DNA from: Anaerolineae bacterium
GTDB taxonomy: Bacteria > Chloroflexota > Anaerolineae > B4-G1 > SLSP01
Direction: 5' to 3'
Length of the DNA: 64,000 bases
Assembly (NCBI GenBank): GCA_035347995.1
Contig: DAOPQD010000001.1
Location: 46,012 to 110,011, forward strand
Part shown: positions 1 to 64,000 of the stretch, in pieces
Layout of the letters: every line of letters begins with the position of its first letter
Position numbering within the stretch: position 1 is the stretch's first letter
Notes under the pieces: model-generated
What the model was told of the DNA's origin: nothing
Seen by the model: the letters and a program-made list of their open reading frames with translations, nothing else
Databases searched by the model: none
Translations under genes and position numbers: made by a program

Positions 1-980
1 CGGTCACCTTGATTTCTGAGCGTCTGGGCTATCCGGGAGTGGCGCTCTTTTTGCAAGAGGAAGCTGGCGCGGAGGACGACCCACAATCCCGTCACGGGTT
101 GCTGTTGCGCGCGGCTGCGGGCGAGCGTGCGGCGGAGCACCTGCAGGCCGGCTTGCGATTGCCGCTAGAGGGAGGAAGTCCAGCCGCGCGCAGCCTCGCA
201 CTGCGTGGGGCCCAGCTGTCGGAGGAGGTCAGTCTTCCTTTGCTGACGGCGCCGGAGGGGAATGGGCATGTGACTGAGATCGCCTTGCCGCTGCTGCGGG
301 GCGAAAAGGCCCTGGGCGCGTTGTGTATCCATACCCTCGCCGCTGAGGGCTTCAGTGCGGACGACGTGGCGATGTTGCAGACGCTGGCTGACCAGCTGGC
401 CAATGCGCTGGAGATCGCGCGCTTGCTGGCGGAAGCGGATCGTAATGTGCGCCAGCTCGAGGCGGCCATTGGAACGTACACGGTGGACTCCTGGCGGGAG
501 TACCTCACCCGCACCCGGCGCCTGCGGGCGTATCGCTACGACGGCGTGGACCTGGAAATGATGACCGAACGCACTCCTGAAGCGCAACAGGCCTGGCGTG
601 AGGGGCGCGCTGTGGTGTATCGGCAGCCGTCTTCCGATGGGACGGAAACTGAGGGAGAGGTCACGACCCTGGCCTTGCCCATCCGTGTGCGCGAGCAGGT
701 CATCGGCGTGCTCCACATTCGCTCACGGGGGGAGCAGCTGGCTGCGGATACGCTGCCCCTCCTTGAAGAAATCGGCTCACGGTTGGGGCAGGCGCTCGAG
801 GTGGCCCGCTTGTTGGAAGACACCCGGGCGCGGGCGGCGCGCGAACAACTGGCCGGCGCCATCTCTGGACGGGTGCGTGCTGAAATGGAAGTGGAATCGC
901 TGTTGGAACGGGCCTTGCGTGAGCTCAGCCAGGCGCTCGGCGTGCGCCGGGCGGCCGTGGAATTGGAAGTGAAGGAGTAG
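1..980 (+). CDS. GAF domain-containing sensor protein, C-terminal part (5' partial; gene begins upstream of the window)
   Basis: The reading frame is open from base 3 with no upstream stop; the track ORF 9..980 starts at a TTG. It contains GAF-like modules and the conserved C-terminal cap motif ...LLEDTRARAAREQLAGAISGRVRAEMEVESLLERALRELSQALGVRRAAVELEVKE shared with the following paralogs. An RBS for the next gene (GAAGGAG) lies at its 3' end. Confidence 0.6.
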   Translation, partial: VTLISERLGYPGVALFLQEEAGAEDDPQSRHGLLLRAAAGERAAEHLQAGLRLPLEGGSPAARSLALRGAQLSEEVSLPLLTAPEGNGHVTEIALPLLRGEKALGALCIHTLAAEGFSADDVAMLQTLADQLANALEIARLLAEADRNVRQLEAAIGTYTVDSWREYLTRTRRLRAYRYDGVDLEMMTERTPEAQQAWREGRAVVYRQPSSDGTETEGEVTTLALPIRVREQVIGVLHIRSRGEQLAADTLPLLEEIGSRLGQALEVARLLEDTRARAAREQLAGAISGRVRAEMEVESLLERALRELSQALGVRRAAVELEVKE

Positions 981-983
981 GCC

Positions 984-2732
984 ATGGCGACGAATGGCGT
1001 GATGAGGGAGCCCTCAGATCGGGAAATGCAGCTCCCCCGGCGGAAGAAGACGGATCCCCAACCTGCGCTGGCGCGGTGGCTCCGTGTCTGGGATGCCAAC
1101 GGCGACGAGGTGCGCATGGCGACGCTCCTCAACCTCGCGTTGCTGATGGGCGGCATTGCCTCGATCGGGGTGCCGGCGTTCTTCGCGGGGATGCGCGCTC
1201 TGACGTCGCCGCTGCTTGTTTTGGGCGGGGTGAGCCTGGTGGGGCATGGCCTGGGGCTGTTCTTCAACAAACGGGGCGCTTATCATCCTGTCGCTGCGAC
1301 CTATGTGCCCTTCGTCTTCGTGTTGGTGGCGCTGGCGATTCTCACCGGGGGGGGATCGCGTTCCAGCCTGTGGGTATTTTTCGTGTGGCCGATGGTGATT
1401 GCTACGAGTTTCCTCTCCCGCACGGCGGCGCGCGGCCTGTTTCTGGGGACCGTACTGTTGGGGGTGGGGATCCTCGTGGCGGAGGAGACCGGCGTTTATG
1501 TGCCACCCGGGGAAGCGGCTGTCGAGGCCCGGCGTGTTATTCCTCTGTTTGTGGTGCTGCTGTTGGGCATGTGTATGCCGTTGTTGGGAGACGTTTTGGG
1601 CTATCTCTCGGCGATGCGAGCCGAATTTGAAAAGGCTGTGATGACCCTGCAGCATCACCGGGCGTCGTTGGAACTGCAGGCGCGCGAGCGTACCGCTGAG
1701 GCGGAATACTTCTCCCGCAATCTGATGATGTTGGAGGAACTTGATGCTATCATCGCTCTGGCGACCGATCTGGGGGAGCTGCTGGACCGGACGGTGCATT
1801 TGCTCTCCGAGACTTTCAATGCCTATGAGGTGATGGTGTTCCTGGCGGATGAGAGCGGCAAGCGCCTGGTGTTGGAGGCATCGGTGCGGGGATTGTCCCC
1901 TGACATTCAGCTGCGTCTGGGCGAGGAAGGGATTGTCGGCTATGCCACGGCCATCGGACGCCCTTATGTGGCGACCGACGTGCGCGCCGATCCTTACTAC
2001 AAGCCATTCCCCGAGCTGGCGGCTTCGGCCTCGGCGGCGGCTTTGCCCATCATCTTGCAGGGGGAGGTGCTGGGCGTGGTGGCTTTGGAGAGCACGGCGC
2101 CCGACGCGTTCTCCGAAATGGTCATGGAAGTGCTCTCGGCGGTGACCAACGTCGTGGGTGTGGCCATTCTCAATGTTCGTCATCTGGAGCAGTCCCGCCG
2201 TCTGCAGGAACGGCTCTCGCGGTACGAACAGGAAGAGTTCCTGGGGCAATGGCGGCAGCTCTTCGCGCGGCGGCAGGGGCACATCGGCTTGTTGTATGAC
2301 CTGGTGCAGGTACGGCCGGTCGTGCCGGAGGAGGGTGAGGCACTTTTTGGCGGCCTCCAACCCGTGCAGATTGAGGCCCAGGATCGCCCGGACGGCGGGC
2401 ACGTCTTGCTCGTGCCTCTCAATGTGGGTGAGCGCACGTTGGGGCGGATGGCATTCGAATCCGACCGCCCCTGGCGTGAGGATGAGCGCGCTTTGGTGGA
2501 AGCGGTCACCAGTCAGCTCGGCCTGGCGTTGGAGAACGCCCGGCTGCTGGAGGCGACCCGGCGCAGCGCTCTATTGGAACAGACTGCCGGCGAATTGACC
2601 TCGCGTTTCCGCCAGCAGGTGGAAATCGAGGCCGTCTTGCAGCAGGCGCTGGCAGACCTGGCGCAGGCGTTAGGCTCGGAACGCGCTGCCGTGCGGCTGA
2701 TGTTGGAAGAGGAAAGGGAGGGCCAGGCCTGA
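984..2732 (+). CDS. Membrane-anchored GAF sensor protein with no output domain (multi-TM N-terminal domain plus two GAF modules)
   Basis: ATG at 984 is preceded by GAAGGAG. Residues ~35-200 are strongly hydrophobic with 5-6 predicted TM helices. Two GAF-like modules follow (for example GIVGYATAIGRPYVATDVRADPYY ... ALPIILQGEVLGVVALES) and the conserved C-terminal cap. The stop overlaps the next ATG (TGATG at 2730-2734). Confidence 0.7.
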   Translation: MATNGVMREPSDREMQLPRRKKTDPQPALARWLRVWDANGDEVRMATLLNLALLMGGIASIGVPAFFAGMRALTSPLLVLGGVSLVGHGLGLFFNKRGAYHPVAATYVPFVFVLVALAILTGGGSRSSLWVFFVWPMVIATSFLSRTAARGLFLGTVLLGVGILVAEETGVYVPPGEAAVEARRVIPLFVVLLLGMCMPLLGDVLGYLSAMRAEFEKAVMTLQHHRASLELQARERTAEAEYFSRNLMMLEELDAIIALATDLGELLDRTVHLLSETFNAYEVMVFLADESGKRLVLEASVRGLSPDIQLRLGEEGIVGYATAIGRPYVATDVRADPYYKPFPELAASASAAALPIILQGEVLGVVALESTAPDAFSEMVMEVLSAVTNVVGVAILNVRHLEQSRRLQERLSRYEQEEFLGQWRQLFARRQGHIGLLYDLVQVRPVVPEEGEALFGGLQPVQIEAQDRPDGGHVLLVPLNVGERTLGRMAFESDRPWREDERALVEAVTSQLGLALENARLLEATRRSALLEQTAGELTSRFRQQVEIEAVLQQALADLAQALGSERAAVRLMLEEEREGQA

Positions 2733-4492
2733 TGGAAACTCAAACCGCGCCTGCAGCGGCCTCTTTGAACTGGTGGGAACGGCTGATACGGGTGGCGTCC
2801 CCTGATCCTGAAATAGAACGTCAGGGGCGGGTTTTCAATATTTTGATGTTGGTCAGCACGGGATTGGTGTTGTACCTCGCCACTTCTTTTCTCGCGAGCT
2901 ACCTGTTAGGGTATCTGGACGTGACGACGGCGGCCATTGCAGCGGCGTTTCCGCTGGCGTTTGTGCCTGTCTCTCTAGGCTGCATCGCGGTAGTCAAGCG
3001 CGGCCATCTGCGGCAGGCGGTTCCTGCATATGTCTGGATCAATTTTGTGGGGATCGGGGCCGCGGTGTATGTGTTTGACGGCCCGGTGTCTGCCGCGTGG
3101 GTGTTGTTCATCTGGACGGTCACCGTCGCGGGCATTTTGATTGCCCCCCGCTACGCGCTGCTGATGACGGGGCTGGTTGTCGGCTGCTATGGGTTGTTGC
3201 TGGGGGCCTCGCGGCTGGGGCTCTATACCCCACCTATCTTGTTGCCGCCGCAAGGCAGGACTTTTTTGACCTTTGCGTTCATCCTCGGGGTGCTGGTCAC
3301 CACGGGGGGACTGCTCACGTATCTGAACATGCGCAGCCTGAATGCCGCCTTCAGCAATGTGACCGCGATGAAACAGCAGTTGGAGCTCTCGCAGCAGCAA
3401 TTGGAGCAGCGCGTCGCCGACCGCACGGAGGCATTGCAGCGCCGGACGGCGCAGTTCGGGGCCATCGTCGCGGTAGGACAGGGAATCGCGGGGCTCACGG
3501 ATTTGGGCGCGCTCTTGCAGACGGCAGCTGACTTGATCTGCCAGCATTTCGCTATCACGCATGTGGGCATTTATCTGGTAGATGATGTCCGCGCCTCGCT
3601 GCGTTTGCGGGCGGCGGCGGGTGGAGTGGGATCGCAGCGCTTCGCGGAGCGCGCCAATCTGCTCCTGGCCGAACACGGTATGGTGCAGAGCGTCGTGAAC
3701 ACCGGGCGCCTGCGGCTGGCCACGACGCCCATGGAACTGGCGCGTTGGGCGGGGCCGCCAGAATGGCCCGTCATTCAGGCCGAGCTGGCTTTGCCTCTGG
3801 TGAGCGGCGGCGCGGTGATAGGGGTCCTGGACCTCCTGAGTGTTGAGGTGGGGACATTCGACCAGGAAGCTCGTGAGGCCTTGACTTTGATGGCGAACAA
3901 CCTGACGAGCACCCTTGAAAATACACGCCTGCTGGCCGATATGCGGGAATCGTTGAGCCGTTTGGAAAAGTACCAGGAGGAAGATGTGGTGCGCGGTTGG
4001 CGAACGGCGCTGGCGCGGCGAAACCGCCGGGTGGATTATGCCTATGATCGCCTGATGATCCAACCCGGTCTCTCCGAAGAGCTGGAGCAGCTGGTGGAAA
4101 ATTATGCGCCTGCAGGCGTGGAGACGCTCGAATACGGCGGAGCCTATTGGCTGATGGCGCCGCTGCGGGTGCAACAACGCTTGTTGGGTACCCTGGCCTT
4201 CGAATCGCCGCGCCCCTGGACTGAGGATCAACAGCGTCTGGCGACGACGGTGGTGGACCAATTGGGGCTGGCGCTTGAAAACGCCCGGCTGCTGGAGGAC
4301 ACCCGGCTCAGCGCCCAACGTGAGCGCGCCCGGGGTGAGATTGTGGGACGGGTGCGCGGCTCGGTGCAGATAGATGCCGTCTTGCGCAGCGCCGTGGAAG
4401 AGCTGGGACGCGCGCTCCAGGTGGATCGCGCCCGGATTCAGCTGCTGCCGCCTTCTGGCTCCGGCAGGGCCAATCCCAAGGTTGGGGGATGA
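2732..4492 (+). CDS. Membrane-anchored GAF sensor protein, paralog of the upstream gene (multi-TM N-terminus plus GAF modules)
   Basis: Same architecture as 984..2732: hydrophobic N-terminal ~200 aa, GAF module (HVGIYLVDDVRASLRLRAAAGG...ELALPLVSGGAVIGVLDL), and the conserved C-terminal cap (IDAVLRSAVEELGRALQVDRARIQL). It is translationally coupled to both neighbours. Confidence 0.7.
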   Translation: METQTAPAAASLNWWERLIRVASPDPEIERQGRVFNILMLVSTGLVLYLATSFLASYLLGYLDVTTAAIAAAFPLAFVPVSLGCIAVVKRGHLRQAVPAYVWINFVGIGAAVYVFDGPVSAAWVLFIWTVTVAGILIAPRYALLMTGLVVGCYGLLLGASRLGLYTPPILLPPQGRTFLTFAFILGVLVTTGGLLTYLNMRSLNAAFSNVTAMKQQLELSQQQLEQRVADRTEALQRRTAQFGAIVAVGQGIAGLTDLGALLQTAADLICQHFAITHVGIYLVDDVRASLRLRAAAGGVGSQRFAERANLLLAEHGMVQSVVNTGRLRLATTPMELARWAGPPEWPVIQAELALPLVSGGAVIGVLDLLSVEVGTFDQEAREALTLMANNLTSTLENTRLLADMRESLSRLEKYQEEDVVRGWRTALARRNRRVDYAYDRLMIQPGLSEELEQLVENYAPAGVETLEYGGAYWLMAPLRVQQRLLGTLAFESPRPWTEDQQRLATTVVDQLGLALENARLLEDTRLSAQRERARGEIVGRVRGSVQIDAVLRSAVEELGRALQVDRARIQLLPPSGSGRANPKVGG

Positions 4493-4493
4493 C

Positions 4494-5588
4494 ATGAGGC
4501 CGCTACGGAAATCGCGGAAAGGGTGGGCGGTGTTGGGCTTTTGCCTCTCGCTGGCGTTGCTGGCTTCGGCCTGTGCGCGAACGCCGGCCCCGACCGCGTC
4601 GCTTGCTCCCGTTGCTTTGACGCCGGCGCCGTCGGCCTCGCTGCGGCTGTTTCTCATTTATGGCGGAGACGTATCGGAGACCTGGGGCGGGCAGGTGCGG
4701 ATTGGCCTGGTTGAAACCCTGGTCAGGGAAGGAGAATATCGGCTGGGGGAGACCCTGGTGTTGGGTGAATATCGGCTGCCCCTCGATGTCGGAACACTGG
4801 TCGCGCCGGGCACGACGGCGATCGCGGAGGCCATCGCCCAGAGCCAGGCGTTTGCCCCTGATATTCTCATCACGGTGGGCAATCAGGCGACCCGACAGGT
4901 GATTTCGGCTTACCCCGATCCCCATCAGCGGATCGTGTTTTGCAGTTTCAGCGGCAACGTCATCGCCAGCGGCTTGAACCGTCCCAACGTGACGGGCGTT
5001 TTGGAGCTGCCCTACCCGATCCAGACGGGGCGCCTGGCGGTGAGCATGCTCGAAAATCCCGCGAAATTTATGGTTCTCGGGGACGTTTCCTCAACCGATA
5101 ACGTGGCGACGGAGGCCATCTTCGAGGCCCTGCTCAAGGATCCGCCGCACCCGGCCACACCCGTCTGGCGTCAGACGGATGATTGGGAGGAATGGCAGAC
5201 GTTCGTGCAGGAAGCCGCGACGCTGGATTTCGTGATTTTGGGCAAATACGATCACGTGCACGACGCTGCTGGCGCGCCGGTGCTGCCTGACGAAGTCCTG
5301 CGCTGGACGCTCCTGAATTCCGAGGCGCCGGTGTTTGGCCTGTGGCAGGAGACGGTCACGCAAGGCGCTGTGGGCGGCCTGGTTCTGTCGGGCGAGGAGC
5401 AGGGCAAATCCGCGGCCCGGCTGGCGCTCAGGATTGTGGGTGGGACGGATCCGGCGGCGCTGTTGCCACAGCGTCCTGAGCGCAACATCCTGACGCTCAA
5501 CCTGGCTGCAGCGCGACATTGGGGGTTGCTGGCGCCTTTTGAGCTGTTGGTCACCGCCAGTGTTGGCGGCACTTTCCCGGTGCCGTGA
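4494..5588 (+). CDS. Periplasmic substrate-binding lipoprotein, ABC_sub_bind family (PF04392-like)
   Basis: ATG at 4494 is preceded by GGGGGA and lies 2 nt after the upstream stop. A signal peptide with lipobox (LALLASAC) is present. The core ILITVGNQATRQVISAYPDPHQRIVFCSFSGNVIASGLNRPNVTGVLEL matches the PF04392 pattern (Dlil..gT..a......P.vF....dP.....n.TGv). The track ORF 4374..5588 includes an in-gene upstream ATG, which I rejected. Confidence 0.7.
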   Translation: MRPLRKSRKGWAVLGFCLSLALLASACARTPAPTASLAPVALTPAPSASLRLFLIYGGDVSETWGGQVRIGLVETLVREGEYRLGETLVLGEYRLPLDVGTLVAPGTTAIAEAIAQSQAFAPDILITVGNQATRQVISAYPDPHQRIVFCSFSGNVIASGLNRPNVTGVLELPYPIQTGRLAVSMLENPAKFMVLGDVSSTDNVATEAIFEALLKDPPHPATPVWRQTDDWEEWQTFVQEAATLDFVILGKYDHVHDAAGAPVLPDEVLRWTLLNSEAPVFGLWQETVTQGAVGGLVLSGEEQGKSAARLALRIVGGTDPAALLPQRPERNILTLNLAAARHWGLLAPFELLVTASVGGTFPVP

Positions 5589-5752
5589 GCCGTTGGCATT
5601 GTCGCGGGGAAGCTGCTGGCGGAGTTGGGTGAAGGGAAACAAGGGCGCAATAAAAGTTACCAGTGCGGAACCGGAGCGTTTCCAATTGGGAACCGCATCG
5701 TTTCCCACCTGGCAGAGAGTTTTACATGCCTGGTAAAGAATTTTGCAAGCAT

Positions 5753-5814
5753 GAGAACGTAGACGTGCGAACGTGCGAACGTAAGATCCGCTGACTTGCT
5801 GATTCGCTTATTTT
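5753..5814. repeat. Promoter-proximal 8-bp-period tandem repeats upstream of the HAMP-GAF sensor gene (GAACGTGC type followed by GATTCGCT type)
   Basis: gagaacgt|agacgtgc|gaacgtgc|gaacgtaa followed by ctgacttg|ctgattcg|cttatttt, ending 2 nt before the RBS GGGGAG. Confidence 0.65.
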
Positions 5815-5829
5815 CAGGGGAGATTGAGC

Positions 5830-8800
5830 ATGCACAGAAAAGGCTTGAGCCTGCGTTGGCAGATGGTGCTCATCATCGTCGTGTTGCCCTTGCTGCTATT
5901 GACGCCGTTGCTGTTTTTCGCGGGTGCGCAATTCCGCAGCGAGTATCGGGAGGCGCGCTTGGGAAAAGGGCACATGATCACGCAGCAGGTACGTCAGCAC
6001 GTGGATGTAGTCGCGCCGTTCATTGCTTCGGTGCGTGATGTGCCGGGCCTGGAGCGTTACCTGCGCGATAGTATTGCCGGTCAGCCGGAGCTGGCTTTCG
6101 CGGCCCTGGTACGCGGCGATGGCATCATCGTGCTGCATTCGACGTCGGGTATGGCGGGGCAGGTCCTGATGGATCTGAACGTCCCGGATGTGCAAGTTCT
6201 CCAGACGCGCGTGCCGCAGTACGGTAACCTGCATCTCGTGGTCCGCCGCATGACTCGTCCCGACATCTCCGGGCAACGCTTGTACGCCGTGGTGGGGGCT
6301 TATAGCCCGATCGTCGATCCCCCCTGGTTGCCCTGGTTGCCGGTGGGCGGTGTGCTGATTTTGGCGCTGTTGTTACTGGTGCTGTTGCAGGTCTTCATGC
6401 GGCGCGCGGTGCTCAAACCCTTGGAGCAGCTCGCTGAGGGCGCTGCGATCGTGGGGGCGGGCGACCTTTCCTATGAAATTGGCATCCGCCGCGGCGATGA
6501 GATCGGCTTCCTGGCGCAATCGTTCAACGCCATGAGCGGTCGGTTGCGGGAGCTGGTGACGACGCTCGAGCAGCAAGTCGAAACGCGCACGGCAGACCTC
6601 GCGCGCCGTAATCAACAGCTTCAGGCGGTCTCTCTGGTCGCCCGGGAGGCGGTGACCATTCAGGACTTGCCCACGCTGTTGGAGACCACGGTCAACGCGA
6701 TTTCCCGACACTTCGGGTATTATCACGCCGGCATCTTTTGGGTAGATCAGCCGCGGGAATGGGCCGTGCTGCGCGCTGCTTCTTCAGAGGGCGGACAGCG
6801 CATGTTGGCGCGGGGACACCGTCTGCGGGTAGGACAGCAGGGCCTCGTGGGGAGCGTGGCGGCGACAGGGCAACCGCGCATCGCCCTGGATGTGGGGGAG
6901 GACGCCGTTTGGTTCGACAACCCCGACCTGCCCGAGACCCGCTCGGAGATGGCGTTGCCGCTGGTGGACACCGAGCAGCACGTTGTGGGCGTGTTGGACG
7001 TGCAGAGTTCTCAGGTGAGCGCTTTCTCTCCCGCCGACATTGAGGTCTTACAGCTGCTGGCAGATCAAGTCTCGGTGGGGCTGCGCAATGCGCTGCTCAT
7101 CGAACAGACGCAGAGCACGCTGGCCGAGCTCCAGGCCATTCAGCAGGACTACCGGCGGGAAGGCTGGGCGCGCGTGCTGAGTCGGCTCCAGGTGCAGGCG
7201 TATGAATACGATGGCGTGTTGGTCGAGCCGGTGTTGCCCTTGCCGGTGCCGGTGGAGCGCCTGACCGAAAGTAACACCCCCCTGGCCACTGGCGAGGCCG
7301 CGACGGTGATGACGCCGATGCAATACCGGGATCAGACCATCGGCATGTTGACGCTGTCGGATCCGGGGCGCGTGTGGACGGAAGAGGAATTCGCGTTGAT
7401 TCGCAGTGTGACGGATCAGGTCGCTTCGGCGCTGGAGACGGCGCGCCTCTTCGAGGAGACGCAGCGCACGGCGCGGCAGCAGGCGTTGCTCAACGCGGTC
7501 TTGCAGACAGCGGCCATGACCCTCGACCCCGATCAGGCGCTTGAGGAGATCGCGACGATTCTGGCGCGGGGTTTGGCGATGGCAGTGGGAGTCTTTATCT
7601 TCCCGCGCCGCGCCGCGACGGCGGAAGGCGGCGTGCCGCTGCCTCAAGAAGTGCGCTTGCAGGCCTTCGTGCTGCCCGAAGGTGAGAAGGCGCTCGACGC
7701 CGGGGCCTTCTATATGCTGCCCGCTGATTTGCAGATTTTCTTCCATGGGTTGATGGAGCCAGAACTGGGGAAACTGCTGCCGCTAGGACAGGTGCCATCG
7801 TTGGCCGGGAGTTACGACCTCGAGCGTGTGCTGTATGTGCCCATCCGCACGGCGACAGCGCAGGCGGGTTTCCTGGCGCTGGTGCGCCGGCAACAGGACG
7901 TGTTGCTTGACCCGGACACCCGCGCCCTGGCGCGCAACCTCGCCGGCCAGGTCGCCGTGGTCCTGGAAAACCTGCACCTCATGGAAGAGACACAGCGCCG
8001 TTCCGCCGAATTGCAGCTGCTGTATGAGGCCTCGCTGCGCTTTGGTCAGGTGCGGGATCCCGAAGCGACGGAAAGACTGGTCGTGGAAGAGGCGCAGGAG
8101 CTGCTCGTAGCGGCTGGGGCCGCCTTCTGGCGTTACGACGAGGCTCACGAGACCCTCCAGTGCGTGTGCGCGCAAGGGACGCTCACGTCCTATCAGGGGC
8201 TCGGGGTGCAACCGGGGCAGGGGCTGCCGGGCACGGCCTGGAGCGAGCGTCGGGTCATTCAGACCGGGGATTACATGACCTGGGAGCAGCTCGGTGCGGG
8301 GGAACTTTCGACCGTGGGGCCGGCGTTGGGCATCCCCTTGCTGGCAGCGCGCGGCGTGATTGGTGTGCTGTTGGTCACCCGTCCTCGCGGCGGGATGCCT
8401 TTCGACGCGGTAGTGAGCCGGCTGGCGGAACTCTTCGCCGCACAGGCGACGGTGGCTTTGGAAAACGCGCGTCTGTACCAGGAAAGCGCCCGGCGCGCGC
8501 GCGACCTGCAGCAGCTGTACGAGGCTGGCCTCGACATGATCGGGATGCGCGAGGTAGAGGCGGTGCTCACGCGGGGCGCGGAGTGGGCCTTGCGCCTCCT
8601 GGGCGTGCAGCGGACCCGCGCTTTCTTCTGGGCGCGTGGCAACGCCACTCCTTTCTCCGGTCATGCCGGGGCATCGCCCGCCTATGTGACTCCCGAAACG
8701 CTAGCCCCGCCTCGGGTCGCGGGTGTGACGGCCCGCGTGTTGCACGAGGGACAGCCGGTGATCGTCAATCGCTTGATTTCTGGGGACGAGATTGCGCCGG

Positions 8801-10308
8801 CCTTGCAAGAGCTGGGCCTGGTTTCCCAGGCCGCGGTGCCGTTGCGCCTGGGTGCGGAGACGGTGGGCGTGCTTTTCGCCAACAGCACCCAGGAGGGCTT
8901 CTTCACCGAGGAGGCGGTGCGTTTGCTGGAGTTCTTGGGGTCGCAGCTGGCGACGTCGGCGCAGAACGCGCTGCAATTCGGGCAGCTGCAGCAGACCCTG
9001 GCGGTGGTGGAGATGCAGGCCCGTTACCGCGATGCCGTCGCGCAGGGGACGGCGCAGCTGGCGGAACGGGGCACCGAATCCCTGCCGACGGTGTTGCAGC
9101 TTCTGGGGGAAACACTGGAAACTGACGCGGCGCAATACTGTGAATTGCGTTCGGAGGGCGCCGGTGGGTACTGGGAAGTGGCCGCACGGTGGACGCAGTC
9201 GAGCGCTGCCGGCCAGGCCGTGGCCGCCGCGTCCAAATGGCGCCGGGAAGATGTCCTGGAATGGCTGCCGGCCTTGCGCGCGGAGGGGATTGTCCGTGCG
9301 GATTGGCATGGCGCCAGTGCGGCGGAGCAGCGGATGTTGCAGGCCTTGGGCTTCCACTCGTTGCTGTTGATCGCGGTGCCGGGCGAGACGGCGGAGCCGA
9401 ACTTCATGGCTTTTGGCAACAGTCAGCGGGAACGCGATTGGAAGCCGGAGGAGCTGATTTCGGTGCGCACGGTGGCGGCGGCGCTTTCCAGCACCCTGGC
9501 GCGGGAGCGGCTGTTCCGCGAAGTGCAGGCGGCGCTGGCCGAGACCGAGATGTTGTACGAAGCCGGGGGCGCGCTGAACGCTGCGCAGACTTACGGGCAG
9601 ATTCTGGACGTGATGCGCCAGTACACGGCGCTCGGCAGCGGGGCGCACTTCGCGGCGACGTTGTTGTATGACCGGCCCTGGACCGAGCGTCAGCGCCCGA
9701 CGAAGGCCCTGCTGGCGGCCCGCTGGACCGCGACGCCGGCAAGCGACGTTTCCCTCCTGGCGCGGGGCAACGCCTTCTCTTTGCTGGAACCCTACCTGCG
9801 GCGCGAGCGCAGCTCGACGATCACGGACGTGACCCGCGAAGTGGAGCCCCTCGCCCCGGCGCGCATCTTTTTCGAGGAAGACCTGGGGGCGCGCACCCTC
9901 GTGTTCGCCCCGCTGGCGGCAGGCGGGCAGACCATCGGCACGCTGATGGCGGCCTTTGATGCCGTGACTCGCCTCACAGAGGAAGAGCAACGCCGATTGA
10001 GCACCCTCACAGGGCAGGCGGCGATCGCCATCCAGAACCTCTATCAGCTGGAAGCCACTGCGGCGCGGGCGCGGCGCGAGCAGCTCATCCGCGAGATCGG
10101 CGAGCAGTTGCAGGCAGCGCCGGACGTGCAGAGCGTGTTGCAGACGGCAGCGCGCGAATTGGGACGCGCTTTGGAGACGCCGCGGGCGGTAGTGCGCCTT
10201 GGCGCTGTGGGACCCGCGCGACGCAAGAAACCTACCGGAGAGCTGGCGTCGCGCGCTGCTGACGAGCCGAATCCCGTGGAAGATGATGGCGCGTCCACGG
10301 AGGAGTAG
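5830..10308 (+). CDS. Membrane sensor protein with periplasmic sensor domain, TM2, HAMP, about eight GAF modules, and no kinase or other output domain
   Basis: The track start is TTG 5824; an ATG at 5830 has RBS GGGGAG 8 nt upstream. TM1 is LIIVVLPLLLLTPLLFFAGA, followed by an extracytoplasmic region of ~150 aa, then TM2 (GGVLILALLLLVLLQVF) and HAMP (LEQLAEGAAIVGAGDLSYEIGIRRGDEIGFLAQSFNAMSGRLRELV). Repeated GAF modules follow, including the signature FGYYHAGIFWVDQPREWAVLRAASSEGG...RSEMALPL. It ends with the conserved cap motif. Confidence 0.75.
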   Translation: MHRKGLSLRWQMVLIIVVLPLLLLTPLLFFAGAQFRSEYREARLGKGHMITQQVRQHVDVVAPFIASVRDVPGLERYLRDSIAGQPELAFAALVRGDGIIVLHSTSGMAGQVLMDLNVPDVQVLQTRVPQYGNLHLVVRRMTRPDISGQRLYAVVGAYSPIVDPPWLPWLPVGGVLILALLLLVLLQVFMRRAVLKPLEQLAEGAAIVGAGDLSYEIGIRRGDEIGFLAQSFNAMSGRLRELVTTLEQQVETRTADLARRNQQLQAVSLVAREAVTIQDLPTLLETTVNAISRHFGYYHAGIFWVDQPREWAVLRAASSEGGQRMLARGHRLRVGQQGLVGSVAATGQPRIALDVGEDAVWFDNPDLPETRSEMALPLVDTEQHVVGVLDVQSSQVSAFSPADIEVLQLLADQVSVGLRNALLIEQTQSTLAELQAIQQDYRREGWARVLSRLQVQAYEYDGVLVEPVLPLPVPVERLTESNTPLATGEAATVMTPMQYRDQTIGMLTLSDPGRVWTEEEFALIRSVTDQVASALETARLFEETQRTARQQALLNAVLQTAAMTLDPDQALEEIATILARGLAMAVGVFIFPRRAATAEGGVPLPQEVRLQAFVLPEGEKALDAGAFYMLPADLQIFFHGLMEPELGKLLPLGQVPSLAGSYDLERVLYVPIRTATAQAGFLALVRRQQDVLLDPDTRALARNLAGQVAVVLENLHLMEETQRRSAELQLLYEASLRFGQVRDPEATERLVVEEAQELLVAAGAAFWRYDEAHETLQCVCAQGTLTSYQGLGVQPGQGLPGTAWSERRVIQTGDYMTWEQLGAGELSTVGPALGIPLLAARGVIGVLLVTRPRGGMPFDAVVSRLAELFAAQATVALENARLYQESARRARDLQQLYEAGLDMIGMREVEAVLTRGAEWALRLLGVQRTRAFFWARGNATPFSGHAGASPAYVTPETLAPPRVAGVTARVLHEGQPVIVNRLISGDEIAPALQELGLVSQAAVPLRLGAETVGVLFANSTQEGFFTEEAVRLLEFLGSQLATSAQNALQFGQLQQTLAVVEMQARYRDAVAQGTAQLAERGTESLPTVLQLLGETLETDAAQYCELRSEGAGGYWEVAARWTQSSAAGQAVAAASKWRREDVLEWLPALRAEGIVRADWHGASAAEQRMLQALGFHSLLLIAVPGETAEPNFMAFGNSQRERDWKPEELISVRTVAAALSSTLARERLFREVQAALAETEMLYEAGGALNAAQTYGQILDVMRQYTALGSGAHFAATLLYDRPWTERQRPTKALLAARWTATPASDVSLLARGNAFSLLEPYLRRERSSTITDVTREVEPLAPARIFFEEDLGARTLVFAPLAAGGQTIGTLMAAFDAVTRLTEEEQRRLSTLTGQAAIAIQNLYQLEATAARARREQLIREIGEQLQAAPDVQSVLQTAARELGRALETPRAVVRLGAVGPARRKKPTGELASRAADEPNPVEDDGASTEE

Positions 10309-10322
10309 GGAGACCTGAGAGT

Positions 10323-13300
10323 ATGAATGCTGATGCCTTGCAATTTGACCCGGGTGTTTCGCTGGCTGCCATAACGGCGATTTCCAGGTCCGCGCTGCGT
10401 GCGGGGGGACTTGCGCAGCTGGGCGAACAGATCGTGGCTCTTGTCACGCAGCTGTGCTCTTGCCCGGCGGCGCTCTTCTATGCTGCCGATGGCGACTCCA
10501 AGACGGCGTCCCGCCTGCTTCCGCGCGCGGCGGTGGGGCTGCCCCTTGTGCAGCTCCCGCCGCTGGGAGTGGTCAACCTGGAACGGGACGGGGTGCGTGA
10601 AGAGCCGGTGGTATGGCAGACGCCGGAACAGATGGCGGTGTTGCAGTTGCCAACGTCCCCGCAGGGCGTGCTCCTGGCGCCGGTCACCCTCGCCGGGAAA
10701 ATAATTGGCCTGATCTGCGCACTGCAGCTGGAGCCGGGCAAGGCCTTCTCACCCGCCGCGCCGCCGCTGTTGGGCTTGCTGGCGGCCCACGTCGGGGACA
10801 CGCTGGAATCCATGACCGCTTATCGGGAGCTGGAGCAGGATTACGAGCTATTACAACGGCGGTATCAGGCGATGAGCTCGATGTACGAGATCTCGCTCGA
10901 ACTGGCGCGACAACAGCGCGAGCTGGATCCCATGCTTGAGAGTTTGGGGCCCCGCATTGTGAGATTGCTCGATGCTACCGGCGGCGGTATCTGGCTCTGG
11001 CGTGAGGGAGAGCAGCAGTTGGAGCTGGTGCTGTCACTGCAGAGCGGCTACGCGACCAAAGTGGGGACGCGGTTGGCGCCGGGTGAGGGGTTGGTGGGCC
11101 AGGCCTATGTCGCCAAACAGCTCCAGGTACGGAATGATTACGGACAGTGGGCCAATCGTCCTGCCGAATTCCAGGCCGCGCCTTTCCGCGCGGCCATGGC
11201 CATTCCTCTTTTGTGGCAGGATCAGGTCGTCGGCGTCCTTGTGGCGACGGATGACCGGGAGGGGCGAGCTTTCACGCCTTACGATCAGTATCTGGGACAG
11301 TTGCTGGCCAGCCAGGTGGTGATCTTCATTCAAAACGCGCAGCTTTTCGGTCAGACCCAAAGATCTCTGGCACGGACTGAGGCGTTGTATCGGGCGAACC
11401 GTTCTGTCACCTCCCTGGTGAGCGTTGAAGAGACGTTGCAAACGGTGGTGGACGGCGTGGCCGAGGTGCTCGACGCGGATCAGGTGGTGATCTACACCTT
11501 CAACTTTACGGCTGAAGAGGTCACGCACGCGGTGAGAGGCGGCCGGATCCGGGAAGAGCATAATTTGCTTTCCTTCGATGAGTTACAGCACGGCTTGAGT
11601 GGCTGGGTGATTGCTAACCGGCAACCGGTCTATTCGCCTAAGGGCTTTGAGGACCCCCGTGAAGGTCGGGAGGCCAGCGAGCGACGCAAACGCCATCGCA
11701 CCGGGGCTGTCATTGTGGTCCCGTTGCAGTATCGCGGCGAGTTGCTAGGGACAATGACGGCTTTCAACAGCCTGGATCGCCCTGATTTTTCTCCTGAGGA
11801 TGTAGACCTGATGGTCGCCATGGCCTCACAGGCGGCGGCAGCGGTGGCCAACGCGCAGCTGTTTGAAAACATGCGCCGGGCTCTCGTCCGCACGCAGGCC
11901 CTGTATCAGGTGGGGCGCGCGGTCATGCTGGTGAAAGACCTGGAGGAAGTGTTGCAGGAGATCACCGAGCAGGTCGCCGCTACGTTGCCGGCCAATCGGG
12001 TGTCCCTCATGACCTTCGATGTGGAAACGGAGCGGGTAACGCATTTCGCGCGCGGCGGACCGGGCAAGGAATTCATCGCCTTGGACGTGTCATATCAGGA
12101 ACTCTGGGCGGGGTTGAGCGGGTGGGTGCTGCGCGAGGGCCATCCGACGCTCTCTCCAAAGGACCGGCCCGACCCGCGTGAGACGCCGGAGGTGCAGCAA
12201 CGCCGCCTGGAAACGCACTGCGGTTCCATCATGGTGGCGCCGATTATCTACCGCGGCGTGACGTTGGGCACGATGACGGCGATCAACTTGCCGGAGGAGC
12301 GCGACTTCAACGACGAGGATCTGGAACTCCTCGTGGGCATGGTCAATCAGGCGGCGGCAGCGATCGCCAACGCGCAGTTGTTTGCGGCGGCACAGCGCCG
12401 CACGCAGTTGTTGAGCACGGGGGCGGAGGTCTCGCGGGCGGCGTATTCGATCCTTGACGTGGATGAATTGCTGCCCCAGCTCGCGGCCCTCATTCGCGAG
12501 CGCTTCGGTCTCTACTACGTGGGGATTTTCCTGGTGGACGCGGAAGGACAGTGGGCCGTGTTGCGCGCCGGCACCGGGGAAGCCGGCGCGCGGATGCTGG
12601 CGGCGGGACATCGGTTGCGGGTCGGGGGGCAATCCATGATCGGGGCGTGCGTGGCCACCCGTCAGGCGCGCATTGCCCTGGACGTGGGGGCGGAGGCGGT
12701 GCGTTTTGACAACCCCGAACTGCCGGCGACGCGCTCTGAAATGGCGCTGCCCCTCGTCGCGCGCGGCGAGGCGGTCGGCGCCATGACCATTCAATCGGAG
12801 CTGCCGCGAGCCTTCAGCGAGGACGACATCCTCATGTTGCAGACGATGGCGGATCAGATCGCGACGGCGATTGTGAATGCCCGGCTGTTCAGTCAGGCGC
12901 GCCGGGCGGCGTTAGAGGCCGAGTCCAACCAGATTTTGCTCAGGTCCATCATCGAATCTATCCCCAACCCCGTCTTCTACAAGGACATCCACGGAGTCCA
13001 TCGCATCGTCAACAAGGCCTTTGCTGAGGAGGTGTTGGGCCTGCCGCCAGAACAGATTTTGGGCAAGACTATGCTCGAATTGCCGGAAGCCATTGATCCC
13101 GAAGTGGCGCGGCCACAGCATGAATCCGATATGGCGTTGATTCGTGAGCCGGGGGTGCAGACGTTCGAGACGCGGTCGCGGTATGCGGATGGCGTCGAGC
13201 ATGACGTGATTTTCAGCAAATCTACGGTTTTTGATGCTCAGGGCGCCGTGATCGGCATGGTGGGGGTGATGAACGATATTACCTCCCGCAAGCAGCTGCT

Positions 13301-16300
13301 CGCTGCCCTGGAATACCGCACGCAGCAATTGCAGACGGCGGCGGAGATTTCGCGGGCGACCTCCTCGATCCTCAACCTGGAGGAATTGCTGCCTCGCGCT
13401 GTGGAACTCGTCCGCGAGCGTTTTGGATATTACTACGTCGGCGCTTTCCTGATTGACGATACGGGAAAATGGGCCGTGTTGCGCGCTGGCACCGGCGCGG
13501 CCGGCGCGCAGATGCTGCAGATGGGACACCGCCTGCTGATTGGCGGGCAATCCATGGTGGGAATGGCGATGCAGGAACGCCAGTCCCGTATCGCCTTCGA
13601 CGTGGGCCGTGAGGCGGTGCGTTTCGACAATCCGCTTTTGCCGGAGACCCGCTCGGAGATTGCCCTGCCCTTGATCTCGCGCGGCGACGTGATCGGTGCG
13701 CTGACCATTCAATCCGCCTTGCCGGAGGCGTTCTCCGAAAGCGACATTCTGGTGCTGGAGACGGTGGCGGATCAGATCGCCAGTGCCATTGCGAACGCCT
13801 GGCTCTTTGCTGAGGCCCAGGAGCGGTTCGAGGAGTTGCAGCGTCTGCAACGCGAACTTACCGGTGAAGCCTGGGCCCACTATGTGCGCGGACAGACAGT
13901 GGTAGGATATGCCTACGATGCGGCCCGCCTGGTTCCGTTGCTGGAATCCGGCTCGGAACCGGCGGATGAAGTGAGCCAGCTGTGGCGGCAACGTGAAGCG
14001 TTAGCGCTGGCCGACCTGACGCACGGGGAGATGGTGCAGCGACAGGACGATCAGGGGGCCTTTGTGCTGGCGCCTATCACCTCGCCGCTGGGCGAACCCT
14101 TGGGGGTTTTGGGGGTGGATACCACGCTCGAGACGCCGGAGGCGGGTTGGTCGGAGGAGGATCTGGAGCTGCTTCAGGCGGTGCGCGAGCAGGTCGGCAT
14201 GGCCTTGGAAAACCGGCTGTTGTTTGAGCAGACGACGTCGGTGCTGACCGAGACCACGACCCTGTATGAGGTGGGACAGAAGATCACCGAGGCGCACACC
14301 GAGGCGGACATCTTCCACGCGGTGATCGAGGGCCTCAGCCGTCGTCCGGAGTCAGAACGGGTGTCGGTAGGGCTTTTCGAGCCGCTGGACAATCCGGCGC
14401 AGCTGCGTGTGGTAGATGGTTGGGCGCGCGAAGGGCAAGCCGTGGCAGCGGGTAATGTCTATCCGCTGTTGTACTGGCAGGCGGTGTATACATCCCTGGA
14501 GGGTGAGGGCGCGTTTATATGCCCGAATATTGATCAGGAGTCGCGGTTCGGTCCGGAAATCCGGGGCATGTTCGAGTATTTGAAGGTGCGCGGCTTTGTG
14601 GCTTTCCAGCTGCGGGTGCGCGGGATGCTTTACGGCACCATTCTCGTCTACACGAAAGAGCCGCATGAGTTCACCCCTGAGGAATTGCGCTTCTATGCCA
14701 CGCTGACACGCAACACCTCCGTAGCGTTGGAGAACCTGTTCCTGTTGGAGACGACGCGGCAGGAGGCCGAACGTCGCGCCCTGCTCAATGAAGTGATGAG
14801 CACCGCCTCCGCCAGCCTCGATCCTGACGATCTGGTCCATGACACGACACAGCTGATCGCGCAACGGCTTGAAATGCCGGCCCTCTACTGGGTCTACCGC
14901 GGTGGAGTGCTTGAAGCTGCGGCTGTGTACCGTTTTGACGGTTCGGCGCTGGTCGTGGAAGGGCCTCAGGAGCGGTTTGTGCCCGAAGATGTCCCGGAGT
15001 TGACCGAAGCGGTGTTGTCAAAGCTCGATTATCGGTGGAACTTTACGTCCTCACCGGGATTGGTGAGTCCCTTCGATGTCTATCGTACGGCGCTCGATCT
15101 GGAGGAGCTCCTCGTGCTCCCCGTGCTGATCCGTGACGAGGTGTTGGGGGTGCTGGTGCTGGGACAGCAGCGCGGACATCCGGCCATTGACGAGAATGAG
15201 ACGGCCTTCTTGCGCAACGCCGCGGTGAACATCGGCGTGGCGCTGGAAAACGCGCAGCTGTACCAGGAAGCCCAGGAGACGGCGGAAAAACTCAAGGAGG
15301 TTGACCGCCTGAAGAGCGAATTCCTGGCGAACATGTCGCACGAGTTGCGCACGCCCCTCAACTCCATCATCGGCTTCTCGCGGGTGATCCTCAAGGGGAT
15401 TGACGGCCCGATTACCGATCTGCAGAAGACAGACCTGGAGGCGATCTATCAGAGCGGACGGCACTTGCTGGAATTGATCAACGACATCCTCGATCAATCC
15501 AAGATCGAAGCGGGTAAGATGGAGTACACCTTCGAGCCAACAGACTTGATGGAGATTATTCGGGGGGTGATGTCAACCTCGATTGCTCTGGTCAAGGACA
15601 AGCCGATCGAGCTGCAGCAGCAGCTGCCCGAAGCCCTGCCCACGATCATCGCTGATAGCCGGCGGATACGCCAGGTGTTGTTGAACCTGGTGGGCAATGC
15701 CGCCAAATTCACCGAGCAGGGCTTCATCTCGCTGTCGGCGTGGGCGGACGAGGAATGGGTCACGATTGCCGTGCAGGACTCCGGTGTAGGGATTCCCAGG
15801 GACCGCTATGGCGCGGTGTTCACCCCCTTTGAGCAGGTGGATTCCTCCTCATCGCGGCGCTTTGGAGGCACGGGACTGGGGCTGCCGGTAAGCAAGCGGT
15901 TTGTCGAAGCCCATGGCGGTTCGATCTGGTTTGAGAGCGAGCTGGGCGTCGGCTCGACCTTCTATGTGAAATTGCCCATCGCCGGCCCGCCGGCAGAAAA
16001 GCCCGCTGAGGAAGAATGGCCCGTCCGCGCTCCCCGCTCCGAGGGCGAGGACTCCAAGGGATTGCTGGTGTTGACCGTGGATGACGACGCCGGCGTGATC
16101 ACGCTGTTCCGACGGTATCTGAGCAAGCAGGGATACCGGGTTGTGGGCCTCACACGTGGCGACCGCGTGGTGGAGGAGGCCAAACGCCTCAAGCCGTATG
16201 CCATCACCCTGGACATTTTGATGCCGGATCGCAGTGGCTGGGAGGTGATTCGTGATCTCAAATCCGATCCGCTCACCCGCAATATTCCCGTGATCGTGTG

Positions 16301-16817
16301 CTCTATCCTCGCCGAGCGCGACAAAGGCCTCAGTATGGGCGTGGCGGACTATCTGGTGAAGCCTATTCTGGAGCAAGATTTGTTGAGCGCGTTGGCCCGG
16401 CTTTCCCATGACCTTACCAAGACGCATGTGCTGGTGGTGGACGACAATCCAGATGATCGGAACCTGCTTGAACGTATATTGGCTGATGCTGGCTACATCG
16501 TCGCTACTGCCAGCAACGGCGTGGAAGCGATTGCGGATCTGGCTCTGTCGCCGCCCGACCTGGTAGTGCTCGACCTGATGATGCCCGACGTGGATGGCTT
16601 CGCCGTCCTGGAGAACATGAAGGCGCGCCCGGAGACCTGCGATATTCCCGTCATCGTTGCCACGGCCAAGGAACTCAGTGCGGCTGAGCGGGCCGCCTTG
16701 ACGGTGCGGGTGCAGGCTCTGTTGCAGAAGGGCCTCTTTGACCAGGAGCGCCTCTTAGAGGATGTGGCAGCGGCGTTGGCGCGGTTGGGCCCGGCGCGTC
16801 AAGATACCCATCGGTGA
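10323..16817 (+). CDS. Giant cytoplasmic hybrid sensor histidine kinase: about ten GAF modules, PAS, HisKA, HATPase_c and two receiver domains
   Basis: Single 2164-aa ORF, ATG 14 nt after the upstream stop. No TM segments. Duplicated GAF-PAS-GAF module (FGLYYVGIFLVDAEGQWAVLRAGTGEAG.. / FGYYYVGAFLIDDTGKWAVLRAGTGAAG..). PAS is IIESIPNPVFYKDIHGVHRIVNKAF.., and the H-box is EFLANMSHELRTPLNSIIGFS. G-boxes are GTGLGLPVSKRFVEAHGGSIWFESELGVGSTFYV. REC1 carries LVLTVDDDAG...ITLDILMPDRSG and REC2 carries VLVVDDNPDD...VVLDLMMPDVDG. Confidence 0.85.
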   Translation: MNADALQFDPGVSLAAITAISRSALRAGGLAQLGEQIVALVTQLCSCPAALFYAADGDSKTASRLLPRAAVGLPLVQLPPLGVVNLERDGVREEPVVWQTPEQMAVLQLPTSPQGVLLAPVTLAGKIIGLICALQLEPGKAFSPAAPPLLGLLAAHVGDTLESMTAYRELEQDYELLQRRYQAMSSMYEISLELARQQRELDPMLESLGPRIVRLLDATGGGIWLWREGEQQLELVLSLQSGYATKVGTRLAPGEGLVGQAYVAKQLQVRNDYGQWANRPAEFQAAPFRAAMAIPLLWQDQVVGVLVATDDREGRAFTPYDQYLGQLLASQVVIFIQNAQLFGQTQRSLARTEALYRANRSVTSLVSVEETLQTVVDGVAEVLDADQVVIYTFNFTAEEVTHAVRGGRIREEHNLLSFDELQHGLSGWVIANRQPVYSPKGFEDPREGREASERRKRHRTGAVIVVPLQYRGELLGTMTAFNSLDRPDFSPEDVDLMVAMASQAAAAVANAQLFENMRRALVRTQALYQVGRAVMLVKDLEEVLQEITEQVAATLPANRVSLMTFDVETERVTHFARGGPGKEFIALDVSYQELWAGLSGWVLREGHPTLSPKDRPDPRETPEVQQRRLETHCGSIMVAPIIYRGVTLGTMTAINLPEERDFNDEDLELLVGMVNQAAAAIANAQLFAAAQRRTQLLSTGAEVSRAAYSILDVDELLPQLAALIRERFGLYYVGIFLVDAEGQWAVLRAGTGEAGARMLAAGHRLRVGGQSMIGACVATRQARIALDVGAEAVRFDNPELPATRSEMALPLVARGEAVGAMTIQSELPRAFSEDDILMLQTMADQIATAIVNARLFSQARRAALEAESNQILLRSIIESIPNPVFYKDIHGVHRIVNKAFAEEVLGLPPEQILGKTMLELPEAIDPEVARPQHESDMALIREPGVQTFETRSRYADGVEHDVIFSKSTVFDAQGAVIGMVGVMNDITSRKQLLAALEYRTQQLQTAAEISRATSSILNLEELLPRAVELVRERFGYYYVGAFLIDDTGKWAVLRAGTGAAGAQMLQMGHRLLIGGQSMVGMAMQERQSRIAFDVGREAVRFDNPLLPETRSEIALPLISRGDVIGALTIQSALPEAFSESDILVLETVADQIASAIANAWLFAEAQERFEELQRLQRELTGEAWAHYVRGQTVVGYAYDAARLVPLLESGSEPADEVSQLWRQREALALADLTHGEMVQRQDDQGAFVLAPITSPLGEPLGVLGVDTTLETPEAGWSEEDLELLQAVREQVGMALENRLLFEQTTSVLTETTTLYEVGQKITEAHTEADIFHAVIEGLSRRPESERVSVGLFEPLDNPAQLRVVDGWAREGQAVAAGNVYPLLYWQAVYTSLEGEGAFICPNIDQESRFGPEIRGMFEYLKVRGFVAFQLRVRGMLYGTILVYTKEPHEFTPEELRFYATLTRNTSVALENLFLLETTRQEAERRALLNEVMSTASASLDPDDLVHDTTQLIAQRLEMPALYWVYRGGVLEAAAVYRFDGSALVVEGPQERFVPEDVPELTEAVLSKLDYRWNFTSSPGLVSPFDVYRTALDLEELLVLPVLIRDEVLGVLVLGQQRGHPAIDENETAFLRNAAVNIGVALENAQLYQEAQETAEKLKEVDRLKSEFLANMSHELRTPLNSIIGFSRVILKGIDGPITDLQKTDLEAIYQSGRHLLELINDILDQSKIEAGKMEYTFEPTDLMEIIRGVMSTSIALVKDKPIELQQQLPEALPTIIADSRRIRQVLLNLVGNAAKFTEQGFISLSAWADEEWVTIAVQDSGVGIPRDRYGAVFTPFEQVDSSSSRRFGGTGLGLPVSKRFVEAHGGSIWFESELGVGSTFYVKLPIAGPPAEKPAEEEWPVRAPRSEGEDSKGLLVLTVDDDAGVITLFRRYLSKQGYRVVGLTRGDRVVEEAKRLKPYAITLDILMPDRSGWEVIRDLKSDPLTRNIPVIVCSILAERDKGLSMGVADYLVKPILEQDLLSALARLSHDLTKTHVLVVDDNPDDRNLLERILADAGYIVATASNGVEAIADLALSPPDLVVLDLMMPDVDGFAVLENMKARPETCDIPVIVATAKELSAAERAALTVRVQALLQKGLFDQERLLEDVAAALARLGPARQDTHR

Positions 16818-16842
16818 GGCTTTGTTGCACTGCCAACCTTTC

Positions 16843-16871
16843 TTGACAGTGCTGACTCTTCGTTGTACAAT
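16843..16871 (+). promoter_or_regulatory. Consensus sigma70-type promoter TTGACA-N17-TACAAT for the ferredoxin gene
   Basis: cTTGACAgtgctgactcttcgttgTACAATgggg, about 70 nt upstream of the ATG at 16941, with RBS AGGAGG at 16928-16933. Confidence 0.6.
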
Positions 16872-16940
16872 GGGGACATTGCTGGCGGGACAGCCCCAGG
16901 CAAGGAGTGCATTTTCAGATAATTCACAGGAGGTAGAATC

Positions 16941-17207
16941 ATGCCGTACGTAATCACTCGCATTTGTGAACGGGTAGGCGCTTGTGTGGAGGTGTGCCCC
17001 ACGGAATCAATTCACTTTGTGGATGACAACAAGGACTGGCCTACTTACTATATCAACCCTGATACCTGCATTGATTGCGGCGCCTGCGCTGCGGAGTGCC
17101 CTAATGAGGCCATCTTCCCGGAGGAGGACGTGCCGGACGCCTATCAGGATGATATTAAGAAGAACGCCAAGTTTTATGAGAGCGGTCCGGGGGCGGATCT
17201 GATCTAA
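16941..17207 (+). CDS. fdxA: 7Fe ferredoxin ([3Fe-4S][4Fe-4S], FdxA-type)
   Basis: 88 aa. The first motif CERVGACVEVCP has three Cys and the second CIDCGACAAECP is CxxCxxCxxxCP. The C-terminal acidic tail is typical of FdxA. It has a strong RBS and promoter. Confidence 0.85.
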   Translation: MPYVITRICERVGACVEVCPTESIHFVDDNKDWPTYYINPDTCIDCGACAAECPNEAIFPEEDVPDAYQDDIKKNAKFYESGPGADLI

Positions 17208-17230
17208 GGTTTCCCTGGGTTATTTGAAAA

Positions 17231-17272
17231 CAATCGGGTTCGTGACAGGGTGCCCTTTCACGAACCCGATTG
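17231..17272. terminator. Intrinsic terminator hairpin between convergent fdxA and the PHP gene (15-bp perfect stem)
   Basis: caatcgggttcgtga-cagggtgccctt-tcacgaacccgattg. On the minus strand it is followed by TTTTCAAATAA (U-tract for the PHP gene transcript). It lies 18 nt past the PHP stop and 24 nt past the fdxA stop. Confidence 0.6.
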
Positions 17273-17289
17273 CTTGCGTATGGCAGAGG

Positions 17290-18351
17290 TTAGCTGATAT
17301 AAATGGGGCTGGAGAAAATCCATCCGACGCGCCGACCCCGGAAGTGTCGGTAAACTTCGACGCGATAGATGCCGGCTTCTGCCGACGTGTAGCTGAGTAC
17401 GGTGTCCGTCTTCTTGCTGACCAGTCGTCCATCGCGCAACAGACGGATTTCGCCTTTCGCCGGCACGCTGACTTCCAGCGTCACGGCGCCCAGCCGTTTG
17501 AGCTCTTCGCCCATCGTGCGCCGCGCGGCGCCGCTGCGGGCGAGGAATTGAAAGCCATGTGTGGGGTAGGGCAGGTCGTAGCCCGCCCAGGTGCGCCCCG
17601 CGCGCAGGGCGTCATAAATCAGGCGGCGATCCCGGCTTTCCTCGCCGGTCAGCGGGCCATCGGTGAGGATGTGCGTGTTGACGCAACGGAAAAGATAGGC
17701 ATAGGGGAAGACCACTCGCTGCAGGCCGGCCATTTTGTACAGGCCAGCGTGCGCGTCGGCGCCGCCGAGCGCCGCCAGGCGCGCGCCCTTGCTTAGCAGC
17801 TCGTCCCACAGTCGCAGGGTCGCTCGATAGGGGCCTCGAATGCCCCAATCGGGGAGCAGAGCATAGATCAACGCCGCGAGATGAGACCAGAGCAGGCCCT
17901 TGAACTCCGACATGTAGTTCCAGATTTCCAGGCCGGTGATGCCCTCGATGGGCCAGTCCGTCCAGGGAATGGCGTCGAAATCTTCCCCCAGCGGGCTGCT
18001 GCGTTCGATGGGATGTGCGAGGTAGCAGATGCCCTGGCATTCGCCGGCTTTCTGGATGAGCGTTTGGGCGCTGCCGAAGGTGTAGGGCGCCAGTTCCTGC
18101 TGCGCGCCATAGATCAGCAGGTGATTGGCCTGGGGACGGCGGCGGCTATTGTGGGCCTCTTCGCCTATCAGCAGGAGCACGCGCCCGTAGTAGCCTTCGA
18201 GTCCTTCCACACGCACGTTGTGATCGGTGACGATGACGAAATTCAGCCCGGCAGCGGCGGCGGCCTCGGCGATTTCGGCATGTCGCCCGGAGCCGTCGGA
18301 GTAAACGCTGTGAATATGAAGGTTGCCTGCATATTCGCGGTAATTTTCCAT
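17290..18351 (-). CDS. PHP-domain metal-dependent phosphoesterase (CehA/McbA-like)
   Basis: The N-terminus NLHIHSVYSDGSGRHAEIAEAAAAAGLNFVIVTDHNV is the PHP motif (HxH ... D..H); further His/Asp motifs are GGADAHAG and YLAHPIE. RBS GAAGG lies upstream. Confidence 0.7.
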   Translation of the reverse strand: MENYREYAGNLHIHSVYSDGSGRHAEIAEAAAAAGLNFVIVTDHNVRVEGLEGYYGRVLLLIGEEAHNSRRRPQANHLLIYGAQQELAPYTFGSAQTLIQKAGECQGICYLAHPIERSSPLGEDFDAIPWTDWPIEGITGLEIWNYMSEFKGLLWSHLAALIYALLPDWGIRGPYRATLRLWDELLSKGARLAALGGADAHAGLYKMAGLQRVVFPYAYLFRCVNTHILTDGPLTGEESRDRRLIYDALRAGRTWAGYDLPYPTHGFQFLARSGAARRTMGEELKRLGAVTLEVSVPAKGEIRLLRDGRLVSKKTDTVLSYTSAEAGIYRVEVYRHFRGRRVGWIFSSPIYIS

Positions 18352-18415
18352 AGGCCTTCATCTTACTGCCAACGGGCAGGTTGTCAACTCTCGTGCCAGA
18401 GCCCAGACCCAGCGT

Positions 18416-20110
18416 ATGAATCTTGCACAGTGGTTCCGCAATCTTCGTCATCGTTTCGTTGAATTCCTCTACCGGCTGCGCTTTCAGCGAGCTGTGGCGG
18501 GTCTCGAGACGCCGCCGCCGGCGACACGGGCTTTTGTGGTGCTTCAGATTGACGCGCTGGCTTTTTCGGCGCTGCAGGAAGTGCTTGAGCGGGGTGACAT
18601 GCCGCATCTGGCACGGCTGTTGCAACAGGGGGAGTATCGGCTGCGCCGGTGGCGTTGCGGCCTGCCCTCGACCACGACCGCGATCCAATCCGGCTTTTTC
18701 TACGGCGCTCGTACCGCGCCGGGGTTTCGCTGGTACAACAAGGCGGCGGGTGCGCCGGTCACTTCACACCGTCCTGATCACATGCGCGCCCTGGAGGAAA
18801 GTCTCAGCACCGCGCATGATGGCCTGCTGGTCGGCGGGGGGGTCTACACCAGCTTGTTAAGCGGGGAAGCCGAGCACGCCGTGTTTACGGTCTCGCGGGT
18901 CTTCGGACGGCAGCTGCAGGGCTACCTGGAGGGCACGGGGCTGTTGTTGAGCTTCCTTTTACGTCCCCTGCGTGTGCTCCGGCTGCTCCATTACACCCTG
19001 GTGCGTTTTGGGCGGCGCGTCTGGGCCGGCCTGCGACATTGGAAGACGTTGCTGGTGCCGTTATCCCTGCTGCGCTCACTCCTCGATGCTGCGGCTGATG
19101 CCACCCTGACCGAATTCATGACCTTCTGTGTGCTGCTCGACCTCTATCGCGGCGTCCCCAGGATGTACGCGAATTTCAACGGCTACGATGAAATGGCGCA
19201 TGCCCATGGGCTGCTTCACCGTGAGGCCCTGTGGGTGCTGCACTGGATTGACGCCCGGCTTGAGGAAATCGAGAAATTGGGGCGCGCCAGCCCTGGCGCC
19301 AGCTATGATATTTTTATCCTCTCGGACCACGGCATGGCTCCGGCGATTCCTTTTCGCGTTCGCTTCGGGCAGACGCTGGGTGAATTTGTGGCGCAGGGGG
19401 TGCACCTGGATGTGAGTTTCGATGCCGGTGAGATGGATGCCGCGGCGGCACGCGCCCTCCGCGCGCGCTATCTCATCACGGTGTTGCGGGATTCCGAGCA
19501 GCGTTTGCCGCCGTGGATCCGGCGCCTCGTGCACATGGTGCGACGGCCGTTGTTGGCCTATCTCTCGCCGCAGGAACTGGCCTACGATTGGAATTTGGGA
19601 AGCGACGTGGTCGTTCAGGCTTCGGGGCCCTTAGCGCATGTGTATTTCCGCGTCGCCGCCCACCAGATGGATTTGCCGGAAGTGACGCTGTTGTATGCAG
19701 AATTCATGGGGCGACTGGTGGGGCATGAGGGCATCGAGCTCGTTGCCGGACGCGATACCGGTCAGGTCGTCATTCTGGGACGCAAGGGCGGGGTGTTGAC
19801 GGTCGCCGACGAAAAGACGGAGCTGCAAGGTCCCGATCCCCTGGAGGCGTTTGCCGATCGGGAGTATGTGCTGCGCGAGCTGCGCCATTTGCTGCAGCTG
19901 CCCACGTCCGGCGACCTGGTGTTGCTGGGACGGCTCCTGGAGACCGGTGAGGTGATCACCTTTGAGGAGCAATACGCGACGCACGGCAGTCTCGGAGGCG
20001 GCCAGGATGAGCCTTTCCTCATCTATCCGGCGGCGCTCGAGGGCGAGATGCCGGAGCTGGACAGCCCGGAGGCGTTGTATTGCTGGTTCAAGGCGCGCTA
20101 TTCGGCGTAG
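18416..20110 (+). CDS. Alkaline-phosphatase-superfamily type I phosphodiesterase / nucleotide pyrophosphatase family protein (PF01663-like)
   Basis: AFVVLQIDALAF...GDMPHLARLL..GLPSTTTAIQSGFFYG carries the Thr nucleophile motif PSTT. The downstream ILSDHGM and HGSLGG motifs are typical of the family. It is divergent from the PHP gene across a 64-bp intergenic region. Confidence 0.65.
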   Translation: MNLAQWFRNLRHRFVEFLYRLRFQRAVAGLETPPPATRAFVVLQIDALAFSALQEVLERGDMPHLARLLQQGEYRLRRWRCGLPSTTTAIQSGFFYGARTAPGFRWYNKAAGAPVTSHRPDHMRALEESLSTAHDGLLVGGGVYTSLLSGEAEHAVFTVSRVFGRQLQGYLEGTGLLLSFLLRPLRVLRLLHYTLVRFGRRVWAGLRHWKTLLVPLSLLRSLLDAAADATLTEFMTFCVLLDLYRGVPRMYANFNGYDEMAHAHGLLHREALWVLHWIDARLEEIEKLGRASPGASYDIFILSDHGMAPAIPFRVRFGQTLGEFVAQGVHLDVSFDAGEMDAAAARALRARYLITVLRDSEQRLPPWIRRLVHMVRRPLLAYLSPQELAYDWNLGSDVVVQASGPLAHVYFRVAAHQMDLPEVTLLYAEFMGRLVGHEGIELVAGRDTGQVVILGRKGGVLTVADEKTELQGPDPLEAFADREYVLRELRHLLQLPTSGDLVLLGRLLETGEVITFEEQYATHGSLGGGQDEPFLIYPAALEGEMPELDSPEALYCWFKARYSA

Positions 20111-20139
20111 CCCCTGCTCCGCGCTGCGCGGGGCAGGGG
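20111..20139. terminator. GC-rich hairpin filling the 30-nt gap between convergent stop codons (no U-tract)
   Basis: cccctgctccgcgc-t-gcgcggggcagggg forms an imperfect 13-bp stem. It is flanked directly by the TAG (20108-20110) of the plus-strand gene and the TGA (20141-20143) of the minus-strand gene. Confidence 0.45.
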
Positions 20140-20140
20140 A

Positions 20141-20632
20141 TCACCAGGCCCAAATGCTCCAGGCGACGATCATCAACGCGCCCAGGCCGAAGCGCGCCAC
20201 AAAGGCCCACCCCCAGCCGATGAGCATGTCGCGCACGACCACCAGGGTCTCATCGGTGTTGCGGCGATGCGCGTATTCTGCCGCAAAGAGGGCCGCCAGA
20301 CAGCCCACGATGCCGACGAGCGGGGTGAGGATCAGACTGAAGATCACGCCGGCTGCCAGTGCCAGGGCAATGGAGCTCCAGCGCGCGCCGCTCTGACGGG
20401 CTTTCGCGCTCATCAGCAGATTGTCGGAAAGCCAGCCCGCCACCGCCAGCACGGTGAGCAACGCGAACCACCAGCCGCCCCCGCTCTCGAAGCGGCTGAA
20501 GATGCCGTAAACCAATCCCAGTGCCCAGATGATGGTGATGCCGGGGAAAACGGGGATGACCAGCCCGCCTAATCCCAGGATCATGCCAGCAAGGATGATC
20601 CATTTGATGCTTGATTCCAGCCAGTTTGCCAT
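20141..20632 (-). CDS. DUF456-family small membrane protein
   Basis: 163 aa with four hydrophobic helices (ILAGMILGLGGLVIPVFPGITIIWALGLVYGIF..; GIVGCLAALFAAEY). Pattern similarity to DUF456/YqaE-like proteins; function unknown. Confidence 0.55.
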   Translation of the reverse strand: MANWLESSIKWIILAGMILGLGGLVIPVFPGITIIWALGLVYGIFSRFESGGGWWFALLTVLAVAGWLSDNLLMSAKARQSGARWSSIALALAAGVIFSLILTPLVGIVGCLAALFAAEYAHRRNTDETLVVVRDMLIGWGWAFVARFGLGALMIVAWSIWAW

Positions 20633-20779
20633 GATGTCAGGTACACTCTCAACTATGTAGATTGAACTTGCGTCACACCCTCAATGTTAACCGCCGAGGG
20701 CACCCTCTTTCAAACTATAACAGAGAATCGGTAGTTGACAATCGGTTTATTTCTTCCCTCGCCCGATCCTTTTGAAATG

Positions 20780-20820
20780 CGTCACGGGTAATGCCCGCGC
20801 GCGAAGCATTACCCGTGACG
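20780..20820. terminator. 15-bp perfect inverted repeat downstream of the moaD-like/AOR operon
   Basis: cgtcacgggtaatgc-ccgcgcgcgaa-gcattacccgtgacg lies 24-64 nt past the moaD-like stop (20844). It is followed on the plus strand by TTTCCTGGCATTT and on the minus strand by ATTTCAAAAGG. Confidence 0.5.
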
Positions 20821-20843
20821 TTTCCTGGCATTTGCCGGCGAGC

Positions 20844-21044
20844 CTATCCGCCGGCAATCAGATGGATGACGCGCACATCGGCGTCATCGGGGATCAACGT
20901 TTGGGCATAGGCGTCGTGATTGACCACGGTCCCATTGATTGAGACGACGATGTGCGGGTAGGTGAACTTCTCCTGCTCCAGGAGATCTTGCACCGTCAGC
21001 CCTTCATGCCACGGCAATTTTTCACGTCGGTTCAGCGTAATCAT
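20844..21044 (-). CDS. MoaD/ThiS-family sulfur-carrier protein (C-terminal GG)
   Basis: 66 aa ending ...VIHLIAGG with a beta-grasp-like pattern. Its start lies 2 nt after the AOR stop (operon). Such small GG proteins are commonly encoded next to AOR-family genes. Confidence 0.65.
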   Translation of the reverse strand: MITLNRREKLPWHEGLTVQDLLEQEKFTYPHIVVSINGTVVNHDAYAQTLIPDDADVRVIHLIAGG

Positions 21045-21045
21045 C

Positions 21046-23190
21046 TCACAGATACTTTTCCACTACCGCCAGCACTTCCGGGTAATCAATTCCCAGCGCT
21101 CGCAGCTTTTCCACCGTCGGCACACCGTTCCGCGTCCAGCCACGCCGTTGATAGACCGCGTCCATCAGCTGCTCGTAGCGTCCCATGCGATACTGGCGGT
21201 GCGCCGCAATTTTTTCCTGAAGCGTCATGCGATCAGGATCGAGGCCGAGCCACTCGCGCAGCTGCTTGTCGTAACGCTCCTGGCGGGATATGTATTCCTC
21301 CTCGGTCACCGGCCCGACGCCCCGGTAGGGCGGATAATCGTGCGCGCGCAACCCCTTGCCCAGGCGAATGTTGAACACGCGCTGCAAATTATATACCCGC
21401 TCGGACATGGCGATGATCTCTTGAAGGTCTATCTCGCGGCCCGTCACCCCGGAGAAAATGTCCACGTAGTTCTGCACGTGATGTGGAATTTTGGCGGGTT
21501 CGGCGCTCTTCGAGTTTTTGGGATCCACCACATCATTCCAGGGCAGCTTGCAGAAGCCACACAGGCCGAACCAGGTGCGCCACATGGGGAAGTAGTGCAG
21601 CGCCTCGGCCTTGTCCTCAAAAGTGGGCAGCTGATTGTTCACCATGTCCATGAAGATGAGCCAGGCCTCGTCGTGCTGCGGCCCTTTGTTGGTGAGCGCA
21701 TAACCGCCCTGCTGTGCGAGCGATTCCTTCGCCATGTACATGGAATACTCCATGCCCTTGTTCTCCATGCCGATGTCGTCCAGGAACTGCGGATCGGCGC
21801 CGTAGTGCTCGACGAGGTAGGCTTTGGCTTTATGGATGCCCAATCCGACGATCTTGCCGATCCCTTCGCCGCGCGCCAGCTGGTGGAGCGCTTCCAGGGA
21901 CGCCGCCGCATTCCCGAAGGTCAGCTCCAGCCCGCCGGTCTTTTCCCGGTCGAGAATGCCGGCCTCGTAACACTCCATCAGAAAGCCCACGGTGTTGCCG
22001 AAGGAGATCGTGTCAATGCCGTAGGTGTCGCAATAGAAGTTGAGTTCGAGGATCGCATCGGGGTTGAAGATGCCACACGTGCTTCCGACCGCGCCGATGG
22101 TCTCGTACTCCGGCCCGTCCACGATAACCTTTTGCCCTTTGTAGGGGCCGGTTTGCAGCTCGAAGCCATCCACGGCATGGGCGCAGGCCACGGTGCAGCC
22201 GTACCAGCAGCCATCGGGCAGGCCCTGCGTGAGGCGTTGTTCCCAATAGGCGCCGTCAATCTCATGCGCCTGTGGATGCGAGCCGAATTTGAAGTTGTTG
22301 ACCGGCAGCAGATCGTAGTCGCTCATGACGCCCACCAGATAGGGGGTGCCGCGATTGCGCATCCGGTTCTGGACGGGATCCCAGGTGGCGACTTCCTTTT
22401 GCATGTCTGCGCCCACGCGCGCGAGACGCTCCGGGTCGGCGGGATGATTGGCGTCGCCGTGGAAAGCGTGGGCGCGCACGACCAGGGCTTTGACATGCTT
22501 GTGGCGCAGCACCGTGCCGGGACCGCCACGCGCGGCCTGTTTGTAGCGGATGGCCCGCCGCTTGCGGTCGTAGAGGCTGAAGTTGAGGCAGCCCAACAAC
22601 GAGTGCTCTGCCCCCGTGCCGGCGGAGACCATGGCGATGTAGTATTTCTCTTCGGGCTTTTCGGCGAGCGCTTCATAGAGCCACGCGCCGAGGAGATGGG
22701 TGTCGGTCGGCGCGTCAGGCAGCTCCTCGATGGTGACCTTGCCGGCGATGGCGTCCACCACGACGATGACGTCCTGAGCTGCAATGCCCTGCACTTCGAT
22801 TGCGTCCCAACCGCTGAACTTGAGCAGCGGCCCGAAGTGCCCCCCGGCGTTGCAGTCGGTCACAATATCCGTGGTCGGTGAGATCGTGGTCACGAGCGAT
22901 TTGCCGGAGCCGGGATACTGCGTGACGCCGCCGCACGGTCCACTGGAGATGACAATCTCGTTTTCGGGACTGTCCCATCTCGTGTCGTCTCTCACGGCGT
23001 GCCAGAGCAGCCACAGATCAAAACCCTTGCCGCCGGTGAACTTTAGTTTCATCTCCTCCGAGACGGGCTTTGCCTTGATCTCGCCCGTCCCGACGTTGAC
23101 ATAGAGGGTCTGATTGGCGTAACCGCGCTCAACTTGGGGGGCCTGATAGGGATATTCTGCCAGTACATGACGAGTGATTTTTTTAGTCAT
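21046..23190 (-). CDS. aor: Aldehyde:ferredoxin oxidoreductase family protein (tungsten/molybdopterin, AOR)
   Basis: The N-terminal domain GYANQTLYVNVGTGEIKAKPVSEEMKLKFTGGKGFDLWLLW matches the AOR_N pattern. A large C-terminal catalytic domain with EXXH/Cys-ligand regions is present. The start is taken at MTKKITRH (ATG at 23190) because GAGGAGA lies 7 nt upstream; the track's longer ORF to 23247 has no RBS. Confidence 0.85.
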   Translation of the reverse strand: MTKKITRHVLAEYPYQAPQVERGYANQTLYVNVGTGEIKAKPVSEEMKLKFTGGKGFDLWLLWHAVRDDTRWDSPENEIVISSGPCGGVTQYPGSGKSLVTTISPTTDIVTDCNAGGHFGPLLKFSGWDAIEVQGIAAQDVIVVVDAIAGKVTIEELPDAPTDTHLLGAWLYEALAEKPEEKYYIAMVSAGTGAEHSLLGCLNFSLYDRKRRAIRYKQAARGGPGTVLRHKHVKALVVRAHAFHGDANHPADPERLARVGADMQKEVATWDPVQNRMRNRGTPYLVGVMSDYDLLPVNNFKFGSHPQAHEIDGAYWEQRLTQGLPDGCWYGCTVACAHAVDGFELQTGPYKGQKVIVDGPEYETIGAVGSTCGIFNPDAILELNFYCDTYGIDTISFGNTVGFLMECYEAGILDREKTGGLELTFGNAAASLEALHQLARGEGIGKIVGLGIHKAKAYLVEHYGADPQFLDDIGMENKGMEYSMYMAKESLAQQGGYALTNKGPQHDEAWLIFMDMVNNQLPTFEDKAEALHYFPMWRTWFGLCGFCKLPWNDVVDPKNSKSAEPAKIPHHVQNYVDIFSGVTGREIDLQEIIAMSERVYNLQRVFNIRLGKGLRAHDYPPYRGVGPVTEEEYISRQERYDKQLREWLGLDPDRMTLQEKIAAHRQYRMGRYEQLMDAVYQRRGWTRNGVPTVEKLRALGIDYPEVLAVVEKYL

Positions 23191-23331
23191 AGGGGGTCTC
23201 CTCAAAAAATAGAAATCAGTGAGCCGTGAGGAGAAGGCCGTCGCCACCTCTGCTCACGACTCCCAGCTCATAACTCACATTTTTTCATCGGCGGTGGTGT
23301 GCTGCAGGAACATGTCAACTCCTCAAGAGGC

Positions 23332-23766
23332 CTAAAATTGCCAGGTCCACACGGCCGTCGAGGCCTCTTCGACCTCGACGATCTTCAGCGCCTGAGCCGG
23401 ACAGGGCTTGACGCATTGTCCACAGGCGACGCATTTGAAGGCCAGCGCCTCTTGAGGGGCGTAATCCATCACGCCGTAGGGACAGAATCCCACGCACGAC
23501 ATACAGCCCACACAGAGAGCCTTCTTCAGCATCACAATGCCCTGTTTGTTGTAGTACAGCGCTTCCGTGGGGCAGACTTCGATGCACTTGCCGCATTGGA
23601 TGCAGAATGCGGCGGCAAAGCCGTCTTCCTGGGCCCGGATGTGGATGCTGGAGCGCGCTATGTCCGACGTTTTGAACCATGTCTGAGCGCATGTCGCCTC
23701 GCAGACGTGCGCTCCCTGGCATTTTTGGGGATCGAAAGCCAATACTTTCATCTTGCCTCCTCGCAT
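23332..23766 (-). CDS. 4Fe-4S dicluster ferredoxin-type protein (likely AOR electron-transfer partner)
   Basis: Multiple CxxCxxCxxxCP-like motifs (CIQCGKCIEVCP, CVGCMSCVGFCP, CVACGQCVKPCP). RBS GAGGAGG lies 4 nt before the ATG at 23766; an alternative start is MKVLAF at 23751 with GGGGAGG upstream. It sits immediately upstream of aor. Confidence 0.7.
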   Translation of the reverse strand: MRGGKMKVLAFDPQKCQGAHVCEATCAQTWFKTSDIARSSIHIRAQEDGFAAAFCIQCGKCIEVCPTEALYYNKQGIVMLKKALCVGCMSCVGFCPYGVMDYAPQEALAFKCVACGQCVKPCPAQALKIVEVEEASTAVWTWQF

Positions 23767-23784
23767 AAAATAGTCTTCGAAAAT

Positions 23785-23865
23785 AGCGAATCTGCGAATG
23801 GCGAATCAGCGAATTACTTACGTTCTTACGTTCGCCCGTTCCCATGTTCGCCCGTTCCCATGTTC
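23785..23865. repeat. Promoter-proximal 8-bp-period tandem repeats in the divergent intergenic region: GCGAAT(N2) x4 then GAAC(N4)-type x6
   Basis: agcgaatctgcgaatggcgaatcagcgaatta ... cgttcttacgttcgcccgttcccatgttcgcccgttcccatgttc. Read in the orientation of the minus-strand ferredoxin/AOR operon this is gaacatgg|gaacgggc|gaacatgg|gaacgggc|gaacgtaa|gaacgtaa followed by attcgctg|attcgcca|ttcgcaga|ttcgct. Confidence 0.7.
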
Positions 23866-23905
23866 AGAGGTTGTGATACGGATATTCCGTATTATAGTGT
23901 AGCGG

Positions 23906-25399
23906 ATGATGACGGCAAATGTAGTGTCAGATTGTCCTGATAGCGACTATCGAATATCCTTATCCTTGCGGCGGTCGTGGCGGTTGCTGGCGTTGGTGGG
24001 AGTGACGTTTGTGTTGCGGGTGGTCTTCCTCGACGCGCAAAGCCTCTGGCGGGATGAGGTGGACGCCCTCAATTTTGCTACTGCGCCCTGGTCCGAGGTG
24101 TGGGGCAATTTCCTCCGCCCCGGTTGGAATGGCCCCCTCTATTTTTTGCTGCTGCGCGGTTGGGTGGCTCTCACGGGCAGAACGGCGTTTGCCCTGCGTT
24201 TTTTCTCGTTGCTGTGGGGCGTGCTCGCGATCCCCTTGATGTACGCCTTGGGGCGGCGTCACCTCGACGCGCGGACGGCGCGATGGGCGGCGGTGTTGGC
24301 GGCCTTTTCACCTTATCTCATCTGGTACTCGGCGGAAGTCAAGATGTACAGCTGGGTGCCGTTTCTGATCCTGTTGGCGCTCTATGCGCTGGATCGCGCC
24401 TGCGTCACGCCCCGGTGGAGCTGGTGGGCGCTGACCGTGGCAGGGCTCTCCCTGGCGGTCTACAGTCACATCCTTGCTACGTTGAGCATCCCCGTCGCCG
24501 TCCTCTGGTTCTGTTTGCACCCGAGGCGACATCCGCGCGCCTGGGTGGGGGCGCTGGCGGCGCTGGCGGCGCTCACGCTCCCTTATCTCCCGCTGCTTGC
24601 CTGGCAGTTCCCCATGGTGTTGGCCGATCGCGGAGTGACCGGTTTCCCGGCGCTCACCTTCGGGCAGATGGCGGGAAGCCTGCTGGTAGGGTGGAGCGCC
24701 GGCGTGCCGGCTATGGGAGGCGCCGTCGCGTCCTGGGGCAGCGCCCTCTTGGGCGTGTGGGGCGCCTGGACTCTGATCCGGCGTCGCCGCTGGCGGACCG
24801 CTGCCGCATTGGGAGCGTGGATTTTCGCGCCGCTAGGGCTGATCTGGTGGGTCTCGTTGCGCGGCCCTCTCTTCACGGATCGTTACCTGATCTGGGCCGC
24901 GCCGGCTTTCTACTTGCTTTTGGGCGCTGGATTGGCGGGACTGCGAGGACGCTGGGTGCGTCAGGGGGCGTTGGTGGCGCTGATTCTGATCGCCGGAGCG
25001 AACCTCAGCGCGCAGCTGCTGCATCCCTACAAGCCACAGTTTCGGGAGGCCGCGGCGTCCCTCCGGCTGCGGCGTTTGCCGGAGGATTTGCTGCTGTTTC
25101 AGATCCCTTACAATCGCATCATGCTGGACTATTATTCGCCAACGCCTCTGGAACCCTGGGCTGACGCGCCTTACACCAATTTCCGCGATGCGGAGGGACG
25201 TTACACGGTGACCTTCGAGGCGGTGGATGCTCAGCTGCGCGCGCTCACGCAGGGGTATCAGCGGGTGTGGCTGGTGTATTCTGAAGCCACGCTCTGGGAC
25301 GAGCGCGAGCTGGTGAAGGCCTGGCTGGACATTCACGGGCGCCTCCTCTATGAGCAGCAGTTCCTGATGGTCTCGCTGGCGTGTTACGAACTGCCATGA
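23906..25399 (+). CDS. GT-C fold glycosyltransferase, PMT/ArnT (GT39/GT83)-like membrane protein
   Basis: An 11-12 TM protein. The first extracytoplasmic loop has the catalytic DE motif (QSLWRDEVDALNF) of PMT/ArnT-family enzymes, followed by W/R-rich loops. There is a TATAGT hexamer 7 nt upstream of the ATG and no RBS, making it a possible leaderless transcript. Confidence 0.7.
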   Translation: MMTANVVSDCPDSDYRISLSLRRSWRLLALVGVTFVLRVVFLDAQSLWRDEVDALNFATAPWSEVWGNFLRPGWNGPLYFLLLRGWVALTGRTAFALRFFSLLWGVLAIPLMYALGRRHLDARTARWAAVLAAFSPYLIWYSAEVKMYSWVPFLILLALYALDRACVTPRWSWWALTVAGLSLAVYSHILATLSIPVAVLWFCLHPRRHPRAWVGALAALAALTLPYLPLLAWQFPMVLADRGVTGFPALTFGQMAGSLLVGWSAGVPAMGGAVASWGSALLGVWGAWTLIRRRRWRTAAALGAWIFAPLGLIWWVSLRGPLFTDRYLIWAAPAFYLLLGAGLAGLRGRWVRQGALVALILIAGANLSAQLLHPYKPQFREAAASLRLRRLPEDLLLFQIPYNRIMLDYYSPTPLEPWADAPYTNFRDAEGRYTVTFEAVDAQLRALTQGYQRVWLVYSEATLWDERELVKAWLDIHGRLLYEQQFLMVSLACYELP

Positions 25400-25409
25400 G
25401 GTGCACAAA

Positions 25410-25440
25410 AACAGAGGGCGGCACTTTTCCGCCCTCTGTT
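25410..25440. terminator. Rho-independent terminator (12-bp stem) for the LysM gene, between convergent genes
   Basis: aacagagggcgg-cactttt-ccgccctctgtt. On the minus strand it is followed by TTTTGTG. It lies 30 nt past the LysM gene stop (25470) and 11 nt past the GT-C stop (25399). Confidence 0.65.
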
Positions 25441-25469
25441 GGTGAATGGGGCGCTGTCGCGATCGGCTT

Positions 25470-25919
25470 TCAGGGGATGCAGAGCACCTGTCCGGCGTAG
25501 ATCAGGTTGAGATTGTAAATGTGGTTGGCGGCCGCAATTGTCCACATGCTGACGCCGTACATGTAACCGATGCGGGTGAGGGTCTCGCCGTAACGCACGG
25601 TGTGGTAATAGCGGCAGGCGGGCGTCGGTTCGCTGTCGCTAAACTGTCGCACCGCCACCGGCCCCGGCGGGATGGGACTCCACGGCGCGACGGGGATCGC
25701 CAGACGTTGTCCGACCCACAGGCGATTGGGGTTGGCGATGCCGTTGGCCGCGGCGATGACTTCGGGGCGCGTGGCATAGGCGCGACCGATGGCGTACAGG
25801 CTCTCGCCGGGGCGGACGACGTGATACCCCTGGATACTCCACCCGGCAGCCAGCGCTGCCGCTGGAAGCGTGCTCAGCACTATCACCAATGCGAGCACCA
25901 GCAGCAATTTCTTGCGCAT
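25470..25919 (-). CDS. Secreted protein with two LysM peptidoglycan-binding domains
   Basis: Signal peptide MRKKLLLVLALVIVLSTLPAAALA. LysM repeat 1 is YHVVRPGESLYAIGRAYATRPEVIAAANGIANPNRLWVGQRLAIP; repeat 2 is YHTVRYGETLTRIGYMYGVSMWTIAAANHIYNLNLIYAGQVLCIP. Confidence 0.8.
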   Translation of the reverse strand: MRKKLLLVLALVIVLSTLPAAALAAGWSIQGYHVVRPGESLYAIGRAYATRPEVIAAANGIANPNRLWVGQRLAIPVAPWSPIPPGPVAVRQFSDSEPTPACRYYHTVRYGETLTRIGYMYGVSMWTIAAANHIYNLNLIYAGQVLCIP

Positions 25920-26196
25920 TCTTGACCTCCTTTTTGCTTGCTATGGCACGATACACCTGACAACAGAGTCATTTGTGGCGGGCGGGGATTCATGACCCTA
26001 TTTTTATTCTAAGGCCATTGGGGGATTTGTGAATTCCGATGCGGTTACAGAGTGATTACAAGGTGTGTCGGGCTGGGACCCTGCGGCCGGCGGCGTTTTG
26101 CGGAGGGGCGCGTCCTTGTCTTTTTGGGGAAGCACGGTAAAATCTAACTGGCCCAGCGAGTTCAGATTACTACCTGGATTGAGGAGTGTATTGACC

Positions 26197-26544
26197 ATGT
26201 CGTTGACATACGCTGAATTGCAGCAGCTGCTTCTTAAGCAAGAAGGTGAGCTGCGGAGTCAGTTGGAAAGCATCCATAGCGAAGTTCGTGAAGATGGGGT
26301 AGGTTATAGCAATCACATCGCCGATGCGGCGAGCGAGGTCTTCGAGCAGGCGCGCAATGTCTCCGTGTTGCAACAGCTCCGCCGTTCCTACGAAGATGTG
26401 CAGCACGCGCTCCAGAAATTCGAGGACGCTACTTATGGCATCTGCGAATCCTGCGGCGCGCTGATTGACATCCCCCGCCTGGAAGCTTTGCCCTCCGCCC
26501 GCTATTGCGTCACCTGCCAGACTCGCCTCGAAGGCAAACGATGA
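26197..26544 (+). CDS. DksA/TraR-family C4-type zinc-finger protein
   Basis: 115 aa, ATG with RBS GAGGAG. The C-terminal CESCGALI...YCVTCQ is a C4 zinc finger, and the N-terminus is a coiled coil. The track ORF 26065 starts at a GTG upstream, which I rejected. The stop overlaps the lspA ATG (ATGA). Confidence 0.7.
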   Translation: MSLTYAELQQLLLKQEGELRSQLESIHSEVREDGVGYSNHIADAASEVFEQARNVSVLQQLRRSYEDVQHALQKFEDATYGICESCGALIDIPRLEALPSARYCVTCQTRLEGKR

Positions 26545-27068
26545 GGCATTGGCGACTGCATCCGAGTCGCCTGTTGTTGTGGGGACTGGCGGCCGTTATC
26601 ATCCTTGCGGATCGTCTGTCCAAGGCATGGGTGCTGGCGCATCTCACGGAGTATGTGCCGACGGATGTTTTTCCCTGGCTGGCTCCCCTTGCGTCTTTCA
26701 CTCGCTTGCCCAACACCGGGGTCGCTTTTGGGATGTTCCCGCAGTTGGGGGACGTCTTCAAGGCCCTTTCTGCGGTGGTGATTGTCGCGATCATCTTTTT
26801 TTCCCGCAGCCTCGATCCCCACGATTGGTTTACCCATGTGGCGCTGGGCTTCATGATCGGCGGCGCGACAGGTAACCTCATAGATCGGCTGATTTATGGG
26901 TACGTGGTAGATTTCATTGATTTGAACTTCTGGCCCTTCCGTTCGTTTGCAGTTTTCAACCTCGCCGACGCCAGCATCGTCATTGGTGTGGGCTTATTGT
27001 TGGTGGTAGTTTGGGTTCAAGAGAGGCGCGCTGCCCATGTCAACCGAGCCGAAAATTCTGACAGCTGA
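26541..27068 (+). CDS. lspA: Lipoprotein signal peptidase (signal peptidase II)
   Basis: Four TM helices with conserved LspA motifs (NTGVAFG, FNLADASIVIG, GGATGNLIDR). It overlaps the upstream stop and the downstream rluD start. Confidence 0.85.
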   Translation: MRHWRLHPSRLLLWGLAAVIILADRLSKAWVLAHLTEYVPTDVFPWLAPLASFTRLPNTGVAFGMFPQLGDVFKALSAVVIVAIIFFSRSLDPHDWFTHVALGFMIGGATGNLIDRLIYGYVVDFIDLNFWPFRSFAVFNLADASIVIGVGLLLVVVWVQERRAAHVNRAENSDS

Positions 27069-27969
27069 AGAATCGCAACGTCTGGATCTGATCCTGGTTC
27101 AGCAATGGCCGGAACTGGGGCGACGGGCTTTGCGGGAGCTCGTCCAGCAGGGCGGCGTCCGCATCAACGGCGAGCTGGCCCTCAAGGCCGGGCAGTACGT
27201 GCAGGCGGGCGAGCGTGTGGAAGTTGCGGTCCCGCCCCTGGAGGAGAGCTTGTCGGCGTCAGAGGTCGCGCCCTCCGGTTTGGACGTCGTCTACGAGGAT
27301 GCGTCTATTGTGGTGGCGGACAAACCGGCGGGTATGCCCACGAACGCCACCCGTCGCGGCGGGGAAGTGACGTTGGCGGCGCTGTTGGGGCAGGCCTATC
27401 CTGACCTGTGGCATGTCGGCGGCGTGGAGCGCGCCGGCATTCTGCAGCGCCTTGACGCGGAGTGCTCCGGCCTGGTGGTGGCGGCGCGCACGGAGGAGGC
27501 CTATCGCACCCTCAAGCGCGAGGCCAGCCGTCAGCGGCTCGTGGGATCATACATGGCGCTGGTTGAGGGCCGTCTGACCGAGACTGGCGAGATCGAGGCG
27601 CCGATTGGAAACCTCAAGCATGAGCGGGAGCGGGCCAGCGTGATGCGCGAGGGGCGGGTCGCGCGGACGCGCTATCGGGCCGTGCATCACTACCGGGACG
27701 AGGGGCGTTACTACACCCTGCTGGAGGTCGCGCCCGAGTCGGCGCGCTTGCATCAAGTCCGCGTGCATCTGGCCTGGTATGGGTATCCCGTTGTGGGGGA
27801 CCGGCTGTACGGTTCGCCACGGCAGCCGGATTGGGTGACCCGCCTGTACCTGCACTTGTCTGAAGTGACGTTTCAGCATCCGCTTACCGGCGCGATGATG
27901 GCTCTGGATTCGCCGCTGCCCGCCGAGATTTACGGCGTGTTGCATTTCATGGCGCGCCGTAAGCGGTGA
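27037..27969 (+). CDS. rluD: RluA-family 23S rRNA pseudouridine synthase (RluD-like) with N-terminal S4 domain
   Basis: The S4-like N-terminus is LRELVQQGGVRINGELALKAGQYVQAGERVEV. The catalytic motifs are VVADKPAGMPT and HRLDAECSGLVVAAR (catalytic Asp). It has a 32-nt overlap with lspA. Confidence 0.8.
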   Translation: MSTEPKILTAEESQRLDLILVQQWPELGRRALRELVQQGGVRINGELALKAGQYVQAGERVEVAVPPLEESLSASEVAPSGLDVVYEDASIVVADKPAGMPTNATRRGGEVTLAALLGQAYPDLWHVGGVERAGILQRLDAECSGLVVAARTEEAYRTLKREASRQRLVGSYMALVEGRLTETGEIEAPIGNLKHERERASVMREGRVARTRYRAVHHYRDEGRYYTLLEVAPESARLHQVRVHLAWYGYPVVGDRLYGSPRQPDWVTRLYLHLSEVTFQHPLTGAMMALDSPLPAEIYGVLHFMARRKR

Positions 27970-28033
27970 GGATGGTCTTCTCTTGGCTTGATTTCAATAA
28001 CCTGCTTGTCAAACTGCTTGTCGAGGTGGGGAT

Positions 28034-28867
28034 ATGCGTGAATTGAACATCGCTGTCGTGCAGATGGCCCCGGAATTGGGCAAGATGGAAGCCAACATCG
28101 CCAGGATGGCGGATTGGATTCGCATCATTGCTACGGCGCAGCCGGTGGACATCATCGTCTTCCCGGAGCTCTCGGTCACCGGCTATGAGGGAGGGCAGCG
28201 CTTCGCGCAGATGGCGCAGCGCGTGCCCGGCGCGGCTTCCAACATCCTGGGGCAACACGCCAGCGAGTTTGGCGTCTATGTGCTGGTGGGGATGGCGACC
28301 AAGGAGAAGGTGGAAAGTGTGATTTACAACAGCGCCGTGCTCATCGGCCCCGATGGCGCGCCGGCAGGGGAATACCGCAAATTGCATTTGCCCGCCGAGG
28401 AGCGGCTGGTTTTCCGCCCCGGCTATCGGTTGGCGCCGGTGGAAACTGAGTTCGGCGTCATCGGCATCTTGCTCGGCTGGGACCTGGTGTTCCCAGAGGT
28501 GGCCCGGAATTTGGTGCTGGATGGCGCCGAGGTGTTGTTGCTGCCTGCGGCGTGGGAAGCGCGCCAGGCGGCGATCTGGCGCACGCTGCTCGTCGCCCGC
28601 GCTTATGAGAACGAGGTCTTCCTGGCCGCCGCGAACCGCATTGGACAGGAGCCCTCCTACACCTTCGGCGGGGAATCGGCGATTTTGGGGCCGCGCGGTG
28701 AGATGCTGGGGACTATCGCGCCCCCCGAGGAAGGCGAGGTCGGCCCGACGGAGGGATACGTGGTCGCCCGCCTGGACCTGGATGAAATTCGGCGGCGGCG
28801 GGAGGAATCGCAGATCATCTCAGCGCGCCAGCCGGCGGCGTATCGCGCCATCGTGCGCAAATATTGA
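28034..28867 (+). CDS. Carbon-nitrogen hydrolase family protein (nitrilase/amidase superfamily)
   Basis: NIAVVQMAP.. and the catalytic triad context (VFPELSVTGY for the Glu; the Cys nucleophile region GILLGWDLVFPE is less clear; a Lys-containing EYRKLHLP). About 277 aa, typical of Nit2/CN-hydrolase family members. Confidence 0.75.
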   Translation: MRELNIAVVQMAPELGKMEANIARMADWIRIIATAQPVDIIVFPELSVTGYEGGQRFAQMAQRVPGAASNILGQHASEFGVYVLVGMATKEKVESVIYNSAVLIGPDGAPAGEYRKLHLPAEERLVFRPGYRLAPVETEFGVIGILLGWDLVFPEVARNLVLDGAEVLLLPAAWEARQAAIWRTLLVARAYENEVFLAAANRIGQEPSYTFGGESAILGPRGEMLGTIAPPEEGEVGPTEGYVVARLDLDEIRRRREESQIISARQPAAYRAIVRKY

Positions 28868-28908
28868 GTTTTGGCCAGGGGGAGCGGGCCGTTCGGCCTG
28901 ACTTTGAG

Positions 28909-28943
28909 AAAACGCCGCAGGGAGAGCCTCCCTGCGGCGTTTT
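28909..28943. terminator. Bidirectional rho-independent terminator (16-bp perfect stem flanked by A-run and T-run)
   Basis: aaaacgccgcagggag-agc-ctccctgcggcgtttt lies between the convergent CN-hydrolase (+) and GNAT (-) genes. Confidence 0.75.
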
Positions 28944-28953
28944 GGGTGAAGTT

Positions 28954-30111
28954 TTACAGCGCTTTGTCGTACATGCGATAGGTCCGATAGAGCTCGCCGT
29001 TGAAATTGGCCGCGGTCTGCCGCATCGGGATATTCGATTCCAGCACCCAGGAGATCTCACAGCGCTTGTAGCCCTGTCGAATCCCCGCCTTGAGCGTTTC
29101 CAGGAACAGCAGGGCATCCACGCCCTGGCCCCGGTACTCCTCGACGATCCCGCCGACGGCGGCGCGGATGGTGGTGATGCAGTGGCGGACTTTCCACCAG
29201 TAGGCCAGCTTCACCGTCGTCCACCATTCCGGCTCACCGGGGCGGGGATAGGCCTTGAGTAAGGGCTGGCACAGATCAATGAACGGCAACATGAAGGCGA
29301 TCGGCTCCCCATCTCTTTCGGCGAAGAAAACTGTCTTGGGATCGAGGATCACCTTCAAAGCTTCGCCGAGGTGCTCCAACTCGCGTTCTGTCAAGGGCAC
29401 AAATCCCCAGTTCTTGGCCCAGGCGGCGTTGTAGACTTTCTTGACCTTCTGTTTCTCTTCTTCGAACTTGTGCATGTTGATGGGGCGGATCGTGATGTTC
29501 AGCCGGTCGCGGACGCGCTCGGCGACGCGGAGCAGCTTGGGGTTGATGCCGGTGCCGTCCTCCTTCATCGTCGTGAGATCGAAGGTGTACGCGTACAGGT
29601 CCATGGCCTTGGCGTAGCCGGCCGCTTCGAGGTAGTCCACGTAATAGCGCGGATTGTAGGTCATCATCACCACCGGCGGGCCATTCCAGCCGTCCACCAG
29701 CAAGCCGACCTCTTCATTGGTGGAGAAGTTGGCCGGTCCTCGCGAGGTGGTCATCCCTTGTGCTCTGAGGGTTTCCTCCGCGGTCTCCAGCAGCGCCTGG
29801 GAAGCTTCGGGATCCTCGAGCACCTCATACATCCCAAAGAAGCCCACTTTGTCGTTCCAGACCTCATTGTGGCGGTGATTGACAATCGCTGAGATGCGCC
29901 CGACCACTTTGTCGCCACGCCAGGCGAGAAAAGACTTCACGTTTGCGTGCTCATAAAAGGGATGGCGCTCCGGATCCATGATCTCGAAGCGCTCCGAAAG
30001 CAGCGGCGGGACCCACAGCGGGTCGTTTTTGTAGACTTCCCACTGAAAATAGATGAAGGTCTTGATGTCTGCTGCCGTTTCCACCGGGGTGATGCGAAGC
30101 TGTTCTGTCAT
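28954..30111 (-). CDS. GNAT-fold N-acetyltransferase family protein (385 aa, two-lobed)
   Basis: The C-terminal lobe has an acetyl-CoA-binding-like segment (RGQGVDALLFLETLKAGIRQGYKRCEISWVLESN). Overall pattern resembles uncharacterized ~380-aa GNAT proteins; the substrate is unknown. Confidence 0.55.
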   Translation of the reverse strand: MTEQLRITPVETAADIKTFIYFQWEVYKNDPLWVPPLLSERFEIMDPERHPFYEHANVKSFLAWRGDKVVGRISAIVNHRHNEVWNDKVGFFGMYEVLEDPEASQALLETAEETLRAQGMTTSRGPANFSTNEEVGLLVDGWNGPPVVMMTYNPRYYVDYLEAAGYAKAMDLYAYTFDLTTMKEDGTGINPKLLRVAERVRDRLNITIRPINMHKFEEEKQKVKKVYNAAWAKNWGFVPLTERELEHLGEALKVILDPKTVFFAERDGEPIAFMLPFIDLCQPLLKAYPRPGEPEWWTTVKLAYWWKVRHCITTIRAAVGGIVEEYRGQGVDALLFLETLKAGIRQGYKRCEISWVLESNIPMRQTAANFNGELYRTYRMYDKAL

Positions 30112-30268
30112 AATGCCTCCTTCTCATAAGTGCGACGCCGAATCATTTACGATTATACGACCGATTGGCGTCGTCGTCAAAAAACGCCCTTTACTTTCAG
30201 CGCATCTTCTAATGTAATTCTAACATTGTCTTGCTAAAATAATACAAAATTCTACGTGAGGTGAACTT

Positions 30269-32845
30269 ATGGATCTGAATCGTTATACAGAAAAAGCTCA
30301 AGAGGCGCTGCTGCGGGCGCAAGGGTTAACGGTTGAACACGGGCATCCGCAGATCGAGCCCGAACATCTGTTGTTGGCCTTGCTGGAGCAGGCGGACGGC
30401 GTGGTCCCGCAGGTGATCCTGCAGCTCGGCGGCGATCCGCAACGCCTTGCTGGCGATGTGCGGCAGGTGCTGTCGCGTCGGCCGCGGACGCAAGGGGGCG
30501 CCGCGCAGGTAGGACTCTCGCCTGCAACCGCTCGCCTGTTGCAGGCGGCCGAGCGTGAGGCCGATGGCTTGCATGATGACTACGTGAGCACCGAGCATTT
30601 GCTGCTGGCGATGGCGGACACGAGCACGGGCGACCTTTCCCGTTTCCTGGCGACCTTTGGCGTCACCCGTGATGCGGTATTGCGCGCTCTCCAGGGAATT
30701 CGCGGCGGACAGCGCGTCACGACGCCGACCCCCGAAGGGACCTACTCGGCGTTGGAGCGCTATGGGCGCGACCTGACAGTGTTGGCGCAGCAGGGCAAGC
30801 TCGACCCGGTGATTGGCCGCGACGATGAAGTCCGGCGGGTGATGCAGATTCTCTCCCGCCGTACGAAGAACAACCCCGTGCTGGTAGGCGAGGCCGGCGT
30901 GGGGAAGACCGCCATTGTCGAGGGGTTGGCGCAGCGCATCGTGCGGGGCGACGTCCCCGAAAGCCTGAAGGACAAGCGCATCTTCCAGCTGGACATGGGC
31001 GCGCTCATTGCCGGCGCCAAGTATCGCGGCGAGTTCGAGGAGCGCCTCAAGGCGGTGCTCAACGAGGTGGCGCGCTCGGAAGGGAAAATTTTGCTGTTCA
31101 TTGATGAGCTGCATACCGTCGTTGGCGCGGGCAAGGCGGAGGGCGCGATGGATGCCGGCAACCTCCTTAAACCCATGCTGGCGCGCGGCGAGCTACACAC
31201 CATTGGCGCGACGACGCTGGATGAATATCGCCAGTACATCGAGAAAGACGCGGCGTTGGAGCGACGTTTCCAGCCGGTCTATGTGGACGAGCCGTCGGTA
31301 GAGGACACCGTCAGCATCCTGCGCGGCCTCAAGGAGCGCTATGAGGCGCATCACGGCGTCCGCATTCAGGACGCGGCGCTCATCGCGGCGGCCTCGCTGA
31401 GCCGGCGCTACATCACCGACCGGCAGCTGCCCGACAAGGCCATTGACTTGATAGACGAGGCTGCGGCGCGGCTGAAAATGGAGATTGATTCCAAGCCGGA
31501 GGATCTGGACGAATGTGATCGCCGCATCATGCAGCTGGAAATCGAGCGCGAGGCGTTGCGGAAGGAAAAAGATGAGGCCAGCCGCCAGCGCCTGCAGAAA
31601 CTGGAACAGGAGCTGGCGGACCTGCACGAGCGCGAGCGCGCGCTGCGTTCGCGGTGGGAGCAGGAGAAATCGCTGATCCAGGAATTGCAGGCCACGCAGC
31701 AGGCGATGGAGGCGCTCAAGGTTGAGATTGAACAGGCGGAGCGGGCCTTTGACCTGGAGCGGGCGGCGCGGCTGCGCTATGGCAAAGCTCTGGAATTGCA
31801 GAAGCAACAGGAGGAGTTGCAGGAACAGCTGCGAAAGGTGCAGGGGGATCGCCCCCTTCTGCGCCTGGAGGTCAGCCCGGAGGAAATCGCGCGCGTGGTC
31901 TCGGAGTGGACGGGGATTCCGGTCTCTCGACTGTTGGAGGGCGAACGCGCCAAGCTGCTCCGCATGGAGGAGGAGCTCCATCGGCGTGTGGTAGGACAGG
32001 ATGAGGCGGTCGCCGCCGTCTCTAACGCCGTGCGACGTTCGCGCGCCGGCTTGCAGGACCCCAACCGTCCTATCGGCTCGTTCCTGTTCCTGGGGCCGAC
32101 GGGTGTGGGGAAGACGGAGCTGGCCCGAGCCCTGGCCGAATTCCTGTTCGATACCGAGGACGCGCTCATTCGCATTGACATGAGCGAGTATCAGGAGAAG
32201 CACACCGTCTCGCGGCTCATCGGCGCGCCGCCGGGATATGTCGGCTATGAGGAAGGCGGGCAGTTGACCGAGGCTGTGCGGCGTCGGCCTTACAGTGTGT
32301 TACTGTTGGATGAGATCGAGAAGGCGCATCCCGAAGTCTTCAACGTGCTGTTGCAGCTGCTGGATGACGGACGTCTCACCGATGGGCATGGTCGGACGGT
32401 GGACTTCAAAAATACCATCGTCATTTTGACCAGCAACGTGGGCAGCCGGTGGATCAAGGAGCTGGGGGTGGAGGCGGCCCGTTCGCAGGTGCTGGCGGAG
32501 CTGGATCAGGCGTTCCGACCGGAGTTCCTGAACCGGATTGACGCGGTGATTCTCTTCCGTAATCTCACTCGCGAAGACCTGGCGCAGATCGTGGACATTC
32601 AGGCGCGGCATTTGCAGGCTCTGTTGGCCGAGCGACACATCGAGGTGACCTTGACCGAGGCGGCGCGCCATTACCTGGCGGACGTGGGGTATGATCCCGT
32701 GTATGGCGCCCGCCCGCTCAAGCGCGCCATCCAGCGCGAGCTGCAAGATCCGCTGGCGCTGGCGGTGTTGGAAGGCCGCTTTGGCGAGGGGTCGCACGTT
32801 ACCGTGGAGGTACGCGAGGGCAAACTGACCTTTGTCGAGGGCTGA
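30269..32845 (+). CDS. clpB: ATP-dependent chaperone ClpB (disaggregase)
   Basis: Clp_N repeats are followed by NBD1 Walker A ([21 protein letters not shown]). A long coiled-coil M-domain ([24 protein letters not shown]...) distinguishes ClpB from ClpA/C. NBD2 Walker A is [19 protein letters not shown] with sensor motifs. 858 aa. The upstream ~140-bp region is AT-rich. Confidence 0.95.
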
Positions 32846-32870
32846 TAGCGTCTGATGTCTGGCCGGAATC

Positions 32871-32914
32871 AACACCGTCGTGGTGGAATGAAGTTCCCAT
32901 CACGACGGTGTTTT
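32871..32914 (+). terminator. Rho-independent terminator of clpB
   Basis: aacaccgtcgtggtgg-aatgaagttcc-ccatcacgacggtgtt followed by TTTTG. It begins 26 nt after the clpB stop. Confidence 0.7.
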
Positions 32915-32915
32915 G

Positions 32916-33137
32916 TCAGAAGACCGCGCGGATCATGAGCATCACCCCCAGAATGGCGAGAGGGATCCCCACAATCGCGCCGATGAGGGTGAGGCTCAGA
33001 AGCACTCCCACGATCAGCAGCACTACGCCTAGCACTGCCGTGACCAGCCGGCCAGTCAGCTTCAAAATCCCACACACCAGATTCCAGAGCACGGCAAAGG
33101 GCCATAAAAACCACGGAACTGTCGTTGTATCAATCAT
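32916..33137 (-). CDS. Small two-TM inner-membrane protein (YccF/DUF307-like)
   Basis: 73 aa with two hydrophobic helices. The motif IGAIVGIPLAILGV resembles the YccF-type IGIPFG signature. RBS GAGGTGAAGG is present. Confidence 0.45.
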   Translation of the reverse strand: MIDTTTVPWFLWPFAVLWNLVCGILKLTGRLVTAVLGVVLLIVGVLLSLTLIGAIVGIPLAILGVMLMIRAVF

Positions 33138-33166
33138 CCTTCACCTCTTTTTTTCGCGTAGCCAGA

Positions 33167-33194
33167 TTGGGATTTACACATTGGGATTTACACA
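33167..33194. repeat. Perfect tandem 14-bp direct repeat (TTGGGATTTACACA x2) about 30 nt upstream of the small membrane protein gene
   Basis: ttgggatttacacattgggatttacaca. In gene orientation this reads TGTGTAAATCCCAA x2 directly followed by the RBS region. Confidence 0.7.
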
Positions 33195-33267
33195 AGATTC
33201 CAACGTGCTGCGTTTGCTTTATCAATTACGCAGAGGAGCTAAAAAGGTCGCAGGGCCTTTGTGGACG

Positions 33268-35535
33268 TCATCCCCCGGCGCGAACCCGAACGCTCCCCAG
33301 GGGAACCAGGGCATTAGGAAGCGGGGCCTCGTCCTCTGAGGCGGGGAGGCGCGTCCCATCGGCAGCGCGATACAACCCTGCCCACAGATGATAGTCGCCG
33401 GGCGGGAGCGTTGCCGGGACGGCGAGGACATGCGTGTCGGGGACGATGTCCCCTGGCTGCCAGAGCGGGGTGGGGAACCAGCCGTCACGCGGTTCGCTGT
33501 CGTGCTGGGCGTAGGCCGTTGCCGCCCCGGGCTCCCAGAGATGCACGAAGGCTATCAGCGGCTCGTTGATGGTCGAGGCGGCTTCCCAGTACAGGGTCAC
33601 GGTGAGAGGCTGTCCCGCCTGCACCGTGGGACTGCGGTCATAGCCCCGCAGGACAGTGGCCTCGCCGAAGTCCACCGCCAGCGGATATGCCGGCTCTGGA
33701 ACGTGCGCTTCTTTTGGAGCCAGCACGACCGAGGCGACGATGGGTGGCGCGACGGGAATGTCCCCCGCGGTCGCCGGAAGCCGCTCGCCCGTTGCGGCGT
33801 CGAAAAGTCCGATTTCTAGCAGCGCGCGGAGCGGCGTGTCTACCTGGGAGGGGAGCGTCAGCTCGTACACATCGCAGAACGCGCGGCCCACAGGCCATAG
33901 CGAGGTGGGGAACCGTCCCAGCCCTGGATACGTGCGCCGTGAGGTGATGATCCCGTTTTCGGGACCGAGAAGCTGGACGAAGACGGTGTAATCGCGCGTC
34001 ATGGGGCGGGCAGCCTGCCAGCAGGCGCGCACGGCGAAGTCATCTCCGGGCGCCAGTCGCTCTGTTTTCACGAGGGCGGCGCTCAACAGCAGCGCTTCAT
34101 CGTCGTAGCGCAGTTGGGGCGTCGAGATCATCGTCGGCGAGAACAATTTTGGCGGCGCAAAAGTCGCCAGAATCCGCGCGCCGGGGGCCAGGACGGTGAG
34201 GGTGACGAGCAGCGTGAGGAAGAGCTTCTGGTAACGGCGGGGAGCGCGGCCGGAACCTTGAAATCCCGCCGCTATCAGCACTGCCCACGCTCCAATCGCC
34301 GGGAACAGCAGCCGTCCGTGGGGCGCTTCGACCTGTCGCATCCAGTGCAACAGCGCGGCGAAAACCCCCATCAACCAGAAAGTGCAGAGCAGGTAGATGG
34401 CTCGCGAGCGCCGGGAGGGGACGGCTGAGGCAGGCCGGGGGCTGCGGAGCATCCGATAGAGCCCATGGAGGAGGGCTCCTAGCGTGAGCAGCGTCAGCGC
34501 GACGTAAATCCAGTCGGGCCACCAGACGTGTCCCCATCCATACGCGCCCCAGAAGGAGCGCCACAGCAGGGGGAACTCCGGGACCAGCGCCAGCAGGGAA
34601 ACCGGCGCCGGGCGCCCCCACAAGGTATTGACGTGATGGGACATGCCCAACGGGTCCCCGTAGAGGAACAGATTGCGGAGATACCACCCCCCACCGACGA
34701 GCAGCGCCGTCAGCCCAAAGGCCAGCGCCGCGCGCCATGTGTCCCGATAGCGTCGCATTCCCCGCGGCGGCGCGGGCTGCTCCTGCGTCTGTCGCCATCC
34801 CTGCCAGAGCAGGCTCAGGCCGGTGAGGGGGAGCAGCAACAGCGCGCTCGTTTTCGTCAGCGCTGCCAGGCCGGCAAGGGCGCCGGCGAGGGCGGCGCGG
34901 TGCGGGGTGATTCCCCGCCGCAGAAAACGCGCCGTGGCCCACAGGGTGGCGGTAGAAAGGGCGGCGGTAGCGCTGTCGTTGCTGACCACGCTGCTCATGA
35001 AGACGAATTGGGGATGAAAGCCCACCAGGGCCGCGGTGAGCAGTGCCGCGCGCTGATTCCCAAATGCCTCGTAGCCCATTCCCCACGCGGCGCAGACGGT
35101 CACCAGGCCGAAGAGCAGCGAGGCGAAGCGAGCGATCCGCACGGCGAGGACGGCGCCGCGGCCCGGAAAGCCTTCCCGTGGGGTGTGGATGAGCATGTTT
35201 TTGTTGTCGGGCGTAGTTCCCGGCGCCTGATAGCCGAAATGTGGATTGTGCCAGAACAACGTCTGCAGGTCGTCATCGGGGAAGGGGGCGCTGAGCAACG
35301 CCGCGACGGCGTAATAGAGCGGCGGTTGCGCCACTTCCTGATTCGCGCCGCTGGCATTGTCCTTCATGGAGGGCAGGCCGTGTCCTTCGGCGAGCCAGCG
35401 GACGTAGGCGTAGTGCCAGACCTCATCGGGCGCTTCGAAAAGTGGCGTGGCCCAGCCATGCAGCACCACCAACACCGCGAATGCGGCGAGGAGCGGGATG
35501 AGCGGATGCAGGCTGCGGCGACGGCTACAGTTCAT
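33268..35535 (-). CDS. GT-C fold (PMT/ArnT-like) membrane glycosyltransferase, paralog 1, with C-terminal periplasmic tandem beta-domains
   Basis: The DE motif sits in loop 1 (LFEAPDEVWHYAYV), followed by a multi-TM core (~450 aa). The C-terminal ~280 aa carries two copies of a ~85-aa module (YTVFVQLLGPENG...SLWPVG.. and IAFVHLWEPGAA...PLWQPGDIV...GDYHLWAGLYRAADGTRLPA). The start overlaps the stop of the upstream paralog (ATGA). Confidence 0.7.
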   Translation of the reverse strand: MNCSRRRSLHPLIPLLAAFAVLVVLHGWATPLFEAPDEVWHYAYVRWLAEGHGLPSMKDNASGANQEVAQPPLYYAVAALLSAPFPDDDLQTLFWHNPHFGYQAPGTTPDNKNMLIHTPREGFPGRGAVLAVRIARFASLLFGLVTVCAAWGMGYEAFGNQRAALLTAALVGFHPQFVFMSSVVSNDSATAALSTATLWATARFLRRGITPHRAALAGALAGLAALTKTSALLLLPLTGLSLLWQGWRQTQEQPAPPRGMRRYRDTWRAALAFGLTALLVGGGWYLRNLFLYGDPLGMSHHVNTLWGRPAPVSLLALVPEFPLLWRSFWGAYGWGHVWWPDWIYVALTLLTLGALLHGLYRMLRSPRPASAVPSRRSRAIYLLCTFWLMGVFAALLHWMRQVEAPHGRLLFPAIGAWAVLIAAGFQGSGRAPRRYQKLFLTLLVTLTVLAPGARILATFAPPKLFSPTMISTPQLRYDDEALLLSAALVKTERLAPGDDFAVRACWQAARPMTRDYTVFVQLLGPENGIITSRRTYPGLGRFPTSLWPVGRAFCDVYELTLPSQVDTPLRALLEIGLFDAATGERLPATAGDIPVAPPIVASVVLAPKEAHVPEPAYPLAVDFGEATVLRGYDRSPTVQAGQPLTVTLYWEAASTINEPLIAFVHLWEPGAATAYAQHDSEPRDGWFPTPLWQPGDIVPDTHVLAVPATLPPGDYHLWAGLYRAADGTRLPASEDEAPLPNALVPLGSVRVRAGG

Positions 35536-38390
35536 TGGGGCCTCACGGTGAGGGGAATCACGACGGCGTTCTGCGGCGGAACCGATGCGGCGCTGCTCAC
35601 GGCGAGCGGCCCCGCTTCATCATACAGGCCGACGCGCAGGTCGTAGCTTCCCGCCGGCAATCCTGCCAGGGGATGCTCATCGGCGACGATCTCGCCGGTC
35701 ACCCAGGTGGTGGTAGGTTTTCCTCCCAGCGCGGGCCAGCTGTCATGTTGCCCGAGGAGCGGGCTGATGGTGCCGGGGGCCGTGACGTGGACGAACACGT
35801 TGTAGGGCGAGTTGCCGGTCTCCTCAGCGCGCCAGTAAAGGGTGAGGGTGAAGGGTTGTCCGGCGCCAGGCTCCGGCTCCAGCCGATAGCCAAGCAGTGC
35901 GGCGACGCCTGGACCGAAGTCCCCCGTCGCGGGCAGCAGGCCGTCCGGCGGCTGGAATTCCCGCCCGGCCACGATAGAGATCTCTGGCCCGCGCCATCGG
36001 GCCAGCGGCGCGCCCGCGGCAGTGAGGAGCTCCGCGGTGAGGGGGGCCTCGGCATCCAGCGCGCGGCAGGAGATGGGCAGGCGGAACTGCGTGGCGAAGC
36101 GGGTCCCGGCGGGAAGGGGAGAGGTCACGTTGGCCGCCGTCAGGGGCAGCGTCACCGCGTGTTCGGCGAGAGATAGGCGCAGGACATCGCGCCTGTCGGC
36201 AACGGCATAGGGCGCTGGGACCGCCCAAAATGCCCGGCCCTCGAGCGGCTCGCAGGGCCGCATGGTTTCCCGGCTGAGCCAGAACCCCAGCAGCTCGAGC
36301 GGGGAAGCTCCGGCGGTCGCCGCGCCGGGCTCTACCGGGATGGCATTTTCGGGGAGCGGGGGCGGCGCGGTCGCCGGCAACAGTTCGACCGGCTGCAGGG
36401 TGACGCTCGCCGAGGCGGCTCCTGCCACGTAGACGGTGAGGGTGGGCGTGGTGCTGCCGGGAGGCGTCCAGGGGTCAGGCGTCAGCGGATAGCGACCCAG
36501 CACGGGCGTCCCCGCCTGCCAACGCGAGGGACGGTAATCGCCGCTCGCCGGGGTGCCGTTGAAGCGCGCCCACTCATCGCCGCGAGCGTCGAGCAGGCGC
36601 AGCGCTACCTGATAGAAGCGCTCGCCGTGCGCGGCAGGATCTTCGGTGACCCAAAAGGTCCACACATCCAGGGTGCTGTCAACGGGCTGCGGCGCTTGGG
36701 GAAGCCGATAGCCCCACAGCGTCAGGTGAGGCAAAGTGGGCGTCGCCAGGCGTTCGGTGAGGTCGGGCTCTGGCGGGAAGTCGGCGCGGCGCGCAAGTGC
36801 AAAACGGCGCAGGCCCAGCCCGTGGAATTCCGGCGTGGGCACTTCGGCGCCCAGCTCCCCCAGCAGCGCGGGGACGACGCCGGTGGGATCGGTGATGGTC
36901 TCGAGCCAGGTGACGAGCCAGACCTGGGACGTGTTCTGGAGCGCCGCGTTCAGAGCGGCGGCGCCATTCGCGTAGTCAAGAACGTGGGTCACGTCCAGCA
37001 GTTTGTCATCAGGGAGGGGCAGCAGCCCCTCGAAGCCGGCATAGTACGCCCATGCCGGGAAGACCGAGCCTGTCTCTACGATGATGACGTCGCCGGGCGC
37101 GCGATTTTCCATGACGTAGTGCGCAACGCTGCGCCAGTCCTCCGTGGCGTAGGTCGGATCGGTGAGGAGATTGGCGTCCGCCTGCGCCGAAAGCGCGACG
37201 ACGAGCACGCTACACACGCCCAGGCCCAGTCGGGCCAGCGTGCGTCGGCGTCGGCCATGAAGCTGCGCCGCCATCCCCCAGCCGATGGCCAGGGCCAGCA
37301 CGGGCAGTGGTGCAAAGCCTGAGGCATGGCGACTGCCCCATTTGGGCAGATTGCGGAAAACTACTGCCATGAGCCCCAGGGGCATCAGTTGCAGCAGGGG
37401 ATAGAGTCCCGCAAGGGGACGACGGCGCGTCAGGATCAAGGCCCCAAACGAGGCCACCAGTATCAGGCCTCCCGCCGCGACCTTCCAGGCTGAGGGTAGA
37501 AAGTCGAAGACCGTCATGCCGGCAATGGAAGTGCGCAAAAATTCGGCGATGGGCAAATATCCTTCCCAGTAGGTGGCGTTTTGTCCCAGGGAGGGGAGGG
37601 CCTCCAGGACCCAGGGCAGAAAGATCAGCCCGGCGAGGAGTGTAGGGGGGAACATCGCCTGAAGCCACGCGCGCACCTCTTGCCAGGGACGACGGATCAG
37701 CGCGAGGAGCGCGAAGAGCGCCTGCCCCACCAGCCAGAACGCCGACAGCGTTAATGAAGCCATGGCACCCAGGGCGGCGGCACCCCACAGCCAGGCCCAC
37801 CGTCGGCGGGGACGTGGTTCGAGGGCGAGGAGCGTCTCGACTAACGCCATCCCCGCCAGGAGTGACCAGGCGATGAACGCGCCGTACATTCGGGTCTCGC
37901 GCGAGGCCCAAATTAAGGTGGGGGCAAGCGCGCCCAAAAGCAAGGCCCAAGTGCCGGCTGAGCGTTTGCCGGACAGTCGGCGGGCCATGTGGGCCAGCGC
38001 CGCGAGCGCGAGCAGGCCGTAGAGGGCCGAGGGGAACCGCAGGGCGAATTCGCTGGCGCCGGCGAGCGGAATCCAGGCGCGGAGCAAGAAATAGTGGGCC
38101 GGCGGGACGAGTTCGCTCGCGCTGAGCGCCAGCATCTCGCGCACGCTTACCTGAGTGGTCGCCCACCACAGATAGGCCTCGTCATACCACAGGCTACGCG
38201 CGCCGAGGCCTCCAACGCGCAACGCGAACGCCATCCACGGGAGCAGTATCACCCCTGCGTGTCGCTCAAGCCATCGTTTCACGGGCAGCCCTTGACTGAG
38301 TTCATAGAAGAGCACTTTTCTAACCGCTGAGCGGACCAGAGACACAGAGGCAAAAGCCCCCTGGCAGACAAAACGGTGGCCAGAGAACAT
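35532..38390 (-). CDS. GT-C fold (PMT/ArnT-like) membrane glycosyltransferase, paralog 2 (952 aa), with long C-terminal periplasmic repeat region
   Basis: DE motif RSLWYDEAYLWW and a multi-TM core. The C-terminal ~450 aa contains the same repeated module (YQVALRLLDARGDEW...RWQAGTPV; YNVFVHVTAPGTISPLLGQHDSWP...WVTGEIV...GSYDLRVGLYDEAGPLAV). The exact start is uncertain (38390 or an internal Met). Confidence 0.65.
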   Translation of the reverse strand: MFSGHRFVCQGAFASVSLVRSAVRKVLFYELSQGLPVKRWLERHAGVILLPWMAFALRVGGLGARSLWYDEAYLWWATTQVSVREMLALSASELVPPAHYFLLRAWIPLAGASEFALRFPSALYGLLALAALAHMARRLSGKRSAGTWALLLGALAPTLIWASRETRMYGAFIAWSLLAGMALVETLLALEPRPRRRWAWLWGAAALGAMASLTLSAFWLVGQALFALLALIRRPWQEVRAWLQAMFPPTLLAGLIFLPWVLEALPSLGQNATYWEGYLPIAEFLRTSIAGMTVFDFLPSAWKVAAGGLILVASFGALILTRRRPLAGLYPLLQLMPLGLMAVVFRNLPKWGSRHASGFAPLPVLALAIGWGMAAQLHGRRRRTLARLGLGVCSVLVVALSAQADANLLTDPTYATEDWRSVAHYVMENRAPGDVIIVETGSVFPAWAYYAGFEGLLPLPDDKLLDVTHVLDYANGAAALNAALQNTSQVWLVTWLETITDPTGVVPALLGELGAEVPTPEFHGLGLRRFALARRADFPPEPDLTERLATPTLPHLTLWGYRLPQAPQPVDSTLDVWTFWVTEDPAAHGERFYQVALRLLDARGDEWARFNGTPASGDYRPSRWQAGTPVLGRYPLTPDPWTPPGSTTPTLTVYVAGAASASVTLQPVELLPATAPPPLPENAIPVEPGAATAGASPLELLGFWLSRETMRPCEPLEGRAFWAVPAPYAVADRRDVLRLSLAEHAVTLPLTAANVTSPLPAGTRFATQFRLPISCRALDAEAPLTAELLTAAGAPLARWRGPEISIVAGREFQPPDGLLPATGDFGPGVAALLGYRLEPEPGAGQPFTLTLYWRAEETGNSPYNVFVHVTAPGTISPLLGQHDSWPALGGKPTTTWVTGEIVADEHPLAGLPAGSYDLRVGLYDEAGPLAVSSAASVPPQNAVVIPLTVRPQ

Positions 38391-38448
38391 GGAGTTTTAG
38401 TGGTTTTCTCTTCAAGAGTGTCTCATGCTCCCAGGCTGGACGGTCGTC

Positions 38449-39546
38449 TTACGGTTTTACGATTTCGATGTTGCCGTATCCCTCGGTGACACAGGCGTCG
38501 GCAGTGGGGCGGCGGGAAAGCAGCCGGACGATGATTTTGTCGCCGGATTGCAGGGATTGCATTCCCGGAATGCTCACGCTGTGGCTAGTCGTAGGGGTCG
38601 GATTGAGCACAGTGGCCTGCCATATATCGCGCATTATCAATGGCAGGAACATCGTGTGACTCATGGGAGCCGTCGTTGTGACAGGGGCCGTGCTGCCCAC
38701 TATCTGATACCATACCTGTGTCGAGCCGGGGACAGTGGTGTTCCAGTTCAGGAGGAGGTTATCGCCGTCGAAGGTGTGCTGCACTGAGGCAGAATCAATG
38801 TAAGGCGAGTTCCATGAGGTCGGCTCCGGCAGCTTGCCGTTGGGGAATCCAACCTGTACCAGGGCGCCGTTGTCCCACCAGGCATCGTACCAGGCGGTCT
38901 GATCGCCGGTGTAGGAGGGATTGGCGTAGGTGATAGCGGTGAGCCGGGTTCCCAGTGGTTCTGCCGTCGTCGCGAGGCGTTCCCACGTGGTCAAGATGGT
39001 CTGTTCGGCTGACCAGGCCGTGCGTGGCGGCATTTGTCCGCCGATGAGATCGTTGTGATCGTGATCCAGGGTGATTTGCGTGCCTTGCAGGTCGAGGCCG
39101 ATGCGTGTATGGGGCACTGTCCCCGCGTTGCCGCGGCTATTGACGTACATCGAGAACTCGTAGGGCACACAGGGGGTCAAATTCTCCACGACCTGATAGA
39201 CCCCTGCCTGGTAGTTGGCGCCCCATTTGAAGTATACTTGCGCGTGACGCCCGCTGTAAGGGGGCCATCGGAGGGCGCCGGAACGCATGTCATCGTATTC
39301 GGGGATCATGGTGTTTGCCGCCGGCATGTTCACCCACTAGCGATACCAGTTCAAAGCCAGAAAGTGGTTTGGAGGAAACCAGATGAAACCGTGGGTCGCA
39401 GGATCTTCGGCTTCAAAGTCGCCGTTTACCAGAACGTTGCCGTTGTTGGCCTGCACTGCGGGGGCAGGGTTGGCGTTGGGCTGGAACAGCAGCAAGCTGC
39501 CCAGCATCACCAGAATCCAAACGTAACGCAAACGCGAAGTTTTCAT
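38449..39546 (-). pseudogene. Secreted CBM4/9-like carbohydrate-binding protein interrupted by an in-frame TAG (39337-39339), making it a candidate pseudogene or readthrough gene
   Basis: The track gives ORF 39337..39546 (69 aa: signal peptide MKTSRLRYVWILVMLGSLLLFQPNANPAPAVQA followed by NGNVLVNGDFEAED..., a CBM_4_9-type start) and ORF 38449..39333 (294 aa, no signal peptide, GTG start). They are in the same frame and separated only by TAG plus one TGG codon. RBS GGGGGGA lies upstream of the 39546 ATG. Confidence 0.5.
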
Positions 39547-39649
39547 GGAATCCCCCCTTTTCTATAGCATAAATGTAGATGGATAAGTCCAGAGAGGCAG
39601 TTTTCCGTTTGGACTTTCCTGTGTGATTCTACCACAATTTTGCCGAGCT

Positions 39650-41845
39650 TCAGCGCGACCAGAGGACAAGGGCGTCGTTGGGCTGACGTTCGGCGCCGAC
39701 GAAAGCGGCCAGGCGCGCGCCGGTCTCCGGATGATAAAGCCCCACGGCGATGGTGACGGGGGCCTCTGCCGCGGTGAGCCGGTGACTATCCAGGACGCGG
39801 TCGCCGGGAAGCCAGAGGTGGGTGGGGAAGGCCTGTCCCATTGGTGGAGCGTCGCCTGTCGCCAGGAGCGCGCCATCGGCGGCGCAGGCATGGACGAAGA
39901 CGGTGTAGTCCGCATCCACCGGCGCGAGGCTCTCCCAACACAGGGTCACTTCCCACGCATCGTCCCGTTCCGTGAGGGCAGCGTGGGTGAGCGCGAGCGC
40001 CTCCCCAAAGCGGGCTGGCATTTCCAGCGGGGGGAGGGTGTCGCACGGCGGCTGACTTCCCTGGATTCGCAGGGTGTCCAGCCTTGCCGCATCGCCCGCG
40101 GGCTGTCCCGCGAGGGTGACGGGGAGCCGTGCCTTGGTCTCGCCATCGTAAAAGGCAAGGTGAAGCTCCCATGCCTGCGTGGGAAGGTCGCTTGCGGGCA
40201 GCGGTAACAGCAATTTCTCGCGGAGCAGGGCCCCGGCAGGCCAGGCAGAGGTCGGCAGATTGCCATGTCCAGGCCAGGCATCGTAGGTGAGGCGGAGGGT
40301 GTTGTCGCCAGACCGGGCGGAGACGAGTTGCACGGCGAGCGCCCACTCCTCATCGAGGGGACGCAACGCTTCCAGGTAGAGCTGCAGCTCCAGGGCGGGA
40401 CGACAGTAGCTGGATTGCACCAGCCAGCAGGCCAGGCGCGACTCCGTCAACCGCACCTCATAGCCGCGCAAAGCGATGGCTTCCGCGCCGAAGACGACGT
40501 CGGTGGTGTAGGGGAGGGGTGTTGAGTCTTCCAGACGGGCGGGAGGAGCGAAGAGCGGCGCTGCGCCGGCGAGGAGCGTGATCAGTGCGCCGAGCGGCAG
40601 CCAGATGGCCCAGGCGCGCGCCAGTCGCGGCTGAAGCTGCTGCCAGCCGACCGCGAGGAGCACCGCGAGGGCGGGGGCTGCGGGAAAGAGCAGCCGTCCT
40701 CCCGTCGCCGGGGTGAGGGCATTCCAGCGCACCCATGCGACCACGATGATGACGAACCAGCCGCCCAGGAGCGCCAGCTCCGTCCGCCGCGCAAGGGTGC
40801 GGAAGTGCGCCATGAGGCCCACGCAGCCGCCTCCGAGCAGCGCGAAAAAGGGCCAGTAGAGCGCCCGGGGATAGAAAGCGCACGGCAGCTGTCCCCAATA
40901 GGAGCGCAGCATCAGCTGGAACGTGCCCCAGAGATCCACGCGTACCGCCGTGCGCCCGACGACGTCCAGCATGGGGGCGAGGGCGGTCAGATCGCCGTAG
41001 AGCCGCCAGTTGCGTCCCAGCCACGGCGTGACGAGTGCCAGCGCCGGAACAACGAGCAGCACTCCCCAGCGCAGCAGCCGGGTCAGTGGGGCGCGTTGCC
41101 GCCAGGCGTAGGCCAGGAGGGTCAATCCGCCCAATCCGAGCAGTCCCAGTCCGCTGAGTTTGCTCAGCGCTGCCAGTCCCGTCAGGATGCCAAAGCCGAG
41201 GAGGCGCGTTGGCGTCGGACCACGCTGCCAGATGTCCACCAACAGCACCAGCGCCCAGGTGGCCAGCGGGATGACGAGGTTATCGTTGTTCACCCCGGCC
41301 GCGAGGAGCAGGAATTGCGGGTTGAAGGCGACGACGGCCGTCGCCAGCGGCGCGACGAATCCTCGGGGCGCCAGCCGTCGGGCAAGAGCCCACGTCCCTG
41401 CGACGGTGGCGCATTGTAGAAGGGTGGAAAGCAGCCGCAGCGCGTAGACCGTGCGGCGATGTCCTTCCGGAGGGAACCCGGTGTAGGGATCGCGGCTCCA
41501 GGTGACGCGATTGTAGAGCGTATCGCCAGAGCCACAGGCGACGAAGGTGGCGGGAATGGGCCGCACGTCCGGCGCTTCGCGGGGCAGACCCCACAGGCGC
41601 ACCCACGCCGCGCCAAGGAGATGGTACAGCGGCGGCTGCGAGGCTTCTTGCCGGACATGGAAGCCGGCCGCCTCGGCCTCGCCATGGACGGGCAGCCGGC
41701 CGGTCACGGCGATGTGGCGGATGACCTCCGCGTGTTCGATCTCGTCGAGGTTTTCGTAGGGTGGGATCGTTATGTTCCAGGCCAGCGCCAGGCTTACGAA
41801 GGTCACCAGAATCAGCCATAGGCCGGCGCGTGAGGAGTGCATCAT
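39650..41845 (-). CDS. GT-C fold (PMT/ArnT-like) membrane glycosyltransferase, paralog 3, with C-terminal tandem beta-domains
   Basis: The start is taken at MMHSS (41845), which overlaps the esterase stop as ATGA; the track start at 41875 is also possible. DE motif is YENLDEIEHAEV, followed by a multi-TM core. C-terminal repeats are WALAVQLVSARSGDN...SAWPAG.. and YTVFVHACAADGALLATGDAPPMGQAFPTHLWLPGDRV...GLYHPETGARLAA. Confidence 0.7.
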   Translation of the reverse strand: MMHSSRAGLWLILVTFVSLALAWNITIPPYENLDEIEHAEVIRHIAVTGRLPVHGEAEAAGFHVRQEASQPPLYHLLGAAWVRLWGLPREAPDVRPIPATFVACGSGDTLYNRVTWSRDPYTGFPPEGHRRTVYALRLLSTLLQCATVAGTWALARRLAPRGFVAPLATAVVAFNPQFLLLAAGVNNDNLVIPLATWALVLLVDIWQRGPTPTRLLGFGILTGLAALSKLSGLGLLGLGGLTLLAYAWRQRAPLTRLLRWGVLLVVPALALVTPWLGRNWRLYGDLTALAPMLDVVGRTAVRVDLWGTFQLMLRSYWGQLPCAFYPRALYWPFFALLGGGCVGLMAHFRTLARRTELALLGGWFVIIVVAWVRWNALTPATGGRLLFPAAPALAVLLAVGWQQLQPRLARAWAIWLPLGALITLLAGAAPLFAPPARLEDSTPLPYTTDVVFGAEAIALRGYEVRLTESRLACWLVQSSYCRPALELQLYLEALRPLDEEWALAVQLVSARSGDNTLRLTYDAWPGHGNLPTSAWPAGALLREKLLLPLPASDLPTQAWELHLAFYDGETKARLPVTLAGQPAGDAARLDTLRIQGSQPPCDTLPPLEMPARFGEALALTHAALTERDDAWEVTLCWESLAPVDADYTVFVHACAADGALLATGDAPPMGQAFPTHLWLPGDRVLDSHRLTAAEAPVTIAVGLYHPETGARLAAFVGAERQPNDALVLWSR

Positions 41846-42609
41846 TCCATTCCTTCGGGAGGCCTCTCGAACCATTCTCGCGCTGCCTGCCAGGCGCGTT
41901 CGCGGTCAAGATCGAGGACCACGGTGTGTCCGCCGCGTTCCAGCCAGAGCAGCTGCTGTGGTCCGCCGAGCCGCGCCGCGACTTGACGGACCACGCGCGG
42001 GGGAACGGCGTGATCATGGCGGGCGTGGACGAGCAGGGTGGGGACACGCACGTCGGGCAGGCGCGCGTCCATGGCGAGCAGAAAACTGCCCAGTTCTGCC
42101 ACGGCCCGTAAGGGAATGCGCCGGTAAATGAAGCGGGCGCGACGAGCGGCGGCGTCGTGCATGTCGGAGCCGATTTTGGGCAGATAGGGGATCACGCGGG
42201 CGAGATGAGAGAGCCAGCCAGGCGGTAAGCCGTGGAAGGCAAAGCCGCCGGGGGTAGCGAAGGCGACTACCCGCTCCACGGGGTCCTCGGCGGCGACGTA
42301 GAGCGCCAGCGCCGCGCCGAGCGAGACCCCGGCGATGCCCAGGTGCTGACGTTGGCGGCGCAGTTCGGCGAGGCCGGCGCGGACGTCCGCGACCCAATCC
42401 TGCCAGTGGACGGCGGCGAGATCTTCGGGAGTGGTGCCGTGGCCGCGCAGCCGGATGCCAGAGACGGTCATGCCGGCGCGCGCCAGCGCTTCGCCGAGGG
42501 GCCGGACTTCATCCGGTGCAGTGAGGAAACCGTGAATGAGCAGGATGCCCGGCTCTCCGCCGGGCAGAAAGAACGGCGTCGGTTCTGGTCGCGCGCGATC
42601 TTCTTTCAT
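41842..42609 (-). CDS. Alpha/beta-hydrolase fold esterase/lipase-like protein (first gene of the envelope operon)
   Basis: GILLIHGF (oxyanion region) and the nucleophile elbow GVSLGAALAL (GxSxG). The His/Asp region is VHARHDHAVP. 255 aa. Confidence 0.75.
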   Translation of the reverse strand: MKEDRARPEPTPFFLPGGEPGILLIHGFLTAPDEVRPLGEALARAGMTVSGIRLRGHGTTPEDLAAVHWQDWVADVRAGLAELRRQRQHLGIAGVSLGAALALYVAAEDPVERVVAFATPGGFAFHGLPPGWLSHLARVIPYLPKIGSDMHDAAARRARFIYRRIPLRAVAELGSFLLAMDARLPDVRVPTLLVHARHDHAVPPRVVRQVAARLGGPQQLLWLERGGHTVVLDLDRERAWQAAREWFERPPEGME

Positions 42610-42657
42610 ACAGCCATGGAGTATAGCACACTCCCGGCAGGGTCAAACCGCGCGCGC

Positions 42658-42685
42658 GTTGACAAAAGGCCCCGGCGGACTATAA
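42658..42685 (+). promoter_or_regulatory. Consensus sigma70-type promoter TTGACA-N16-TATAAT for secDF
   Basis: cgcgTTGACAaaaggccccggcggacTATAATccgcc, about 65 nt upstream of the secD ATG, with RBS GAGTGAGGGG. Confidence 0.6.
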
Positions 42686-42748
42686 TCCGCCTTTGGCTTG
42701 CCGCAGGGATTTCCCCGTACAACGGCGCTATTCCTTGAGTGAGGGGCT

Positions 42749-44122
42749 ATGAATAGAAAGACGCTAACTTCCCTGGTGTTGATCTTGTTGTTGGCGGCCG
42801 TGGCGCTTTATCTGGTGGTGCCGTCGCAGCATCCTGAGTGGCTGAAGCGCCTGCTGCTGTGGCAACCGGAGACCGCGCGCTCCCTGGAATTCATGCAGGG
42901 GTTGGACCTGCAAGGTGGGCTGCAACTCTCGATGGTGGCCGACGTGCCTGCCGGACAGCAGCTCTCCGCCGAAACGATGCGTGCGGCGGCGCAGGTGGTC
43001 GAGGGCCGCGTCAACGCGCTGGGCTTGAGCGAGCCGGTGGTGCAGGTGCAGGGGACGCGGCGCATCATCGTCGAGCTGCCCGGCATCGCCGACCCGGAGC
43101 AGGCGATTGATACCATCCGCGATACGGCGCTGCTTGAATTCGCCGAACCGCCTGCCGGCGCCGGCGAGGCGGAACTGACGCCCGGACGGGTCGTCAGCAC
43201 CACCTACGGCATGGGCGAGGACGTCACGGCGCCGCCCGGCTACTACAAGACGATTCTCATCGGTGATGCGCTGGATTCGGCCTTCAACACGGTGGATGAG
43301 ACTACCGGGCAGCCCATGGTGATCGTGCGCTTCAAAGCGGCGGATACACAGCGTTTTTACGAGTACACGAGCAATAACATCGGGCGCCCTCTGTGCATGG
43401 TGCTCGACAAAACTATCCTCTCGTGCCCTACCATCCGTGATGCCATCCCTGATGGCGAGGCGCAGATTTCCGGCGGGTTCACGTCGGAGAGCGCGCAGCA
43501 GCTCGCGATTCAGTTGCGCTACGGCGCCCTGCCGGTGCCGCTGAAAATCGAAAGCTACCGGGCGATTGGCCCGTCGCTGGGTGCAATTTCAGTTGAGAAA
43601 AGCATCCGCGCCGGCGTGGTCGGTCTGCTGGTGGTGTTCCTGTTCATGTTGATTTACTATCGCCTCAATGGCCTGGCGGCGGATCTGGCGCTGGCGCTCT
43701 ACGTGTTGCTCAACCTGTTGCTCTACAAATTGTTGCCCGTTACGCTGACCCTGCCAGGGATCGCAGGCTTCTTGCTCTCGGCGGGCATGGCCGTGGATGC
43801 CAACATTTTGGTCTTCGAGCGCATGAAGGAGGAATTGCGCCATGGGCGCTCGTTGGAACGGGGCGCGGAGGCGGGATTCAGCCGCGCGTGGACCTCGGTG
43901 CGCGACTCCAATCTGGCAACGCTTTTGACGTGTGCCATTCTCTGGTTCTTTGGCAACGCTTTTGCCGCGAGCCTCGTCAAAGGCTTCGCGCTGACGCTGG
44001 CGCTCGGTACGCTGATCAACATGTTCACCGCGCTGATGGTGACCCGAACTTTCGTCCGTACGGCCCTGGGGGTGCTGGGCGAAGAACGGGTGCGGCGCCA
44101 TCCCTGGTTGCTGGGAATTTAG
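42749..44122 (+). CDS. secD: Protein translocase subunit SecD
   Basis: The N-terminal TM is followed by a large periplasmic domain, then six C-terminal TM helices with SecD motifs (LPGIAGFLLSAGMAVDANILVFERMKEE). It is followed 12 nt later by secF. Confidence 0.9.
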   Translation: MNRKTLTSLVLILLLAAVALYLVVPSQHPEWLKRLLLWQPETARSLEFMQGLDLQGGLQLSMVADVPAGQQLSAETMRAAAQVVEGRVNALGLSEPVVQVQGTRRIIVELPGIADPEQAIDTIRDTALLEFAEPPAGAGEAELTPGRVVSTTYGMGEDVTAPPGYYKTILIGDALDSAFNTVDETTGQPMVIVRFKAADTQRFYEYTSNNIGRPLCMVLDKTILSCPTIRDAIPDGEAQISGGFTSESAQQLAIQLRYGALPVPLKIESYRAIGPSLGAISVEKSIRAGVVGLLVVFLFMLIYYRLNGLAADLALALYVLLNLLLYKLLPVTLTLPGIAGFLLSAGMAVDANILVFERMKEELRHGRSLERGAEAGFSRAWTSVRDSNLATLLTCAILWFFGNAFAASLVKGFALTLALGTLINMFTALMVTRTFVRTALGVLGEERVRRHPWLLGI

Positions 44123-44134
44123 GAGGCTGACGAG

Positions 44135-45061
44135 ATGATTGACTTTGTTCACAATCGCAGGACCTATTTCATCCTGGCCGGGGTGTTGGTGGCGCTGAGC
44201 GTGGCGGCGATGCTGGTGTCTTATGTCACCTATGGACAGCTGGTGCGCATTGGCATTGATTTCAAGGGTGGCAGTCTGTTCTCAGTGCACTTCACGGCTC
44301 CTGTCACCGAGGACGTGATCCGTGAGGCTTTTGCAGAGGAAGGCTATACCAGCACCATCGTGCAGCAGTTGGGCGACCCCGCCGACAATACCTGGCAGAT
44401 TCGGACCAGTTTTGCGACGACCGATCAGATCAACGCCGTGTTGGAGCGCCTCGAGGAAATCACCGGCGCGGTGGATCGCAGCAGCTCGGTGGTGGATACG
44501 GTGGAAGCCACGGTGGGGGCGGAAGTGGCGCGCAGCGCCGCGCAGGCAGCTGGCGTGGCGGCGCTCGTCGTGCTGACGTTTATCTGGTTCTCGTTCCGTA
44601 AGGTGCCCCATCCGCTGCACTATGGCGTCGCTTCGGTCGTGGCGATGCTGATCAACGTGATCGTGGCCATGGGCTTCTATGCGCTCATGGGCTTGCTACA
44701 GGGGTGGGAAGCCGATGCGCTGTTCCTCACGGCGATCCTCACGGTGATCGGGTTCTCGGTTCAGGACATCATCGTGGTGTTCGACCGCATCCGCGAAAAT
44801 ATCCCGCGTCATCGCGGCGAGCCTTTCTCGCTGATCGTGAACCGCAGCATCATGGAGACGCTGCACCGTTCACTGGCGACGCAGCTGAACGCGATGTTCG
44901 TGATGATTGCCATCTTGTTGTTCGGCGGTGCGACGCTCAAGCCCTTCATTGCCGTGATGCTGGTAGGAATGCTCAGCGAGACCTTCACTTCGATGTTTGT
45001 GGCGGTTCACATTGTCGGGTTGTGGGAGGAGCATCGGAAGTCGCGTCCTGCGCGGGCGTGA
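44135..45061 (+). CDS. secF: Protein translocase subunit SecF
   Basis: RBS AGGAGG. The signature IDFKGGSLFSVHF is present, with C-terminal TM helices carrying GFSVQDIIVVFDRIREN. Confidence 0.9.
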   Translation: MIDFVHNRRTYFILAGVLVALSVAAMLVSYVTYGQLVRIGIDFKGGSLFSVHFTAPVTEDVIREAFAEEGYTSTIVQQLGDPADNTWQIRTSFATTDQINAVLERLEEITGAVDRSSSVVDTVEATVGAEVARSAAQAAGVAALVVLTFIWFSFRKVPHPLHYGVASVVAMLINVIVAMGFYALMGLLQGWEADALFLTAILTVIGFSVQDIIVVFDRIRENIPRHRGEPFSLIVNRSIMETLHRSLATQLNAMFVMIAILLFGGATLKPFIAVMLVGMLSETFTSMFVAVHIVGLWEEHRKSRPARA

Positions 45062-45156
45062 TGCCGGGGATGAGTGAGCGGGCCACCGACATGTGGCCCG
45101 CTTGCAGTAACGGGCTCCCTCTCAAAAAAACAACGCGCTTCAGCGCCGTCGTCTGG

Positions 45157-45198
45157 GTCAGGCTGGAGATGGAATCCCCAGCCTGACTTTATTTTTGC
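45157..45198 (+). terminator. Rho-independent terminator of secF; the hairpin is a copy of the REP-like module X
   Basis: gtcaggctgg-agatggaatcc-ccagcctgac followed by TTTATTTTTG. The stem sequence GGCTGG(A/G)GAT...CCCAGCC recurs at ~49790 and ~63025. Confidence 0.7.
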
Positions 45199-45229
45199 GT
45201 GACCCCCATTCGGTGCTATAGTGCTGCGT

Positions 45230-48200
45230 ATGCGGTTTCTGACTCCAAACAGCTTGTGGCTTCTGGCCCTGGCGCTGCCCATCATTGCCCTCTATCTGCT
45301 GCGCCTGCACCGACGGGAGACCCCTGTCGCCAGCGTGTTGCTCTGGCAGGCGGCGGCCGTCGAGCGTCGCGCCAATCGCCCCTGGCAGAAATTACGCCGT
45401 CACTGGCTGTTGGCGCTGCAGCTGCTGATTCTGGCGACGCTGGTCGCGGCGGCCGCTCACCCTGCCGTTCCCGCGCCGTCAACGCCGCAGGGACGGCTGT
45501 TGATCCTGCTGGACGCTTCCGCGAGTATGCAGGCGCGCCGCGAGGACGGCAACACGCGCTTCGAGGCGGCGCTCGCGGAACTGCGGGCGCTCTCTGAGGC
45601 GCTGGATGCGCGCAGCCGGGTGACGCTCATCACCACGAGCGCGACACCGCAGGTGGTGTTGCGCGACGGGGATGCTGCGGCGTTGCGGCGGACGCTCCCC
45701 GCGCTGCAGCCGACCGATGGCGGCGCCGATTGGGACGCGGCGGCGAGTCTGGCGCTCGGCCTCGCGGCCGGGGAAGAGGTCACGACGCTGGTGTTCACCG
45801 ATGCGGCGCTGGCGGAGTCCCTGCCCCCTCTGCCGGGCCGGGCGCAGCTCTTTACCGTAGGGGAGGCCGCCCCCAACGTGGGACTGGTGGATTTTTCTCT
45901 CCGCCGCAGCGCCGAGACTTTCACCGCGTTTGTGCGTGTGCTGAACGCCGGCCCGGCGCGACAGGTCACATTGCTGTTGCTTGCCGGCAGTGAAGTCCTC
46001 GCCCGTCAGGCGCTGGAGCTGCCCGCTGCGGGCGAGGTGACGCTCTCTTTCCCGGATCTGCCCACCTGGGGGTGGTTCGAGGCGCGCCTTGAGGACGCCG
46101 ATGATCGTTTCCCTTTGGATGATCGCGCCTGGGTGACACCGCCGCTCTCTGGCAGCGGGCAGGTGCTGCTGGTGACGTCGGGCAACCGCTTCCTCGAACT
46201 GGCATTGCGCGCCCTGCCGGGGATCGCCGTGCAACAGGCGACGACGCTGCCCCAAGACACCGCCGAGATGAGCGCCGCGGTGTTGGACGGCGCAGGCAGC
46301 GGGGGGACGTTCAGCGGCCCGGCGTGGTTGATTGCCCCCGGCGCGGGGACGCCCTGCGGCGAGCCGACAGGTGTTTTCACGCCGACAACGCCCCTGCGCA
46401 CCGGGTCCCATCCGCTGCTGGAATATGTCACCTGGGATGACGTGCACATTGCCCGCGCCACACGCTATGCCGCGCCCGCCGACGCCGTGACCTTGCTGGA
46501 AACGGCGGAAGGCCCCTTGCTCTGGGTGCTGAACCGGCCAGGGCAGCGGCTTATCTGCCAGGCGTTTGCCCTGCAGGACTCCGATCTGCCGCTGCGGGTG
46601 GCTTTCCCCATCCTCACCAACAATCTGATGGGCTGGCTGCTGCCGCAGACGTCACAGGCGCCGATTACCCCCCTGCCGGCAGGACAGCCCTGGACGCCAG
46701 CGCTCCCTCTCGCGGCGACGGCGGCTGTGTTGGTCACACCCACGGGGGAGCGCGTGGACTTGCTGGACGTGACAGCGTCCCTTCCGCAGCGCGCGGGGCT
46801 GTACCGCCTGGAATTGGAGACGGCGGGCGGGCCGGCAACGCACTATGTGGCGCTGTCGTTGCTCGATGCGGCGGAAAGCGATCTGCACCCCCATCCGCTG
46901 ATGATCGAGGGGCAGGCGCCTTTGAGCGCTGCCCCCGGCGCGACCGGTTGGCGCGACTTCAGCCGCTGGGTCGCTGCGGCGGCCCTCGCGTTGTTGCTCC
47001 TCGAAGGGGCGCTCTGGTGGGGGCGCGCGGCTGCCTGGCATGGGGTGCGCGCGGCCCTCTCCGCGTTGCGCTATGACTGGCGCCCTGTGGCGTTGCGGCT
47101 GATCCTGGTAGGGGCATTGATCCTGGCCCTCGCGGACGTGCGCCTGCCCCAGGCGACGCGCAATCTGGCGACGGTGTTCGTCGTGGATCGGTCTGCGAGC
47201 GTCGCGGCGGAGGAGGGGGAGATTGAGGCGCTATTGACCGCTGCCTGGGAGGCCAAAGGCGCGCAGGACCGCGCCGCGGTGGTCGTTTTTGGCGGGGAAG
47301 CGCGGGTCGCACAGCCGTTGTCTGAGGGGTCTTTCGCGGCTGATCTGCGCCTGGCGCCCCAACCGGATGCCACCGACATTGCCGCTGCCGTGCGGTTGGG
47401 GGCGAGCCTCGTCCCTGAGGGAGCGCCGGGGCGGCTGGTACTCATCACCGATGGGCTGGAGACGCGCGACGATGGGGCGACTGCCCTGCTTCAGGCACGT
47501 GCGCGGGGCCTGGAGACGCTGGTGGCCGCCGTGACGCCGGCGGCGTCGGCGGAAGTGTGGATCGAGGCGACGCGCCTGCCCGCGCGGGCCTATCCGGGGG
47601 ACACAGTGGCGGTTGCTGTGACGCTGGGGGCGACGGCTGCTCAGCCCGTCCGCCTCACCTGGGCGGCAGGTTCGCAAGAAGGGGATGTTGTGTGGGAGGT
47701 CTCCCGTGGGCAGGGCAGGTATTTGTTCACCTTCAGTGCGCCAGAAAGGGGATGGGTGCCCGTGCGTTTTTGCGTGGCGGCGGAGGCGGATTTTTTCGTG
47801 GAAAACAACTGTGGCGGCGGTTGGCTGCGCGTGGAAGGGGTGCCTCGCGTGCTCATTGTGGGGGCGGTGGAGGAACGGCAGGCTTTGGCGGCGGCGTTGC
47901 GCGCCACCGGCCTGGAAGTGGTGGAACTGCAGCCGGAGGCGCTGCCGTTCACTGCTCCGGCCTTGGGCGACTATGCTGCGGTGATCCTGGTCAACACGCC
48001 CGCCCGCGCTTTGCCGTTGCAGGCCGGCTCAGCGCTGCAAGCTTATGTCCGCGATCTGGGCGGGGGCCTGGTGACGCTCGGCGGACCGGAAAGCTACGGG
48101 GTGGGTGGATGGTCTGCCACCGCTCTGGAGGCGGCGTTGCCCGTCTCCACGCAGGTGCAGGATCCACGCCGGTTTCCTCCGCTGGCGATGGTCATCGTGA

Positions 48201-49705
48201 TTGACAAATCGGGCAGCATGGCAGAGTCGGACGCGGAAGGGGGGACTCCAAAAATCCGGCTTGCGGCGGAAGCGGCCGCGCGTGTGGCGGAGGCATTGAA
48301 CGACAACGACGCGCTCGCGGTGGTGGCCTACGACGATCGGCCGGCGGACACTCTGGGTCCGGTGTCGGGGAGCGAGCGGCAGCTGTTGCTCGGACGTTTG
48401 TCGCAGTTGCAGGCGGGCGGCGGCGGCATCTACGTGCGCGACGGCCTGGCCTATGCCCGGCAGCTGCTCGCGGAGAGCTTCGAGCCGCTGTCGGAGCAAC
48501 AGCGGCATGTGCTGTTGGTGGCGGATGGCAGCGACGCGGAACAACAGGCGGGCGCGCTGGCGCAGGTGGCCGCTTTGCGCGCTCAGGGGGCGACGGTGAG
48601 CGTGATCGCGATCGGCGCTGGCGGTGATGTCCCCTTTCTGCAGGAGGTGGCGCGTCAGGGCGAGGGGCGCTTCTATCTCACGGAGCGTGCTGCGGACCTG
48701 CCGGTGATTTTCACGGAGGAACTGGCTCACACGCGACGCTCCTACATCGTCGAGCAGAGCTTCTCTCCTATCGCCGGAATGGCCTGGGAGCCGCTGGAGA
48801 GCTTCACGGCGCTGCCAGCTCTGGCGGGATATGTGGCGACGACTCCCAAACCCGGCGCGGATGTGCCGTTGTGGGGCGCCGTGACCGGGGATCCACTGCT
48901 GGCAGCGTGGTCCTATGGCTTGGGGCGCGCTGTGGCCTGGACCTCTGATGCGACAGGTCGCTGGGCCGTGGAGTGGCTGGGCTGGGAGGACTTCGCGCGC
49001 TTCTGGGGTGATGTGGTGCGGTGGGTGTTGCCCGCACCCGCGGAGGAGGGGGTGACGCTGAACGTCGCCGCGGAGGATAGACAGGCGCGCGTCACCCTCG
49101 ATGTGCTGGATCCGACGACGGGCCGCTATGTGGATGGCCTGGATCTCGTGCTGCAGGCGTCGCAGCTGGAAGCCAGGGTGTCTGTCCCGCCGACGGCATT
49201 GCGCCAGACGGCGCCGGGCCGTTATGAGACCACCCTGCCCCTGGGGGATGACACTGCCCCGTGGCTTTTCCATGTCACTGGCGCATTGCAGGCTACCGCG
49301 GGATGGATGCCGCCCTACGCGGCCGAATTCGTGCCGGGCGATGCCGCCGCCGCGACCGCGCGCTTGATCGCCCGGGGACAGGCGCAGCCTCTCACGGCGC
49401 CGGAACAGGCGTTTGCGCCGACCCTGCGCGGACGTCAGGCAGGAGCGCCGCTGGCTCCCTGGTTGGTCACCATCGTGGCGTGGCTCTGGCCCCTCGATAT
49501 TGCCGCGCGGCGCCTGGGGATTTCATGGGACGAGGTGCGGCGGTGGGGAAGGCGTTGGCGCAAGAGTGGTCGGAGGGAATCGCGTTCTGCATCGCGGAGC
49601 GTCGCGTCCCTGCCGGTGGAAAGCCCGCCTCCGGCGCCGCCGCCATCTCAGGAAGAAGCGCTGGCGGCGCGGCTGAAGGAGCGCTTACGCGGGTCCCGGC
49701 GCTGA
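45230..49705 (+). CDS. BatA-like multi-VWA fusion protein (N-terminal double-TM BatA domain, three vWFA domains, GATase1-like/DUF1355-like domain, C-terminal TM and Arg/Ser-rich tail)
   Basis: The start is taken at ATG 45230 (the track's GTG is at 45221). The N-terminus MRFLTPNSLWLLALALPIIALYLLRLHRR is the BatA/TIGR02226-type pattern. VWA MIDAS motifs are LLILLDASASM, VFVVDRSASV and MVIVIDKSGSMAESD...AYDDRP..QAGGGGIYVRDGLAYA. The GATase1-like segment is RVLIVGAV...VILVNTPARALP...GGGLVTLGG. A TM helix (WLVTIVAWLWPL) is followed by the tail RRWGRRWRKSGRRESRSASRS..PPPAPPPSQEE. No MoxR ATPase gene is adjacent. Confidence 0.75.
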   Translation: MRFLTPNSLWLLALALPIIALYLLRLHRRETPVASVLLWQAAAVERRANRPWQKLRRHWLLALQLLILATLVAAAAHPAVPAPSTPQGRLLILLDASASMQARREDGNTRFEAALAELRALSEALDARSRVTLITTSATPQVVLRDGDAAALRRTLPALQPTDGGADWDAAASLALGLAAGEEVTTLVFTDAALAESLPPLPGRAQLFTVGEAAPNVGLVDFSLRRSAETFTAFVRVLNAGPARQVTLLLLAGSEVLARQALELPAAGEVTLSFPDLPTWGWFEARLEDADDRFPLDDRAWVTPPLSGSGQVLLVTSGNRFLELALRALPGIAVQQATTLPQDTAEMSAAVLDGAGSGGTFSGPAWLIAPGAGTPCGEPTGVFTPTTPLRTGSHPLLEYVTWDDVHIARATRYAAPADAVTLLETAEGPLLWVLNRPGQRLICQAFALQDSDLPLRVAFPILTNNLMGWLLPQTSQAPITPLPAGQPWTPALPLAATAAVLVTPTGERVDLLDVTASLPQRAGLYRLELETAGGPATHYVALSLLDAAESDLHPHPLMIEGQAPLSAAPGATGWRDFSRWVAAAALALLLLEGALWWGRAAAWHGVRAALSALRYDWRPVALRLILVGALILALADVRLPQATRNLATVFVVDRSASVAAEEGEIEALLTAAWEAKGAQDRAAVVVFGGEARVAQPLSEGSFAADLRLAPQPDATDIAAAVRLGASLVPEGAPGRLVLITDGLETRDDGATALLQARARGLETLVAAVTPAASAEVWIEATRLPARAYPGDTVAVAVTLGATAAQPVRLTWAAGSQEGDVVWEVSRGQGRYLFTFSAPERGWVPVRFCVAAEADFFVENNCGGGWLRVEGVPRVLIVGAVEERQALAAALRATGLEVVELQPEALPFTAPALGDYAAVILVNTPARALPLQAGSALQAYVRDLGGGLVTLGGPESYGVGGWSATALEAALPVSTQVQDPRRFPPLAMVIVIDKSGSMAESDAEGGTPKIRLAAEAAARVAEALNDNDALAVVAYDDRPADTLGPVSGSERQLLLGRLSQLQAGGGGIYVRDGLAYARQLLAESFEPLSEQQRHVLLVADGSDAEQQAGALAQVAALRAQGATVSVIAIGAGGDVPFLQEVARQGEGRFYLTERAADLPVIFTEELAHTRRSYIVEQSFSPIAGMAWEPLESFTALPALAGYVATTPKPGADVPLWGAVTGDPLLAAWSYGLGRAVAWTSDATGRWAVEWLGWEDFARFWGDVVRWVLPAPAEEGVTLNVAAEDRQARVTLDVLDPTTGRYVDGLDLVLQASQLEARVSVPPTALRQTAPGRYETTLPLGDDTAPWLFHVTGALQATAGWMPPYAAEFVPGDAAAATARLIARGQAQPLTAPEQAFAPTLRGRQAGAPLAPWLVTIVAWLWPLDIAARRLGISWDEVRRWGRRWRKSGRRESRSASRSVASLPVESPPPAPPPSQEEALAARLKERLRGSRR

Positions 49706-49784
49706 GGCAGCGCGTCAAGCTCAGAAAGATGCCATGTGCTGGCGCACCTCATCCAGGCATGAAAATGTAAGTCGTGAGGCGTGA

Positions 49785-49849
49785 GTTCGGCTGGGGATTC
49801 CATCCCCAGCCTGACAGGAGCCAACCGCGCTGAAGCGCGGTGTTGGAGG
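49785..49849. repeat. REP-like mosaic palindromic element (modules X and Y) downstream of the VWA gene
   Basis: gttcggctggggattccatccccagcctgacaggagccaaccgcgctgaagcgcggtgttgg. Hairpin 1 is ggctgggga/tccccagcc and hairpin 2 is caaccgcgc-tgaa-gcgcggtg. It is related to the copies at ~45160, ~63021 and ~63241. Confidence 0.7.
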
Positions 49850-49940
49850 ACGTAGCAGCCCCGGGGGCCAGGAATTTCTAATCTTACTTGTGAAATTCGT
49901 GTTCATTCGAGGCCATTTTCGAAGGAAGATCTCATACAGA

Positions 49941-49971
49941 CAAGGCCCCGATCACCGCGATCGGGGCCTTG
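49941..49971. terminator. 13-bp perfect stem hairpin between the convergent VWA gene and rpiR-like gene 1
   Basis: caaggccccgatc-accgc-gatcggggccttg lies 23 nt downstream of the RpiR-1 stop (49994) on the minus strand. It has weak flanking T-runs. Confidence 0.5.
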
Positions 49972-49993
49972 TGGCGAATTTGCTTCCGTGGGA

Positions 49994-50833
49994 TTAGTTG
50001 CCGGGGGCTTCTTGCCTGGCAGCCTCGATGCCGCTCTGAACCTCGGCCGCATGGGCCAGAGTGGCTTCCTTTTTGCTGCTTAGCAGGGCGTCCTTGAGCG
50101 TGGCGATAATCAGCAGCGAGATGGCGAAGCTGCCGATATCGAGCGGGCTTTGGCCGGGGGTGGTGATGGCCATCTCGGCCTCGCGCGCGGCCAGGGTCGT
50201 CCCGCTGTCGGCAATGCAGACGGTAGGGATGCCTTTGGCGTTCGCCAGTTTAACCGCGTGACCGGTGTCCACGCCGGGGGTGCCAAAGACCAGCGCCAGC
50301 AGCACATCCCCAGCCTGCATGTCGTTAGTGGCCTTGGCGACTTCCACCATACTGGGGGCGAAGTGGAAGACGGGAATCCCCAAGGGGACGAGGCTTTCCG
50401 CCAGATACCGGGCAATGTCGTAGCTGGGGAATTCCCCGACGATCCAGATGCGTTCTGCATTCTGGAGCATCTTCAACGCCTGGGCCAGGTGAGGGGCCTC
50501 GGTGGTTGCAAACTGCTCCAGGTCCTGGGCCTTACTGGCAAAGAGCGCCTGCACGAGATCCTCTTCGTTGCCTGCCTCGACGGCCTTGTGATAGGTCTGC
50601 GCGATCTCCCCGCGCACGTAGGCCTTGATTTCCCTGGAGAGCTCCCGGAACCCGCTATAGCCGATTTCCTGTGAGAAACGCACGACGGTCGCCGGATCAA
50701 TCCCAACGCGCCGGGACAGTTCTGTCGCTGTCAGGAAGGCAACGTCAAGGGTTTGATTGAGGATGAAATCTGCCAGGCGGCGAAATCCAGGGGTCAAATT
50801 AGCATAATGCTCTTCAATCCGTTCTCGAAACAT
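49994..50833 (-). CDS. RpiR/MurR-family transcriptional regulator (HTH_6 + SIS domain), paralog 1
   Basis: The N-terminal HTH is LTPGFRRLADFILNQTLDVAFLTATELSRRVGIDPATVVRFSQEIGYSGFRELS. The C-terminal SIS domain is RIWIVGEFPSYDIARYLAE...GDVLLALVFGTPGVDT. Confidence 0.8.
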   Translation of the reverse strand: MFRERIEEHYANLTPGFRRLADFILNQTLDVAFLTATELSRRVGIDPATVVRFSQEIGYSGFRELSREIKAYVRGEIAQTYHKAVEAGNEEDLVQALFASKAQDLEQFATTEAPHLAQALKMLQNAERIWIVGEFPSYDIARYLAESLVPLGIPVFHFAPSMVEVAKATNDMQAGDVLLALVFGTPGVDTGHAVKLANAKGIPTVCIADSGTTLAAREAEMAITTPGQSPLDIGSFAISLLIIATLKDALLSSKKEATLAHAAEVQSGIEAARQEAPGN

Positions 50834-50888
50834 GGTAGTCTCCTTTCCTTATACTGAATGCGTTGATGCTGCAAGGCCGAATCAGCTG

Positions 50889-51764
50889 TCAATCTTTCGT
50901 CTGAGGGAGGATTGCCTCGTAAGCGGCAGTGTGGGTGCGCAGCTCCAGGATTTCGCTGAGATACTCGTTGTAGGCGGCGAAGGACTCTGCCGTCTTGGCC
51001 GCCGTGGTGCCCGCCAGCGCTTCCCAGATCAGCGCGATGATCGCGAGCGCGGCGCCGGTGTTCGGGATGCCGGTCTCGCCGGCGGTGGGAACAAGGACGA
51101 CCAGTTCGGCTTCGTGGGCCGGCGCGCCGAGGGTGTTGTCGGCGATCGTGATCGTGTGCACGCCTTTCTCTCGCGCCATCCGCACCAGATACCCGGAATC
51201 AATGTCCGGCACGCTGATGGCCAGCACCAAGAGTGCGTCTCCCGGCTCCATCTTGCTGAGGGCAGCGGCGACGTTGAGCATATCCGGCGCAAACGCCCTG
51301 GCCTGGATGTCGGCGACTTGCAACATCCGTGCCAGGAACTGCGCGATGGCTTGCTGGGGGCCTTCCCCTGTGATCCAGACGCGCGGCGCCTGTTTGAGGA
51401 TCCGGAGCGCTTCACCGAGTTTGGCCGTCTCGGTCATGGAAAAATCTGCGAGGTTTTGGCGTGTGCTGTCCAGAAGCTGGTGCACCAGCGCCTCTTCACT
51501 TTCGGCCTCGACGCTTTTGCGGTAGGTAGTCGTCACCTGATCGCGCACGTAATGTTTGATCTCGTGTGAGAGCTCGCGATACCCGCTATAGCCGATCTCC
51601 TGCGCAAAGCGGACGACGGTGGCCGGATCCACTCCTACACGGCGGGAGATTTCGGTGACGGTGAGGAAGGCCGCGTCGAGTGTGTGGTCCATGATGAAAT
51701 CGGCCAATTTGCGAAAACCCGGCGTCAAACTATCGTAATACTGTCGAATTTGCTCTTGAAACAT
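50889..51764 (-). CDS. RpiR/MurR-family transcriptional regulator, paralog 2
   Basis: The start is taken at MFQEQIRQYYDSL (51764) with RBS AAGGAGA 8 nt upstream; the track ORF extends to 51803 without an RBS. The HTH is LTPGFRKLADFIMDHTLDAAFLTVTEISRRVGVDPATVVRFAQEIGYSGYRELS, and a SIS domain follows. Confidence 0.8.
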   Translation of the reverse strand: MFQEQIRQYYDSLTPGFRKLADFIMDHTLDAAFLTVTEISRRVGVDPATVVRFAQEIGYSGYRELSHEIKHYVRDQVTTTYRKSVEAESEEALVHQLLDSTRQNLADFSMTETAKLGEALRILKQAPRVWITGEGPQQAIAQFLARMLQVADIQARAFAPDMLNVAAALSKMEPGDALLVLAISVPDIDSGYLVRMAREKGVHTITIADNTLGAPAHEAELVVLVPTAGETGIPNTGAALAIIALIWEALAGTTAAKTAESFAAYNEYLSEILELRTHTAAYEAILPQTKD

Positions 51765-51825
51765 GGTTGAAATCTCCTTACTTTGATTTGCTGATGGTGA
51801 CAATGCTGGAACGATATCCTTACGG

Positions 51826-52752
51826 TCACAAAATAGGAGGACGATTTGCCTGGCTCAGTATCTTAGACCAAATGGCAAGGGCCAGGCCCGGGTCAGCGTG
51901 TCCCTGCTGACGCAACTCTACCAGCTGTTGGAGATACTTTTGCCGTAATTCTTCCTGCTGTTGAAGGCTTTCCTTTCGCTGTTGGCTGATCATGTTGGCA
52001 ATGGCTGCCAGCACTGCAGCGATGAGCGCCAGACCTGACATGGCGGAGGGCGTGCCGAGAGAAAAAGCGAGGGTCAATTGCGCCTCTCTGGCCGCAGCCT
52101 GCATCCCATTGCTGCTGATGCAGAGGGTGCGCCCGCCTTTTGCCTGCCCCAGACGCAGAACGTAGCTTAGATTGAGTTGCGGGCCTTCATGGCCTAAGGC
52201 CAACAGCGCATCTCCCGCCTGGACCTGATCCAGGTACATCGCCGTGCTCAACAGGTTGGATTCAAACGCTTCCGCCGCCAATCCGAGATTTTGCAGTTCT
52301 TGCGCGAACGCCTGTCCCAAATGTATCGCCGAGCCTTCTGCGGTGATCCAGATAGCGGGAACTGCGTTGAGCGTCGCGCCGATTTCTTCCAGCAGCCGCA
52401 AGTCTGCAGGGGAGAGGTATTGGAGCGGTTGGTAGATCTTTTGGAGCTGGGCTGCCAGACGCTGTTCTTCCGTTGCCTCTGATGCCTTTGAGTCCATGTC
52501 CGACAGCTGGCGCGGCGCGGTGATGTGTTCGTGAATGTACTGTTTGATCTCCTGGGAAAGTTCGCGATAGCCCGTATAGCCCAGTTCTTGCGCAAACCGC
52601 ACGACGGTCGCCGGATCAACTTCCAACCGCTGCGCGAGCTCGGTCGCCGTGAGGAGCGCCGCCTCGAGAGTGTGGTTCAGGATGAAATCGGCCAGCCGGC
52701 GGAATCCCGGGGAGAACTGCGCGTAGCCGTTTCTGATGCGGTCTTTAAACAT
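51826..52752 (-). CDS. RpiR/MurR-family transcriptional regulator, paralog 3
   Basis: The HTH is FSPGFRRLADFILNHTLEAALLTATELAQRLEVDPATVVRFAQELGYTGYRELS. A SIS domain follows, and the C-terminal tail is longer. The gap to paralog 2 is only 22 nt. Confidence 0.8.
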   Translation of the reverse strand: MFKDRIRNGYAQFSPGFRRLADFILNHTLEAALLTATELAQRLEVDPATVVRFAQELGYTGYRELSQEIKQYIHEHITAPRQLSDMDSKASEATEEQRLAAQLQKIYQPLQYLSPADLRLLEEIGATLNAVPAIWITAEGSAIHLGQAFAQELQNLGLAAEAFESNLLSTAMYLDQVQAGDALLALGHEGPQLNLSYVLRLGQAKGGRTLCISSNGMQAAAREAQLTLAFSLGTPSAMSGLALIAAVLAAIANMISQQRKESLQQQEELRQKYLQQLVELRQQGHADPGLALAIWSKILSQANRPPIL

Positions 52753-52773
52753 TTGAATCCCTTGTTAATGTTT

Positions 52774-52841
52774 GCATATGCATTGTAACTGGTATCAACC
52801 AGTTGTGAGGCTCAGTTTTTGAATACATGTATTATATCACA
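52774..52841 (-). promoter_or_regulatory. Candidate promoter/operator of the RpiR triple operon: extended -10 (TGaTATAAT on the minus strand) plus an 18-bp perfect palindrome and a GCATATGC palindrome in the leader
   Basis: On the plus strand, attatatcac at 52831-52840 corresponds to minus-strand gTGaTATAATac. AACTGGTATCAACCAGTT lies at 52787-52804 (arms AACTGGT/ACCAGTT) and GCATATGC at 52774-52781. All lie within ~90 nt upstream of the paralog 3 ATG at 52752. Confidence 0.5.
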
Positions 52842-53063
52842 CCCAATCAGAAACGCAAGAGTCAAATGTCATTCCATCCAAAACTTGATTCTGTCTCCGG
52901 GCTCCATGGAGCGGTATTTGTTGAATCGGGGACGCTGCGCTGGGCCGGCGGAATGGCGTTTGATTGCTGCCGGGTTTCGGCTACAATCGAGGGGCGGCCA
53001 TGCCCGGCGCTGACGTGTCAGGCGTGACTTTACCCTTCCCGGGTCGGTTCAACGAGGATACCC

Positions 53064-53603
53064 ATGCGTGCGTTGATGCGATTTTTGAGTGGCTGTTGTC
53101 TGCTGGTGACGCTGGCGGCGTGCAGGGGGGATCGCATGCCGGCCGAAGTGACGCCGAAACCGGCAGTTGTGGCGGAGCAATGGGCGATTGCTGCTGAGGC
53201 GAGCTCGCGCTACGCTTCCCCGGATTGGAGCCCCGCGCGGGCGACGGGAGCGCCGGACGTGCAGATGTGCGCCGACGACCCCCGCGCCTGGGCCTCGGCG
53301 CGGGGCAATGGTCTGGAGTGGTTGCAGCTGCGTTTCGAGAAGCCGGTCTACGCCACGGAAGTCCGCGTCTTTCAGACCCTGGGGCCGGGCGCTATCGCGC
53401 GCGTGCATTTGCTGGATGTGGCCGGCGGGCAAAATCTGGTGTGGGAAGGGACGGATACCTCTCTGATCTGTCCAGGGGTGTTCACGGCCTCATTCCCGCG
53501 CACCGACTACCTCGTTGTGGGGGTGCGTCTCGAACTGGATGAATCGCGCACTGGCTTTTGGAATCAGATTGACGCAGTCGAGCTGGTCGGCATTCTGCCG
53601 TAA
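53064..53603 (+). CDS. Predicted lipoprotein of unknown function (179 aa)
   Basis: Signal peptide with lipobox: MRALMRFLSGCCLLVTLAAC. RBS GAGGA. The body is a beta-rich domain (LEWLQLRFEKPVYATEVRVFQT...) with no recognizable family. Confidence 0.55.
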   Translation: MRALMRFLSGCCLLVTLAACRGDRMPAEVTPKPAVVAEQWAIAAEASSRYASPDWSPARATGAPDVQMCADDPRAWASARGNGLEWLQLRFEKPVYATEVRVFQTLGPGAIARVHLLDVAGGQNLVWEGTDTSLICPGVFTASFPRTDYLVVGVRLELDESRTGFWNQIDAVELVGILP

Positions 53604-53608
53604 GGGAG

Positions 53609-54562
53609 TTATTTCCCCAGCAGCCGACGCCGCAGCACTTCGGGGATGGCGCCGCCGCGTTCCAGAATGCGCAGCGCTTCTGCCGGGGGCAGGGGAGGCA
53701 AAGGCGGCGCTGTGAGAGGGGCTTCCGCGGGAGGGGCCGGCGGTTCACCCCCGCTTTGACTCAGCCAGAGCAGCACCTCGCCCGGTTCATCGGTGACGTG
53801 CAATCCCAGCAGCGGCGTCGCGGGAGGGGGCGTCGGCGTGAGCCATAGCGTCCGCGCCGCCGGGAGAGAAGCGATCGGGGGGGCGGTACTGACCCACAAA
53901 AGCAGCTCTGCCGCGCCGAGCTCTACTTGCAGCAGGGAGGCGTCCCATTTGGCGTTGGCGGTCGCGCCGGGAGTCAGCGGGCTGACCAACAACAGGCGTC
54001 CCTCTGCCAGAAAGTGCTGTTCCTGAGGGCTGAGCTCGAGCGTTTCGAGCCCCTGCCGCGCAAAAAGGAGCGCCTCCCCTTCGGAATCGGCGAGCTCGCT
54101 GAGCAGGAGCGTGGCTTGTGCGGCGCCCCGCGTCGCGGCGGGCAACATCCCCTCGCCGAGCAGCTGACTCAACGCCTCCTGCAACAGGGCGGCCGCGGCT
54201 TCGTCGAGGGGGGCGGGGGGCACGACCAGGAGCGGGCGGGCCAGGAGGCGGGGGTCGCCGCGGTAGAACAACAGCGCCGGGCGCAACTTCGCCTCGAGTT
54301 GTAGCAGTCTGGAGGGATAGAGCGGCTCATTCCACCGAATTGCGGCGACGGACTCGAGACTCTCCGGGGGGCGCAGGGCGGCGATCTCCGCGTCGGAAAA
54401 CCCCGCGGCGAGAGCGCTTTCCGGCAGGGCGGCTAGCGCCGCTTCTAGTGTGATCCCCTGCGTGCGCCAGGTCTCCAGCAGGCTTTTGGCGCGCGAGGTG
54501 GCGAGCCCCTCTTTGTAAAGAAGCCAGTACCAGAGCTGGGTTTCGCGGTTGGCAGCGTTCAT
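53609..54562 (-). CDS. DprA-like protein with SAM-like N-domain and a degenerate Rossmann-like core lacking canonical DprA motifs; Pro/Ala-rich C-terminus
   Basis: [38 protein letters not shown] matches the DprA pattern YPxxLxxIxdPPxvLfxrGdxxLLxxpxvAiVG. However, the following GSRxaSxyG/SGlAxGID motifs are replaced by [17 protein letters not shown].... The later segment [37 protein letters not shown] resembles the DprA GGLLISEFPPGT..RNRII..LS..VLVVEA region. The C-terminus is [20 protein letters not shown]. The start overlaps the dtd stop by 4 nt. Confidence 0.45.
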
Positions 54563-55026
54563 GGTGCGCTCGCCGGCTCTTTTTCGAGGATGAGGGTGAC
54601 CGGCCCGTCGTTGACGAGCTCGACTTCCATGTGAGCGCCGAAGATGCCGGTTTCCACGGGCAATTGCAGCTCGCGCAGCGCCTCCCGCAGGGCCGCGCAG
54701 TATTGCGTGACCAGAGGTTCGGCGATTTCCGGCGGCGCGGCCTGGGTGAAGGAAGGACGAAAGCCGCGACGAATGTCTCCGTGCAGGGTGAATTGGGAGA
54801 TCACCAACACGCCGCCCTGGATGTCCTGTACCGACAGATTCATCTTCCCCTCAGCATCGGAAAAAATGCGCAGGTTGGCGGTCTTGTGCGCCAGCCAGCG
54901 AGCCTCCTTTTCCGTATCCCCTGCGGCGATGCCGAGCAGGACCAGCAATCCCGGCCCGATGGCGCCGACGCGGTGGCCTTCCACGGTGACCGAAGCGCGA
55001 GTGACCCGTTGAATGACGGCACGCAT
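54559..55026 (-). CDS. dtd: D-aminoacyl-tRNA deacylase
   Basis: The start is taken at MRAVIQRV (55026); the track ORF extends to 55095 in-frame upstream. Conserved Dtd motifs are present: SQFTL and NDGPVTLIL. About 155 aa. Confidence 0.85.
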
Positions 55027-55028
55027 CG

Positions 55029-55409
55029 TTATCTCCCGGCGGCGACGACTGAGGCGATGGCCTGTCCCCCGTCGTGGGTGAGGCTCACGGCCCATTCGGT
55101 GAGCTGTTGTGAGCGGGCCAACGTTTCGGCATAGCCATTCAAGACGATGATGGGGCGTCCGCTGGGGGTGTTGAGGATTTCGACTTCATGCCAGCGGATG
55201 CCTACCGGCGACAACAATCTCAAGCCCACTCCTAGCGTCTTGGCGACGGCTTCTTTGGCCGCGAAGTGCGCGGCCACCTCTGCCGGTTCCCGCCGAAGGT
55301 GCAGCAGCTCCCTGGGGGTGAAGATGCGCTCCAGAAACCGTTCGCCGTGCCGTTCGAGGACGCGCGCCATCCGGCGAATTTCGACGACGTCAATGCCATT
55401 GGCCAACAT
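55029..55409 (-). CDS. acpS: Holo-[acyl-carrier-protein] synthase (4'-phosphopantetheinyl transferase)
   Basis: 126 aa beginning [17 protein letters not shown] (AcpS pattern GiDiveixR) and containing FTPRE...[12 protein letters not shown]. The track ORF is extended upstream in-frame (55817) with no homology, which I rejected. Confidence 0.8.
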
Positions 55410-55422
55410 TTGCCCCTCGACT

Positions 55423-56703
55423 TCAGGCCTGCGGCGGCCCCGAGACACCCAGCGCGAAGGCGGCGGGATTGAGCCAGCGCTGTGCGACGCTTTGGATGTC
55501 CGCTGCGGTGATCGCGGAAATGCGTTCTTCGTAGCGCAGCAGATAATCCAATCCCAACTCGAAGCGCTCGATGTGGGTGAGGTTGCCGGCGACGCCCTCG
55601 TTCGTCTCCAGGCGCAGCGGCAGGCTGCCGATGAGGTAGGCCTGGTTGTCCGCGAGTTCAGCGGCAGGGACGGGTTCCTCGTGCAGGCGCTGGACTTCGT
55701 CCAGGATGAGGGCGATGGCTTTCTCGACCTGGGCGGGATGCACGCCGGCGCGGGCCTGCCAGGGCCCCGGGCCGATAGCGCTCTCGAGGCTGCTGTAGAC
55801 GTAGTAGGCGAGGCCATTTTGCGAACGCACTTGCTCGCCGAGCCGTCCCATCATCCCAAAGATGCCCAGGACGGTGTTGGCGAGCTGGCACGCGAGGAAA
55901 TCCGGCGAGCGTCGCGCCGGTCCGGGCCAGCCGAGCACCAGGTCGGTCTGCGTTTTTTCCGGCAAGGGGACGTATTGCTCGCGGCGCGTGGTAAGCGGCG
56001 GCACTGCGGGCAGCGGCGGGCGCGGGGGACGGGCGCCTTCCCAATCCCCAAAGGCATTTTGAACGGCGGTGAGAGCGGCCTCTACCTTGACGGCGCCGAC
56101 GATGGTGATGACCATCCCCTGTGGCTTGATGCAGCGTTCGTGGAAGCTGCGCAAGTCGTCGCGGCGCAGGCGTCTCACACTGTCCAGGGTGCCGCTGACC
56201 TGGCGGTGGTAGGGATGCGCAGCGGGATAGGCGAGTTCGTGAAAGGCGCGGGAGGCGCGGGCGCGGGTGTCGAATTCTTGCTCACGCAGGGCGCTGAGCA
56301 GCTCGGCGCGCGCGCGTTCGACTTGCTCTGGCGCGAAGGTGGGATTTCGCATCACGTCGCTGCAGATGTCCAGCAGCAGCGGCAGCTGCTCCGTCAGCCC
56401 CTTGGCACCGAAGGCGGTGCTGTGCACACCGGCAGAAAAGCCGAAGGTCGCACCGACGGACTCCACTTCCTCATACAGCTGCTCGAAGGGACGGCGACGG
56501 GTGCCGCGCTCCATGACGTCCACGGCCAGACTGGCGAGGCCTTCCTGGTCTTGGGGGTCGTCTTCCGCTCCGGCGAGCAGATAGCCGTCAAGGACCACGG
56601 ACGGGCTGGCAAAGTTCTCGCGGGCCAGGACGGTGATGCCGTTGGGCAGAGTCTGCCGCAGCACATCGGCGGGGCCGGGTAACGCAACCTTGTTTCGGCG
56701 CAT
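55423..56703 (-). CDS. M16-family peptidase homolog lacking the HxxEH zinc motif (likely non-catalytic partner subunit)
   Basis: The start is taken at MRRNKVALPG (56703) with RBS AAGGAGA. There is an M16 fold pattern (N-terminal LPNGITVLARENF..), but no HxxEH is found in the N-domain. Confidence 0.7.
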   Translation of the reverse strand: MRRNKVALPGPADVLRQTLPNGITVLARENFASPSVVLDGYLLAGAEDDPQDQEGLASLAVDVMERGTRRRPFEQLYEEVESVGATFGFSAGVHSTAFGAKGLTEQLPLLLDICSDVMRNPTFAPEQVERARAELLSALREQEFDTRARASRAFHELAYPAAHPYHRQVSGTLDSVRRLRRDDLRSFHERCIKPQGMVITIVGAVKVEAALTAVQNAFGDWEGARPPRPPLPAVPPLTTRREQYVPLPEKTQTDLVLGWPGPARRSPDFLACQLANTVLGIFGMMGRLGEQVRSQNGLAYYVYSSLESAIGPGPWQARAGVHPAQVEKAIALILDEVQRLHEEPVPAAELADNQAYLIGSLPLRLETNEGVAGNLTHIERFELGLDYLLRYEERISAITAADIQSVAQRWLNPAAFALGVSGPPQA

Positions 56704-56730
56704 ACAATCTCCTTCGAATTTTTTCTCCCC

Positions 56731-56759
56731 CTCCCCGACGGCGCATCGCCGTCGGGGAG
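56731..56759. repeat. 13-bp perfect-stem hairpin in the intergenic region between the two M16 peptidase genes
   Basis: ctccccgacggcg-cat-cgccgtcggggag is flanked by G/C-rich runs and lies ~25 nt upstream of the downstream M16 gene RBS. It is a candidate mRNA processing/stability element, or a REP-like element. Confidence 0.5.
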
Positions 56760-56870
56760 GGGGCAGGGGGTGGGGCAAAAGCTACAGATTACAAAGGTTC
56801 AGCCATCGCCGTCTGGCTACCTGGCGCCAGGCTGAACAGTTACAAAAATATAGAAACCGTGCCTACGGGT

Positions 56871-56905
56871 CCCCGTTCGCACGTTCCCCCGTTCGCACGT
56901 TTGCG
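56871..56905. repeat. 8-bp-period tandem repeats (AACGTGCG/AACGGGGG type) just downstream of the catalytic M16 gene stop
   Basis: ccccgttcgcacgttcccccgttcgcacgtttgcg. In gene (minus) orientation this reads cgcaaacgtgcgaacgggggaacgtgcgaacgggg, the same family as the repeats at 5753-5785, 23817-23865 and 62350-62379. Confidence 0.65.
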
Positions 56906-56927
56906 CGTTACTTTGCGTCCCCGGCGG

Positions 56928-58217
56928 TCAATCTTGGGTGAGGTAGTGCCCCACGGTCATGTTTTGGGGGCGCAGGTAGGCATCGGCGACGCGCAGGACA
57001 TCCTCGGCCGTGACCGCTTCCAGCCGCTCAAGGTAGTGCAGGAACCAGCTCGTGTCGGCGAAAATCTCGCTGAATCCCAGCCAGAAAGCCTGATTGGTGA
57101 TGCTTTCGCTGGAGAACGCGAAAAGCGCCCGCGCCTGGCGGATGGCTTTGGCCAGCTCTTCGGCGGTGATGGGTTCATGGCGGAGGAGCTCCAGTTCGGC
57201 GCGGAGGGCGTCTTCGACTTCCGTGGACGAGTGGCCGGGGAGAACCGTGGCGCTGATGCGGTACAGGCCGGGGTCCACGGTGGGAATCAGGCTGGCGTTG
57301 ACATCTGCAGCGAGCTCGCGGGCCACGACGGCGCGATAGAGCCGGCTGGTGTAGTTGGTGAGGCTGCCGCTTCCAACCAGCGAGCCGGCGCCGCCTGCCA
57401 GGACCGTGCTCAAGACCGTGAGCGCGTGCAGATCGGGATGGGTGGCTGGCGGCGTGTGAAAGGCCAGGGTCAGGTAATCTGTGCCGGCGTTCCCTTCGAC
57501 GATCACCCGGCGTTCCCCGTGCTGCGGCGGTTCCTGCGCGGTGACGTGCGGCAGAGGTTCCCGCGGCGGGATTTTGTCGAAGGCCCTTTCGGTCATGCGC
57601 AGCATTTCCCCCGCATTGAAGTCTCCAGCGGCGGCGAGGATGGCGTTGTTGGGGGTGTAGTAGGTGCGGTAGTGCGCGTAGAGGTCGTCGCGGGTCAGCG
57701 TTTGCAGATCGCACAGGTGCCCGATCGTGTCGTGGCCGTAGGGGTGAACCCGAAAGGCGGCTGCCGTCAGCTCTTCGTCCAGCAGGAAGGTGGGATCGTT
57801 TTCGTTGCCCTGGCGCTCGCTGATGACGACCGTGCGCTCAGCGGCGACCTCGTCGGCGTCGAAGAGGGCGTTGGTCATGCGGTCGGCTTCGATGTCGAGG
57901 GCGAGGTAGGCCTTGGCCGAAGGCAGCGTCTCAAAGTAAGTGGTGAAGTCATACCAGGTCATGCCGTTGAGATAGCCGCCTTCCCGCGCGATGGCCTGAT
58001 CGAGCTTTTGCCGGGGCCAACTGGCGGTCCCCTTGAACAGCATGTGTTCCACCCAGTGGGAGATGCCGGTGATTCCCAGGTGTTCGTTGCGGCTGCCGAC
58101 GCGATACCAGATCCAGACACTGGTCACCGGCGCACTGTGCGTTTCGCGCAGCACGACCGTCAGACCGTTTCCCAGCGTGGTTTTGAGCAAATTCACGGAT
58201 GCCTCCCAGAGGCGCAC
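56928..58217 (-). CDS. M16-family zinc metallopeptidase (catalytic subunit, HxxEH present)
   Basis: The inverted zincin motif HWVEH lies in GISHWVEHMLFKGT, with downstream Glu-containing regions. The M16 N/C-domain organisation is present; 429 aa. Confidence 0.8.
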   Translation of the reverse strand: MRLWEASVNLLKTTLGNGLTVVLRETHSAPVTSVWIWYRVGSRNEHLGITGISHWVEHMLFKGTASWPRQKLDQAIAREGGYLNGMTWYDFTTYFETLPSAKAYLALDIEADRMTNALFDADEVAAERTVVISERQGNENDPTFLLDEELTAAAFRVHPYGHDTIGHLCDLQTLTRDDLYAHYRTYYTPNNAILAAAGDFNAGEMLRMTERAFDKIPPREPLPHVTAQEPPQHGERRVIVEGNAGTDYLTLAFHTPPATHPDLHALTVLSTVLAGGAGSLVGSGSLTNYTSRLYRAVVARELAADVNASLIPTVDPGLYRISATVLPGHSSTEVEDALRAELELLRHEPITAEELAKAIRQARALFAFSSESITNQAFWLGFSEIFADTSWFLHYLERLEAVTAEDVLRVADAYLRPQNMTVGHYLTQD

Positions 58218-58253
58218 GAGCGCCGGATGGCTGGCCGGCGCCAGAAAGGGTTT

Positions 58254-59585
58254 TTAGCAGGCGCTTTCGCTCACGCCTTCGCCGTTGTAACCGCGTCCGA
58301 TGCCCCGGTAGATGAACCCCAGGGCCGCCATCGTCTGCGGGTCATAGATATTGCGTCCATCAATGAACACCGGCGCGCGCAGCACGGTTTTGATCCGCGC
58401 CAGGTCCAGGTGTTTGAACTCATTCCATTCGGTAACGAGGATGAGCGCGTCGGCACCCTCGGCGAGCGTGTAAGGATCGGGCATCATTTCCACGTCAGGG
58501 AGAAGAGCGCTGGCGCCGGGCATGGCAACGGGATCGTAGGCGCGGACTCTCGCCCCGGCGCGCAGGAGGCTGTGCACGATGTCTATCGAGGGGGCGTCGC
58601 GCATGTCATCCGTGTTGGGCTTGAAGGCGAGCCCCAGCAGGCCGACGACTTTGCCCTTCAGGTCTTCGGGGAAAATCTCGCGGAGCTTGCGGACCGGCGC
58701 CTGACGTTGATCGGCGTTGATGTCCATCACGGCATGGAGCAGATGGGGATGGCGTCCCTCGGTTTCGGCCATGTACGCCAGCGCTTTGACGTCCTTGGGG
58801 AAGCAGGAACCGCCCCAGCCGATGCCCGCATCGAGGAAGAAGCGCCCGATGCGCTTGTCGAGGCCCATGCCGGCGGCGACTTCCTTCACGTCGGCACCCA
58901 GGGCCTCGCAGATATTGGCAATCTCGTTGATGAACGAGATCTTGGTCGCCAGGAAAGCGTTGGAGGCGTATTTGATCATCTCCGCCGTGCGCAGGTCGGT
59001 GATCATGATGGCGGAGCGCAGCGGCAGATGCAGCTGCGCCACTTTGGCGGCGGCGTCCTTGTGGGTGGAGCCCAGCACGGTGCGGTCGGGATTCATGAAA
59101 TCGCTGATGGCGCTGCCTTCCCGCAGGAATTCCGGGCAGGAGACGACGGCGAATTCGGGCGCGTCGGGGCGACGATTGCGGATGATTTCGGCGACCCAAT
59201 CGCCCGTGCCGACGGGAACGGTGGATTTGTTGACGATGATCAGCGGATGGTCCATCACATCGGCGATGGATTCGGTGGCCATGCGCACATAGCGCAGATC
59301 GGCCTGCCCGTCTACATCCGAGGGGGTGCCGACGGCGATGAAGACGAATTCCGCCTCCTGAATCGCTTCGGCATACGACGTGGTGAAGGACAGCCGTCCC
59401 GCTTTGACATTGCGCTCAACCAGCTCCTCAAGCCCGGGCTCGTAGATGGGCAAGATGTTCTGTTTGAGGTTGGCGATACGTTCCGTGTTGATATCGAGGC
59501 AGATGACGCGGTTGCCCAGGTCAGCAAAACAGGCCCCGCTGACCAATCCCACGTAGCCGACGCCAATTACGGCAATGTTTTTCAT
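58254..59585 (-). CDS. ugd: UDP-glucose 6-dehydrogenase / nucleotide-sugar dehydrogenase family
   Basis: The N-terminal Rossmann motif is [24 protein letters not shown]. The catalytic Cys region is GGSCFPKDV, and a C-terminal UDP-binding domain is present. RBS AAAGGAG. Confidence 0.85.
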
Positions 59586-59630
59586 GCATGAACTCCTTTA
59601 CCTGTTGGGATACGAATGAAGATGATACCA

Positions 59631-59668
59631 CGAATCAGCGAATCGGCGAGTAAGCGAATAAGCGAATC
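59631..59668. repeat. 8-bp-period tandem repeats of GCGAAT(N2) type in the ugd upstream region
   Basis: cgaatcagcgaatcggcgagtaagcgaataagcgaatc. In gene orientation this reads gattcgct|tattcgct|tactcgcc|gattcgct|gattcg, about 45 nt upstream of the ugd ATG. Confidence 0.65.
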
Positions 59669-59683
59669 TGTGGAGTATTGCCC

Positions 59684-60505
59684 TCACAGGAACAAGATCA
59701 GCGCGCTCATTCCTGCGGCGATGAGGAGGGCGACGGCGTCGCCGGCGCGAAAGTGTAACTCGGTCATCGAGGTGCGCCCCTTGCCGCTGTGATAGCCCCG
59801 CGCTTCCATCGCCAGCGCCAGCGCCTCGGCCCGTTGCAGGCTGTTGAGGAAGAGCGGCACGAGTAACGGCAGGGTCTGACGTACCCGTTGCAGGATGCTG
59901 GTCTTGCCCGTGCCCCATTCCGCGCCGCGAGAGGCCTGCGCCTTGGCGATGCGTTCAGCCTCCAGCGCCAGGAGCGGCAGAAAACGCAAGGTTACCTGCG
60001 CCATGAGGACGAGGTCCTGCGTGGGCAGGCCGAGGGTGGTGAAGGGCCGCAACAACGTCTCGAGGCCGTGGACGAACTCCGAGGTGGAGATGATGGCCGA
60101 TGTGAGGCTGATGAGCAAAATCAAGGCGATGAAACGCGCGATGATGATGACGCCCGCCAGTACGTCTTGCGCCGAGACTTGCAGGGGTCCCAGGCTTACC
60201 AGCGCGGGGACATCGGCGGCCTGCGGCCCGATCAACATCTGCAACACGGCGAGGAATAAGATGAAGGGCAGTGGCGCGAGCAATCCGCGCAGGGCGTAGT
60301 TCAGCGGGACGCGGGCGAACAGCAGCGCCGCCAACGCGATCCCCAGGGCCAGGCCCAGCCCCTGGAGGTGCCGCGCGGCAGTGATGGCGATCAGCAGGCA
60401 GGCCCCGCTCAACAATCGCGTGCGCGGGTCGAGCCGGTGCAGCGGCGAGCCTGTCGCCAGGTATTGGCCGATGGTGACGTAACGCTGAAACTCGAAGTCA
60501 GGCAC
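59684..60505 (-). CDS. ecfT: Energy-coupling factor transporter transmembrane (T) component
   Basis: CbiQ/EcfT family pattern: the N-terminus YVTIGQYLATGSPLHRLDPRTRLL, about 5 TM helices, and the conserved C-terminal arginine-containing coupling helices (ARxxxG-like: AMEARGYHSG). Confidence 0.85.
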   Translation of the reverse strand: MPDFEFQRYVTIGQYLATGSPLHRLDPRTRLLSGACLLIAITAARHLQGLGLALGIALAALLFARVPLNYALRGLLAPLPFILFLAVLQMLIGPQAADVPALVSLGPLQVSAQDVLAGVIIIARFIALILLISLTSAIISTSEFVHGLETLLRPFTTLGLPTQDLVLMAQVTLRFLPLLALEAERIAKAQASRGAEWGTGKTSILQRVRQTLPLLVPLFLNSLQRAEALALAMEARGYHSGKGRTSMTELHFRAGDAVALLIAAGMSALILFL

Positions 60506-62219
60506 GAGGGATGAGCTCCTCCAATTGAGCTGCGAGAGCTTCCGCGGTCAGCACGCCGGGCGAGAGGGGCCAGCCGCGCGCGCGCAGCGCGCTGGCAATT
60601 TCCGCAACGGCGGGCAGACCCAGCCCCAGCGTGCGCAACTGTCCTTCATGGGAAAAGACCTCCACCGCTGGGCCGCTCAGGAGGCTGCGGCCGTCTTCCA
60701 TCACCGTCAGCGTCTCCGCCAGCCGCGCCAGGTCTTCCATGCGATGGGAGGAAGTCACCAACGTCATGCCGGCGCCGCGGAATGTCTGCAGATGCGTCAG
60801 CAGCTCGCGCCGGGAGAGGGGGTCGAGCCCGGCGGTCGGCTCGTCGAGCAGCAAAATGGCGGGCTGAAGCGCGAGAACCGCGGCCAGGGCCACTTTGCGG
60901 CGTTCCCCGCCGCTCAGCGCGAAGGTCAGACGATCCTTGAAGGCGTTAAAGTCGAGGCCGACCAGCTCCATGGCCCACCGCACGCGCTCGCGCAGAGCCT
61001 GGCCCTCCAGCCCCTGCAGCCGCGGCCCGAAGGCAATTTCATCCCCGACGTACTGTTCGAAGATTTGCAGCTCCGGCATCTGGAATGCCAGCCCGGCGGT
61101 GCGACGGACGGCCCGCAGGTCCAGGCGCGGGTCGTTGAGGTCGAATTCGCCGATGCGCACGCGGCCTTCCTGCGGACGCAGCAAGCCGTTAAGATGCTGC
61201 AGCAGCGTGGATTTTCCTGAGCCTGTCGCGCCGAGTAAGCCATGCGCTCCATGGTCGGGGATGCTCAGGGTCACATTGCGCAGCGCGCGGTGTTCGAGGG
61301 GCGTGCCCTTGAGGTAGACGTGGCCTAGTGCCTCGACCTCGATCAGCTCGGGGCCGACGACGTGCGGTTCTGGCGGGGGCGGGGGCGGCGCCGGCGTCGC
61401 GGTGACCCGATGCGGCAGCGCATCGAGGGCGCTGGTCAGCGCGGGGGCGGTGAGCAGATTCGGCGGCAGGGCCGGGAAACTCTGGCGCAGGCGACGGCTC
61501 AGCAGCGCGATGGGGGGCAGTTCCAGGCTGAGTGTGTGCAGCGTGTCCTCGTCGGCGAAGACCTCTGACGGTGGGCCATCGAGAGCCACGCGGCCGCGAT
61601 CCATCACGATCACGCGCCCGGCATCGGTGGCCTCGTCCATGAAGTGTGTGATGGTGATGACAGTGACGCCTTCCGCGTGCAGCTGCGCCATCATCAGCCG
61701 GACGGTGCGCCGCCCGGCGGGGTCGAGCATCGCAGTGGCCTCGTCGAAGACGATGCAGCGCGGTTGCACGGCGAGCACACCGGCTAACGCCGCGCGCTGC
61801 ATCTGTCCTGCCGAGAGGTGATGGGGCGGGCGCAGGCGCACTTCCCAGAGACCGACCGTCTCCAGAGCCTGGCGCACTCGCGCGCGGATTTCATCGGGCG
61901 GCAAGCCCATGTTTTCGGGGCCGAAGGCGACATCTTCCTCGATAGTCGCGGCGATGATCTGATCATCGGGGCGTTGGAAGACCATGCCTACCGTCTGACG
62001 GATGGCGAGACGATGCGTGCGCTCGCGGGTGTCCATCCCGGCGATGGCAACTGTCCCGGCGGTGGGGATTAGCAGGGCGTTGAGGTGGCGCGCGAGCGTG
62101 GACTTGCCGGAGCCGTTCGCCCCAACGATGGCGACATATTCGCCGGCTTCGATGCGAAGCGTGACGCCGTCGAGCGCGGGAGGTGTGTTGGGGTCAGGCG
62201 CGGCGTAAGTAAAACGCAC
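60498..62219 (-). CDS. ecfA: Fused duplicated ECF transporter ATPase (EcfA1-EcfA2 fusion, two ABC nucleotide-binding domains)
   Basis: Two Walker A motifs (GANGSGKSTL and GATGSGKSTL), two ABC signatures (LSAGQMQRAAL and LSGGERRKVAL) and two Walker B motifs (IVFDEATAMLD and LLLDEPTAGLD). It overlaps ecfT by 8 nt. Confidence 0.85.
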   Translation of the reverse strand: MRFTYAAPDPNTPPALDGVTLRIEAGEYVAIVGANGSGKSTLARHLNALLIPTAGTVAIAGMDTRERTHRLAIRQTVGMVFQRPDDQIIAATIEEDVAFGPENMGLPPDEIRARVRQALETVGLWEVRLRPPHHLSAGQMQRAALAGVLAVQPRCIVFDEATAMLDPAGRRTVRLMMAQLHAEGVTVITITHFMDEATDAGRVIVMDRGRVALDGPPSEVFADEDTLHTLSLELPPIALLSRRLRQSFPALPPNLLTAPALTSALDALPHRVTATPAPPPPPPEPHVVGPELIEVEALGHVYLKGTPLEHRALRNVTLSIPDHGAHGLLGATGSGKSTLLQHLNGLLRPQEGRVRIGEFDLNDPRLDLRAVRRTAGLAFQMPELQIFEQYVGDEIAFGPRLQGLEGQALRERVRWAMELVGLDFNAFKDRLTFALSGGERRKVALAAVLALQPAILLLDEPTAGLDPLSRRELLTHLQTFRGAGMTLVTSSHRMEDLARLAETLTVMEDGRSLLSGPAVEVFSHEGQLRTLGLGLPAVAEIASALRARGWPLSPGVLTAEALAAQLEELIPRA

Positions 62220-62349
62220 GTCATGAAATTCGATGAGCGCCGTCGTGCACCTCCTGCTCTCTGAAATGGATCGGCCTTGCAGGCCGCATTATAACCTTGG
62301 TGAGGGGGAGTGTCAAAGCGGCGCTTCGCGGTATAATAGCCGTGGCAAA

Positions 62350-62379
62350 GACGTGGGGACGTGCGAACGTGGGCACGTG
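62350..62379. repeat. 8-bp-period tandem repeats ACGTG(G/C)G type between the -10 element and the RBS of the ECF S-component gene
   Basis: gacgtggg|gacgtgcg|aacgtggg|cacgtg. It is preceded by TATAAT (62332-62337) and followed by the RBS GAAGGAGGAGG. Confidence 0.65.
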
Positions 62380-62406
62380 TTTATTTTTGAAGGAGGAGGT
62401 ATTCAA

Positions 62407-62964
62407 ATGCAGGAGTCGCGTACGCGGAAAGTTGTGATTGCCGGGGTCCTGGGGGCGATAGCCGCTTTTCTCGGTTGGACACATTGGGGTTTCATCCCCT
62501 GGTTTAGCGGCGCTTCGCTGACGATCATGCACGTGCCGGTCATCATCGGCGCGGTGTTGGAAGGGCCGGTGGTGGGCACCGCTGTGGGCCTGATTTTTGG
62601 CTTGTTCAGCATGTTGCAGGCGGCGATCGCGCCCTCGGGGCCGACCGACGTGTGGTTCACCAATCCGGTGCTTGCGGTGTTGCCCCGGCTCTTTATCGGC
62701 CCGGTGGCGTGGCTGGTGTGGCGCGCGTTGCAGCGCTGGCCGGCCGCCGGCCTGATCGGCGCAGGGATCGCCGGGAGCCTCACGAACACGGTGCTGGTCC
62801 TGGGCGTCATTGGCCTGTTGGGATACGTGCCCTGGGCGGCGTTGCCCCCGATCGTCCTGGCGAACGGCCTGCCGGAGGCGGCGGCTGCGGCGGTCATTAC
62901 CCTGGTTGTGGTGGCCGCGTGGCGCCGCATTGAAATCGGCAGGCGTAAAGGCGCCAATCTCTAG
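62407..62964 (+). CDS. ECF transporter substrate-specific (S) component, putatively pantothenate (PanT-like) given the adjacency to coaX
   Basis: The start is taken at MQESRT (62407) with RBS GGAGGAGG; the track ORF begins at an upstream in-frame codon at 62233. It is a small hydrophobic protein with about 6 TM helices. Substrate assignment is by gene context only. Confidence 0.6.
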   Translation: MQESRTRKVVIAGVLGAIAAFLGWTHWGFIPWFSGASLTIMHVPVIIGAVLEGPVVGTAVGLIFGLFSMLQAAIAPSGPTDVWFTNPVLAVLPRLFIGPVAWLVWRALQRWPAAGLIGAGIAGSLTNTVLVLGVIGLLGYVPWAALPPIVLANGLPEAAAAAVITLVVVAAWRRIEIGRRKGANL

Positions 62965-63020
62965 CACAAAAAATGTGGATTGTGAGCCGTGAATCGTAAG
63001 CGGAGATTGCAACGGCTCGC

Positions 63021-63075
63021 CAGTTCGGCTGGGGACGGAATTCCTGGCCTGGCAGGAGTCAACCGCGCTGCTGAA
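63021..63075. repeat. REP-like mosaic element copy (modules X and Y)
   Basis: agttcggctggggacggaattcctggcctggcaggagtcaaccgcgctgctgaag shares agttcggctgggga...cctg.caggag.caaccgcgctg with the copy at ~49785. Confidence 0.6.
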
Positions 63076-63240
63076 GTTTAAAAAATAATCCGGTAATAAA
63101 CGGGATTTTCCCCATTCCCCCCCCGGCCTCCCTCCACCGGGGGAAGGGGGGGAGAAAAAATAAAGGTTTTTTGCAGGCGGGCGCCGCCCGCCTGCAAAAT
63201 CCCACAAAAAAGTTCCCCTTTCCCCCGCGTGCGCGGGGGG

Positions 63241-63290
63241 AAGCCAACCGCGCTGAAGCGCGCTGTTTAGGGAGCTCGCTTCAGCGAACT
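63241..63290. repeat. REP-like element copy (module Y) with additional hairpin
   Basis: gccaaccgcgctgaagcgcgctgtttagggagctcgcttcagcg contains the module Y core ccaaccgcgctgaagcgcg plus an inverted repeat cgctgaagcg / cgcttcagcg. Confidence 0.6.
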
Positions 63291-63410
63291 GGACCTGTCA
63301 GACCCGAAATTCATTCCGGGGCAGCTTGAGGGCAGCCTGAAGTTTGCATTACTTTTCTGATCCGTGAAATCCGTGGCCATCTGTGAGCCATTTTCCGAGG
63401 AGACGTTTCT

Positions 63411-64000
63411 ATGCTTTTGGCGGTAGACATCGGCAACACCAACATCGTCTTCGCCGCGCATGACGGCGAGTCGTGGATCCATCACTGGCGCGTGCAGACG
63501 GTCAAGGAGAAGATGCCCGACGAGTACGGGCTGCTCTTCCATGCTTTTCTGCGCGAGGCGGCCTTCGACACGGTGGAATTCGAGCAGGTGGTCCTGGGCA
63601 GCGTCGTGCCGCCCGTCACGTGGAAGATCGAGCAGATGTTGCAGAAGCAGACGGGGCGCACGCCGTTGGTCATCAGCCATCTCGTGGAGACGGGGTTGAC
63701 GTTCCGGGTGAAGAATCCGGCGGAAGTGGGCGCCGATTTGATCGCCGACGCCGTCGCGGCCTATGCTCGCTTCGGCGGCGCGTGCATCTCCGTGGATTTC
63801 GGCACGGCGACGACGTTTGTGGCGGTGTCGGACCGCGCGGAATTCCTCGGCGTGGCGATTGCGCCGGGCGCCAATCTGATGGCGGCTTCGCTGGCCGGCG
63901 GCACCTCACAGCTGCCGCAGATCGCGCTGGAGCTGCCCGAGTCCGCCATCGGCACCGACACCGTCTCGGCGTTGAGCGCCGGCATCATGGTGGGGTATCT
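63411..64000 (+). CDS. coaX: Type III pantothenate kinase (3' partial; continues beyond the window)
   Basis: ATG at 63411 with RBS GAGGAG. MLLAVDIGNTNIVFAAHDGE matches the CoaX N-terminal phosphate-binding motif (DxGNT). The later ISVDFGTATTF matches the second CoaX motif. It is open at the window end. Confidence 0.75.
   Translation, partial: MLLAVDIGNTNIVFAAHDGESWIHHWRVQTVKEKMPDEYGLLFHAFLREAAFDTVEFEQVVLGSVVPPVTWKIEQMLQKQTGRTPLVISHLVETGLTFRVKNPAEVGADLIADAVAAYARFGGACISVDFGTATTFVAVSDRAEFLGVAIAPGANLMAASLAGGTSQLPQIALELPESAIGTDTVSALSAGIMVGY

Follow-up and report, generated by a model that had tools for sequence, protein, structure and literature searches.

A TGG-to-TAG mutation interrupts the gene for a conserved, predicted secreted CBM-like protein in one lineage of uncultured Anaerolineae

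Strain-specific nonsense pseudogenes of bacteria bear a single transition that turns a conserved sense codon into a stop, are confined to one clonal lineage, and are accompanied by intact orthologues and intact neighbouring genes. An in-frame UAG within an otherwise intact coding sequence is also characteristic of genes that are read by amber suppression or pyrrolysine recoding. Two further systems bear on the gene described here, one through the fold of its product and the other through its neighbours. Modules of the CBM4, CBM22, CBM61 and CBM70 type are built on a beta-jelly-roll sandwich. The nearest studied analogue of the gene neighbourhood is the actinobacterial Pmt system, which carries out O-mannosylation in Streptomyces and Mycobacterium; in Streptomyces, losing the Pmt pathway alters the cell envelope and phage sensitivity, and mutation of pmt confers resistance to phage phiC31 (PMC6593405).

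Here, we describe an Anaerolineae gene whose reading frame is interrupted by a TAG codon, located in a window of 64,000 nucleotides (the whole stretch of DNA that was analysed). The locus has all of the features of a strain-specific nonsense pseudogene listed above. Unlike the usual examples, its documentation is limited to metagenome assemblies of an uncultured organism, public records list it as two "hypothetical proteins" and not as a pseudogene, and no further decay is visible in it yet. It differs from amber suppression and pyrrolysine recoding in that UAG takes the place of Trp in a single, apparently young lineage, and in that TAG regularly serves as a true stop elsewhere in the window. 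We conclude that the event is most likely an ordinary strain-level gene loss; it is not an assembly error, and very probably not a recoding. There is a high probability that a real and recent TGG>TAG mutation has occurred in one widespread strain lineage, where it has most likely inactivated a conserved CBM-like protein that is predicted to be secreted and to belong to the envelope. A preliminary description of the sequence had put forward three explanations, namely a recent nonsense mutation giving rise to a pseudogene, a sequencing or assembly error, and translational readthrough. Of these, the evidence favours the first.

The divided gene, its product and its neighbours

Read on the minus strand, the gene begins at ATG 39546-39544 and runs through 69 sense codons to the TAG at 39339-39337, which is followed in frame by TGG 39336-39334 and GTG 39333-39331 (local codons AAC TGG TAT CGC TAG TGG GTG AAC ATG CCG). 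The frame then stays open until TAA 38451-38449. Translation, tblastn and homologues delimit a disrupted gene (38449..39546, minus strand) of 365 sense codons, one internal TAG and the terminal TAA, in which the amber codon (39337..39339, minus strand) is codon 70. The list of open reading frames divides this gene into a 5' fragment of 69 codons plus TAG (39337..39546, minus strand), encoding the signal peptide and the first ~36 mature residues, and a 3' fragment (38449..39333, minus strand; 294 aa counted from the GTG) that is devoid of the signal peptide and the first jelly-roll strands. These coordinates and their translation, as read out from the minus strand, agree with the preliminary description. 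When an intact homologue of 366 aa (P0001) was compared with the window by tblastn, a single segment crossed the stop (39546-38452, 91% identity, 366 residues), so the two reading frames are parts of one gene rather than a chance juxtaposition.

The 3' piece had been described as resuming in the same frame at the GTG, with no signal peptide. The frame and the missing signal peptide hold; as a minor correction, public gene callers place the start at ATG 39327 (292 aa) or ATG 39309 (286 aa) and not at the GTG. Inspection by eye revealed no clear Shine-Dalgarno sequence ahead of the starts of the 3' fragment. A strong Shine-Dalgarno-like sequence, GGGGGG, lies 5 nt 5' of the true ATG (39552..39557, minus strand; likewise judged by eye). 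In the 100-bp gap that separates the gene from its upstream neighbour, an extended -10-like motif, TGgTAGAAT (39626..39634, minus strand; found by eye), may represent a promoter of the gene's own; it was not listed by a consensus promoter scan, which demands a -35 element.

A search with the joined protein yielded 98 homologues, nearly all of which belong to Anaerolineae, Thermoflexales or other Chloroflexota MAGs, measure 350-400 aa and cover 85-100% of the query. These homologues span both halves, and the residue opposite the TAG is an invariant Trp (in 37/37 and then in 71/71 aligned homologues) within the motif W-x-R-W-W, which bears out the earlier view of a single gene cut short by an in-frame stop. 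Whether the orthologues have a sense codon at this site had been raised in the preliminary description, and they do (TGG, Trp). Codon 70 is TGG in all four of the intact alleles that are closest to that of the window (L010, L011, L014 and L001); the lesion is therefore a single G>A transition, TGG>TAG. A scan in which each GTDB species was represented by a single genome turned up 25 loci that bear the gene, none of them with an internal stop, and the disruption is thus specific to the lineage of the window. Orthologues that are likewise split, which the preliminary description had linked to genuine separate genes, were not encountered.

The product of the gene matched no Pfam family even at E<=1 and no NCBIfam family, and a sequence-profile search of the PDB gave no match below E=0.2; a few distant homologues have a weak match to PF16656 (FN3-like). 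An AlphaFold2 model was built on the intact homologue P0001 (91% identical) from a 71-sequence alignment (pLDDT 90.8, pTM 0.83). It begins with a helix (3-20) and a disordered linker (24-32); the helix is predicted to be the signal peptide, with a cleavage-like site, seen by eye, between AVQA and NN. A beta-sandwich of the jelly-roll type (~35-235) is followed by a second all-beta, Ig/FN3-like domain (240-366), which is broken by a lower-confidence Thr/Pro-rich loop (~285-310). The Trp at position 70 lies inside beta-strand 68-72 of the jelly roll, so the stop cuts within a single domain.

Foldseek comparison of the first domain with the PDB retrieved CBM4-2 (2y6j, 2y6k and 4bj0; target TM-score 0.67-0.70), CBM61 (2xom, 0.69) and the CBM70 hyaluronan-binding module (4d0q, 0.66), as well as CBM22 (4xup) and domains of Vip3 toxins that resemble CBMs. 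The N-terminal ~200 mature residues thus share the jelly-roll sandwich of the CBM4, CBM22, CBM61 and CBM70 modules (TM-score 0.65-0.70, probability 1.0), but sequence identity to these modules is 11-15% and there is no Pfam CBM_4_9 match. The protein also differs from them in having no attached glycoside hydrolase, in the Ig/FN3-like domain that comes next, and in the placement of its gene among GT-C genes. The designation "CBM4/9/22-type" in the preliminary description is accordingly apt for the fold but not for family membership. On the basis of the model, the intact gene product can confidently be predicted to be a Sec-secreted protein of ~365 aa that combines a CBM4/22/61-like jelly roll with an Ig/FN3-like domain.

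The disrupted gene is the third of five co-directional genes on the minus strand. The first (41842..42609) encodes an alpha/beta hydrolase of 255 aa (Pfam Hydrolase_4, 69 bits; Abhydrolase_1, 52 bits) and overlaps the start of the second (39650..41875), the immediate upstream neighbour, which encodes a polytopic membrane protein of 741/731 aa. This protein resembles PMT-like GT-C glycosyltransferases only weakly, its match to PMT being sub-threshold (E=0.004; score 17.1 against a curated cut-off of 22.7). Downstream of the disrupted gene lie a PMT_2-type GT-C glycosyltransferase of 952 aa (35532..38390; PMT_2 32.0 bits against a cut-off of 26.1) and, as the last gene of the cluster, a PMT/PMT_2 GT-C glycosyltransferase of 755 aa (33268..35535; PMT_2 48.7 bits, PMT 29.5 bits) that shares 4 nt with the gene before it. 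The genes for SecDF are divergent and upstream of the cluster, and ClpB lies beyond it. What had been called an otherwise intact six-gene envelope operon consists of five co-directional genes; the part of that claim concerning integrity stands for the two adjoining GT-C genes, both of which are intact and free of internal stops.

GT-C neighbours of the PMT/PMT_2/DUF2142/YfhO type were found again beside three distant homologues (L017, L018 and L019), the first of which has two paralogues of the gene in one cluster. Across the Chloroflexota, genes of this family consistently accompany, and lie between, genes for PMT-like GT-C membrane glycosyltransferases. The protein is predicted to be an envelope glycan-binding protein, or else a glycosylated substrate or partner of the neighbouring GT-C enzymes. 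As in the Pmt system, PMT/PMT_2-type GT-C enzymes are encoded next to a predicted secreted protein that has a Thr/Pro-rich segment. The arrangement is unlike that system in that the phylum is Chloroflexota and in that the GT-C proteins have only weak to moderate Pfam matches, each with a large extra C-terminal region. We regard the Pmt analogy as a lead, and glycosylation of the protein as putative.

Distribution, age and selection of the amber allele

In public assemblies (JGI, Logan, ENA and NCBI), gene calls for the 69-aa stub occur on 19 contigs. Eight of these TAG-bearing loci were fetched for comparison: four from JGI (3300010346, a 277-kb contig, 3300009669, 3300006592 and 3300006595), two from Logan (SRR4236650 and SRR28640815), one from ENA (ERZ27257425, 192 kb) and one from NCBI (GCA_040364335.1). 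All eight match the window at 99.2-100% identity. Two of them have differences of their own in the glycosyltransferase genes on either side (three in L006 and one in L007), so the TAG loci cannot all be duplicates of a single assembly, although some of the nominally independent assemblies may have been built anew from shared sequencing runs. The stub has been deposited as a separate 69-aa "hypothetical protein" (HOC19925.1, HQM12855.1), as has the 292-aa remainder (HOC19924.1, HQM12856.1), and an exact look-up found the 292/286-aa remainder in public collections. Sister strains that are 96-99% identical read TGG at codon 70, and the flanking 29-mer is the same in the strains that carry TGG. 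Sequence patterns around codon 70, the first of which occurs in 13 of 16 fetched loci, gave no match in a collection of metagenome contigs (two patterns) or in one of genome contigs (one pattern), which evidently do not contain these contigs. One of the TAG-bearing data sets, SRR4236650, is a wastewater sample from the US (PMC7300365), and the names of the closest intact MAGs, ADurb.Bin222 and Gw_SlDig_bin_283, suggest digester samples.

Divergence was measured against the closest intact contig, L010. The flanking genes have a dS of 0-0.011, and codons 1-216 of the disrupted gene have a dS of 0.013, with two synonymous and two non-synonymous changes (P89S, T91A) in addition to the stop. Codons 217-366 have a dS of 0.125 and a dN/dS of 0.47. 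This C-terminal half lies about as far from one of the two remaining allele classes as from the other (dS 0.12-0.21), and its dN/dS (0.33-0.47) is the same as that between intact classes (0.40-0.47); the excess divergence is therefore attributable to an imported third allele class under selection and not to decay after the stop. No other part of the cluster is as divergent as this gene, whose C-terminal half occurs in at least three allele classes (dS 0.12-0.21) among strains whose flanks differ by a dS of 0-0.01. N-terminal halves, C-terminal halves and flanks are shuffled among strains: L001 joins an N-terminal half like that of L011 to a C-terminal half like that of L014, and in two short mosaic contigs, L008 and L009, TAG occurs alongside blocks of the L011 type. 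The pattern indicates recombination, or a mixed-strain consensus in the short contigs.

No private mutations inside the gene were seen among the fetched TAG loci, and apart from the deletion of one in-frame codon in a variable loop the window allele has no second lesion. A shift of dN/dS toward 1, the mark of relaxed selection, was not observed after the stop (0.30-0.47 for the window allele, as between intact alleles) in a comparison that is without power to detect decay. At 71 highly conserved columns the window allele departs at four (W70*, P153L, T222A and A274G) and the intact alleles at none to two, numbers so small that they are at most a weak hint of decay. The absence of private mutations within the TAG clade, together with a dN/dS equal to that of intact alleles, suggests that the mutation is young.

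The data fit a neutral, a deleterious but hitch-hiking, and an adaptive loss alike. An adaptive loss would be a refinement of a recent inactivating mutation rather than a departure from it: the gene would encode a strain-variable, probably glycosylated surface protein, such as a phage receptor or a factor that presents one, and the amber allele would have been selected and have spread among digesters. In favour of this are the several allele classes of the C-terminal half, reshuffled against the N-terminal half and the flanks, and the recurrence of the TAG allele in several samples. The position of the gene among PMT-like GT-C genes points the same way, given the phiC31 resistance of Streptomyces pmt mutants (PMC6593405). 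There is, however, only one loss-of-function allele in the 60-member cluster, with no sign of recurrent inactivation, and hitch-hiking in a successful clone could explain the spread equally well. We consider selection for the loss improbable.

Possible decoding of TAG and other readings of the locus

A further reading is decoding of the TAG, by a suppressor tRNA or by near-cognate readthrough, at a level that would yield enough full-length secreted protein to keep the gene functional. The persistence of the allele across samples and the intact state of the sequence 3' of the stop would accord with this reading, but the absence of decay is expected in any case of a young mutation. In the window, TAG terminates ~5 of ~32 confident genes (a hand tally of the ORF lists), among them SecD (44120-44122), a GAF-like gene (978-980) and a HAMP/GAF protein (10306-10308), and the position of the terminal TAG of SecD is conserved in sister strains. 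Other in-frame TAG junctions, at 978-980/984 and between SecD and SecF (44120-44123), proved to be true gene ends with new start codons next to them.

A tRNA scan for a suppressor detected no tRNA within the 64-kb window, and neither pylT nor a suppressor tRNA was present there; this stretch is also the whole extent of the search for a tRNA-CUA, which leaves the decoding reading some room. Likewise, no Rfam element matched within the window, and the 106 nt 3' of the stop form no fold that stands out from shuffled controls (z=+0.6). According to studies of termination context in E. coli, a U at position +4, here UAG-U, makes a comparatively efficient terminator. The in-frame TAG is not shared by orthologues, all others having TGG, and TAG is not depleted as a stop. 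A Trp codon replaced in one young lineage only, and not a position of the Lys or pyrrolysine type, is unlike the pattern left by pyrrolysine or a reassigned codon. We consider functional decoding of the TAG very unlikely.

In a broader form of this idea, the amber codon is no dead end: either readthrough or suppression would allow tuned, reduced expression, or the knock-out itself would have been selected, for instance as escape from a phage that uses this surface protein. We hold this, too, to be improbable. If true, either would account for the repeated occurrence of a nonsense allele without decay in metagenomes of digesters and wastewater from several projects. The persistence of the allele without decay across samples and projects, including the mosaics L008 and L009, also fits an allele that is tolerated or useful, or low-level functional readthrough.

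The probability of a sequencing, assembly or consensus artefact, with TGG as the true codon, is minute. The difference is a single base, a metagenome consensus can mix strains, as the mosaic contigs illustrate, and the number of independent assemblies is lowered if several stem from the same runs. The same TAG is nevertheless found on all 19 contigs, which derive from several projects, assemblers and pipelines and include those of 277 kb and 192 kb, while sisters with near-identical flanks carry TGG; this rules out an assembly error. The later data sets SRR28640815 and GCA_040364335.1 bear the TAG together with private SNPs of their own elsewhere. Because sisters with identical flanking 29-mers read TGG, a systematic error caused by sequence context is implausible. 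The preliminary description had noted that a sense codon upon resequencing would point to an assembly error, and no independent assembly of this lineage has one at the site. Finally, the proposal of two genuine genes, a 69-aa secreted peptide and a 292-aa cytoplasmic protein, can be set aside despite the public annotation of two hypothetical proteins, as no orthologue is split, the AlphaFold2 model places the break within a beta-strand of one domain, and the 3' piece lacks the signal peptide that the family uniformly bears.

Consequences for the lineage and the family

A recent inactivating mutation, the reading that we favour, would proceed as follows. A G>A change at codon 70 became fixed in one near-clonal lineage of uncultured Anaerolineae from wastewater and anaerobic digesters, and translation would now end after a 69-aa stub that consists of the signal peptide and ~36 residues. 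Re-initiation at GTG 39333, ATG 39327 or ATG 39309 would give rise to a cytoplasmic fragment without the signal peptide and the first strands. The net outcome would be an inactive gene, or one that keeps at most a trace of its function through background readthrough. A tblastn search of the window uncovered no paralogue able to compensate.

The nonsense allele as such carries little weight, being a well-supported strain-level knock-out in an uncultured Anaerolineae population. It does correct the annotation of HOC19925.1 and HOC19924.1, and of HQM12855.1 and HQM12856.1, each pair of which represents the halves of one broken gene, and the TAG/TGG site provides a natural marker that separates co-existing digester strains. 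The TAG strain is, moreover, a natural mutant for an uncharacterised family of secreted CBM-like proteins that extends throughout the Chloroflexota. First clues to the function of this family could come from comparing TAG and TGG strains in their envelope glycans, filament sheath, phage load and abundance.

The family of the disrupted gene and its glycosyltransferase neighbours

The disrupted gene (window 38449-39546, minus strand), which encodes a secreted CBM-like protein and carries an in-frame TAG at codon 70, belongs to a protein family (homologous loci L017-L044) that is confined to the Chloroflexota among the homologues found here and that yielded no matches in searches of Pfam and NCBIfam. 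A structure model predicts that these proteins comprise a signal peptide, a CBM-like jelly roll and an Ig/FN3-like domain, and a T-x-YLPLV loop is conserved in the family. At all loci whose neighbours were examined, large GT-C (PMT/PMT_2/DUF2142/YfhO) glycosyltransferase genes lie on both sides of the family gene; one distant locus, L017, possesses two paralogues within one cluster (8001-9068 and 13359-14462).

Three GT-C proteins of the window's cluster (33268-35535, 35532-38390 and 39650-41875) each bear a long extracytoplasmic C-terminal extension, reaching approximately 350-500 aa past the PMT-like membrane core. The tail motifs of these extensions look similar (e.g. ...LTLYW.A...H.D..P...W..G), and the extension may represent a shared domain for binding glycan or substrate.

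Tandem gene runs and other genes in the window

Large genes occur in a tandem run on the plus strand (9-16817), comprising 9-980, 984-2732, 2732-4492, 5824-10308 and an ORF of 2176 codons (10287-16817). The three genes scanned against Pfam (984-2732, 2732-4492 and 5824-10308) have multi-GAF content, with an additional HAMP domain in 5824-10308, and the four C-termini read share a similar tail, ...RAAV.L.... The run looks like a paralogous sensor array. Elsewhere, a 1494-aa membrane protein with BatA-N, triple VWA and GATase1-like regions is encoded directly downstream of SecDF (45221-49705, plus strand), and three consecutive paralogous RpiR-type regulators of 279, 304 and 308 aa, each with HTH_6 and SIS domains, occupy 49994-52752 (minus strand).

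Mosaic alleles and strain-level divergence

Two short JGI metagenome contigs, L008 (3300006592, 677-1657) and L009 (3300006595), combine the TAG with blocks characteristic of L011-type intact alleles, namely codons 153-175 and I116. Either the amber allele has genuinely recombined into other backgrounds in these mosaics, or their consensus was assembled from a mixture of strains.

Comparison of the window allele with the close intact alleles L001, L010, L011 and L014 places a hot spot of strain-level divergence in the C-terminal half of the gene (window 38449-38900, codons ~217-366). At least three allele classes are present there, separated by dS values of 0.12-0.21, whereas dS in the flanking genes of the same strains is 0-0.01, and the C-terminal classes are combined with N-terminal haplotypes in mosaic fashion among strains. 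Taken together, the divergence of this half against near-identical flanks and the mosaic N- and C-terminal combinations suggest that the alleles have recombined or that a surface-exposed domain experiences diversifying pressure.

Follow-up and report, generated by a model that had tools for sequence, protein, structure and literature searches.

Enterobacteria, streptococci, neisseriae and cyanobacteria are well known to carry interspersed mosaic repeats. The BOX elements of Streptococcus pneumoniae and the enterobacterial BIMEs are modular or mosaic, non-coding, intergenic, multicopy and hairpin-rich; their modules are ordered and in part optional, the number of internal units varies, they are often co-transcribed with neighbouring genes and they carry no transposase. 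REP sequences, which are associated with a cognate RAYT (Y1 transposase) gene, are imperfect palindromes of 20-40 nt with a GTAG-type tetranucleotide at the 5′ end, and REPs and BIMEs are found singly or in clusters of alternating orientation, mostly at the 3′ ends of genes or between convergent genes. The STRRs of heterocystous cyanobacteria are tandem 7-nt intergenic units, the copy number of which is hypervariable between strains. For Anaerolineae, a limited literature search found no description of an interspersed mosaic repeat, and nothing specific on intergenic or STRR-type repeats.

The repeat described here, which we term type I, is of this known kind; what is unusual is its placement, anchored in leaders and in one orientation. 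We examined it in a 64-kb stretch of Anaerolineae DNA (the window), in strains and relatives, and in metagenomes. Type I shares with BOX and the BIMEs a multicopy, modular, intergenic build, the hairpins and the lack of an encoded transposase. It differs in that its sequence is unrelated, its host phylum is Chloroflexota, and it is polar, with arrays of 7- and 8-nt microsatellites and a tail bearing a Shine-Dalgarno (SD) motif that abuts a start codon. Unlike REPs and BIMEs, type I keeps its modules in one fixed order and orientation and ends at the start of the downstream gene; the GTAG head was absent from ~110 aligned copies and no alternating orientation was seen, which argues against an original prediction that the repeat was REP-like. 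The GTGAG arrays of type I resemble STRRs in being tandem 7-nt, intergenic and hypervariable, but their unit sequences are different and they form the arms of a larger composite element.

Putative mobile promoters have been defined as sequences of at least 50 nt and at least 80% identity within ~150 nt upstream of coding sequences that are not homologous (Matus-Garcia et al. 2012, PMC3488235). Type I is likewise homologous non-coding DNA upstream of non-homologous genes, with many members and with variation between close strains, and its tail-proximal modules, common to the regions upstream of upp, thrS, ndk, pfkB, anmK, ppk2 and others, fall within that operational definition. It is, however, much longer than the 50-100 nt cores of the survey (PMC3488235), apparently lies downstream of the native promoter or riboswitch, and no sigma-70-like promoter consensus was found in it.

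Modular architecture of type I and the nested E2 repeat

The original prediction had described two hairpins, X and Y, and both were found where it had placed them, recurring far above shuffled expectation. X has the form GGCTGGRGA-N5-TCCCCAGCC and is present at 45161-45183 and 49789-49811; its pattern gave 3 matches in the window, against 0.00 expected from shuffles. The 19-mer of Y, CCAACCGCGCTGAAGCGCG, is exact at 49821-49839 and 63244-63262 and recurs with 3 mismatches on the minus strand at 45134-45152 (3 matches in the window, against 0.08 expected from shuffles). X is a perfect palindrome whose loop is found in both flip states, as TGGAA in 62 cases and TTCCA in 11. Stem mismatches, used as a test of strand, showed no clear excess of G.U (42) over A.C (29), and the RNAalifold covariation term was ~0 because the copies are too alike. 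In the predicted fold, Y can also pair with a further module, Z, as an alternative to the hairpins that each would form by itself.

Alignment of the copies places X and Y as internal hairpin modules of a non-coding composite interspersed repeat, type I. Rather than the 65-nt X/Y pair first proposed, the unit measures ~200-380 nt in the aligned copies without nested inserts and 200-450 nt overall, and its eight or more modules follow the order head, 7-nt GTGAG repeats, V, X, Y, optional Z, W, optional U, 8-nt TTCGC repeats and tail. These ~200-380 nt of ordered modules are shared at ~90% identity, so that the similarity is not confined to generic GC-rich terminator stems. The head always follows GGAG-N5 in the aligned copies and carries a pseudo RBS-ATG that mimics an SD-ATG junction, and the tail carries the motif ATTTTCGAAGGAG / CTCTATTTTCGAAGGAG. 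Among ~110 aligned copies, the sequence before X is CAGTTT, GGGTC or GGTTC and that before Y is GAGCCAA. Both the GTGAG and the TTCGC arrays vary in unit number, with the GTGAG array being hypervariable between strains (L075 against L154). In the aligned copies we read GAAAATGTGAG and CTCTATTTTC, at the inner ends, as an imperfectly inverted pair; the outer ends, inferred from filled and empty alleles as starting with ACGCCATGTGC and finishing with TATTTTCC (..TATTTTC), show no such inversion. For a full element, a very stable fold is predicted (-139 kcal/mol, z -4.5).

The open reading frame of the head (MCWRT...) was considered as a coding sequence and rejected: its length ranges from 8 to 37 aa, the number of 7-nt repeats shifts the frame, with compensating 1-nt offsets among head variants, and the ATG is replaced by AGG in several copies. 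Rfam gave no gathering-score match on the elements in the window, at three sites searched at permissive thresholds or in 20 sister-species loci; a neighbouring cobalamin riboswitch was matched, and the elements themselves gave only weak, chance-level matches.

A second family, E2, nests in or beside type I, and the mosaic structure results from this. Judged by its sequence, E2 is a ~300-nt deletion derivative of an IS66-family insertion sequence. We found 25 pairs of 15-nt inverted repeats (GGTAACTGTTCAGCC, beginning GTAAC, and its reverse complement) spaced 250-300 nt apart from start to start, the elements being 269-305 nt long and without an ORF. A 1.15-kb intermediate (L119, 362-1512) has the left and right ends of E2 and its 3′ 250 nt, together with remnants of zf-IS66 (E 3e-12) and DDE_Tnp_IS66 (E 4e-9). 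Target-site duplications of 8 bp are typical of IS66. The flanks of E2 match at 5-6 of 8 positions (CCTCTGCG/CCTGTGAG; AATGTGCG/CCTGTGAG), and most E2 copies share one ancestral insertion site.

Type I modules in the 64-kb window

Modules of this mosaic are found at nine or more loci of the window, which exceeds the minimum of four originally proposed. The first of those proposed, copy A (45129-45190, minus strand), lies between the secF stop codon (45061) and the start of a VWA gene (45230). It had been taken for X alone, and is in fact a reversed fragment of X (45161-45183) plus Y (core 45134-45147), in the same order as in copy B and at nearly the same spacing (10 nt between X and Y in one copy, 11 nt in the other). 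On the plus strand, copy A can be read by eye as a terminator, with, 96 nt past the secF stop, a hairpin of 10 bp or more followed by TTTATTTTT. The terminator scan left this plus-strand site unflagged because an A.C mismatch exceeds its loop limit; on the minus strand it flagged the Y hairpin and a T-run. Copy A is retained in 6 of 6 strains and at a sister-species locus (L029), and the reversed fragment behind secF may have been co-opted as a terminator.

Copy B (49727-49928, plus strand) consists of a head (49727-49778; GCCATGTGCTGGCGCACC..ATGAAAATGTAAGTCGTGAG), X (49789-49811), Y (49818-49846) and, closing with CCATTTTCGAAGGAAG, a variant W/tail module (49849-49928). Its predicted RNA fold has an energy of -81.6 kcal/mol (z -2.6). 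Copy B has no downstream gene, and positions 49943-49972 form the terminator hairpin of a convergent gene. In many metagenome copies this variant tail stands immediately before a gene start. All 6 strains compared have copy B.

Between the ECF-S stop codon (62964) and the coaX ATG (63411) lies a composite copy (62968-63398, plus strand). Alignment with sister copies identified V (62989-63025), a degenerate X (63027-63049; GGCTGGGGACGGAATTCCTGGCC) and the 5′ half of Y (63059-63070). An internal fragment of E2 follows (63071-63241), with E2 positions 147-251 matching at 88.6% in a module BLAST, and then Y (63242-63267), Z (63270-63294), W (63295-63325), U (63327-63356) and a variant tail (63357-63398). 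An 11-nt direct repeat, CAACCGCGCTG, stands on either side of the 172-nt interruption, and because Y is cut after CAACCGCGCTG there is no Y hairpin at 63021-63075. By this alignment, the two copies predicted at 63 kb are the two parts of a single element, separated by 172 nt from a second repeat. The predicted pairing of X with Y stands at 49785-49849, whereas at 63021-63075 X is degenerate and Y is cut, and the supposed Y alone at 63241-63290 runs on into further modules, Z, W, U and the tail, as far as the start of coaX.

Other loci carry type I modules in different combinations. The leader of a peptidase M16 gene (56704-56907, minus strand) joins 8-nt repeats of the ACGTGCGA type to the 5′ half of E2, which supplies its left inverted repeat, GTAACTGTTCAGCC, and its first G/C hairpin (~90% identity to E2 over 122-126 nt), and ends in AAAAAATTCGAAGGAG-N5-ATG (ATG at 56703); the spacer before this gene is 224 nt in the window and 83 nt in the relative L047. 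A short-form type I (23191-23326, minus strand), with the head variant ATGTTCCTGCAGCACACC.., 7-nt GTGAG repeats, a V-type hairpin and the tail CTGATTTCTATTTTTTGAGGAG, fills the spacer from a ferredoxin stop codon to the ATG (23190) of an aldehyde ferredoxin oxidoreductase gene. This short form is also seen as a 140-nt insertion polymorphism (L161 against L065) and as an alternative cassette (L054 against L022). The leader of the ferredoxin gene (23752-23864, minus strand) carries 8-nt repeats (GAACATGG/GAACGGGC/GAACGTAA), TTCGC-type 8-nt repeats and a tail, between a promoter-like TTGCCG-16-TATAAT, picked out by eye, and the ferredoxin ATG (23751).

Repeat family D16 forms a mini-leader at 5744-5829 (plus strand), made up of GCAAGCATGAGAACGT, (GACGTGCGAAC) repeats and CCGCTGACTTGCTGATTCGCTTATTTTCAGGGGAG and abutting the ATG (5830) of a GAF sensor kinase gene. 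The ECF-S mini-leader (D16/I17; 62344-62406, plus strand; ATG 62407) has the 8-nt repeats GACGTGGG GACGTGCG AACGTGGG CACGTG followed by TTTATTTTTGAAGGAGG, with a hairpin and U-run just 5′ of the SD. A conserved promoter, GTGTCA-16-TATAAT, precedes it; two relatives keep the promoter, although their leaders for this gene are unrelated in sequence. Finally, TTCGC-type 8-nt repeats (CAGATTCGCTTATTCGCTTACTCGCCGATTCGCTGATTCG; 59635-59668, minus strand) are found upstream of the conserved extended -10 (TGGTATCAT) of a UDP-glucose dehydrogenase gene, and so precede a promoter instead of forming part of a leader; they are missing from the orthologous spacer of L047.

We observed no strain polymorphism at the window's own copies, comparing A and B in 6 strains and the coaX element in 10. 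The coaX composite is fixed, and the site identical, in all 10 strains, which gives no support for ongoing mobility in the species of the window.

Turnover between strains and the spread of type I

Among 185,579 species genomes, the exact X pattern occurred at 22 loci in one sister-species MAG, Gw_SlDig_bin_283, which matches the window at 95.6% identity across 4.8 kb. Elsewhere it was found once in bin_20, once on a probably mis-binned contig and in two unrelated-looking sequences. Several contigs end, or hold N-runs, within a type I element. A scan of metagenomes for Y returned at least 120 stretches, and the 80 loci examined contained 88 distinct copies; no module was present in 42 kb from three more distant relatives. 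In viral contigs X had no match, and a single match to the Y 19-mer, within a phage terminase small-subunit gene (where it codes PTALKR), was taken as chance. The prediction of a small, dispersed, mosaic and palindrome-rich family is borne out, with numerous further copies genome-wide and in relatives, and on this distribution type I proliferated recently in one clade of digester Anaerolineae.

Marked differences were apparent between close relatives. The window has 447 nt between ECF-S and coaX, whereas the orthologous spacer of GCA_026645815.1 has 50 nt and that of a further relative 18 nt. Filled and empty alleles with flanks of 97-99% identity were found for L080/L095, L168/L147 and L161/L065, and L022 and L054 hold different cassettes at one site. 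Where the junctions are readable (L168/L147 and L022/L054), the insert or cassette lies between two tail- or SD-like motifs; for L168 against L147, GAGGAG is present on both sides of the insert and the native spacer is retained beside the gene. The filled allele of L080/L095 differs from the empty one in its left flank, and so is explained by neither simple target duplication nor simple crossover; the left junction of L161/L065 is also unlike its empty allele. Indels distinguishing L077 from L124 and L072 from L093 were set aside as gene-level changes unrelated to the repeats. As read from these alleles, type I has been gained, lost and swapped between close strains, with junctions in the tail/SD motif. 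Since the insertions are polymorphic between strains, their suggested use in strain typing is plausible.

We consider it probable that type I is a lineage-specific composite repeat, anchored in leaders, which spreads non-autonomously under selection for orientation and with nesting of E2. It would be a non-autonomous DNA element that spreads through recombination at the tail/SD motif, by gene conversion between dispersed copies or by a putative site-specific system. In the ~1.1 Mb of loci fetched, no type I transposase, recombinase or autonomous copy was found. This limited sample contained 139 head and 169 tail motifs, almost all head-to-tail distances were <700 nt, and two longer intervals hold ordinary genes.

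A different account of the same junctions would make type I a classical MITE, moved in trans by a transposase that targets and duplicates the SD hexamer (GAGGAG/AAGGAG), this duplication being the reason for the SD-like flanks on every copy. The pair L168/L147 is compatible with duplication of GAGGAG, the head always follows GGAG-N5, and there is imperfect inversion between GAAAATGTGAG and CTCTATTTTC at the inner ends. Moreover, the co-resident E2, with its 15-nt terminal inverted repeats, ~300-nt length, lack of an ORF and IS66-remnant intermediate, resembles IS-derived MITEs and shows that deletion-derived MITEs arise in these genomes. For type I itself, neither inverted repeats at the outer ends nor a clean target duplication was found, and no autonomous partner was found in ~1.1 Mb. 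The left junctions of L080/L095 and L161/L065 do not resemble the empty alleles, and the cassettes of L022/L054, which share tail motifs, look more like exchange than independent insertion. We therefore regard a classical MITE as unlikely.

Junctions in the tail motif, exchange of cassettes at one site and heads that mimic an SD-ATG junction could also suggest a dedicated putative recombination system, which would recognise ATTTTCGAAGGAG-N5-ATG and install, swap and stack structured non-coding modules exactly at start codons. Type I is similar to integron cassettes and attC sites in being bounded by a repeated, recombination-prone motif and in having cassettes interchangeable at one site. In contrast to integrons, its units are gene-less and, instead of being arrayed beside an integrase, are scattered genome-wide next to housekeeping genes; nor does the tail motif have attC architecture. 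Such a system seems to us quite unlikely. If it existed, the lineage would be rewiring the mRNA stability and translation of arbitrary genes, in a way loosely integron-like for UTRs.

Placement in leaders and its consequences

A long ORF begins right after the tail in 13 of 21 sister-species copies. Of the 58 tail-bearing metagenome copies, 29 have an ORF of 100 aa or more behind them, a few more have shorter ORFs truncated by the contig end, and ~20 have the head of another element. The genes downstream of metagenome copies include upp, pfkB, anmK, bglA, ugd, ppk2 and tldD; overall they are functionally unrelated (thrS, ndk, coaX, upp, ppk2, transporters, kinases). One element separates a cobalamin riboswitch from its gene, one separates a T-box from thrS, and one is intercistronic. 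Where visible, including at L013, native promoters lie upstream of the elements. A consensus scan, limited to sigma-70 for promoters, detected no terminator-like and no sigma-70-like sites on the sense strand, and the E2 hairpins are terminator-like on the antisense strand. An ORF-based mirror control for orientation (43 of 53 on the same strand against 25 of 53 mirrored) was noisy, and is unusable as a statistic because the DNA is GC-rich. These placements show that the copies reside in leaders and intercistronic spacers, transcribed to judge from their position, co-oriented with the downstream gene and ending at its ribosome-binding site.

Under the non-autonomous spread that we favour, selection would retain only the orientation permissive for transcription. 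In the antisense orientation, G/C hairpins followed by T-runs would terminate the host gene; most copies would therefore be tolerated, selfish leader inserts. Effects of the elements on mRNA folding, stability or translation may also occur.

This placement bears directly on the original prediction that a 65-nt REP- or MITE-like X/Y element at the 3′ ends of genes had been domesticated as a terminator or mRNA stabiliser. By position, copies A and B are indeed downstream of genes, the plus-strand hairpin of copy A with its TTTATTTTT is conserved in the sister species, and the E2 hairpins read as terminators on one strand. Family-wide, however, the copies reach to the start codon of the gene that follows and finish in its SD region, some of them behind riboswitch terminators, within leaders that need read-through. 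X and Y are not followed by T-runs in the family orientation, where no terminator-like site was called, and only the reversed copy A reads as a terminator. With 200-450 nt of eight or more modules in a fixed order and orientation, unlike REP clusters, a domesticated 3′-end element is a distinctly improbable description of the family.

Strict orientation in leaders could also indicate a cis-regulatory RNA of a regulon, in which X, Y and the 7/8-nt repeats would be bound by one RNA- or DNA-binding regulator or act as an attenuator. The very stable predicted fold, the alternative pairing of Y with Z, the hairpin and U-run before the SD in the ECF-S mini-leader and the perfect palindrome of X, of a type bound by dimeric proteins, are all in keeping with this. 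Set against it are the functionally unrelated downstream genes, the variable presence among strains with 98% identical flanks, the same genes without elements in relatives, the stacking of elements behind existing riboswitches and the absence of covariation and of an Rfam match, and we find a regulon leader very unlikely. That type I elements are mobile promoters bringing transcription start signals to downstream genes, as their agreement with the operational definition (PMC3488235) might suggest, is extremely unlikely given full elements without a sigma-70-like site in a consensus scan for sigma-70 only, native promoters upstream where visible, and positions behind riboswitches and between cistrons.

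Type I, spreading as proposed through leaders in a single orientation, has consequences for its hosts and for the reading of their genomes. It is abundant enough to break MAG assemblies and it causes spurious small gene calls. Since it differs between strains that are 98% identical, it provides strain markers for a widespread digester organism. It stretches leaders to several hundred bases, even behind riboswitches, and its start-codon-anchored placement amounts to a natural experiment on how much structured RNA is tolerated in bacterial leaders. If the tail motif is truly a recombination site, it would represent a new way to move non-coding DNA.

Composition of the repeat

Both hairpin modules of the original prediction, X and Y, were found in the window at the places named. 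The X pattern GGCTGGRGA-N(3–12)-TCCCCAGCC gave three matches when the palindromic copy B (49727–49928, plus strand, after the VWA gene) is counted on both strands, compared to 0.00 in shuffled sequences. The Y 19-mer CCAACCGCGCTGAAGCGCG was exact at 49821 and 63244 and was present with three mismatches on the minus strand at 45134–45152; these three matches compare with 0.08 expected. The last of them lies in copy A (45129–45190, minus strand, after secF), which had been described as X alone and is therefore redescribed as an X+Y unit. On the minus strand it reads GGCTGGGGATTCCATCTCCAGCC-TGAC-N10-GCGCTGAAGCGC, the X-spacer-Y layout of copy B in reversed orientation, and other strains have a perfect Y stem here.

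In the surroundings of the hits in the Anaerolineae MAG Gw_SlDig_bin_283 (bin_283), the common sequence extends far beyond X and Y. The consensus of this composite repeat (type I) begins with a head, (GGAGACGCC)ATGTGCTGGCGCACAyCATCCAAGGATGAAAATG, followed by a variable number of 7-nt GTGAGTN repeats and hairpin V (GAGyCGT..ACGGCTC). X is next, then Y (CCAAC-CGCGC-TGAA-GCGCG-TT-GTTGG), an optional module Z (GCTCGCTTCAGCGAAC), W (CCCGGAATTCATTCCGGG), an optional U (CTGAGCGCAGCCTGAAGTTTGCG..), a variable number of 8-nt repeats (TTCGCTNN) and a tail (CTGATCTCTATTTTCGAAGGAG), with a start codon 3–11 nt further on.

Near 63 kb, where an X+Y pair (63021–63075) and a separate Y had been proposed, alignment gives a single interrupted type I element that extends to the coaX start at 63411. 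X is present in the proposed pair in degenerate form, and its Y is incomplete, being cut after CAACCGCGCTG. The order is V, degenerate X and the 5′ half of Y, after which 172 nt of other sequence intervene before Y, Z, W, U and a tail. The interruption has the 11-nt direct repeat CAACCGCGCTG on both sides and is an 88.6% match to the interior of E2, a second repeat family nested in or next to type I. The proposed total of four copies also has to be raised, as module searches and reading added members at 5744–5829, 23191–23326 (between two cistrons), 23752–23864, 56704–56907 (with a partial E2) and 62344–62406, all directly 5′ of a start codon and on the strand of the gene. TTCGC repeats at 59635–59668 are a further member, located upstream of a promoter and not at a start codon.

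A full type I element has a very stable predicted fold (−139 kcal/mol, z −4.5), in which G·U pairs join the GTGAG repeats on the 5′ side to the TTCGC repeats on the 3′ side. The consensus fold of the copies retains the X and W hairpins, and CGCTGAAGCG of Y is complementary to CGCTTCAGCG of Z. The covariation term of this fold was zero, giving the hairpins no covariation support, and stem mismatches (42 G·U versus 29 A·C) had no clear G·U bias. The X loop reads TGGAA in 62 cases and its reverse complement TTCCA in 11, which points to inversion of the palindrome at the DNA level.

Other repeats are present in the window. Three tandem paralogous RpiR-type (HTH_6/SIS) regulator genes (50607–52752; family D1) have ∼72% DNA identity over 227 nt, and the middle copy is truncated in strain L003. 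The recurrent coding repeats D2–D8 (786–15283), in very large GAF-domain sensor proteins (ORFs 5824–10308 and 10323–16817), are internal domain duplications with no relation to the intergenic repeats.

Placement relative to genes

The copies had been placed at the 3′ ends of genes. In bin_283 and in metagenomes they instead mostly precede same-strand ORF starts or another repeat. A long same-strand ORF follows 13 of 21 bin_283 copies at a fixed distance, and another repeat follows the remainder. Among the matches listed, 58 metagenome copies have a recognisable tail; 29 of these precede an ORF of at least 100 aa, a few more precede shorter ORFs clipped by the contig end, and ∼20 precede the head of the next element, which mimics SD-N5-ATG. 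The genes include those for uracil phosphoribosyltransferase, PfkB kinase, AnmK, beta-glucosidase, UDP-glucose dehydrogenase, PPK2 and TldD. Public gene calls contain a 41-aa ORF over copy A (45061–45186; L001 10927–11052), and element heads open small ORFs (MCWRT.., MFLRH.., VLAHIIQ..); these are probably spurious annotations due to the repeat.

A role as terminators had also been proposed, and only copy A fits it. By eye, the plus strand shows the reversed X hairpin after secF, then TTTATTTTT, then a TTGCGT-16-TATAGT sequence resembling a promoter, and lastly the start of the VWA gene. Because its loop, enlarged by an A·C mismatch, exceeds the limit of the scan tool, this hairpin went uncalled; on the opposite strand the tool called the Y hairpin of copy A with a T-run. 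No other copy supports termination, and the tool found no sense-strand terminator-like or sigma-70-like sites in the elements scanned. Within 45199–45232, the promoter-like sequence ends ∼8 nt before the VWA ATG at 45230; a leaderless or near-leaderless VWA mRNA is suggested.

At locus L012, a cobalamin riboswitch (2674–2821, minus strand; 46 bits, cut-off 31.5) with a terminator hairpin is followed by type I, E2, a partial element and then the start codon, in a leader of ∼900 nt. At L017 (1–92), a T-box clipped by the contig end, of which the 3′ part remains (E 5e-7), and its terminator come before a 330-nt element, with thrS after it. Inserted repeats of 330–900 nt thus part these regulators from their genes, raising the question of whether regulation still works. 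The type I elements would be transcribed as parts of leaders. The G/C hairpins of E2 have T-runs behind them on the antisense strand. Given transcription within leaders, the orientation bias may reflect selection against the terminating orientation; a mirror-image ORF control for orientation was too noisy for a clean statistic.

E2, gain and exchange

E2 is ∼300 nt long with 15-nt terminal inverted repeats (GGTAACTGTTCAGCC), of which 25 pairs were spaced 250–300 nt start to start. A 1.15-kb version (L119 362–1512) has the ends and the 3′ 250 nt of E2 and encloses remnants of an IS66-family transposase (zf-IS66, E 3e-12; DDE_Tnp_IS66, E 4e-9). E2 is therefore a MITE that arose by deletion from an IS66-family element. 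Most of its copies occupy an identical position in the type I head (AAAATGTG|E2|TGTGAG), which suggests one ancestral insertion that was later co-amplified with type I.

The ECF-S/coaX spacer is the same 447 nt in all 10 strains of the window species, compared to 50 nt in GCA_026645815.1 (with an ECF-S protein of 95% identity) and to 18 nt in a second relative. Beside coaX, both relatives have a recognisable native SD region, AGGAGACGTnnCTATG, so the element sits upstream of that SD. For the M16 peptidase, the spacer has 224 nt in the window and 83 nt in a relative, with CGAAGGAGATnGTATG common to both. The ECF-S promoter is kept in three relatives, each with a wholly different leader. Back-to-back divergent promoters at 62288–62337, a pair conserved in two relatives, comprise a perfect TTGACA-17-TATAAT towards the ecfA operon and GTGTCA-16-TATAAT towards the ECF-S gene.

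Metagenome strain pairs with 97–99% identical flanks differed by 586 nt of E2 and type I (present in L080, absent from L095), by 397 nt (present in L168, absent from L147) and by a 140-nt short form (present in L161, absent from L065). L022 and L054 differ in the cassette that they carry at one shared site, which lies between a tail-like motif and the SD of the gene. Two tail/SD-like motifs bound the insert of L168/L147 and the cassettes of L022/L054. In L168/L147 the gene keeps its native spacer beside it, and the left side carries the family consensus GGAGACGCC-ATG. For L080/L095 and L161/L065 the junction on the left is not clean. We infer the mechanism of type I spread from these junctions: they are a better fit to recombination inside the tail and 8-nt-repeat modules that are shared than to cut-and-paste insertion creating a target duplication of fixed length, without settling the matter.

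One intergenic spacer (L075 11100–11190, L154 6590–7200; flanks 93–95% identical) holds a heptamer microsatellite, with ∼500 nt of (GCTGGNN)n in one strain and a short (CATTACC)n run in the other. Its GCTGGTGG units are the E. coli Chi sequence.

Host range and classification

The window belongs to a 277.8-kb metagenome contig from digester sample JGI 3300010346, and its species is present in many assemblies. Across one genome per species (185,579 species), the exact X pattern gave 26 stretches. Twenty-two were in bin_283 alone, which bears out the expectation of further copies genome-wide. One was in bin_20, a MAG of the window species (99% identity), and two look unrelated. The other was on a 1.5-kb contig labelled Bacteroidales (L007; JBASHR010000100.1), nearly identical to a bin_283 contig carrying a type I element (L023) and probably mis-binned. 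Across secDF, bin_283 and the window share 95.6% identity, so bin_283 represents a sister species. Its contigs (L008–L032) start or end inside the element in L011, L021 and L030 and have N-runs within it in L009, L018 and L019; the repeat breaks up short-read assemblies of its host genomes.

The 20-nt Y pattern matched at least 120 metagenome stretches. The matches listed comprise 80 loci with 90 Y matches (88 distinct), nearly all with X before them and W or the tail after. In L049, L068, L081 and L098 the Y core GCCAAACGCGCTGAAGCGCGTTGCCGGAG lies beside a different hairpin (CCGGCGGATCAATCCGCCGG) on contigs with otherwise unrelated flanks; it may belong to a separate repeat family of another organism with one common module, or reflect convergence. 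No module was detectable in a total of 42 kb from three relatives further removed, 15 kb of it syntenic with a window region holding four element loci. The type I family is young and restricted to a narrow clade.

Against the proposed REP-like nature, the family fails the REP tests applied. E2 is a standard IS-derived MITE. In its workings, type I resembles BOX and BIME, which are modular interspersed repeats. It falls within the operational definition of putative mobile promoters (PMC3488235) but lacks a promoter consensus. Type I is a new, lineage-specific form of this known kind of repeat, unusual in its start-codon-anchored polarity, its SD-bearing tail and the cassette-like exchange at that tail.

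Follow-up and report, generated by a model that had tools for sequence, protein, structure and literature searches.

Does a single polypeptide that joins a BatA-type N terminus to three VWA domains, with no moxR gene beside it, represent an independent bacterial system, an artefact of assembly, or a variant of something already known? The locus that raises this question lies in a 64,000-nucleotide stretch of Anaerolineae DNA (hereafter the window), in which the first-pass annotation had singled out one giant gene as a stand-alone oddity. We find that the encoded 1491-amino acid protein is genuine and conserved, and that it represents a variant of a known, poorly understood cell-envelope system and not a new kind of system. 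Far from being an oddity, it belongs to a family that counts at least 593 genomic loci and at least 90 clusters of full-length homologues.

The gene, its start and its surroundings

The coding sequence occupies positions 45230–49705 of the + strand and specifies 1491 amino acids plus a stop. These coordinates had been given correctly from the outset, but the accompanying length of 1494 amino acids is reached only by counting from a GTG at 45221. We place the start at ATG 45230 because every homologue begins with the pattern M-x-F-L-x-P at this position and because the Pfam BatA profile begins at residue 1. The protein, which NCBI annotates as 'VWA domain-containing protein' (HOC19930.1; second accession HQM12850.1), is found in identical form on 13 independent contigs from JGI, NCBI, ENA and Logan assemblies (up to 278 kb), and in the Anaerolineae its full-length orthologues form more than 50 clusters that equal it in length and align with it colinearly. 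A second open reading frame of 1494 amino acids in the window (5824–10308) encodes an unrelated HAMP/GAF protein.

The start codon is preceded at a distance of 7 nucleotides by an extended −10 promoter element, TGcTATAGT (45214–45222, + strand), whose TATAGT core (45217–45222) had already been noticed. The same element stands at the same spacing in L005 (TGCTATAGT) and L091 (TGTTACAAT), two orthologues sharing 66% and 47% identity with the window protein, which keeps the originally suggested leaderless start plausible; a consensus promoter scan that required a −35 element gave no match. Because the 7-nucleotide gap leaves no space for a Shine-Dalgarno sequence, the mRNA is probably leaderless. 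Further upstream lie secD (42749–44122) and secF (44135–45061), as first described, followed by a REP-like double-hairpin element and a T-run (45129–45188, + strand; hairpin GGCTGGAGATGGAATCCCCAGCC, then TTTATTTTT) that probably ends secF transcription. The downstream REP element of the first-pass annotation is likewise present (49784–49844, − strand), but its inverted upstream counterpart had escaped notice: the element occurs only twice in the 64 kb, once on either side of the giant gene and in opposite orientations, and the downstream copy is absent from other species. The order secDF – giant gene – rpiR also occurs in species without the repeat, which makes the repeats younger than the placement of the gene. 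Adjacency to secDF is not kept in L091 or in a further orthologue locus, L090, so that we rejected it as a functional link and regard it as probably incidental. Further neighbours are RpiR-type regulators and glycosyltransferases, and no transposase was found near the gene.

Domain architecture and predicted membrane topology

The protein opens with a BatA N-terminal domain (residues 1–78; 45230–45463, + strand as for all features below), which matches Pfam PF07584 over profile positions 1–77 of 77 with an E value of 1.2e-12 and a score of 48.5 bits (cut-off 25.9); TIGR02226 scores 18.2 bits, under its cut-off of 23.05. The domain consists of TM1 (residues 8–25), a conserved Arg-rich cytoplasmic loop (residues 26–57) and TM2 (residues 58–77), and W39, Q64 and the RPWQ loop are conserved among homologues. 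VWA1 (residues ~88–200; 45491–45829) is followed by a beta-sandwich (residues ~204–290; 45839–46099) that is all-beta in the AF2 model with pLDDT above 90, a first GATase1-like/ThuA-like alpha/beta domain (residues ~299–470; 46124–46639) and a second modeled beta-sandwich (residues ~498–576; 46721–46957). TM3 (residues 579–597, containing the invariant E592) and TM4 (residues 619–637), joined by a short cytoplasmic loop, together span 46964–47140. Beyond them, VWA2 (residues ~638–770; 47141–47539) leads into another beta-sandwich of the AF2 model (residues ~776–870; 47555–47839) and a second GATase1-like domain that is interrupted by VWA3 (residues ~985–1168; 48182–48733). The N-terminal part of this interrupted domain (residues ~873–970; 47846–48139) gives a weak ThuA match, and chain residues 37–156 of 2gk3 and 3rht align with profile positions 884–982; its C-terminal part (residues 1192–1266; 48803–49027) matches Pfam PF07090 at profile positions 169–245 of 247, and chain residues 165–244 of 3soz align with profile positions 1178–1257. 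A filamin/Ig-like beta-sandwich of the AF2 model (residues ~1275–1360; 49052–49309), whose equivalent site in the C-half protein of L015 gives a Filamin match, and TM5 (residues ~1408–1428; 49451–49513), a helix in the AF2 model, complete the membrane-anchored part.

The domain mapping recommended by the first-pass annotation thus recovers what it had named: the BatA-type double-TM N terminus, three stretches matching Pfam VWA_2, a GATase1_like match, the C-terminal TM, the Arg-rich stretch and the PPPAPPP segment. It had overlooked the two internal TM helices, four beta-sandwiches, the first of the two GATase1-like domains and the nesting of VWA3 within the second. The AF2 models of the protein reach a pLDDT of 87–88, and fold and profile matches include BatB 3ibs, Bacteroides fragilis 4jdu and the GATase1-like proteins 3rht, 2gk3 and 3soz; a PDB Foldseek search with the C-half returned essentially VWA-domain matches only.

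All three DxSxS motifs are invariant in 17 homologues: DASAS in VWA1 (D95/S97), DRSAS in VWA2 (D653/S655/S657) and DKSGS in VWA3 (D992/S994/S996). Only VWA2 has the full set of five MIDAS residues, including T715 and D741. VWA1 has the DxSxS motif and the Asp, with the MIDAS Thr not conserved, and VWA3 (with D1099) has its Thr replaced in a GGGGIY sequence. This replacement does not track the loss of moxR linkage, as it also occurs in moxR-linked split forms such as L012, L018 and L039. Judged by the residues expected of a Cys-His-Glu catalytic triad, the GATase1-like domains are non-catalytic: no Cys is invariant in the 17 homologues, the would-be nucleophile elbow reads LGGPES, the fold resembles that of non-enzymatic GATase1-like and ThuA-like proteins, and we class the first domain as non-catalytic because it has no conserved Cys.

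The distribution of charges around the TM helices predicts the orientation of these domains. Loop 1 contains 8 K/R (versus 2 D/E), the TM3–TM4 loop 4 and the 60 residues after TM5 16, whereas only 1–2 flank the helices where they meet the ectodomains. By the positive-inside rule, the protein is predicted to cross the membrane five times and to expose about 1270 residues outside the cell, with ectodomains of ~500 and ~770 residues on the outer face of the membrane, leaving only the conserved BatA loop, the short TM3–TM4 loop and the tail in the cytoplasm. For the BatA-type protein BB0173, experiments have located the protein in the inner membrane and its VWA domain in the periplasm (PMC5700661). 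The description 'membrane-associated scaffold' is a fair one. The idea that Bat VWA proteins normally partner MoxR fares less evenly: the operon link is borne out at 52 loci (see below), but VWA domains that are predicted to be extracytoplasmic cannot be direct MoxR partners. The DUF58 proteins encoded by these operons have a VWA-like fold with their own DxSxS motif and no TM helix. As the only cytoplasmic VWA-like component, DUF58 rather than the BatA-type VWA domains is therefore likely to fit the role of MoxR adaptor.

The cytoplasmic tail (49514–49702) comprises a membrane-proximal basic helix, an RS/Pro-rich disordered linker (pLDDT below 50 at model residues 847–866) and a conserved terminal helix, EEALAARLKERLR (residues 1475–1487; 49652–49690). 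The RS-rich stretch, initially considered the special feature of the tail, is not conserved and, by comparison across homologues, is a variable linker; the conserved part is the terminal helix. Its motif occurs in 50 of the 52 Chloroflexota full-length homologues, with related forms family-wide, and the LAxRLKxR pattern is common to stand-alone and moxR-linked forms.

Fusion of two operon genes and separation from moxR

We compared gene order at about 80 related loci; in the majority of lineages the two halves are neighbouring genes immediately behind moxR and DUF58. At 30 of them the N-half and the C-half are separate, adjacent open reading frames behind moxR and/or DUF58, and at 22 the two halves are fused in the same position; an annotated example of such operons is on the Deinococcus aetherius megaplasmid. 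Taken together, moxR and/or DUF58 lie directly upstream at 52 of the 56 other N-half loci for which a partner gene or 5 kb or more of upstream sequence could be seen. By homology, the window protein thus belongs with the membrane proteins whose genes follow moxR and DUF58.

The split forms indicate how the giant protein arose. TM3 matches the C-terminal TM of split N-half proteins, and TM4 matches the second TM of split C-half proteins, which open with their own M-x-F-x-x-P double-TM hairpin. The first TM of this hairpin is missing in both fused forms whose junction we examined, the window protein and the Methylomirabilota type, and we attribute its loss at fusion to the requirement that the C-half keep facing outside. 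On the basis of these matches, the TM3–TM4 region is the junction of two ancestral genes, and the giant protein is a head-to-tail fusion of genes three and four of a widespread four-gene operon with the order moxR – DUF58 – BatA-like – VWA/GATase1-like. Both halves follow one plan (membrane anchor, VWA, beta-sandwich, non-catalytic GATase1-like domain, beta-sandwich, second membrane anchor), and it is only this architecture that they share: BLASTP between them found no significant sequence kinship (best E 0.16). In the tree of C-half proteins, fused forms occupy five or more distinct branches. Such recurrent, independent fusion argues for joint action of the two halves in one complex, and its repeated preservation of topology is strong genomic evidence for a single outward-facing complex of both membrane proteins.

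In the window's clade, the fused gene is a separate transcription unit away from the moxR/DUF58 operon. We found no AAA_3 or DUF58 domain in the long open reading frames or called genes of the window, whose only AAA+ gene is clpB (30269–32845). In agreement with the first-pass annotation, no moxR or DUF58 gene is present from about −55 kb to +24 kb around the giant gene, a span that includes ~10 kb added beyond each window end. Nor was either gene found within 10 kb of orthologues down to 40% identity: the stand-alone order persists from 95% to 40% identity in three different neighbourhoods, and in the Promineifilaceae/Ardenticatenaceae sister group the C-half gene occurs alone at 15 loci, with no moxR within 10 kb. 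'Stand-alone' is therefore accurate for the gene order of one Anaerolineae clade, but it is no proof of independence from MoxR, as the term had been taken to imply. A search with the MoxR of the nearest split relative gave at least 8000 Anaerolineae matches at E ≤ 1e-40, the best 120 of which were all at least 79% identical; in this saturated search, the 10 multi-member clusters screened held no accession from the HOC and HQM blocks of the window's MAGs. We assume that moxR and DUF58 work in trans, encoded at other sites of the genome.

A proposed envelope scaffold and its alternatives

Taken as a whole, these observations make it reasonably probable, in our judgment, that the protein is an operon-derived, fused envelope scaffold remodelled by MoxR and DUF58 that are encoded in trans. 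Its ectodomains would form a divalent cation-dependent (MIDAS) binding scaffold for cell-envelope components, and the cytoplasmic MoxR ATPase, together with the soluble VWA-like adaptor DUF58, would assemble or remodel it. In this clade, both would most likely work from other genome sites. The BatA loop and the tethered LAxRLKxR helix are obvious candidates for contact with the ATPase, to which the TM3–TM4 loop may contribute. To our knowledge, no ligand has been reported for any family member, and MoxR–DUF58–BatA operons rank with the most widely distributed gene clusters of bacteria that lack a known mechanism.

The scaffold may serve envelope integrity or stress tolerance, as related operons suggest. 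The RL3499 MoxR operon of Rhizobium leguminosarum is cited in PMC3893208 as important for the integrity of the membrane and the morphology of the cell, transposon mutants in RL3499–3501 grow poorly on complex medium (PMC5118466, PMC4255674), and Riemerella batA and moxR mutants have stress phenotypes (PMC11834572). By contrast, Leptospira with all bat genes deleted has no phenotype (PMC3557215), which counts against the proposed reading, as do the absence of moxR and DUF58 from the surroundings of the gene and the incomplete MIDAS sites of VWA1 and VWA3.

The main competitor to a MoxR-remodelled scaffold is a surface scaffold or adhesin that acts independently of MoxR, for example in filament, sheath or cell-cell adhesion via the MIDAS sites. 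The persistence of the stand-alone order across three neighbourhoods, the lone C-half genes of the sister group, and the giant gene's own promoter behind an upstream terminator all speak for it. Yet the BatA loop and the terminal helix, which have no evident external role, are as conserved as in moxR-linked relatives, and gene order is silent on a moxR gene elsewhere, moxR being very common in Anaerolineae; we regard this explanation as unlikely, though deserving of attention. We are more doubtful of the specific proposal that the clade's protein works without MoxR and DUF58 and that its BatA loop and C-terminal helix engage another cytoplasmic partner. Were it true, the clade would be a natural experiment that parts the BatA-type envelope function from its AAA+ chaperone.

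Other readings receive far less credence. The gene could be the cargo of a repeat-bounded mobile unit, given the two inverted REP-like copies that flank it, or it could belong to a conflict or defence system of the MoxR-vWA type, where such modules are known (PMC7159879; bioRxiv 10.64898/2026.09.08.750141). However, the synteny is retained in other species that lack the repeats, which led us to reject these as mobile-unit borders, and the absence of a nearby transposase, of a PADLOC match and of adjacent effector, kinase or FHA genes makes the idea very improbable. Slimmer still is the chance that the protein is an enzyme or chelatase subunit, either a glutamine amidotransferase or a ChlD-like metal chelatase. 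The Pfam GATase1_like match and the JGI labels of some homologues ('Mg-chelatase subunit ChlD' or 'Ca-activated chloride channel homolog') point that way, but there is no invariant Cys, the sole invariant His (H1093) lies in VWA3 and outside the GATase1-like domains, the protein has no AAA+ module, the prediction places its domains outside the membrane, and the nearest relatives of solved structure, 3rht, 2gk3 and 3soz, are titled '(GATase1)-like protein' or putative cytoplasmic protein in their depositions, none bearing the name of an enzyme. That an assembly error or a frameshift merged two genes would fit with distant relatives that carry two separate genes, but this reading has virtually no chance of being correct: the 13 contigs stem from different samples and assemblers and, together with the colinear orthologue clusters, refute it, and a junction that lacks one TM helix is not explicable by a simple frameshift. 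Orthologues at 40%–95% identity are fused as well; the first-pass annotation had named orthologues that are always split, or a frameshift, as grounds for abandoning its view of a single polypeptide, and that view stands.

The preferred reading, a fused scaffold remodelled by MoxR and DUF58 in trans, refines current views and overturns none. Its closest counterpart by arrangement is the four-gene MRP-type MoxR operon, of which R. leguminosarum RL3499–RL3502 is the studied example; the homologues compared above lie in such an arrangement, with genes for moxR, a soluble DUF58 protein, a membrane protein with a BatA N terminus and a VWA/GATase1-like membrane protein. The membrane-integrity and morphology role reported for that example (PMC3893208) fits an outward-facing scaffold. 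In the window, the two membrane proteins form one polypeptide with one TM fewer, unlinked from moxR and DUF58. As a single gene, this form lends itself to expression, to mapping of topology and to ligand fishing. Vanderlinde and colleagues are said to have noted in 2011 that the R. leguminosarum operon includes two transmembrane proteins.

Bacteroides and spirochaete BatA and BatB, whose genes likewise lie behind moxR and DUF58, have the BatA double-TM domain (PF07584) in common with the window protein and, in BatB 3ibs and B. fragilis 4jdu, provide its closest VWA folds. They are much smaller (~330 amino acids, one VWA domain, no GATase1-like domain or beta-sandwich, against 1491 amino acids, three VWA and two GATase1-like domains). 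Bat operons also encode the TPR proteins BatC and BatE, as well as BatD. Fused homologues that remain behind moxR and DUF58 occur in Methylomirabilota/Rokuibacteriota, Binatia, Deltaproteobacteria, Solirubrobacterales and Deinococcus. They share the end-to-end architecture at 27–31% identity over 80–97% of the length, with the same invariant MIDAS residues, but have short tails and keep the VWA3 MIDAS Thr (GGGTD, versus GGGGIY in the window subfamily); in Methylomirabilota a TPR gene comes next. With integrin-type MIDAS receptors the homology is limited to the VWA fold. By analogy, both are membrane-anchored proteins with extracellular VWA/I-domains, MIDAS sites and short cytoplasmic tails, and one may speculate that these tails could receive a signal from within the cell, in an inside-out manner.

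The fused gene, its transcript and its flanks

The fused protein is encoded by a single unbroken ORF on the + strand that ends at 49705. The first-pass annotation had correctly recognized this ORF, yet the 1494 amino acids it assigned require a GTG at 45221 that falls within the putative −10 element; from the ATG at 45230, the product has 1491 amino acids. We place the start at 45230 because all homologues begin with M-x-F-L-x-P at this position and because the Pfam BatA profile match begins at residue 1. The identical protein is found on 13 contigs (JGI, NCBI, ENA and Logan assemblies, the longest of 278 kb), including NCBI entries HOC19930.1 and HQM12850.1, named ‘VWA domain-containing protein’, and it has 90 full-length homologues, about 50 of them of Anaerolineae origin (47–95% identity), which essentially excludes an assembly artefact.

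As previously described, secD and secF lie directly upstream, and a hairpin with a T-run (45157–45197) follows the 3′ end of secF. The sequence TGcTATAGT (45214–45222) ends 7 nt before the ATG, leaving no room for a Shine-Dalgarno sequence. The same extended −10 is kept at the same distance in two related loci, L005 (66% protein identity) and L091 (47%). This conservation and spacing support the leaderless start proposed earlier and, as a prediction, an independent transcript. A sigma-70 scan requiring a −35 element found no promoter.

The secF hairpin is part of a REP-like element of about 60 bp, a double hairpin at 45129–45188, which occurs only once more in the 64 kb, in inverted orientation shortly after the 3′ end of the giant gene (49784–49844), where a REP element had already been noted. 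Other species’ orthologous loci with the same synteny lack the element, which is thus recent, species-specific and intergenic; we therefore rejected the repeats as a trace of the gene’s arrival. Directly downstream and convergent with the giant gene are three tandem paralogous RpiR/SIS transcription regulators (49994–52752, − strand), a trio kept in L005 and L091. Upstream of secDF lie genes for several large membrane glycosyltransferases of the PMT_2/ArnT-like type and for a 741-amino-acid protein without a Pfam match (33268–38390, −; 23906–25399, +; 39650–41875, −). Because these genes are partly syntenic in L005, L091 and a further related locus, L006, the region looks like an envelope-biogenesis neighbourhood.

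Domain architecture and membrane topology

Pfam matches confirm the BatA N-terminus (residues 1–78), three VWA stretches and a GATase1_like domain (residues 1192–1266), and the three MIDAS motifs (DxSxS) first read from the sequence are invariant in 17 homologues ranging from 66% down to 27% identity. The MIDAS site of VWA2 is complete, and VWA3 of the window’s subfamily carries GGGGIY in place of the GGGTD found in others. In a subset of Chloroflexia-type homologues (the C-half proteins of loci L064, L081, L085, L086 and L088), a Cys/His-rich insertion, for example GRCHCDNPNAKPGEY, directly follows the DxSGSM of VWA3 and may form an extra metal site.

Three transmembrane helices had been described; hydropathy analysis and AlphaFold2 models of residues 1–640 (pLDDT 87) and 600–1491 (pLDDT 88) give five, namely TM1 (8–25), TM2 (58–77), TM3 (579–597), TM4 (619–637) and TM5 (about 1408–1428). 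Both ectodomain blocks are built alike, as VWA, beta-sandwich, GATase1-like and beta-sandwich. When the family profile was compared with PDB sequences, residues 37–156 of the GATase1-like chains aligned at profile positions 884–982 and residues 165–244 at positions 1178–1257. These alignments flank VWA3 (about 985–1168), indicating that it is nested in the second GATase1-like domain. The aligned homologues share no invariant Cys, and the GATase1-like domains are thus not amidotransferases.

There are 8 K/R residues in the TM1–TM2 loop, 4 between TM3 and TM4 and 16 among 60 residues of the tail, while the membrane flanks on the opposite side contain just 1–2. By the positive-inside rule, the blocks at about 78–578 and 638–1407 are both predicted to be extracytoplasmic; consistent with this, BB0173, a BatA-type protein of experimentally determined topology, has its VWA domain in the periplasm (PMC5700661). 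The fusion junction, which we compared in the giant protein and the Methylomirabilota-type fusion, provides independent support. In split relatives, the N-half protein ends in a TM helix with a conserved Glu, and the C-half protein begins with its own M-x-F-x-x-P double-TM hairpin. In the fused proteins, the last TM of the N-half (TM3, with E592 invariant) is directly followed by the counterpart of the second TM of the C-half (TM4), and the first TM helix of the C-half is absent. Loss of exactly one TM is what keeping both ectodomains outside requires. By Rosetta-stone logic, such a fusion also argues that the two ancestral proteins would act as one complex.

Related operons and the cytoplasmic side

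A scan of GTDB species genomes returned at least 593 related loci, and we searched the ORFs of the best 80, with up to 10 kb of flank each, for MoxR, DUF58, SecD/F and both protein halves. Four arrangements emerged among these 80. In 30 loci, moxR and/or DUF58 lie directly upstream of separate adjacent genes, in the order moxR, DUF58, N-half (about 640 amino acids) and C-half (about 950 amino acids); these come from many Anaerolineae, Armatimonadota, Planctomycetota, Kuenenia and Firmicutes, including the cultured Lihuaxuella, Aneurinibacillus and Paenactinomyces. Another 22 have the order moxR, an unknown membrane protein, DUF58 and a fused gene (Methylomirabilota/Rokuibacteriota, Binatia, Deltaproteobacteria, one Lachnospiraceae and Solirubrobacterales; a Deinococcus megaplasmid shares this arrangement), and a TPR gene follows the fused gene in Methylomirabilota. 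The third, fused and alone, is the window’s clade. In the fourth, mainly from Promineifilaceae and Ardenticatenaceae and seen in 15 loci with adequate flanks, the C-half stands alone; L016, L019–L024, L028, L031–L034, L036, L044, L048, L060 and L087 have no N-half, moxR or DUF58 gene within 10 kb. On a neighbour-joining tree of C-halves, at least five separate branches contain fused forms, indicating repeated fusion. The membrane protein between moxR and DUF58 in Methylomirabilota is conserved, has about 480 amino acids and belongs to no Pfam family (L008 7647–9107; homologues in L026–L058); a weakly similar 476-amino-acid membrane protein lies directly upstream of the giant gene in Solirubrobacterales (L009 8574–10004).

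MoxR ATPases normally need a VWA-like partner (PMC3893208). The DUF58 proteins of the related operons have no TM helix, contain a DxSxS motif and are weakly similar to VWA domains, features that mark them as the predicted cytoplasmic VWA-like partners of MoxR. On the predicted topology, the outward-facing VWA domains of BatA-type proteins cannot be reached by a cytoplasmic ATPase, so any MoxR coupling would run through the BatA loop, the TM3–TM4 loop or the tail. The BatA loop (W39, RPWQ, Q64) is the best-conserved stretch of the N-terminus. The RS-rich tail reported earlier is present, but together with the Pro-rich stretch it is a disordered, variable linker (pLDDT below 50), and conservation is confined to a helix motif at the extreme C-terminus (EEALAARLKERLR in the giant protein, typically ETLAARLKRRxRE in relatives). 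This motif occurs in 50 of the 52 full-length Chloroflexota homologues, and related forms (xLAxRLLxKKR, SRLLAAKRKR) are present in split moxR-linked and C-only proteins of several phyla.

Candidate function and the sensory gene array

We consider it somewhat probable that the giant protein is a scaffold for cell-envelope components that faces outward, depends on cations (MIDAS) and is assembled or switched from the cytoplasm by MoxR and DUF58; this applies to its identity and general mode, and we hold the details with much less confidence. The main rival, that the protein of the window’s clade works without MoxR, appears unlikely. On its side, the first-pass annotation had noted no ATPase gene nearby, and we found neither an AAA_3 (MoxR) nor a DUF58 gene in the window, between about −55 kb and +24 kb around the giant gene, or within 10 kb in the clade’s orthologues down to 40% identity, in three different neighbourhoods. 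The stand-alone clade nevertheless keeps both conserved cytoplasmic elements, the BatA loop and the terminal helix. Mainly for this reason, we favour the inference that moxR and DUF58 act in trans and have not been lost. Other readings are essentially excluded: an enzyme by the lack of an invariant Cys, mobile cargo by the same synteny in species without the repeats, and a defence system by the lack of a PADLOC match.

Direct functional evidence is limited to distant relatives. The MoxR operon of R. leguminosarum, RL3499, is cited in PMC3893208 as affecting membrane integrity and cell morphology, and growth defects on complex medium are described (PMC5118466, PMC4255674); Riemerella Bat and MoxR mutants have stress phenotypes (PMC11834572), and Leptospira with all bat genes deleted shows none (PMC3557215). 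Public databases already list the family, the operon and the fused proteins, under generic names, and no experimental study of the fused or GATase1-like-containing members identified here turned up in the literature searched. What is new is the recognition that the giant protein is a fusion of two operon genes that preserves topology, its stand-alone clade, the nested VWA domain and the conserved terminal helix. The main use of the gene is as a single-gene entry point to a long-standing unsolved system.

Elsewhere in the window, long + strand ORFs at 55147–59591 (511 and 910 amino acids, no Pfam match) are spurious, arising from high G+C content; the called genes there, on the − strand, encode ACPS, two M16 peptidases and UDP-glucose dehydrogenase. 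At the start of the window, at least eight multi-GAF-domain proteins follow one another without a break (9–16817, +), and the run continues for at least 10 kb upstream in L092. It includes a HAMP protein with five GAF domains (1494 amino acids; 5824–10308, +) and a GAF x7-PAS-HisKA-HATPase-REC x2 hybrid kinase (2164 amino acids; 10323–16817, +), and the array is unusually dense in sensory genes.
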